Positions 1 through 33,000 of a DNA stretch of 33,000 bases are shown here, in pieces. The stretch is from NCBI GenBank assembly GCA_011109175.1, contig RDEW01000073.1:90662-123661 (forward strand), read 5' to 3'. The DNA comes from Dicyema japonicum. Taxonomy: Eukaryota; Animalia; Dicyemida. Every line of letters starts with the position of its first letter. The stretch's first letter is position 1. The translations under genes and the position numbers were made by a program. A model generated the notes under the pieces. That model did no database searches, had not been told where the DNA came from, and worked only from the letters and a program-made list of their open reading frames with translations.

Positions 1-700
1 AATTCCAGATACCACACATTGTCGAAAGCTTTGGATATACCAAGGCAAGCTACAGTCAAACTTGCTTTACTTTTCAAAGCCTTCACAATTGACGCGTTAA
101 TACTGTACAAACAATTTCCACAAGACCGACTTTTGCGAAAACCTCACTGGTGATCATTTAATGAATCATTACGTTCTAAGTGTTCAGAGATTCTGTTAAG
201 CACAATTCTTTCCATAATTCTTGAGATTGTTGGTATAAGGTTTATGGACCTGCAACTGAATGTTAAGTATCTAGGTTACCCAGATTTATGTATCATCCTG
301 GCCTCCGTCAATTTCCAATGGAAAGGTATATGACCCAACCTGATACTGCAAGACATCTCAGATATTCATAGAGTGCCCGGAGTGATTCCTTGAACAAACG
401 CATAGCGATTTTGTCCTTTCTATGAGCATTGTCTTTATGAATTTTCAACTTCGGCAGTTATAGGGCTGTAACGTAGTGGTAAAGAACTATGACTTATTTC
501 AGCTTTTCTTTTAGAGAACTGAGGGCCAAACGAGACAGGGCTCTTCAGGGTTAACCTGCTGTATTTTTGAATGTTCGTCCCCAAACAGGTTAGGATACAG
601 GAGACCCATCATGTTTTTGCAACAATGGATTCTTTTTTGGATATACTTCCGCTCACTCTGTTACAAAATGCGTGAAGATGAGGTCTTGCTAATCTTGTAT
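1..700 (-). mobile_element. Degenerate non-LTR retrotransposon RT fragment (CR1/L2/Jockey-like)
   Basis: Minus-strand translation gives PFHWKL, SCRSINLIPTISRIMERIV (YRPISL..ISKIMERIV motif) and DISKAFDNVWY (RT motif), broken by stops and frameshifts. The upstream boundary is approximate. Confidence 0.7.
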
Positions 701-1279
701 TGTTTTTTTAAACAGTTTTTTACCCGAGTCAACCAGGTGCCAATAGACAGTTAGATTGCTATAATTAGTCCCTCTTTTCCAAATCCAGGACGCAAGTGGC
801 AGTTTATGGAAAGGTTGTGGTGGCAGCATACATATATCGCACTAAATGTTTACTTAGCTCATTGGTGGGTGAAAGGCCCTTGTCTACCTTCTCGTAATTT
901 TGGACGAGGTGAAGCACTCAAGAGGCATCGGGAACATGAAGTTTGAACGAGGGAAGCATCTGATGAGACAGAGTATTCCCACGTGTTGGGTCACAATTAT
1001 ATTATTTTGCATGATATCTACCTCAAGCGAGCTTAATTCAAAAAATTGTCAAATTTGAAAATTTATAATTAAAACGGAAGCACATCTCCCATATAATACC
1101 GCGTGCTCGTTGATGGTTCCTGAGGATCATCAATATGCGCCTGAACTTGAGCCCCAAAAGATGACCCGAGTCGAATGGCTTGAGTAGGTGGATGCTTCGA
1201 GGATTAAGATTCAAACGACGAAAATTGCCAAATTAGGAAATTAGTAAGATTTATAGTAGTCTGTTCCGTTTATTCAGAA

Positions 1280-1693
1280 ATGTACGGAATTTTGAACATT
1301 TTCTTCAGTATAGTGATAGCAGTCGGTACAATCCTTAGTTACTCCCTAGTTGTAATGATTGTGGGAAATATCCCCAACATGATTCCACACAAAAATTACA
1401 ACAAAACAATGACTAATCCCTGCGAGAAGGCTGTATTGGAGACTGATCAGAAGACTCTCGAACTAGTCCTTGATGGAATCACCGACCATAAATGGGCTAA
1501 GTACTCATCAAAGTCCTCAACTAACTCATTCTTTGTATCCGCAACTGGGGATGACATTGGAAAGGATGGAGAGGGAATCTACATTTTGGTCAAAGACAAC
1601 ACATTTTCAAATCCACGTGTTGCACTCAACAACAATCACACGTTTGTTAACCACGAGTTTTCAGCCATCAAGAAACTCAGTTGCTCTAAATAA
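1280..1693 (+). CDS. Orphan small protein with hydrophobic N-terminus (secreted or type II membrane)
   Basis: Open 137-codon frame followed by an AT-rich 3' end. Probable 22-nt 5'UTR intron (gtagtctgttccgtttattcag) just before AAATG, and probable in-frame 24-nt intron gtacaatccttagttactccctag at 1327-1350. Confidence 0.65.
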   Translation: MYGILNIFFSIVIAVGTILSYSLVVMIVGNIPNMIPHKNYNKTMTNPCEKAVLETDQKTLELVLDGITDHKWAKYSSKSSTNSFFVSATGDDIGKDGEGIYILVKDNTFSNPRVALNNNHTFVNHEFSAIKKLSCSK

Positions 1694-1944
1694 CTTCATT
1701 AATGTCCCTAAGCGGGACTATTATTTATTATAATCTATTTCTTCTTGACTTTATTTTGATGATTATCACGTGCACTGAATCAGAGATCCGATTTCGTTTA
1801 GGGGACTTCGAAGACATTATAAACTGAATTTGCAAGAGAAGATACTGCCTTAGGTGATCCCAGCCTCCCTCAGCAACCACCTCACCTTCCCTCAGTGTCA
1901 CTATACGCCTTCTGAGACAACTACTTCACCTCTGACGTTCCTTG

Positions 1945-2120
1945 ATTCTTAGGACGACCAAGAATCACTCTCCAATCGTTCTGAACGAAGACCTCTAAAT
2001 AATCGGGAACCGCCTCAGATGAGAGATGACCTTGCTGATCTGCGTGAACGGACGGTAACAAATGTGCGAAACGAAATTTCATTTAGTCCCCTGTGTGCAC
2101 ATGTTTTGTAATGCTCATAA
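1945..2120 (+). mobile_element. 3' fragment of RTE-like LINE
   Basis: Translates (with indels) to GRPRITL..VLNEDL...DDLADLRER, matching the C-terminus GRPRSTLPTALNKDL...GDDLDELR of the copy at 28055-28825. Confidence 0.65.
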
Positions 2121-2242
2121 TGAAGAAGCACAAATAAGGTCCCCAAGTATTCAATATAACTGAAATGTAAGACAGCCAAGGAGATTGTGATTAAATTTAT
2201 TAAATTCTATAATCTAACAATTATAATATAATTAATTCAAAA

Positions 2243-3044
2243 ATGTCTGAAGAACGGTTGTGTTTTGTTATTATACAGACTTTGTTGGATTTGTCTGTCA
2301 AATGACAATAACCCTTTTGTGAGTCCATGTGCATGTAGAGGGTCCACCAAATGGGTACACAACTCATGTCTTGGGCAGTGGATAGACGTTAAACAACATA
2401 ACACTATGAACCCAGTCTACTGCAGTCTCTGCAACAAGCCATACGCTATCAGATACCCCAAACCAAACGTCACTCTCAGATTCTGCATCTTCTCCTCAGA
2501 AATCATCCAACTTATCTCCAAGGTAGCTGGTGCCAGCGTTATTGCCTTCTCTGTTTACTGGTGTTCTGTCTCCTTCGGTGCTATTACCATTATTCAGGTT
2601 TGTTTTCATGGAAACGACAGACAATTGGCGCCAGACAGGCCTGTGATTTGTTTGATATGTGCACTCTGTCTGACCTTACTGTGGGGCTTCCATGCATCCC
2701 CCTTGTACTGTTTTCATGTCGAAGAATCAATTTCCACAATTCTTTGTTGGAGTCTCTGTTTGGGATCTCTGTGATTGAAAGTACGGAAGATGATGACGAG
2801 GAGCTAATTCTTGGGTCTCTGCTTAGGACTCTGGCCTCGGTGATCTTGTTGCCTACAATAGCAGTCCACACAGGACGTGTTGTCTTTGGGAGAGTGAGTA
2901 ATGCTGTAATGAGGTCACTTCTGGTATACTAAAGTGATGACTTTAGGGGGATTTCTGTATATCCTTGGAAAGTCGGTTTTCAAGTCATTCTTTAGTTATT
3001 TGCTGGAGATGAGACGCAAGACCCGAATTATTGATAATTATTAA
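2243..3044 (+). CDS. MARCHF5: MARCH5/MITOL-like mitochondrial RING-CH E3 ligase
   Basis: RING-CH CWIC...PCACRGSTKWVHNSCLGQWID...CSLC, then SVYWCSVSFGAITIIQ, VGLPCIPLVL, LLPTIA and a C-terminal GFLYILGKSVFK..RIIDNY, colinear with MARCH5. Introns 2257-2278, 2598-2620, 2924-2946. The last junction is one G short of frame. Confidence 0.92.
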
Positions 3045-3532
3045 ATTATTCTATTTTTTTAGTTTTAGCTTATTATTTTTAATGAAATAAGTAGATTCGA
3101 TAATTACTAGTTCCCCCCTCCAAGGGAGACTTTACTAGTCCTTCAGATTTGGGAAAGATGGGAATCGAAGACATTGGTGCATCTTGTGCTTATTTACTCC
3201 AAAACCTAGAGTTTCTGATGTCTACTGAGAACGGGGGGGATATGTTATATTAACCTCGAAAAGATGAAACCACTAAGTGCAGTAGAGCTATGATTAAGTT
3301 AACTAACGGTAATTAAAGACGTTAGTTGTGACTTAACTCATTCTTATGTCTTCAATAAAGTCAAGACTAACAAGATAACTGAAGTTGCATATACCTACGA
3401 TGTGGACTTAATATCCAAAGATAAGTTAGCACTCGAAGAATTACTCAGTATAGCACTTTAGAACTGAGGGAGAAGACAACTGATATCGCTTATTGGTATC
3501 AAATGTCAGTTTAGATGTTACTGAGGATATTG

Positions 3533-3612
3533 GACATATCCTGAGACTCGATCCAGCAGCCCCTGTAAGCTGGGGGATATATCCTGAGAATTGATCCAGC
3601 AGCTTCTGTAAC
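3533..3612. repeat. Imperfect ~43-bp tandem duplication
   Basis: ggacatatcctgagactcgatccagcagcccctgtaa followed by ggatatatcctgagaattgatccagcagcttctgtaa. Confidence 0.8.
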
Positions 3613-3985
3613 CACCAAGCAAACTATTTCGTATGCGCTTAATGGTGGAAAAGGTTAAGTTTATTTGATGCAGTTGTAAGCAATTTTCTCCACGAGCACG
3701 TGACTGTTCTTATACTTACTTACGTCTTTTATGATGTAGAAGACGTCATCTTTTCCTGAATTAATGCTTTGATTTAAAACTGCTCCCACTTGATAATAAC
3801 GAGTAGTGTCCCAACCAACGTTTATAGGGACTGCTAGTTAACTGAATCACCACAAAACGTGCACGTGTGTTGAATGATGACGGCCAGGGAGAAAGAGGGT
3901 GTCTCAGTAATGGTGTTTAAATGACGACGCTTCGTACCAAATTTTACGATAATTGAATAAATAATAGTAACCATAGAGCCCAACG

Positions 3986-4878
3986 ATGCCACGTGGGGCC
4001 TCTAAAGTAGTTTTGAGTCCCCCATTTTAGAAGCCAGTAATTAAAATATGCAAGGACAAACCTCTCTCAGAAAAGATTCTTAGAAGAGCCGACAACTGGA
4101 TTAAGGAAAACTGGGGACATTTTCTGTTTTACTGCAAGCAAATCAAATCGACGTAAGCAACAACAACAAAATAAAAATCACGGATTTAAGGACAAGTCCT
4201 GAGTCTTCGGTAACCTTAGTTCTCAGGGATCTGAATGCAACCTTCAACACAGCCGAAATCGACTACTTGTCGGCTCTTCTTGACTTTGAAGACTCGGGGG
4301 AGTTCAACTACGAACAGTGCGAACACGGATTCTCCATAATAAAGTACAATATCCCTAAACAGTTACTTCTACGGAAACGTGCTTTTCGAAAAATTGAAGA
4401 TCCCTACTAAGGAACCGGTCCCCAAAAAATGGTGACTGCGAACCTCAAACCACTCCTTCCGTGTGATCACTGCGGAATTCCGCTACCCCAACTCCGAGAC
4501 CTCTGTCCTCAGTTCTCCATATTTTTTTAATTCAGATTTATTAACTTGAAGTGTGTGTTGGTGACCTTCGCAGACTCCGAGTCCCCATTTCATCACACAA
4601 TCGTCTGTCTCCCAACTAGTTCCTTAATTCAGTACGTAATGAGTCGGATTGAGGGGGACCTGGATCTTTCAATATCAGAATTGTCCATATTCAGTGACCT
4701 TTCAAAGTCCAATGCTCTGAGACCAAGTTTAACCATCTCTGAATGCGGTCTTATCGGGTCTAACCTCTTCTATCCCTCGGAATACACATTATTTTACGAC
4801 TTTGATACCCCCATAATAGACTGTCCCCTCCTCAACTCCTACATTGGCCTAAAAATTAACGATCTTCACTTTAAATGA
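3986..4878 (+). CDS. EF-hand pair + CxxC + ubiquitin-like-domain protein
   Basis: Spliced reading MPRGASK|KPVIK...IDVSNNNKIKITDLRTILRDLN...LDFEDSGEFNYEQ (two EF-hand-like loops), PCDHCG, then a beta-grasp-like C-terminus ending LFYDFDTPIIDCPLLN. Micro-introns include 4007-4030 and 4512-4535. Frame problems at ~4145 and ~4425. Confidence 0.65.
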
Positions 4879-5849
4879 TATTATTTCTGTTCTCGTGTTG
4901 CTGATTACACTCGACTTAGTCATTGTATCACTTTGGCCTTCCATGTGAATGATTCCGTCTACACTTCTGGTGGATGAAATCATGAACTTTGGGGACATAC
5001 ACGAAGCTTGGAAGCGTCAGATACCCTATGCTCATGGTTAGAATCTCACCGGGGAGGAACGATGCTTGGCACTCATCTCGAAACACTACTAAGCCAACTA
5101 TTTGGTAGTAACTTTATAAGGGAGATGGTTAGATCTTGACGGATCTGAAATGGGGGTGATCAATATACTTGTATGGATGGTGGAGACCAAACTAGGTTAT
5201 TAAAATGTGCCCAAATTAGATGATATGATGAAACTGATGAATAATTTAAAACTCTGACTTTCCACAAACAAAATGAGAATCATAAATATCCTTAGTGACA
5301 AGGTTGGCATTCTTAGAATGATTTTATGACTGAGGTAACTCAGTCGAGGATTAAAACGATCCACGAATAGGTTTCTACTACAAAAGCCATGGTATCAACA
5401 ACATTGATACATTTAATGGTTCCCTACCACAAGAAGTCTGTGTACACTTGGCCCACCTCCGATGGGGTTACCATATAAATTTACACGAAAATATAAACAT
5501 AATCGGAAGATCGGTTTCGTTGGTGTCCACTTTGTTCCTTTAGACGACAAGACAGGTCACCTCTTCTCTTGATCTGCCTTCAACAGATACTTGACGGATA
5601 TCTAGTCAAGTTGGTAGTCGCCTTCATGTTAGCTACCGGTTTCTTTCACCTCAAGGAACGAAGGTAAGCAAATAATGAATCTACAGGGGTCTCAGCATAC
5701 CGGAATCCTTAAGTCGAAGTTTTTGATAGTTAGTCGGTTAAGTAACCCCGTGCTCACTAGCACGTAGGAACAAGCGGTTGTCAAATGGGACACGGCAAAT
5801 GCCGATCACTCCAAGATCAACTTTGGAGTAGTAGACAACAGATGTTCAG

Positions 5850-5915
5850 GCAATTAAAAAATTTTAATAAGAATAATTAAAAAAATGATAAATTTTTTTA
5901 AAATTTAAATTTTTG
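5850..5915 (+). promoter_or_regulatory. Near-pure A/T tract, representative of putative core promoters
   Basis: Similar 50-70-nt tracts abut most start codons (2190-2242, 9105-9160, 15070-15140, 15845-15897, 17110-17160, 32248-32303). Confidence 0.5.
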
Positions 5916-5927
5916 GTTATCAGTTGC

Positions 5928-6416
5928 ATGTCGATCAAAAAGAATTTTGTAAATTTTGTGTTTATTAAAGGTCACAAACATAAGGCCAGGTCTCGTACAT
6001 GATGTCCTTAACTCTCTGCTCACAGACAACATAGAGGGAGCATTGTATATCCCCCTCATTACTCTAGTTTAATTGACAAGAACGAGACTATACTATCATT
6101 TGTAGGAAACCAGAAGTACCGTACTCCCTTATTTGCGGCCACCGTCGTTGATATTTGGAAGCGTGAAGAGATGGGATCTGATCAGTGCACACAGTCGAAG
6201 AATGATCCTAACATTATGATCTTCAACTGCACGGTATGTCACATATGAATGTTCCAGAATAAAGGAATGGCTATTGCATGGTTTGGGGACCTCCTCATCG
6301 GTGTGTTTGGGACCTCAGTGATGTCTCCAGTATTGGAAATTAAGGTGAATGTCTGGTTGGACAATTAGATCGGGAATGCCAGGGACAAACTGGTCAGGTC
6401 CTTAACCCAAAAATGA
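5928..6416 (+). CDS. LAMTOR2: Ragulator subunit LAMTOR2 (p14, roadblock fold)
   Basis: Missed by the ORF track. Clean 5-exon frame with introns 5949-5970, 6045-6067, 6234-6257, 6345-6368. Product IRPGLVHDVLNSLLTDNIEGAFLIDKNETILSFVG..LFAATVVDIW..IMIFNCT.KGMAIAWFGDLLIGVFG aligns with human LRPKALTQVL..LLNNEGSLLAYSG..AAIASNIW..ILMDCMEGRVAI. Confidence 0.85.
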
Positions 6417-7589
6417 CCTCTTAAATCTATTTCATTGTCTCTGTCCTTTTGTGCCCTCAGTATTGGTTTTTTGAATTAGGCTTTTACTGCCCAAACACGT
6501 GCGCATCAGAGACTCAATGTACACATAGTTCCGTGAACTCTGCGCATAAAATTTGGCATCAGATGGTGTAGATGACTCCAATCTTAAAGGAGTCTTACGC
6601 CTACCTTCATATCGAGCACCCCCACCGCATCAGAATAGCATTGCATATACGAAGATATCGAATTCAAATCACTTCATGATCTTATTGATTTTTATAGTCT
6701 ACTTGAGTTAACATGTTAACTAGTCAGAGGGTTGATGTGGTGGGGTACCTCATTGTAAAAATGCCCACTTAGCTTTGCGGTGGATGAAAATCTCTTCCAT
6801 CTTCATAAGACATCAGATACCCAACAAGATCTTTATAAGAAAACCAGAAGGTCGTTGATGACTATTTTTTATTGCACAGAAATTAACTGCCGTAGAAAGT
6901 GAGTGAGGTGCCACCAAGAAATCCGTATTTCAATGGAGGGAATCAAGTTATTCCGGTTACTGTACTGAGAGGGGGTGGAACTGTCTAAGAATGAAGTTTA
7001 TTTAGTTACCTCTTCCCTTCAAGTCAAGAAAACCAGTACCCAACAAAACATCGAAAGCATACACTCCCAGAGTTTATTTAATATTTCCGGACACACTCCA
7101 GAGATAAATCCTTCCTCCTTGAGAAGGCAATCAAATACAGTTCTGCAGGGTCAGTGATGTGCTTCCAAAATAAACATGTTATTCAATATACTTTGCCCCA
7201 GTACGGCAATATCCATCACGCTCATCGCGCATCTTGCAATGGCTGTGAAAGAAAGATCCTAGATTGACAGGTAATAACATGGTCATCGAAATTAATTGTT
7301 TTCAAAAATATATTTTTTACAAATAAGCTAAAAATTTGGAAACCTGATCGCAACAAGAACCAAAAATTTTTAAGAATTACCACTAATTCTCTAATAATTA
7401 GACTTCCAAAGACGTCATTGAATCCACCTACGCTCAATGCCTTGGCAGCATTCAAAAATGATCATCTCTCCCCTATCCAACAGTGTTAAAAGCACGTGTA
7501 CCACTCCGACCGGAGGAACTGGATTAACCCTATCTCAGGTTATTAAATCTCCCTAATAAATAAAACATAATACTATTAAAACATAAATA

Positions 7590-9104
7590 TTAGTGATTAC
7601 AGGGAAAAGGGTTGTTATTAACACAAGATCTAAGTACCCCCAAACAGCAATACCTGTGGAATGCATCCCCACATGGAGAGAACACAGCAGAGGAATCAAA
7701 CCTGTACAACAGTTCATTCTTGCCACATAGCATACACTCTCTCCCGCTGGTTCTGCATCTCTAGGGTTATAGCAAGGATAACTCGGCAGGACACTTTTAT
7801 GTGATTCGAAAAAAGCGAGAAAATGTGGACCAATCTGGACAAAAGTAGTCCATGGTGGAGAGCCATTATGTCAGACAAAGTAAAAAGCTGACTCCCGTCT
7901 AGCACATGGTGCATATCGTGCATTTGGTCCCCATTCTCGTCAAGTTGATGCAGCACCTGACTAGAATCCTCGCACTGCCATAAATAGAACCGCATGGAAG
8001 CGATCACCCGCCGATAAGTCTGCAGTAAAGACAAGATTACACTATGATTTCGTCCATTCTGAGATTGGGAGACATCAGAGGGGGGTAATCAGCAGAACTT
8101 GGATCAATTACAGGGTTATTTCTAACCAAATACTGTATCTGAAGTGAGGATCGACACATGTAGTATTTGTTAATGTCCCAATTTAGAAGAACTCGAACTG
8201 GGTTAACAGCCAAGTCGTTCCAGTGACATTTACTGCAGTAATACTTCCCCGTGTAGTCACAAATACGGGGGATAGAGCGAGAGTCTGATTACAACCCACA
8301 ATACTTTGGTAAGAGATTGGAGTTCGGCACTCAAAACACTCGTAATTCTGTAAGTGGAGACCTCCGTCGGGACAGATTTTGGAAGGATATGCAGTGAACT
8401 GCTTCACTTGTACTGAAACACAGACACGTGACAGTTTTGACGTACAGCACACATGGCAGGATAGGTGGCACTCTGGAATAACAGAGTTGTCTACCTGAGC
8501 ATATATAGCAGTTGTAAAGTCGGGGAAATAGGAATCCAAGACATATCTCACAATATGAAGGAAGGGACAGCTGAAGTAACGTGTTGGGGAACAAAATGAG
8601 TGATTTTTTAGAAAAACTATATCTTTCTCAGCTATCTTGAATTATATAAAGGAAACCTTCTCCTGTGAGTCGTTATTTTTGATCTTGGCGTCTATTAATT
8701 CCCTGAGAGCCAACTCCCACTCTGATGTCCCCTCCTCCTGGTTGTGGAAATTCCGTAAGGCCTCGACAATTATGTGCGAATCAATCCTCTTGATCTATGA
8801 TGAGAATATTTGAGGGAACGGGTTGGGGGAAGTAATCGTTGTAAAACTCAATTTTATGAACTTCTTCAACGTTATCAGTTAAGGCAAGCTGATCATAAGA
8901 GCCAATGATTTGGGGACTTTGGGAATCTTCGCACATTTTGTCAGTATATTTGAATCTCTTTCGATACTTTGGGTTGATATTCGTTTGTGGGGAGGTTTTA
9001 CTAACAAATGTCGACTTGGGTAGTCCACTCTCCAAATTACTAATGTAAGGCACTTCCACTAATAAATTTTCTTCATTAAATGATCCACGTCTGGGAGAAT
9101 TCAT
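7590..9104 (-). CDS. DEF8: DEF8 (C1 domain + Rubicon-homology domain)
   Basis: CEIC..YICSECHLSCHVCC (C1), ICPDGGLHLQNYECFECRTPI, RICDYTGKYYCSKCHWNDLAVNPVRVLLNWD and HIKVSCRRC..G.ECMLC. Seven 20-25-nt introns. One unresolved frame break at ~8560-8600. Confidence 0.93.
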
Positions 9105-9164
9105 AAATTTATTAATTCATAATTTGATTTAATTTGAAAAATTAATTTAAATTTTTTTTACCGG

Positions 9165-9615
9165 GTTAGGTAACTAATTCTTCCTTGGTTTATTCTGACT
9201 GATCTCTGGGAACTGCTTGGCCATTCCTTCCATCCCCAGTAAGAGTCGTCTGAAACAGATACACGATTTTGTTTCTACGAGAAGCATTCGAAGACTCGAA
9301 GACAATAAAATATTACAGCGACCCCCTCCTCCAATAGACCAATCAGAATCCTCTCTTTCAAGGGACGTGCGAGTAAACCTGGCTCGTTTACGATGTGGGC
9401 ACCACCCATATCTACCAGCTTATGATGTACTCTCCCCTTCTGCAACCTCCACGTGCTGACAACAAATCACCTATTTCAATGTCATGAATTGGCACAACAT
9501 TTTTTCACAATGCCGGAACTGACCGATTTATGGGAGCGACCACATCTGCTGCGTACTACTTAATAGCTGCTGGCCTCCTGCAAGTTAGTGAGGCTGAGGT
9601 TACTTAACTAACTAA
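9165..9615 (+). mobile_element. 3' end of non-LTR retrotransposon (I/Ingi/Jockey-like) with (TAAC)n tail
   Basis: NKILQRPPPPIDQSESSLSRDVRVNLARLRCGHH..., HLFQC..LTDLWERP C-terminal motifs. Ends ttaactaactaa. Confidence 0.7.
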
Positions 9616-9639
9616 TCTTTGGGAACGCCCGCCTTGATT

Positions 9640-10320
9640 GCTATTATTCTGTTAGCCACCGGTTTCCTCCACTTGAAGGGACTGGAGGTAAATATACAAC
9701 AAATTTTTTAAACACAAAAATGAGAACTTTGAGAAATTGCTCCTCGAGTTTTTCGGGAGGTCGTCAGGCTTAAGGTTATTATATTGGGGTGATAAATAAA
9801 TCAGCATTTTAATAAGGTCCCTAGGAGCAAATCCGCGATCCTCCCATACGTTTCTCGAATTTGTTAGATATTGTGGAAATTGGAAATAAAATTGGTTCAC
9901 CTACTAATTCTTGAATTGTGCCTTGCCAACCTAAATTTTGACATTGTGTCTGGCTAGTAGTTCTCCGTTGATATAGTTGACCTTTAAGACTTTGGAGGAG
10001 TTCCCTGACGTGCCATGAGTTGCTTATTTGCTTCATGGTGAATCAAACTCCTTGTTTTTTTCCTCGCGAGGATGGAAGAGGTGAAGGAGCTGAGGGACTT
10101 CAAATCATGAGATTATGAACGAGGGAAGTCTGAATGTAGAAATCCCAGACTCAAACCAATTAATTGAAAGAATTTAGCCGTCAGAGGGTGATAGCTAACG
10201 TCCAACATGTTTAGACAGGCACTGTCGATCCTTCAAACTTGACTAGTCGAGTAACTGAGCCTAATCCACGTGTACTAAGTCTGATTAAGCACACAACGTG
10301 TCCGAATAAGTCATAAATAA
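9640..10320 (-). mobile_element. Probable degenerate LTR retrotransposon (PBS-like site + gag remnant)
   Basis: Minus strand AATTAAT-TGGTTTGAGTCTGGGA (~10165-10144) resembles an LTR end plus PBS, followed by broken ORFs. Weak similarity only. Confidence 0.3.
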
Positions 10321-10389
10321 TATTTATTGGAAACAAAAGTTATAGGCGGTTTATGGCAGTCTCGCACAAATTGACGCTAGTTCGGAGAA

Positions 10390-12216
10390 CTAAGGTAAAG
10401 GAGACTGGAAACCTTTTAAAATAAACTCCAATCCATATGTATCATTAAAGAGGACACCGTATTCCTCAAATTGCCCAATGATTTCTTTCAAAGCCTCAGC
10501 CGGGATCATCAACAGCGTGGAAAACTGATAACTCAGGGACGATAAGACGGACGAGTAAGAGCTATAAGTGAACCGAATGTTGGTAATCTCAAGTAAATCA
10601 AGGACCGACCTGAGACTCATACACGAGAATGATGTCGTTCACGCACATGTCCGGCTTATTGAGGAGATTCTTCATTCCCTCCATTCTAATTTGGGCGAGA
10701 TTCACCATCTATATATTAAAGACTGTAAGACCTCATTGAGCAGAATGGATACCAAAGTCGAGATTTGACTGTCACTTTCGGTAAACTTCAAAGTACTCTT
10801 ATCGGTCCGTGTCAGCTCAAGAAGTCGAGAAGAAACGTGCATTTCGACATCAAGTAACTTTAAAGCCAAAATTCTGACACTAAGGTCATCGGCTTTATTC
10901 AAATTAAGGCTAATTGATGAGTCGGACTGATTCATTCCCCCATCCTCCAAGGGAGTCAAGTAATAAGGGACCATAAACTGCTCGGTCTTCCCAAATTTCT
11001 CGTTGAGTCTCATCTTCTTCCCAGAGCTCATGAAATTACTGTTGATATCACACGTCGTGTCGAATGAAATGCTCTTGGCTGATATTCTTGGATCATCGGA
11101 CGAATTCCTCGGGGAACACAACATCATCTTATTGAGCCATTCCTCCACAAAGTGCCCCCGATCATTCTTCTCATTCAGTATTACTCCTTTGCTCACTAAT
11201 TTTCCCAAATTTTCACGTTTCTTGCTTTTTTTAGAAAAATTGTTGAAAGCCTTTATGATCTTCTTGATCATCTTGGGGGAACTCTCACTCACCTTCATTT
11301 TTTCAAGAACGTTAGAGTTCCTTGAGTTAGCATTTACCATGAATGGGCGAGAGACTACCAAATCCACGTGTTTTGCCTGGTTTCTAAACAAATTAGCGGT
11401 GATTGGATTTTAAAGCAAAATTAAGCGTGGACAGCAATCACTTTGATGCCAAGACCTTGCGAATATATTAATTTACTAATTTTGCAGGAAATGCTCGATT
11501 TCTGCCAGCGGGAAGCCCAATTATGCAATTTATAATTCTCACAGTATTAATCTTATTATTTCACTTATTTGATACTCAGTTGATATTTTTCCATTCAATT
11601 TGACGATTTGATCCCCGACTTTGAGTCCACTTTTGAATGCAGGAGACTCCCCGAAAACCATGCACACAATTGGTGGTAGAGTGGATGTGACGGAGAAACC
11701 AAACCCACGTGGTCCTCGGTTGATTTTTATCTGTCTAATGAAATCAAGTATTACCTTAATGATAGAAAGGCCAATTACGTTGTCTTCAGTCAGGCTTACA
11801 ACTTCTTCCTCCACATGGAGGTTCCCCAATTCTGGCTCAACGTGTTCGGCTTCGTTCACATTTTCACAAATGGATGATCTGGAAGAACTCTCTAGGTTGA
11901 TCTTGCTGTGCTGAGGTTTGGAGGGGGTCTTCAACTATACAGCAAAAAATGACCTGTTTAGACTTGTCTACGCTGATATTATCAATTTCAGTGCCGAACT
12001 TTCTGACTGGGGGATTCATTTCTAAAATAACGGAAAACGTAGTATATTAATGAGGAATGCACTCAAAACCATCTGCCTTTCAAAAATCAGTAAATTCGAT
12101 AATCAACCGTGGAATGCTAGGTCGCTATTAAATATGACAGAAGCATGTACTATCAGTTAAAAATGAGAAGTGACAAGTGCTAATGGGGGAAAACAATCGA
12201 GTCACTGATTGCCCAT
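10390..12216 (-). CDS. PDZ-domain signalling protein, possibly with degenerate DH-like helical C-terminus
   Basis: PDZ: IKINRGPRGFGFSVTSTLPPIVCMVFGESPAFKSGLKVGDQIVKLNG...L|NQAKHVDLVVSR, completed across a 159-nt intron (11384-11542). Start is either 12019 (MNPP) or 12216 (MGNH, directly after an AT-rich tract). C-terminal exons join through 23- and 22-nt introns. Confidence 0.75.
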
Positions 12217-12721
12217 AATTATAATTGTAATTAATTATTGTTACCTAAATTGGGAATGCTAATAAAACTCACATGAAAGGGATAAATGAGATTATCCGTG
12301 ACCACCCTCTCTAAGTTTGTGGAACAGTTAAATATGAAAATGCAGGGGTAAAGCAGTAAATTTAACTGAAACATACAGCAAAAGTCAATCAAAAAAATAT
12401 AACTTTTCCGCTTATAACTGTTTAAGGAGATGTTATACGCACCCCCGCAGAGTAGGATGGTCCTTCAAAAGAGAGCAATAAGTGGAGTAAAACATACATT
12501 CGTGCAGTCTATCCAACAAACAAGCGCATAATTTTCATATTAAAGACCCAACGTTGAGTCGTCTAATGGGGGCGTGACATAGCGGCAATGCAGTATATTA
12601 CGACAGCCATAAATGTCCCGATCAAAGATGAGGTCAATTACATAAATCTTAGTCTACAACACCACATTTATTACTTCCTACACAGACCACATTAAAAACA
12701 GACATTTCATAAACAAAGTAG

Positions 12722-15067
12722 TCAACAAGAAACAAGAATGGAAGACTCAATCTCAATCAACTTGGCAGTAAATTCGGGGGCAAACTGATAAGGCAAATGT
12801 CCCACATAGGTGATTAGAGCCATTGCCTTGCTCTTCAGAAGTGACTTGCCCTACACAATCACCACCAATACTACTGAGGTATCAACAGGAGACAAGACCT
12901 TGTAGATCTGCTGTATGTTGATCATATTAGCCAACAGTAAATCACAGAGACACCACCTTACTTCCGCTGAGAGTCTCGAAAACCTCTCCACCTTGGATGA
13001 GACAAGACTTGGAGACGTTGGGAAGAGTCCAATCGCCTCAACAAGCTAAAATAACCAAAGCTCCCACATTAAGACACTCATCATATTCTTTATTATTGAA
13101 GGAATTGTAGAATGTCGTCAAATCAAGGATAATATACAAACTCTGCACTTTCTCATTTCTCCCCCTCTCTCCGGTACCTCTCAGCCAAAGTGAGTCCAAT
13201 GTTCTCCAGATTACGACGGTCAGAACTGTCTGCCTTCGAAACGAGGATGAGAAAGTTCTCAAAGTAAAAGTCCAAACACTCATCAATACTCTTAAGTAAC
13301 CACAAAACCAACCTCCCCCAAATCATATGCGAAGATGGCCTCCTCAACAAACCTATTTCTCCTAAAGTAATCGGCCAATGTAAGAATAAAGGACTTTGGA
13401 CATTCAATGTACTTTGCAATAAGTCCCTTACAATCCCTTGTCCCCAATATGATATCAAAATTGTGCTTCTTGGTTCTGATCATGTCCGATATAATTTCCA
13501 CAAACGTGTCCTTTCCATCCTTGAGAGCACTGAGAGTCACAAAACTCACAACCAAATAAAACTAAGACAGTCAAGGGATGACCTCATGTCATCCCGGAGA
13601 TATTTGGCCACATAGTCCCTCATCAGTTTCCCCACCAGCCTCGTACACTCAGAATCTAAAATCCCAACCACGTTCAACCTGTAGGTAGTAGCTGTGAATG
13701 TATTAACTGCAGAATAACAGGAAGTGAGTGGCAAAACAGGGACTTGGGACAATTTAAAAGGGAGACAAGAACATCACCGAATTGTCCAGACAAAATTTGT
13801 CTCCTCACTCGACTCATAAACGAAGAACCGTCCAACTCCCTTAGATTTACCAATCCATGATCAGAGCAGCCAGTCTTCCCAATATTGTATTTGATCATAG
13901 TGAAGCACCAGAACAGCCAGTCATCTCCCCGAATGTCAGGGATATCCTCCACATTTGGTGACTCACCCCCAACCAGCATACATATCAGTCTAATCTCATC
14001 TAACAGTGTTACTTCTTGAACGAATCAGTAATTGTCCCGGAAACTAATCTCCCGTTTTCTGACCGATAATCCCCATCCAGATGGCTAACCAGAACGTCTT
14101 TCAAGTGACCTCGCACTGAACTGAAAATAAACAACGTCAGTACACTGAATCCATTATATGGATATCATGTTACAACCCTTTGCTCTCATTAGGTAGAAAA
14201 CCAGCTGCCATACTGGGATACCACCCACTACACCGTCCTCCAACTCATCTGGACCATCCACAGGTCGTATCTGCTTCACAATTTCTGCCACGAGGTCGTT
14301 GTTACAGTCAATTTTGGTCATGAAACTGTGGTCACTCATAATGAGAACCAATCGTGCAGATAGTCCAGAGATATCTCCAACAATTGGTCATACGAAAGAT
14401 CCCGGTCTTCTCTCTGACAAGAATTTCCGTGAATACGAGCCAATATCCGCCAGATTTCAGCAACCTCCTTAAAATGAACCAGGAAGGGTACAACAGTGGG
14501 GAAGTGGTCGACAGAATCCAAAAACAAAGGAAAGAGGCATAGATTGGCAGAATTGTTGTACATCTGGTCACAATAGTCGGTGATGATGGTCATGTAATGT
14601 TGTATGGTGGTAAGATGGTGAACCGAGGACACGTTAACACGATCATCCTGTCGTGATTATGGAAAGTACGTTATTGGTCTGCATGGATGAGTGCGAGAAG
14701 ACCTTCTCTTTGCATTTATTCCACGTGTCATCCATTTTTGCTTGAATGCTAGCCTCCACGTTTTTCAGCAGCTAAAATGAGTAAGCCACCAACCTCCAGA
14801 CGACAGCTGTCCATGATCTTCAGGAGAGACTCTCTTCTATTGATTTCCATTTGCCTCTGAACTTATATACAATGTTACTTCAATATTCGATAAATTGACA
14901 CGTGCTTTAGTCTCCTTGTCTCGTTTGTTATCATGGCATGAATCACTTAGTAATCTGCTTGCTCTTTGATTTAAATAAGTTGAATTAGATGTTGATTTGT
15001 CTGTATTTCTGATTTTGTTATTCAGTGATTCAACTCTTTCTGATATCATGCTCACATTGCGATCCAT
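12722..15067 (-). CDS. NUP93: Nucleoporin Nup93/Nic96
   Basis: LEDGVVGGIPVWQLVFYLMR, TDSFKKLICMLVG, DDWLF, SLYIILDLTTFY and C-terminal KAMALITYVGHLPYQF..AKLIEIE match Nup93. Eleven 21-24-nt introns. Frame breaks at ~14160 and ~13163. Confidence 0.92.
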
Positions 15068-15149
15068 CAGATTTTTAAATATTAAAAAAACAAAATTAAA
15101 TATTTAAAACTTAATTACTTTAAATTATATTAATATTATTTGTCGAATA

Positions 15150-15720
15150 TTGAGGACTGTGACTTTTAAATGATCAAACATATCTTTAAAACCTGACTCC
15201 CCTCATTTAATAACCTTGGATATACCGGAATGAGGTTGAGAGTTAATTAACGTCCAATTAGGTATATTCAACTCCCACGGTCGGAGTAAGGCGTATCCAT
15301 CTTTATCCATTATTAGTGGAGTATGGAAGAAATGGACCTTACACTGAGCGTCTCCTGTGACAGACTGATAACATGACCCCTCTAAGGATTTAAGAAGGTG
15401 AGAGCACTAAGGAATCCTTTGACTAATATTACTGAATAATATTAGTCCAATAACCTTTCTGTAGCCTCATCATCTTCTTCGATGGTTTACCTGTGATCCC
15501 CAACTCTATATTTTGTATTCCTTTCTCTTTGATTATGAACTTGGTGGATAAATCGTCTACCGGTTTTCTTAACATTGAACTCGACGAGAGTTATGTAACA
15601 GAGTCGTGAATCTTTTGTAAGGTTCTCGCTGTGTATTTTAAATATTTGATTGGTGACAAAGATGTCCTTCGTGGCATGACGTTCAATAGAGATTTTGATG
15701 CCAACTTAATAGTCTGGTCA
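15150..15720 (-). mobile_element. Highly degenerate Ty3/gypsy pol (RT N-terminus) remnant
   Basis: Minus strand reads VRSISSILPLI..KDG....ELN, a decayed form of PIVMVKKKDG.RLCVDYRELN. Many stops. Confidence 0.4.
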
Positions 15721-15897
15721 ACTGAGGAACTTCGAAAGCCATCGTTCAATTTGTCTACTATTTCCAAGCGAAGATCTTAAAGTACCTTTCTCGGTACTGA
15801 GTCATTGTCTTCTATCTCATTGTTGATGTAGCTTAGAACTGTTAAAACTATTATACTAAAATATCTTAATAGTTAATTTAAAAATAAAATATTTAAA

Positions 15898-16748
15898 ATG
15901 AATTCATCCGATGTGGTCCCATCTGGTTTGTATTTATATAAAAATATCCAGAAATGAGTATAAATGAAAATGAGAAGGAAGGTTCTTGTTTGTTAAAATG
16001 CCAGCTTTCCTTCGATTCGAGGTCGAAAGAAAAAAAGAAGTGCGGAAACATGACAAATCTCTTTCCAACAGTGTGGTGGACAAAATAATTAGTTTTGAGT
16101 GGAGCCGACTCCCAAACCACAGAAAAAGAGTTTCCCCAATATTAATCTTTAGAAGTACATTCGGGAGGCATCTTCAAAGGTTATTACTGAATGTGATACC
16201 AATCCACGTGACAAAAAGAAAAAACGTAAACAAAAAGAAGTGAAGGTTCGCGGGGCAACTAAGGAAGAGTCCGCGGCGGTTACTCCTTTTTTTAATGTGC
16301 CGATCTTCACGGAGGAGTTCATCGAGCATAATAGATGTGTGACCATTCGTAATTATCTTAGTAAGGGAGACTGAACTGAAGACTCTGAGACACGAGATTT
16401 CGAGTTTGGAGGAGAAGAATTCTACACTACATTTGGCCATAGACAAGCTGAAGGCCTCGACCGAAAAGTTGGAGGAAGAGTACGGACAGCAGAAGTCAAA
16501 TAACGCGATCCTTCAGACACATTTGGACAAACTTAGACGTACTTTGTTGGAAAAGTTCGAAAATGTGCCTCTCCCAGGTAGTGGGTTGTAAAACGGAGGG
16601 GCTGTGTGAATCTCCGACATATGACATGATCGACACTTATATGGAGTTGTTGACTCAAATTGTGAGGGAAGGGAAGGAGGAGAATGCTGTGTATATCGAT
16701 AATGTGTCGTTTATTCTTAATTCTATTGATTTTGATAAGTTGGAATAA
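15898..16748 (+). CDS. HMG20A: HMG20A/B (iBRAF/BRAF35)-like HMG-box + coiled-coil protein
   Basis: HMG box AFLRFEVERKKEV..IISFEWSRLPNHRKRKYIREA, diagnostic FNVPIFTEEFIEHN.LRETELKTLR, and VPLPG..ESPTYDMIDTYM. Five 21-26-nt introns, the first at 15926-15951. One surplus G at the last junction. Confidence 0.9.
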
Positions 16749-16758
16749 TTTACTCTTA

Positions 16759-17030
16759 CTTATTTATGGTTGGGGGAGGTCTAAATGACCTCTGTCTGCT
16801 TTCCAGGGGGCCGGGACCGAAGTTGGTTTTGGTCTTAACTTGTGGATGGTCACAAGCTGCACTGTTTTCAGTACTGCACGCGACATGGCATGATCTTGGC
16901 TAGCTAGGTGTCCACAAAATGTCGCGTGACTCACCTACGATGTGGTGGCATTGCACAACTTCTGTGAAAAAAGCCGCAAAATCCCTATCCCTTCTTTACT
17001 TCTTCATTGAGACGTGGATGGTGTCGTGCA
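16759..17030. other. GC-rich multi-hairpin element (SINE-like or ncRNA)
   Basis: Five consecutive stems, including perfect cacgcgacat/atgtcgcgtg (16877-86/16919-28). Possible TSD ttactc(c)tta at 16750 and 17031. Confidence 0.45.
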
Positions 17031-17178
17031 TTACTCCTTATTTCCGGAGTTTGTTATATTTGATTGAATCAGGATTCTCTGTGTAATTGTCCCTGTCTAA
17101 TAATGGAATCCTTATATTTATTTTAAATTTTTTAAAATTTCAAAATAAATAATTTAAATAACGCATTCATCATTACAA

Positions 17179-18190
17179 ATGGAATTGGATAGGACTGTAT
17201 TGGCCGACATAGATACATTCATGTTTGATTGCGACGGTTTCATTATCACTTTACATCAGGGGTTCTATGGAATGGTCCTTACTTGATAGATGGGGCTGTC
17301 GATCTCCTAAATCATTTAATCAATATTGGAAAACGTGTTATAATAATCTCAAACAACAGCTCCAAATCCCGTATGGACTATTACCAAAAGTTCATCAATA
17401 TTGGAGTACAGGGAATCTCCAAGGTAGTCCTTCTATTCCTTCCAGAACAATATCGTCTGCACTGCCACCGTGCTGGCTGATTACATTCAGCGGAAATTGT
17501 CCCTGACTGGACGTGTCTACATTGTAGGGATGAAGGGGATCGCTGATGAGCTTACTGAGAGGGGCATATCCTGCTACTTCCCTGATAACACTGTGTCCTC
17601 CCAAATGGCAGATTTTGTTTTTAAGGAGGACGTATATTCCCCTATTTTAGTTAATAGGTCGGAGCAGTGGTAGTCGGGATATCCCTGTTTTTCAACTACC
17701 AGCATCTGAGTGAAGCAAAATTCTACCTAAGTAATCAAAATTGCCACTTATTGGCTGCCAATGACGATATTTCCTACCCAATCCGTCCTGGTTTACATCT
17801 CCCAGGTTTTGACCTTTTCTTGGAAACCATAGGAGCGGGGGTTATTTTGCAGGCAATAAAGGCAGCCTCTGAAAGGGATCCATCGATAATTATAGGGAAG
17901 CCAAACATTCCCATGGTTGATTACGTCATCGACAATTATGACGTCAGAGGTGAGAATATTGGGAGGTGTCTTATGGTTGGAGACAAGTTATGGTATTCTC
18001 GATGTTTAGACTTGGGACTGATATTGTGTTTGCTAATAGGCTTGGGTGTCTGTCATTGTTAGTTTACTCCGGGGTGACTCCACGTGGATTTAAAGGCAGC
18101 GAAGATGTTGGAGTTGGTTTATCTTCCTATAATACGAATCCAACATATACGGCGGACTCTGTTAAGCAATTATTAAATTTAATTCAATAA
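17179..18190 (+). CDS. PGP: HAD-IIA phosphoglycolate/pyridoxal phosphate phosphatase
   Basis: Motifs FDCDGVLW, ISNNSSKSR, GKP and MVGDKLGTDI. Five 22-27-nt introns give an uninterrupted frame. Confidence 0.92.
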
Positions 18191-18845
18191 TTATGGTTCT
18201 ATTTTATTAATTTTGAATTAATATTGACAATAATAATAATAATGTGTGTCACCTATTTTCATTATTAGGGAGATTTTTATTTAGTTCCTTATACAGTAAG
18301 AAAAACCAAATCCTGTCGAAAACACATATACAAGTTCATAAATCTACACTAACGTTCATCTGTGGAATGCCAAAGCTGGCATGAGAAGGGATAATGGAAT
18401 CTGCATTGGAAAACATGGCCAAGGCTATCTGGACACTCTCTCATTGATTTTTGTATTTGATCAAATCTATGCTGTACCACTACCAGGGTTGGCATAAGAA
18501 GGTTTAAAGACGGCGACTATACGTGTATGTAACCAAATAGATATATTATCTGCCCAATATCTTTAAAGAGATTGTTGTCTGACTATTAGCAATAGAGGAA
18601 CTATAACTGACAGTGAAACTTACGCCGAGTAACAGAATAATGGAAGAACATTTCTACTGCGCCGGAAGTCATGTAGGCAGACAAAGAATACACTTCCAAT
18701 CTGCGAAACCCTTTAAGGGCTACGCGAAAGAGCACTTAACTAACTATACACAGAGAATGACAGTCATTTTAATATATCTAGTTCCCACGGTCGTAGAAGC
18801 AGAGACCGTTCAGCATCACCAGGAATGATGTGGAGTACAACTTCT

Positions 18846-20450
18846 TGGTTGAACTGATGACGTGATTCTTAAATTATGTCTTTTTCACACATGTCTAATA
18901 ATCTATTCACATTGGCGTCATTTAACGTTCGAGGTTTAAAGAAAAGGGAGGATTTTATGGATGACTTAATATCATATAAGGTCACTATATGCAGTAAACA
19001 GGAGACTAAAGTGAAAGATGCGGTTGAGGAGAATTATGGAGACTTGTACTACTAGACTCCGAATGCAACCACTACGAACTTGGCTTTGCTATACATCAAT
19101 GTCTTGATGGGAGAATCCACAGAGTGTGGAGGGTCAATGACAGAATAGCAGTACTTCAGATTAAGTGTGGGGGACTGATAATTCCTTTAATTAGCTAGAA
19201 GCTCCTTCGCGTAGCTCTAAAAGGGTTTTGCTTGAGCCATGCTTTACAGCCATCCTCCTCGCCATCTCGCTTACACTCGATTTCCATACTGACAGTTTTC
19301 AATTTCAGTCGCCTTATCGTCCAAATATTTGTGCCAGAGGTCATTCGATCGTTTTCTTATCAATGTGATTACGTTTTCTTTTTGATGCACTTTTATTCGA
19401 ATTTGAACTTTCAGTTTGAACGTGTTTCCTTTCTGCTGTTCCGACAATTATCTTATTACGGGGTCATGACGATTTTCTGATGGGAGTAAGATAATCCGGT
19501 AGTTTCCAAAGGTTCCTTCGTATCCAAGGGCATTCTTTGTCTCTTGTAATCAGATGTCAATTTTGTAGCATGACAGATCTTCAGATAGTTGTTCTTTGAA
19601 TAGAGATGAGAGGCCTCGAACGTTGGTGAACAAGAGTGGCGATGGTGAACAAGGAGTTTGAATCTAAGCATGATAAAGACATAATTTTTCCGAGGAAAAA
19701 CAGAAGCACGTCACTTCAACCATATAATTTCTTTAATCCATAATTAATGTCTACGCCCACAATGCCGAGGGTTTCTACAAATCCCGATGAACTTGATCTG
19801 TTTTACATGTAATTAACGGATACCATCTCTGAGCTACGACCTTTTTATGTGAAGATTGGAATGCAAAAGTGAGACACTGTACATGGAGAGAACCCTGTAT
19901 GGGTAGGCATGCCAGGGGAAGGTGGAATATGTCAAGGAAATCGCTCGTGCAAATTTGTAACATGCTTGACTACTTCATTTGTAATTCTGCATTCGACCAC
20001 AATGCGAGGATAAGACTACGTGGACTGGACTCAGAAAGGATGGAAATGGAGACTATGTCCGGATATACAACCAAATTGATTATGTTATATGTAAAAGATC
20101 TCTTGGTGCATTACTAACAGACTCCCGCAGCCATGGAGGCACCATCACTCATAGTGATCATAAACTGCTGGTTGCACGTTTCAGAATGAAAAGATATTTT
20201 GGAATAGATGGAGCTAGAAAGAAGAGAGCTTATCGTTTTATTGTGGAAAAATTATGCTTATGTGAGAAGACACGTGAAGATTATTGTATGGCAATTAAGG
20301 AGATTGTGAACATAAATATGGAAAATCCCCCAGAGATGATTTGGAATGCTACTGTTGACGGAATAAAGAAGGCAAGTTAAGGCGTGCTTGGGGAAAGAGG
20401 CCGGCAGGATTTAAGGGAGTCTTCGATCACGAAATTGAATCATCATCAAT
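18846..20450 (+). mobile_element. 5' portion of RTE-like LINE (APE endonuclease), interrupted by nested insertion
   Basis: MSFSHMSNNLFTLASFNVRGL..QETK, NDRIAVLQI | INVYA, DWNAKV, CMGRHARG, FICNSAFDH, YNQIDY, SDHKLL. Stops and frameshifts throughout. Confidence 0.88.
19192..19723 (-). mobile_element. Internally deleted RTE-like derivative with 14-bp TSD
   Basis: TSD ATAATTCCTTTAAT (19178-91) / ATAATTTCTTTAAT (19724-37). Contains 5' motif TGGTTGA..TGACG, APE start (MSLS..LFTIAT..NVRGL..QETK), a linker fragment and a 3' hairpin. Confidence 0.8.
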
Positions 20451-20870
20451 TAATTGTATGGATGATCAGTTACATAGGGAATTGATTCATGTATGAGTAA
20501 GCCGCTCTGTCTGAACCATGGTGGAGACGAATAGCTGGGTAACTTATAAAATGTGGAGTCTCGGTCTTTGATGCAAACTTCATCCCTTGAATGATAGCAA
20601 TGTCCGCTGGATTGTTGGCCATGTACAGTTAACACACTTCTCGGGAAATCTTTTGATGTTCAGCTCGTTAGCTTTGGTGGATGACTTTGATCCAAGGTTA
20701 GGTTCAATTTTGCTACACTTAAACAAAAAGTCTGGTAGAAGGGAGGTCCTGGTGGATATGGATGTAGATCTAGTTCTTACGATCACAGAAGCAGATATCT
20801 CCCAATATCGGACAAGTTTAGCTGGAAGAGACGAAAACATCCAGTCCTAGCAGTTATGGGTACCCAAGAA
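20450..20870 (-). mobile_element. Possible degenerate LTR-retrotransposon RNase H/integrase remnant
   Basis: Only fragmentary resemblance (ICFC.RK..YI; PAD...). No host-gene-like exon structure. Confidence 0.25.
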
Positions 20871-21518
20871 TTCTAATCGAGTGGTGGATAGCAAATGACA
20901 TTAGTCAGCAGATGACTGAGACGAATTACATGAGGTCATTCTTCTGCTTCTTCCCTTTAGACTTGGCCTTTTCTGCGGCGATAATCCGTTTACTGCGCTT
21001 ATAATGTTAAAATAAAGGGGGTTAATTTAGATGGCTTCCCATACTAGAAACTTCCCCTTCTCTAACGGAAAGATGTAATTATGTGAGGCCGTTTTCGACT
21101 TCTCTGTCCATGGCAGTGGGCTTTAATGAAATCTATAAACGGATTGAGTTAGTAATTCCCATAATTGTGTGTTTTAATGTTGGCGCTTTAAGAAGAGAAG
21201 TTTGTGATCTTACTTGTCCTGGACTCCCAGGAGCTGATGTGGATGTACGGAATCCCCAGGGGATAGCTGATTTGGCAGCCCACATCTTAACTGGGGTTAT
21301 TTAAGGGATTTTCCACATTAGCAGAAAAGGGGGAGAAATCTTAGATCATGGAACCCATAAGGAATTGTTAATGACATAACCACGTGTGCAATCAGAACGA
21401 ACCCCGTAGGTAACCAAATTGTCCCCCTAAGTATATCAGAATTATAATTATACCGTAATAGCGTAATATAATTAATATAAATCTGTATAAGTAAACACTT
21501 CCGCATATTGCATATCGA

Positions 21519-23309
21519 ATGCCTCTTTCAGTATGTTTGTTTTTGACTGATTAGCGGAAAATTGTCAAGTCAAAGGGGGGAATTTCGTCAAGAAAGCCGC
21601 CAGAAAATGTCTTCAATCTGTTAAACGACGTTGGCGATTCCTGTAAGGGATTAAATTACTTTAAGCCGAACAACTACAGTTCAATGACATCAGTGGTATT
21701 CTGGCCAATTGGGATGGCCAGGAGAAGAATAATACGGATTTTGATGGATGCTGGAAGAAGGACAAAAAAGATGTCAAAAAGATTTTCTCACTCAGACAGG
21801 AAGAAAATAAATCCCCACGTGCTGAGGATAAGGACGCTAAAGAGTGCGAACAGATTACAAGGGAGGACCAGAGTCCAAAGGTGGAACAGGCTGATCAGAC
21901 AAAGGAAGTAGAAAATGCAATTACTGAAGGCGTAACCTCAGTAGGAGACGATAGCCTTGATGGGAAGAAAGATAAATCGATAAAAGATATACTTTTGTCG
22001 AAATTTACCCCCAAATCTGATAAAACTAAAAATGAGGACAAGAAAGCTGGAAAGGTCAAGGAAATCAAGTCCAAAAAGAAGGAATCAAAGACGAGCACTC
22101 CTTCGATCCCTGAAAAAGAGGTCGAAAGTCAGGAAGTAGCCGAGAATTCACCAACGCCTGATAAACCTAAAAAAGAGGACAAGAAAGTTGGAAAGGTTGA
22201 AGAAGTCAAACTCAAAAAGAAAGAATCGAAGACTAGCACTGTCTCGGTTGTGGAAGAAGAGGTCGAAATTCAAGAGGTTGTCAAGACACCACCAATGGCT
22301 GATAAACCTAAAAAGGAGGACAAGAAAGCTGCAAAGGTCAAAGAAGTCAAACTCAAAAAGAAGGAATCAAAGTCTAGTGATGTCTTGGTGGCTGGAGAAG
22401 AGGTCGAAACTCAAGAGGTGGCCAAGACACCACCAACGGCTGATAAACCTAAAAAGGAGGACAAGAAAGCTGCAAAAGTCAAAGAAGTCAAACCCAAAAA
22501 GAAGGAATCGAAGTCTAGTGATGTCTTGATAGCTGGAGAAGAGTCGAACCTCAAGAGGTACCCAAAACGATGCCTAGAATTGACGATAGCAGTGAAAAGG
22601 GTATAAACGCGGAAATAAAAAGGGGGCAATCTTTTGAAACTAAAAGCCCCGCTTCCCCGGAGTGTCCAAAGGACGTCATAGCTGAGATAAGCCTGAAAGT
22701 CGAAAGTACCCTGAAGGCGCAGAACGAACAACCTCAAGAAACCGAAAAATGCAGCGAAAACACTAAAAAAATAAAATCCAAAGAAAAGGCAGAAAAAAAT
22801 CCCAAATCGAAGGAGAAGTCCAATAAGACGGAAGTTTCAAAGTTCCCGGTGGACGAGAAGGCGAAAGCTGATGATGATATGGCCGAAATTAGCAAAAAGG
22901 ATCAAAAATCAGAAAAGGAGGACAACTCGAGTAAAGAGAAGTCGAAGGATGACATAACTCCAAAATCAGAGAAGAGCGAAAAGAAAACTTCAGATAAGGC
23001 CAATAAACTGAAAAAACAAGAAGCGGGAAAAAATCCCAAAACCGGCAAATGTCTTGACCGATCAGAGTCACAAGAGAATTTTTTGCCCGCCAAAAGTAAT
23101 TTAAAGTCTTCTTCTAAATCTTTCAAGTATAACATGGGTAAAGAAGACAAATCAGACTTAATTTTGAAGAAAGATCAAGTATCAAGTGTGGAAGGTGAAA
23201 AAGTAATGGAGTTTGTATAGCTTAGAATCCCCCCCAAAAGAGCGATGATTTGACCAAGGAGGACATAGACCTACAAAAAGAACCAAATAAAGTTGATAAA
23301 CAAGCTTAG
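21519..23309 (+). CDS. Lys/Glu-rich low-complexity protein with 47-aa tandem repeats
   Basis: MPLS|RKIVKS..DS|SEQLQF.. through introns 21531-21554 and 21643-21665. ORFs 21881-22606 and 22570-23220 join if one G is restored at ~22543. Last intron 23203-23225, then NPPQKSDD..KQA*. Confidence 0.8.
22019..22580 (+). repeat. Four ~141-bp coding tandem repeats
   Basis: gataaa(c/a)ct recurs at 22019, 22160, 22301 and 22442. Unit DKPKKEDKKAAKVKEVKLKKKESK...EEVE.QEV.KTPP. Confidence 0.95.
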
Positions 23310-23395
23310 ACAATTAATACTAATTTATTTTATTTTTGAATTATTCAATTTAGTACTGAATATTTGAAATCTTTAATTTTTAAATATTTATTTTT

Positions 23396-24295
23396 GGTCC
23401 TAGCTTTCGCATCTATTTGGAAGCTGCGTTGAGGGACGTTTGAAAAGAATTGGGTCACTTAAATAACCATTTTGTGGAATTAATATATGCTGATGACATC
23501 GATTTTGTGTCTGAAAATGTGGAGGTACTAAGAACTGTAGTAGATAAAGCTACAACAGTTCTGGAGAGGTGGTCTTTGAAGGTCAATTCAGAAAAAAAGG
23601 AGTTAACTTCGATTCAGCAGTTACCAACACGGATTGATGAGAAATGGAGACTTACTAAAAGGCTCGGCTCGTTTTTGGGTGATGCTGAGGACATTGCTCG
23701 CAGAAAGATGTTGGCATCGTGTGCACTAAAAAAGATGTGGAGTATTTGGACTCTGAAAACTTATCTCCTTAAATCTTCGGATGCGCTCATATAACTCGAT
23801 CATACAACCAGTCCTATTATATAACTCGGGAACATGGGAACTTCAAAAACTGACCTTGACAGACTAGACACATTTCATAGAAATCAATTGAGAAAAATTG
23901 CGGGAATCAAATAGCCACAGATTATCAAAAACGACACTCTACAAATTATGTAAATGCATACTGATAAGCAGAGAAGTAATTACCTCACGCTGGCGACTTT
24001 TCGGACATGTTCTGAGAATGGACGAAGTGATTCCTTGCAATCAAGTCATGGAAGATTACTATTCAAATCATGGAATTGGATTTCGGGGTCGGCCAAGATG
24101 CACGCTTCCCCTCTGCCTGAATAACGATTACGCACTCAAAACTGGAGACGATCTTGAGGATATTTGTAAACGCGCGAGGAACAGAGCTAGATAGAGAGGG
24201 CTGACTGGGAGGATAGTCGAGTGTACGGCACGAGCGAAACCCTAGGCATTTTACGTGCTTATGGCAACGCGGAGTGCTATTAACTAACTAACTAT
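23396..24295 (+). mobile_element. 5'-truncated RTE-like LINE (RT C-terminal half) with (TAAC)n tail
   Basis: IYLEAALRD, YADDIDF, LKVN..K, RWRLFGHVLRM, FRGRPR. Ends gagtgctattaactaactaacta. Confidence 0.92.
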
Positions 24296-24309
24296 TTAAC
24301 AAAAAAACA

Positions 24310-24495
24310 AATTTTAGTTTGGAAGCCGGCTGCGTGATCGTGAACGAGTTCCCTCTGAGTATGCCATTCCAATCTTTTGTCTCAACCAAAACCCTTCTCG
24401 TTGATCTTTTTTCTTCATGGCAAGCATTCCTCCGAGTTCGCGCAAGAACTAAAGCGTCATTGGACCAACGGCTCCTGATGACTCAACCGCCACAT
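24310..24495 (-). mobile_element. 3' end of CRE-like (RLE-endonuclease) non-LTR element
   Basis: AVESSGAVGP...FLRELG..LA....DQREGFWLRQKIGMA(I)LRGN resembles the conserved AVET.G.WG...QRLSIAIQRGN terminus. Confidence 0.7.
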
Positions 24496-24652
24496 TATAA
24501 TTTATTTATCAATTAAGAATTTAAAATTGTCGGGTACCGAGATGAACTTGTAAGGCTGTAAGTTTTATTTTCTATATGGTTGAAATTTTTTCTGCACTTT
24601 CCTTTTTTAATTTCTAAAGGGTTTCATGTGATCCATTTGTCTCAGAGACTCC

Positions 24653-24850
24653 CAGTGCTTGGCTAACTAGGGCGATTTTTGTCAATAAAGTCAAAAAATC
24701 ATATGTTTTTTAAAATTGTCTAAAACTTATAAAAATGTGATTTTTAATCAAAAATATTTTATAAATCAAAAGTTATAAAGTCAAAAAAAGTCAAAATTTA
24801 ATTTTTAGGTCAATAAAGTCAAATTTTTAGTTATTTTTTATTTATTAATT
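24653..24850. mobile_element. Orphan DNA-transposon end with subterminal AAAGTCAA repeats
   Basis: Starts CAGTGCTTGGC and carries multiple (t)aaagtcaa / gtcaataaagtcaa motifs in AT-rich sequence. No partner end seen. Confidence 0.5.
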
Positions 24851-24879
24851 TTTAGAGTTTTTGAATAAAATGCATCACA

Positions 24880-24995
24880 GGTTACGGGTTCGATTCTCGC
24901 TGCTGTTCACCTGGTGGAAGGTTCCACGCATCTACGCCGTCATCAGTGATACTCACTGCGGAGCTGGATTGTCTAGAAAAGACCCACACACAAGT
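24880..24995 (+). mobile_element. tRNA-derived SINE-like repeat, copy 1
   Basis: B-box GGTTCGATTC, then gaaggttccacgcatct...gtcatca.tga...tcactgcgga.ct.gat.gtcta shared with 29325-29470. Confidence 0.7.
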
Positions 24996-25120
24996 GAAGA
25001 TAATTCTTTGGTTCTACGATTAGTTAAAGTTAACTGTTCTTTACTTAAATAAAGTGTGTGTCCTGCCTATGCGGAGCTATAAATATTATGGCTCTCGTGA
25101 AAAGGATATCATTATTATTA

Positions 25121-26443
25121 CAGTGCAACCTCCATTTGGGGCAGACCTCCTCATTGGGCACATCTATTTTTGGGGCACTCCAAGGTTTTGGGGCAGTTTA
25201 AAAATTAGATCATTTTTATACAATAATTTCCAAATTTGGAAATTACCTGAACCTCTTAGTGGGGCACTTAATTTTTTTTAATTTATATAAAGTCTTGCAA
25301 TTAATATTAAATTTAATTATATAAAATTTTCTTAAATTCCGCGTGCTAGATTTGCGTTTTTGTTGTCATGGGGAGGAAGCTTACTCTGGAGTTAAAGCTT
25401 AAAATTGCCCAAGAAATCAACGAAAATTGTTTCATGAGCGAGCGAGATATTGTCAAAAAGTATAAAATTAGTAAAGGTTATCTGATAATTCTATTGTTTT
25501 AGTAGTATCTAGAATTAAACAAAATTATATGAACTTTATAAATAATGGGTCCGTACAATTAAAATTGTCTTAGTCAAATTTCACAGAGAAGAGACAGTCT
25601 GTCACAGAAATTCGATAAAATTGTTTATGAATGCTTTTTAAAGCAAGGGAAGAATTTATTCCCGTTTCAGGACCTATTCTTAAAAACCTTTTGCTTGACA
25701 ATGCAAGTTGTCACAAGAATAATCATTTTTCTAACATTGAGCTATTTTTTCTGCCAAAAAATGCAACATCATTAATTCAACCCTTAGATAGTTATTAAAT
25801 CGTTCAAATCCAAATATTTAAATAATTTGATGATTTTACCCTATCTTTTGAGGATGATAAGTTTACAATGTCGAATTTAAAGCAAGTAAATCTCAGACAA
25901 ATAATCAATATTGTTGGGAAGACATGGCAACAAATACACTCTTAATCAATTACTAATTGTTGGAAGAAAATTGATGAATGTCGTTTTCAAACTCTCTCAT
26001 TGGTGAATAATGAATTGGAGAGTTTAGATAACATAAAGATATACTGAAAATGATGACGAGAATATATACGACGAAGTAAAATGTACCTATTTTCATTTGG
26101 AAACAATAACAGCGATGAATACACTTGAAGATAACATTTTCAATTTGTTTCCTGAAGCTTTGAAAGATTATTATAATTTCAGAAAAATATTAGGAATACA
26201 AATGAAAAAATCCGCAACCGGAGGGAAATTAACAGACTATTTTTCTATCGTTAAATAAATTTGTTTTTAATATAATTCTGAAAAATCTATAAAAAAATTA
26301 TATTATCTATAAATTTAATAAAAAGCAAATTTAAATTGTTAAACTGTGGATAAATCTAAAGAAAATGCCCAACCTCCATTTTTGGGAAACCTCTGTTTTT
26401 GGGGCATTTTTTTAAATAGGTGCCCCAAATAGAGGTCATACTG
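25121..26443 (+). mobile_element. pogo/Tigger DNA transposon, internally deleted
   Basis: TIRs cagtgcaacctccatttggggc / gccccaaatagaggtcatactg flanked by TA. CENP-B-like HTH MGRKLTLELKLKIAQEI..SERDIVKKYKISK, and DDE_1 motifs LLDNASCH and FLPKNATSLIQPLD. Confidence 0.93.
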
Positions 26444-27054
26444 TATTATTATTATTAAAAGCACTCCCGAGAAAACATAAATTAGTTAAGTTTCCCTTGT
26501 GCCGTATTCCTAATCATCCTCTTTGTCAACGTCGATCATGATCCTCTGTTGCACGCTATTTCTATTAGGTAGTCCAGATCGTCCGCCGAAATTAGTCTCA
26601 TACCAACCGCCGACAGGTCTTCGTTCAAGATAGTCGAAGTGTCGTTCTTGGTCTTCCGCAAAATCCGTCTCCTGTGTGTGCGAAGTAGTTGAGCATTGCG
26701 AAATTTGAGGGGACCTGGTCATTTAGACGTCTTGATTGAAAATATCATCTGACCTAACGCCGTATTTGCATTTATTATAAAGGTTTGCATCAGAGATCTT
26801 CATAGGCCAGTTAATCTTGATTTTTGAGCTGAGCTCTGTGGAAGTTGTAGGTTAGTATCGGGATGACAAAAGCTTTGTATATTCTAAATCTGGTGTTTAG
26901 TTCTATCCTCTTCTTGTGGCTAGGTCGCAGTTGGTGTTTCTTATGAGGTTGTTTAAGTCCTCTGCAATTGAAAGTTCCCAGAGTGAACGGAGAAGTCGGT
27001 AAAGAATACGAATAAGACATAGTGCAATAGAAATGTCGTCACCACCTCAACCAT
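26444..27054 (-). mobile_element. Internally deleted RTE-like derivative with (TAA)n tail
   Basis: 5' TGGTTGAGGTGGTGACG. MSYSYSLPTSPFTLGTFNCRGLK (APE start) is fused to RFRIYKAFVIPILTYN (post-RT region). 3' hairpin gcac...gtgc, then taataataa. Confidence 0.85.
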
Positions 27055-27079
27055 AAAAGGTTATTGTTTGTGTAAAAGG

Positions 27080-28931
27080 CAAGGTTGTTAGATTTAGATC
27101 ATTTGATTTTAATCAACAAAAAAATCAATGATTTAAATCATTAAAAAAAATTAAATGATTTTTTTTTTAATCTGGAAGAAAGCGTGATGCCTTGTGGGTT
27201 CACTTCGATAAACGTATTATTCCTGGAAAGACCGGGAGTCGAGCTAGATACCGTAATTGCGGGAAGGAGGTATAAGGTCTCAGATGAGGCAGCATCATTT
27301 GTTATGTCGAACTAATATTGATATCTCTGAAAATCTGTTGAAACCTGATAGTGATTTTATAAGCGAATTCCTCCCATGGATGAGGGACCAGTCTTTAATC
27401 AATTTCTTTACTACGACGACGTCATCGAGGAAAAATTTGATTGACATGCAACTCGCTAGATAGATATATTCCAGTAACACTCCTTTTGCTGCTGTAAAAC
27501 ATCCGGATTTTGTCAAATTCGTCCAATTGCTTCTTCCTGAGAATCGTATACCCTCTCATCATCAAATTGGTGGTCCATTGCTCGATCGTGTGTACGACCA
27601 AATACATGAAGACTGTTGGCAAAGACTCCAGGACAAGACAGTGTCTATTATGTTGGACGGGTGGAGTAACATTCATAATGAATCCGTTATTTATTTGTCA
27701 GTTGTAACATCGGATGGAGAAAGTTTTCTAATTGACACTGTGACACCTCTGGATTGGGCTGAACATTATGAATATGCTCTTCCGACTCTGATTAATTTCA
27801 GAGCAAAAGCTGATTCATTCAAACTATACATGTTCGTTCCGGAATTGTTACCTTAAAGTAATTTCACTCTGCAAAAATCTTAGAGCAGTTGCTTCCACAG
27901 GTGGAATTAGAACGATTTTTTTTCGACTTTTGGATTTTTACATTCAAATGGCTGGGAATTGTAAAAGCTGCCAACCATATACCTTGAATCTGCACTCCGC
28001 GACCTCCGTAAATGCTATATAGGAGACATAGAAGAGACATCTTATGCGGATGATGTGGATTTTGTATCACGGGATGTGACCGCACTCCAACACCTGCTAG
28101 AAAATGCACCTGCGGAGCTTGAGAAATGGTTTCTCAGCGTAAATGTTAACAAAACTGAAATTACGGAAATCAAAAGAGAAGACGATATTACTCATGAAAG
28201 ATGGAGACGTACTAATAAGCTCGGCTCTCTACTAGGAGACGCTGAAGATGTACTAAGGAGGAAAACACTGGCAAATGCGGCAATGGCTAAACTGAAGAAA
28301 GGATGGCTAAGGGCCAAAGGACTTGGAATTGACATCAGATGCAGGCTTTACAACGCGTTTGTGAAACCGATCCTACTGTATAACGCTGGGACATGGGGAA
28401 GTTCCTTCAACGAACTATTGAAACTGGATTCGTTCCATAGAAGGCAACTAAGAAGCTTACTCGGAATGGAGTGGCCACGTAGAATATCAACCACTGGTAT
28501 CTACAACAAGTGTATGTGTTCTTACATCAGCAAGGATGTGATAGATGCCCGGTGGAGGCTATTTGGGCATGTACTAAGAATGAACCCGGACGCACCCGCT
28601 AACAAAGCGATGGAAGATTACTTTGACAGATGCGAAAAACCCTTCCGCGGACGACCTAGATCGACACTTCCGACAGCCCTAAACAAAGACTTAAATCGCG
28701 TGAGAAAAAATCTAAAGACGGGAGACGACCTGGACGAATTGAGATCACTCGCATTCGACAGAGGAAGATGGAAAAGACTAACTATAAATATTGTTTCTTT
28801 GAGTGTTGCACATGCGGGGCTATAATCATTATGGCTTTCGTGAAAGTGCTTAAATAATAATTTGTTTCCGAATAAAAAATCATTTAATTCAAAAAAATCT
28901 GATTTAAATCAAAAAAATCCTGTTTAAATCT
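27080..28931 (+). mobile_element. hAT DNA transposon remnant, interrupted by RTE-like LINE
   Basis: Left end CAAGGTTG and GATTTAAATC subterminal repeats at both ends. BED-like LWVHFD...CGKE, catalytic VSIMLDGWSNIHNESVI (DUF659-like), and dimerisation-domain ASTGGIERFFS.FG. Confidence 0.88.
27976..28860 (+). mobile_element. 5'-truncated RTE-like LINE with intact C-terminal ORF (young insertion)
   Basis: IYLESALRD..YADDVDF..LSVNVNKTE..LYNAFVKPILLYNAGTW..RWRLFGHVLRM..FRGRPR, uninterrupted to stop 28825. 3' hairpin and taataa tail. Confidence 0.93.
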
Positions 28932-29324
28932 AAAAGGCTTAAAGTGGCATAGACTGGGAATTAGGACAGATGACTCTGTTGGAGGCTTCTTTGATTGTGG
29001 ATAGCCTGTTCCACTTGTGTCGCCATTAATTGTGGATTTGATTCACCTAGGATTTTCTAATACTACGTCGTGACTTCTTTGATGCATAAGAATCACCATG
29101 AGATCCATCTGTCTTAGGAGATGCCTATTCCCAAACCGGCATTCAAAAATGATCACTTATCTACTCCACTAGAGGAGTTCCAAAAACTGCTGATATGGGT
29201 AGTTGAAAAGGATCCGTCTCAACAGAATATACCCTAATTGGACGTCAATCAACGCTTAACCTTTTCTCGGTATATCCAGGGTAATTAAATTAATCCGGGG
29301 GTATTAAAATAGCTTTATTTATTT

Positions 29325-29470
29325 CGGGTGGCTAAGAGGTCTGAGTTCCCCTAGTTCGAATTTCGGTTGAAGGTTCCACGCATCTGTGAAGCTTTAGCTT
29401 GACGAGTGAGTCATCAATGAATATTTCACTGCGGAACTCGATCGTCTATAAAGGACATACATCCAACAAA
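29325..29470 (+). mobile_element. tRNA-derived SINE-like repeat, copy 2
   Basis: A-box-like TGGCTAAGAGG, B-box-like GTTCGAAT and a core shared with 24880-24995. Confidence 0.7.
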
Positions 29471-29479
29471 AAAAAGTGA

Positions 29480-30000
29480 AGAGCATTCCTTAGCTCTCCC
29501 TCTACGAATAGTTATAATAACCGTGTACTGTCTGAATGGAGCTATAGCTACATGGCTCTGGTCTACCGGCCATCGATGTCTGTGAACAATAATGTCCCAA
29601 GTGAGGTGAATGGTAATGTTCTGAGCCAGGCTCCATTCTCGTTCGTCGATGCAGAAGCCAGAAGCGGCCAGACAATGCTGATCAAACACAGGTTTTATCT
29701 CTTCTATCTTTGAACATAAAAGCTTGTCGTATTATCGTTGTTTATTAGCGTTCTTCGGAAATCCAACACCCAGTCGTGTCCAGAAATCCCGAGCTACGCA
29801 TGCCACTTGTTCAGCGTCCGATCCGTTAATATAGCGTAGGATCTGAGGGCGAGTTATAGTAGTGAGCGTACTCCGATTCCTCCTTAGGGAAGCAGTATTT
29901 TGAGTTGAATCCAGCCACTTTTATAATAAGTAATGTTGAGTGTTCCTTCACGGCAGTCCTCAGCTTCTCGTCGATGGCTCATAGGAAGTTCATGTCAGTG
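29480..30000 (-). mobile_element. Degenerate CRE-like non-LTR fragment
   Basis: GAWLRTLP..LG motif on the minus strand (~29635-29600). Otherwise decayed. Confidence 0.4.
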
Positions 30001-30419
30001 AAACATGGGCTGTCCGTCCGTAAAAAAAAAAGGCTTAAGGTGAAAATTCCTGAGGAAGAATAAAGACTTTTGGGAGTCCAGGGTTTTTAAATTTGATGTC
30101 CTCTACACAAGAAACGTTTATGATTTCATATTTATACGGGTTCGGTTCCAACCAAGTGCCGCAAGTGCAGAGATGACGGACTCGACTTCTGCCACCACAA
30201 ATTCCCAATTAAATCCTACGGGCGCAGCATCCAGGTACTATAGGTTCAGCGGTGTTCGCATCGCTGATGCTGCACAGTCGATTTAATTTTTTTTAAATAA
30301 TTAATTTCATATTTTTTAAATGAGTTTGGGGACCCTAGTGTGGTTGGAATCTTAAGCGATTGTCTGAAGACACAACGAGGTGGTAGGGTGGTTACATTTT
30401 ATTTGTCCAAAGTGTATGA

Positions 30420-31250
30420 TATTTTAAAGTCCAAGGGATTAAAAACCCGCTCGGTTCTGTCAATTGACGTCGCCTATTCTGGTATCGCAAGAAACCGAAT
30501 TCCTCGTGACGGAGGAGGCGGAATTGATGGACTTCTTTCCTCTCACATATCAGGGATCTCATTGCGAGTCATTCAGCTGTACGAGTCTTGTCTTGAGAAA
30601 TGTCATTGGTGATGTTCCCTCTGTCGGGCACTCGAGATCTGGAAATTGGCAAGGGGACCAGCTTGGACCACTCCTCTTTGTCAATCGATGATGTTACTCC
30701 CCGCTCAACGCATGATATCTGGATGACGCTATGATCGGAAGGTCACATGAATCTGTTTTGGATGACCTCTATGTTATTGTCCGTCTTTGAAGGGTCTTGG
30801 TTTGGCCCTTAATACCTCGAAGACTGAGATTATCCACATATGTAGTTGGCAGAGTTCTCAAAGATCAGTTTTCTGGAGCTAAAATCAGGGGTGTGGGTAA
30901 ATCGTCTTTCCTAAGGGCTTGTTTTGATGACGAGAGTGTTTCCGCAAGGAATCTTTGTTGCACTTTCTATCTAAGTATTTCATCACCAAATTACATCATC
31001 GAACCTATTGGACTTGGAGATATGACGATCTTCCCGTTCTCCAAAGGAAGCTCTTTTGTATAGTGCATAACCTGTGTTGATGCCTTCTCGCCGAATGTGA
31101 TTACCGCTATGAACATAGACGCGCCAAAATGATACCCCGAAGCACCGATGTATTCTCCAAGTGTATAGAAAGTGCATTGGGTCGCGGGAGGAACATCGAG
31201 AAAAGTTAATAAGACTACTAAGAGAAGCTGAAATCACCTAGTAAACATGG
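30420..31250 (+). mobile_element. Degenerate CRE-like reverse transcriptase
   Basis: SIDVA(NAF), SGNWQGDQLGPLLF, YLDDAMIG and GLALNTSKTEI motifs across frameshifts. Confidence 0.75.
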
Positions 31251-31827
31251 TTCCTCCCTACTTAGCGGTGATTTTATTTATTTTTTTTTAATAAAATAAA
31301 TTGGAGAAATTGAAATAAATAAATAAGAAAGATCAATACTTGGATAGGGATAACTTTTTCAAAGAGTAGTAATTGGAAAATGCTCTAAATATTTTAATTT
31401 AAGAAACCACATGACCGCTAGGAAAGGTGTCAAACCAACTAATTAATTTCTCCAACTTCTAGTAACTTCCGTACTCTCATTGGGCGGTCCAGCGATACCA
31501 CCGTTTTCCGAAAGTGTTTTCTGCTGAGGAACTGGATCGGAACTCATCCACGTGGGTAACAATTTCCCCAAATAGCAGAAGTGGAAACATCATTTTGATA
31601 ACGCAATTATTCCTCGTGTCTATCCCCGACATTAGTGACCCCGAAGCATCATTATTTCAAAAATACAGAATTCCGACGTCTCCCAATTCATTACGAAGGG
31701 GGACGCGGCTTATCGAGAAGATGCAGACATCAGGTGTACTTTAGCTGTGCCATGGTACCCCAGAGCAACGTCACCACCCGACCCATTAACCTTAGATACT
31801 ACAACAAAGTAATAAAAAATATAAAAA

Positions 31828-32247
31828 TTATTGAGAAAATTCTAAAATTTGCTCATAAAAATCAATGACATGGTAGGGATAACGGAGATTGGCTTCCTCA
31901 GCCGAGAGAATGTCGGTCTCCTTGGAATTCTTCCTGAAATGTACATAAGTGTTACCATCTCATAGTGAACGTTAGTTTACCATCAATCATATTAGCGTCC
32001 TCAATGTAGGAAGGTTCTTTCACGACACATTCTTTAGTTTTCTTACTCTTCTTGGTTACCTTAGCAACCTTGGATTCGTATTTTTTGATAAGGTAGTTAC
32101 AATTCATATTATCAATTGGTTCCCATGTATTTTCAGAGCTATCACTATTTATCAATGTTAACCTAGAAAACCCTTCCATTTGACTAAATAGTGCTTCTTT
32201 CCATTGAGAATGCTATCATCCAGTATTGACTCCACCTCGAACTCCAT
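31828..32247 (-). CDS. CBX1: Heterochromatin protein 1 (chromo + chromoshadow), minimal ~124 aa
   Basis: MEFEVESILD..GKKHYLVKWKGFS.SENTWEPIDNMNC and FTMRWKNSKETDILSAEEANLRYPYHVIDFYEQIL. Introns of 24 and 22 nt. One T missing at 32167-32170. The paralogue (CBX1/3/5) cannot be assigned. Confidence 0.92.
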
Positions 32248-33000
32248 TAAATTATTATTCAAATTTTTTTTATTATTAAATTTAATTTTTTAATTTTTTT
32301 TTTGTGTTCTGACCGGATGGCGAAGTGTAATAAGTTCCTGACCAAATAATAATCCACTCTGAGGATCCCTTTGAATTACTAGTCCTAAAAATCAACCTCT
32401 CGTCGCTTCAAATGACAATTGTGACATCTCTTACCGTCATTTCCCTCTGTTATCGTCCTGATCTCATCCGCTTCATCCGACTGGAAAAATACTTCGAAAC
32501 GACCTAAACGCAGTTCTGCGTTATCCTAATCAATAACTAGGTCAGCAGGAGTACTCATACCAGACAAAATTTTTTATGATTCAAGTAAACACACGTGGGT
32601 CCAGTGAAAACTCCATTAAGTTAATTCACACACCAAAAACCATAATCAACTTCCAACGAGGATTCTAGCCCCTTCCACGTACTTATTGAACAACACCCCA
32701 TATCCATCGTTTGTGGGCTGTCACGTGTTTTGGAAAACTGGTCCTTCAAAAGATCTGTTCGTTCTTCGTACTTAACCCTTTCCAACATGGTTTCCACACA
32801 AGATACTCAACCAAAACTCACTTGACCAAACTAAATATTCCTAACAACACGAAAGGACTGTTTTGGTCTCGATTGACAGACATTTGATTTCGTCCCCGGA
32901 AAATCATAACAACACAAATTTTCTTAACATCCATCCACCCTATTCTCATACATGAAAACTTTTTCAGGGACCGCAGGAGCAAGTGATATTCATGTCCATG

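Follow-up and report, generated by a model that had tools for sequence, protein, structure and literature searches.

The palindrome CACGTG as a candidate bHLH-ZIP binding word spread through the compact genes of Dicyema japonicum

By far the most over-represented hexamer of the Dicyema japonicum genome is CACGTG, and its excess is strongest in host genes, where it fills silent positions of exons beyond what codon usage predicts. The best explanation, which we hold tentatively, is that CACGTG acts as a binding word for bHLH-ZIP proteins, selected and distributed throughout the compact host genes; the sites would be bound by Max/Myc/USF-like proteins and kept up by selection rather than by biased repair. 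The analysis covers 270 kb of sequence together with word counts over the whole genome (67.5 Mb in 377 scaffolds, with 23-nt introns).

The window, by which we mean the whole stretch of 33,000 nt that was analysed (GC content 39.5%), contains 23 CACGTG sites, every one exactly where a sequence-only reading had listed it (Table 1). That reading expected about four sites at a GC content of about 38%; the GC estimate was too low, and a Markov model of order 0 gives 4.6. Models of order 1, 2, and 3 predict 3.3, 4.4, and 6.8 sites (Poisson P = 8e-7 for 23 seen at order 3), and the order-4 model, which already includes the 5-mers of CACGTG itself, predicts 13.9 (P = 0.016). In 100 dinucleotide shuffles of the window the mean was 3.4 sites and the maximum 9. 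CACGTG ranks first among the hexamers of the window, the palindrome GACGTC occurs nine times, as had been estimated, and the excess of CACGTG in the window is confirmed. Its absence between 21.8 and 31.5 kb was likewise borne out (P = 3e-4 given 23 sites in 33 kb), as was its absence from the best-preserved transposable elements (TEs) there.

Table 1 CACGTG sites and associated features of the window, in order of position.
Feature	Positions	Strand	Context
CACGTG	980..985		No long ORF over site; ATG of ORF 1280-1693 (+) lies ~300 bp downstream
CACGTG	1614..1619		In ORF 1208-1690 (+), CCA-CGT-GTT (Pro-Arg-Val); gene only putative because there is no Pfam match
CACGTG	1767..1772		~75 bp beyond the stop of ORF 1280-1693; ~0.5 kb upstream of a RING-variant (MARCH-like) gene
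Three CACGTG (3697, 3862, 3990)	3697..3995		Non-ORF DNA, within 300 bp, flanked by the RING-variant gene and ORF 4105-4407 (+); resembles intergenic or promoter DNA
CACGTG	6496..6501		65-codon ORF without Pfam support; thin cover by transcript-type contigs
CACGTG	7493..7498		~160 bp outside the spliced transcript contig (end at 7654) belonging to a Rubicon-homology-domain gene (-); uncovered
CACGTG	8425..8430	-	In spliced transcript contig 7654-9105; ORF 8186-8641 (-), TCA-CGT-GTC (Ser-Arg-Val); same gene as RH_dom exons 7717-8288
395-bp high-copy dispersed repeat holding CACGTG 9450	9221..9615		At least 601 candidate copies in the genome
CACGTG	10267..10272		43 bp outside the PDZ-gene (-) transcript contig, which ends at 10310
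CACGTG	11365..11370	-	PDZ-gene exon, ORF 10705-11409 (-), CAC-GTG (His-Val); 13 nt from the 159-nt intron 11384-11542
CACGTG	11706..11711	-	PDZ-domain exon, ORF 11542-11934 (-), CCA-CGT-GGG (Pro-Arg-Gly)
CACGTG	14722..14727		~120 bp from a synaptobrevin-like ORF; covered by a 42-codon ORF only
CACGTG	14899..14904	-	ORF 14840-15103 (-), weak Synaptobrevin match (E 0.027), GCA-CGT-GTC (Ala-Arg-Val)
CACGTG	16205..16210	+	ORF 15974-16240 (+), weak HMG-box match (E 0.009), CAC-GTG (His-Val)
CACGTG	18081..18086	+	Last exon of a HAD-like hydrolase, ORF 17954-18187, Hydrolase_like (E 4e-5), CCA-CGT-GGA (Pro-Arg-Gly)
CACGTG	20271..20276		In ORF 19985-20377 (+), no Pfam hit, by eye resembling a decayed LINE endonuclease; adjacent 18.5-19.5 kb matches other repeats at ~83%
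Two CACGTG (21381, 21816)	21381..21821		Left edge of the CACGTG-free block; 21816 at the start of Lys/Glu-rich ORF 21665-22603
CACGTG-free block, 9.7 kb	21822..31548		Lys/Glu-rich ORF with internal repeats, fragments resembling LINE reverse transcriptase, several dispersed repeats
Young LINE 3' fragment	27974..28861	+	39 copies, scored among >5,000 candidates, 96-100% identical; no CACGTG
Three CACGTG (31549, 32592, 32722)	31549..32727		Right of the TE block; unique DNA with putative short ORFs

The excess extends beyond the window and is genome-wide. The whole genome contains 21,851 CACGTG compared with 4,535 of the reversed word GTGCAC, about 2.4-2.8x the order-0 expectation; an independent 200 kb holds 68 sites where 17-28 are expected, and twelve bHLH-gene loci, selected without regard to CACGTG, hold 24 where 4.6 are expected (0.64/kb). 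Hyper-abundance of this word is unreported for dicyemids in the literature that we searched. Density differs between compartments, with 0.78 sites/kb (5.8x expected) in 57.8 kb of gene-rich DNA, a sample that includes the window itself, picked for CACGTG, and 0.34 sites/kb (2.9x) in 204 kb of TE-rich DNA. In gene-rich DNA the z-score of CACGTG is 18.9; the next words, with z of 7.8 or less, overlap it, no unrelated word approaches its excess, and the one-off neighbours CCCGTG and CATGTG are depleted (ratios 0.20 and 0.67). Word statistics showed no enrichment of the shorter words ACGT, CACG, and CGTG, and because it is one 6-bp palindrome that is enriched and not these, the specificity speaks for a dimeric protein that recognises this word rather than for compositional bias. 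Coding and non-coding parts of gene-rich DNA share the excess evenly (~5.5-6x each), and the flanks of most sites are unrelated to each other. Density in exons equals or exceeds that in flanks, with no concentration upstream of genes, which agrees with the earlier view that this is not a promoter-confined motif and is unusual for a transcription-factor site.

Exons were called here from ORFs, Pfam matches, and a pair of transcript contigs rather than from full gene models; exons supported by Pfam or transcripts carry 1.4 CACGTG/kb, 4-10x the codon-shuffled nulls. Ten exonic sites in nine genes had been proposed; this stands for 8425, 11365, and 11706, which lie in spliced transcript contigs, and for 18081 in the HAD-domain exon, while 1614, 14899, and 16205 fall in plausible ORFs that Pfam supports weakly or not at all. 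Across 9.8 kb of supported ORFs there are 14 sites, compared with 2.4, 3.7, and 1.4 in three codon-preserving shuffles, and none of 400 shuffled sets reached 14. Codon-shuffle nulls cannot account for the exonic excess, so neither codon usage nor, in line with the earlier claim, amino-acid sequence explains it. Compatible X-Arg-Z tripeptides are spelled xCA-CGT-G in 9 of 20 cases (0.98 expected), or as CACGTG in 5 of 15 (0.81 expected) when only unbiased ORFs are used, and the effect depends on both neighbouring codons. About 40% of silent-site opportunities are occupied by CACGTG, a saturation that to our knowledge exceeds that of any animal transcription-factor word. This packing at silent codon positions suggests a DNA-binding protein reading gene DNA, rather than slow chance accumulation.

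The exonic concentration could also be explained by an effect at the level of RNA or translation, either an exonic CACGUG signal (used, for example, in splicing over ultra-short introns) or a favoured codon pair NCA-CGU-G. Such an effect would fit the highest density lying in exons, the extremely short introns of the lineage, and the single frame xCA-CGT-G shared by 9 of the 14 exonic sites, but we regard it as very improbable. All three reading frames are represented, consistent with the earlier claim of differing frames, and the other two are also raised (5 sites vs 1.5 expected); moreover, non-ORF gene-rich DNA is enriched ~6x, and sites occur beyond transcript ends and in an intergenic cluster. 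CACGTG and its preferred extension CCACGTGG are both palindromic, for which an RNA or codon-pair signal gives no reason.

Candidate readers of a DNA word are present in the genome. A domain search returned 37 HLH hits, of which 12-15 are class-B (Max/Myc/USF-like) bHLH loci, several of them Max/Myc-like; the class-B basic-region signature H-N-x-x-E-R-x-R-R occurs in 11 of the 37, with the close variant H-N-x-x-E-K-x-R-R in another (L029), and the best solved-structure matches of the class-B hits are Max, Myc, and USF2/MITF. The share of class-B proteins looks high, and these predicted loci make the bHLH-ZIP reader proposed from the sequence a plausible cause. Flanking bases show a palindromic preference in which C..G is favoured and T..A avoided: CCACGTGG accounts for 12.6% of sites vs 3.6% expected, and TCACGTGA, with one TE family excluded, for 4.7% vs 9.6% expected. 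SELEX work has shown that Myc/Max prefers C/G next to the core and avoids T/A.

The Dicyema word thus shares with the Myc/Max E-box an identical 6-bp core, the flank preference, and the presence of cognate Max/Myc/USF-like genes, and animal Myc targets likewise have CACGTG near or just within the transcribed region (PMC2570694, citing Hulf et al.). It differs in being the top hexamer of a whole genome, in occurring about once per kb in every reading frame and in gene bodies and flanks alike, in the fraction of silent-site opportunities filled, and in not being limited to a regulon or to promoters. The same core is bound by the bHLH-ZIP protein Cbf1 at yeast CDEI and by bZIP dimers at the plant G-box, and Cbf1 serves as a general regulatory factor in the organisation of chromatin (PMC5880240). 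Those sites, however, occupy promoters and centromeres and lack the genome-wide and exonic over-representation of the Dicyema sites. No centromere context was seen here, and, one TE family aside, the T-flanked Cbf1-type form TCACGTGA is used less than expected.

A methylation or repair target comparable to cyanobacterial HIP1 had also been put forward, and this proposal is not supported by the domain search, in which the assembly yielded no DNA methyltransferase domain of the cytosine (C5) or N4/N6 type; methylation-linked repair bias is left without a candidate enzyme, which counts toward the binding-word reading. Words raised by VSP repair, such as CCWGG in enterobacteria, are likewise short palindromes elevated genome-wide, genes included, but that mechanism requires a cognate C5 methyltransferase and depletes T-containing neighbour words. 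Here that domain is missing from the search results, CATGTG/CACATG are enriched in TE-rich DNA (ratio 1.35, vs 0.67 in gene-rich DNA), and neutral repeat copies show no gain. HIP1 (GCGATCGC) remains similar in being one short palindrome that is hyper-abundant in coding as well as non-coding DNA, with roughly one copy or more for each gene and above codon-usage expectation, and that is apparently selected with no proven function (PMC5861425). It differs in its 15-300x enrichment, compared with 3-6x here in an animal, in the cognate methyltransferases of the bacteria that carry it, and in that Dicyema has an obvious candidate family of reader proteins.

More generally, a neutral, time-dependent mutation or repair drive could convert near-cognate words to CACGTG or protect it, in which case old DNA would be richer in the word than young DNA. 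The youngest repeats do lack it (the window LINE, and 0 sites in 11 kb of sequence at least 95% identical in the 200-kb sample, although that class is mostly one local segmental duplication), and the depletion of CCCGTG and CATGTG in gene-rich DNA would also fit. We nevertheless consider such a drive improbable. Diverged repeat copies (70-93% identity) share 14 CACGTG, rank 1 of 180 composition-matched words, whereas private sites number only 4, at the background for matched words (mean 2.65). The excess therefore resides in inherited sites, which does not support a build-up of the word with residence time. Where a site has been lost, its place is taken by CATGTG, CACATG, or TACGTG, ordinary transition products, showing that TE-borne CACGTG is inherited and decaying; the deamination-type product is enriched rather than depleted in TE-rich DNA, and a decayed LINE remnant within the gene-rich part of the window has CACGTG at TE-level density.

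The 2.9x excess of TE-rich DNA is thus inherited, several TE families having had the word in their ancestral sequence, and it could be argued that the whole excess is TE-carried, with the word present in TE consensus sequences and in unrecognisable ancient remains that inflate counts without any host function. Repeats make up 49% of the Dicyema japonicum genome (PMC6736024), and of 17 sites located within detectable repeats, 13 are common to paralogous copies. At least two abundant TE families bear the word, namely that of ATCACGTGAT, a LINE/SINE 3' end with 964 genome occurrences vs 12 for a control, and the 395-bp repeat around site 9450, with no fewer than 601 candidate copies at 90-96% identity and a summed contig depth ~800x that of its flanks; the assignment of all window sites to host or old DNA accordingly fails for 9450. 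We judge this account no likelier than the neutral drive, as the highest densities occur at silent positions of unique host exons with Pfam or transcript support, the difference between 5.8x and 2.9x is left unexplained, most site flanks are mutually unrelated, and the identified families cover roughly 5-15% of sites.

Somewhat less improbable, though still unlikely, is that CACGTG serves genome maintenance as a gene-marking "self" word, whose density would let a symmetric DNA-binding factor, perhaps these bHLH-ZIPs themselves, distinguish gene DNA from TE DNA for heterochromatin exclusion, or for retention or selective amplification of gene DNA during somatic chromatin diminution. The even density of coding and non-coding gene-rich DNA, the sharp kb-scale contrast with adjacent TE DNA in the window, the silent-position sites in all three frames, and the lack of a detected cytosine methyltransferase domain for marking DNA otherwise are consistent with this, and chromatin diminution or elimination together with selective amplification has been reported for dicyemid somatic cells (PMC6543705). 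Because abundant TE families carry CACGTG, however, the word is not the clean host-versus-TE mark that had been suggested, and a "self" mark would be leaky.

We therefore retain the selected bHLH-ZIP binding word as the best reading; of the earlier interpretation, it keeps the genome-wide excess of a single palindrome not confined to promoters and the bHLH-ZIP reader, and drops residence time, methylation, and the clean TE mark. Genes here measure ~1.4 kb, their introns are 23-40 nt, and the spacers are short, so gene-proximal DNA is nearly all exon. Class-B bHLH-ZIP dimers of the Max/Myc/USF type would read CACGTG on double-stranded DNA, and the word would be placed wherever protein sequence permits, mostly as xCA-CGT-Gxx at silent positions, and in short flanks, giving gene DNA a density of roughly one site per kb. 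It may act by its density across the gene, signalling general activation or open chromatin, and not as a promoter switch with a fixed position. CACGTG also belongs to the sequence of some successful TE families, whose copies simply decay after insertion.

A pattern search of the window returned exactly the 23 CACGTG sites that the sequence-only reading had counted by hand, as well as its nine copies of GACGTC. At a G+C content of 39.5%, Markov models of order 0 to 4 predict 4.6, 3.3, 4.4, 6.8 and 13.9 CACGTG sites, respectively, and 100 dinucleotide-preserving shuffles of the window gave a mean of 3.4 and a maximum of 9. The excess persists against third-order (P = 8e-7) and fourth-order (P = 0.016) Markov nulls; the order-4 expectation makes use of the 5-mers of CACGTG, which are themselves inflated, and the 23 sites still lie above it. 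No hexamer of the window deviates more strongly than CACGTG, and those ranked next overlap it. The claim of a site-free block was also borne out, with no site across 21,822-31,548 (P = 3e-4 given 23 sites in 33 kb), although a zero count here is at chance level (about 1 expected) and is a significant departure only when set against the density of host DNA. An apparently regular spacing of about 1 kb between sites 6496 and 11365 was set aside, as the number of sites is too low to test.

Outside the window we analysed 200 kb of another scaffold and twelve 3-kb loci, together with word counts for the whole assembly (67,542,437 bp in 377 pieces and 1.24% heterozygous; the published Dicyema japonicum genome is described as 67.5 Mb in 377 scaffolds, 49% of it repeats, with 5,012 genes and introns averaging 38 bp, PMC6736024). 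Assembly-wide, CACGTG occurs 21,851 times and the reversed word GTGCAC 4,535 times, which corresponds to 2.4-2.8 times and about 0.5-0.6 times the composition expectation, respectively; this control matches CACGTG in base content and in every dinucleotide step but one, GC taking the place of CG. The independent 200-kb sample, which holds 68 sites where 17-28 are expected (orders 1-3), confirms that the excess is not peculiar to the window, and CACGTG is its top non-AT-rich hexamer. The 4-mers ACGT, CACG and CGTG show no enrichment, so that the excess belongs to the hexamer as a whole, and with CpG observed/expected at 0.8-0.86 a general CpG effect does not account for the signal. The 8-mer CCACGTGG has 2,763 genome copies versus 147 for its reverse, an enrichment of 8-10x. 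GTGCAC is itself scarce in the 200-kb sample (6 versus 17-20 expected).

We then compared gene-rich DNA, pooled from the non-TE part of the window and eleven bHLH-gene loci (57.8 kb), with 204 kb of TE-rich DNA, made up of the 200-kb sample and the TE block of the window; because the bHLH loci were fetched for another purpose, they are unbiased with respect to CACGTG. Gene-rich DNA carries 0.78 sites per kb (5.8x the order-2 expectation, z = 18.9), with runner-up words that reach z of 7.8 or less and overlap CACGTG, versus 0.34 per kb (2.9x expected) in TE-rich DNA. All twelve bHLH loci taken alone hold 24 sites versus 4.6 expected. In the 200-kb sample, Pfam scans showed the long ORFs to be mostly reverse transcriptases, and the few host genes present (a class-I tRNA synthetase fragment, KIN17, POU and a bHLH) carry or adjoin sites. 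Enrichment is alike, at about 5.5-6x, in gene-rich stretches with and without long ORFs, and densities are 1.4-1.55 sites per kb in exons and 0.5-0.7 per kb in flanks. Long-ORF cover proved uninformative as a proxy for coding sequence because exons are short. As a practical matter, CACGTG density distinguishes host genes from TE ORFs (about 1.4 versus 0.3 per kb) and may aid the annotation of dicyemid genomes.

The excess within exons is not an amino-acid effect, as had been argued from the sequence alone, nor is it one of codon usage. Our coding set comprised 24 ORFs (9.8 kb) that were either supported by Pfam or directly adjoined such ORFs in the same gene, each exon being treated singly; a self-trained gene finder combining codon and 3-periodic Markov models was weak (it missed a RING-variant gene) and was used only to choose ORFs for Pfam scans. 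These ORFs contain 14 CACGTG sites (1.43 per kb), whereas codon-preserving shuffles gave 2.4 under synonymous resampling from pooled usage, 3.7 under synonymous permutation within ORFs and 1.4 under permutation of codon order, and none of 400 trials of any type reached 14. All three reading frames are used, with 3 sites as CAC-GTG, 9 as xCA-CGT-Gxx and 2 as xxC-ACG-TGx, and against synonymous permutation no hexamer of the set ranks above CACGTG. Tripeptides of the form [S/P/T/A]-Arg-[V/A/D/E/G] are spelled as CACGTG in 9 of 20 cases, versus 0.98 expected from codon usage, and the unbiased bHLH ORFs alone give 5 of 15 versus 0.81 (P = 0.0015). Both neighbours are needed, since CGT codons lie between CA and G in 9 of 37 cases with about 0.5 expected, and arginine codons other than CGT show no such neighbour effect. 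Overlap with splice sites (CAC/GTGAG) holds for only a few sites.

The position of sites relative to transcripts could be followed in part of the window with contigs of one sequencing run, X5, whose splicing shows that they derive from transcripts. By these contigs, sites 8425, 11365 and 11706 are exonic, whereas site 7493 falls 160 bp, and site 10267 43 bp, beyond the end of a transcript. X5 is recorded as 'DNA?', yet its contigs are confined to genes and lack many mini-introns as well as a CT..AC intron of 159 nt (11384-11542); it is the only one of the three runs examined that behaves as a transcript assembly, and no run recorded as RNA was found. An exact look-up of ORF 1280-1693 in public records and a word-based protein search with ORF 10705-11409 returned no match. 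No variants are listed at seven of the sites, a comparison with no power given an expectation below 1.

It had been proposed that CACGTG builds up with the time that DNA resides in the genome. Our results do not support this, and we regard it as provisionally refuted, the sample of 33 kb of aligned repeats being small: the excess lies in shared rather than private sites. Among sites in detectable repeats, 13 of 17 are common to paralogous copies, and copies that have lost the word show the ordinary transition products CATGTG, CACATG or TACGTG. Across all alignments below 93% identity (33 kb), compared with 180 words of identical composition, CACGTG has 14 paralog-shared sites, the top of the 180 words (mean 2.5), and 4 private sites versus a mean of 2.65 for matched words. 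The deamination-type neighbours CATGTG/CACATG stand at a ratio of 1.35 in TE-rich DNA and 0.67 in gene-rich DNA. Taken together, the shared-site excess and these ratios indicate that TE-borne sites were inherited from element ancestors and are decaying, and that host sites are kept. The same data differ from a VSP-like word driven by repair, as private gain is at background and the neighbours are raised, not depleted, in TE-rich DNA. Two further comparisons carried no weight: the lack of the word from young repeats of the 200-kb sample adds little because most of that class comes from a single local segmental duplication, and conservation inside repeats (22 of 39 kept versus 12.4 expected) was left unused, as CACGTG is only 167th among 978 words in this respect and the pairs are not independent.

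A methyltransferase acting on CACGTG had also been suggested, and here the evidence points the other way. A six-frame search of the assembly found no C5 (PF00145, not even DNMT2-like) or N4/N6 (PF01555) methyltransferase domain, which suggests that cytosine DNA methylation is lacking in this animal and sets the word apart from the HIP1 type, which has a cognate enzyme. A methylation-linked repair drive has nothing to stand on; the absence of the domains is itself not proven, because the assembly is incomplete, at about 76% BUSCO (PMC6736024).

Candidate readers are encoded. The genome has 37 matches to the HLH domain (PF00010), and among the twelve best a class-B basic region (His-Asn..Glu-Arg/Lys.Arg-Arg) is present in seven, and one further match is ARNT-like. 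Eleven PF00010 matches carry H-N-x-x-E-R-x-R-R, and one bHLH locus, L029, carries the K variant; the back-translated basic-region pattern occurs at 20 places versus 4 for a control, and 11 of the 20 coincide with HLH matches. In other organisms, the class-B basic region reads CACGTG. Among solved structures in the PDB, three loci are closest to Max and Myc and one is closest to USF2/MITF. Two Myc-like bHLH duplicates lie 44 kb apart on one scaffold (C24:685083 and C24:729375) with identical basic-region DNA, a second Myc-like pair lies on different scaffolds (C24:918422 and C68:816543; about 80% protein identity), and there are separate Max-like loci (L029, L031 and L032). It is possible that the Myc/Max network has been enlarged in this lineage.

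The flanks of the word bear on which of these proteins might read it. Among 91 sites most flanks are unrelated to one another, and information is present at position -1 only, where C is preferred and G avoided; the longer form CAAATC-CACGTG, apparent in the window, failed across these sites. Genome-wide, the palindromic C..G flank CCACGTGG accounts for 12.6% of sites versus 3.6% expected, and the T..A flank TCACGTGA for 4.7% versus 9.6% expected after removal of the ATCACGTGAT repeat family. Myc/Max tolerates or favours C/G beside the core and disfavours T..A, and we take the flanks found here to be the Myc/Max pattern rather than that of USF, TFE or Cbf1. The hexamer-specific palindrome, the C..G preference and the cognate class-B bHLH-ZIP genes are therefore all shared with the Myc/Max E-box. 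The difference lies in placement, as the concentration at promoters or near transcription start sites that is typical of the Myc/Max E-box is not seen: last exons and DNA past transcript ends hold sites, in what is a coarse comparison with unmapped start sites. On scaffold C1, where copies of CCACGTGG are on average about 25 kb apart, three of the four protein-kinase loci have one within them or no more than 0.9 kb away and the fourth has one at 1.1 kb, by a cut-off set post hoc; two bHLH loci on this scaffold have none within 2 kb.

On these sequence comparisons, the reading we favour, at slightly less than even odds, is that CACGTG is a selected double-stranded-DNA word, with Max/Myc-type dimers as candidate readers, spread through compact host genes. 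Such dimers would read CACGTG across these genes; introns are 23-40 nt, so exons make up most of the gene-proximal DNA, and the word would therefore be written into silent positions. The lack of promoter bias and the unusually high saturation speak against this reading. The closest parallel is HIP1 of cyanobacteria, a hyper-abundant palindrome at silent sites (PMC5861425), with which CACGTG shares a coding excess beyond amino-acid and codon usage, occurrence in several frames and enrichment of about 6x in non-ORF gene-rich DNA; the 15-300-fold excess of HIP1-type words is above that found here, which is 2.4-2.8x across the genome and 5.8x in gene-rich DNA, with 8-10x for the 8-mer CCACGTGG. 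Chromatin diminution and selective amplification have been reported for dicyemids (PMC6543705), and the most interesting rival explanation, though an unlikely one, is that the word marks genes in connection with these processes. Less likely still, in our estimation, is an animal HIP1-like word in the full sense, whereby selection would keep CACGTG at silent and non-coding positions in essentially all host genes and an enlarged Max/Myc-like family would read a density code separating genes from the repeat half of the genome, which could guide the DNA that is kept open, retained or selectively amplified in somatic chromatin diminution.

If CACGTG is indeed a selected word, a code at the DNA level, superimposed on that for protein, would constrain a large share of the 'silent' codon positions of this extremely reduced animal, making this among the clearest animal cases of overlapping regulatory and coding information and a eukaryotic parallel to the unexplained HIP1; estimates of synonymous rates in this lineage would need to be treated as biased. 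Max/Myc-like proteins and one hexamer offer a concrete handle on gene regulation in an animal of about 5,000 genes and some 30 cells, for which chromatin diminution has been reported and no cytosine methyltransferase was detected. The E-box and its readers are textbook knowledge, and the genome-wide CACGTG excess appears to be unreported for a dicyemid: a full-text literature search found no link between dicyemids and CACGTG, and it is absent from two dicyemid genome papers (PMC6736024, PMC6543705).

A minority of sites share extended flanks, belonging to the ATCACGTGAT family, a 395-bp repeat and a few small families; most sites are unrelated. A LINE/SINE 3' end reads ...GGGATCACGTGATTAGTTAG..., and the 10-mer ATCACGTGAT has 964 genome copies versus 12 for its control. 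Coordinates of these and other features are collected in the table.

Features of the window and of scaffold C1 (positions in the window unless a scaffold is named)
Feature	Position	Remarks
395-bp dispersed repeat with site 9450	9221-9615	At least 601 candidate copies, 90-96% identity
LINE 3' fragment, 888 bp	27974-28861	In the site-free block; 39 scored of >5,000 first-look candidates, 96-100% identical, on many scaffolds
Two long Lys/Glu-rich ORFs	21665-23217	Internal tandem repeat of about 141 bp at 22017-22568, copies about 85% alike
Segmental duplication, about 7 kb, 94-99% identity	C1:1128655-1135913 and 1137017-1143875 (loci L013-L015)	LINE reverse-transcriptase and endonuclease ORFs
Transcripts from run X5	7654-9105 and 10310-12022	Spliced contigs (window 6400-12300)
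23-nt GT..AG intron	near 2597-2619	In the RING-variant (MARCH-like) gene, whose two reading frames it joins; ultra-short dicyemid type

The Lys/Glu-rich ORFs, which may belong either to a host gene or to a TE, have no Pfam match. The copies of the LINE 3' fragment look like the product of a very recent or ongoing retrotransposon burst. Some 120 bp separate the 395-bp repeat from the 5' end of the transcript with a Rubicon-homology domain, and many loose contig ends fall at 9243, 9434, 9542 and 9615. Its depth, part of which may come from extrachromosomal circular DNA, is about 800x that of its flanks, with summed contigs of sequencing run X1 reaching about 230,000-270,000 versus about 320-350.
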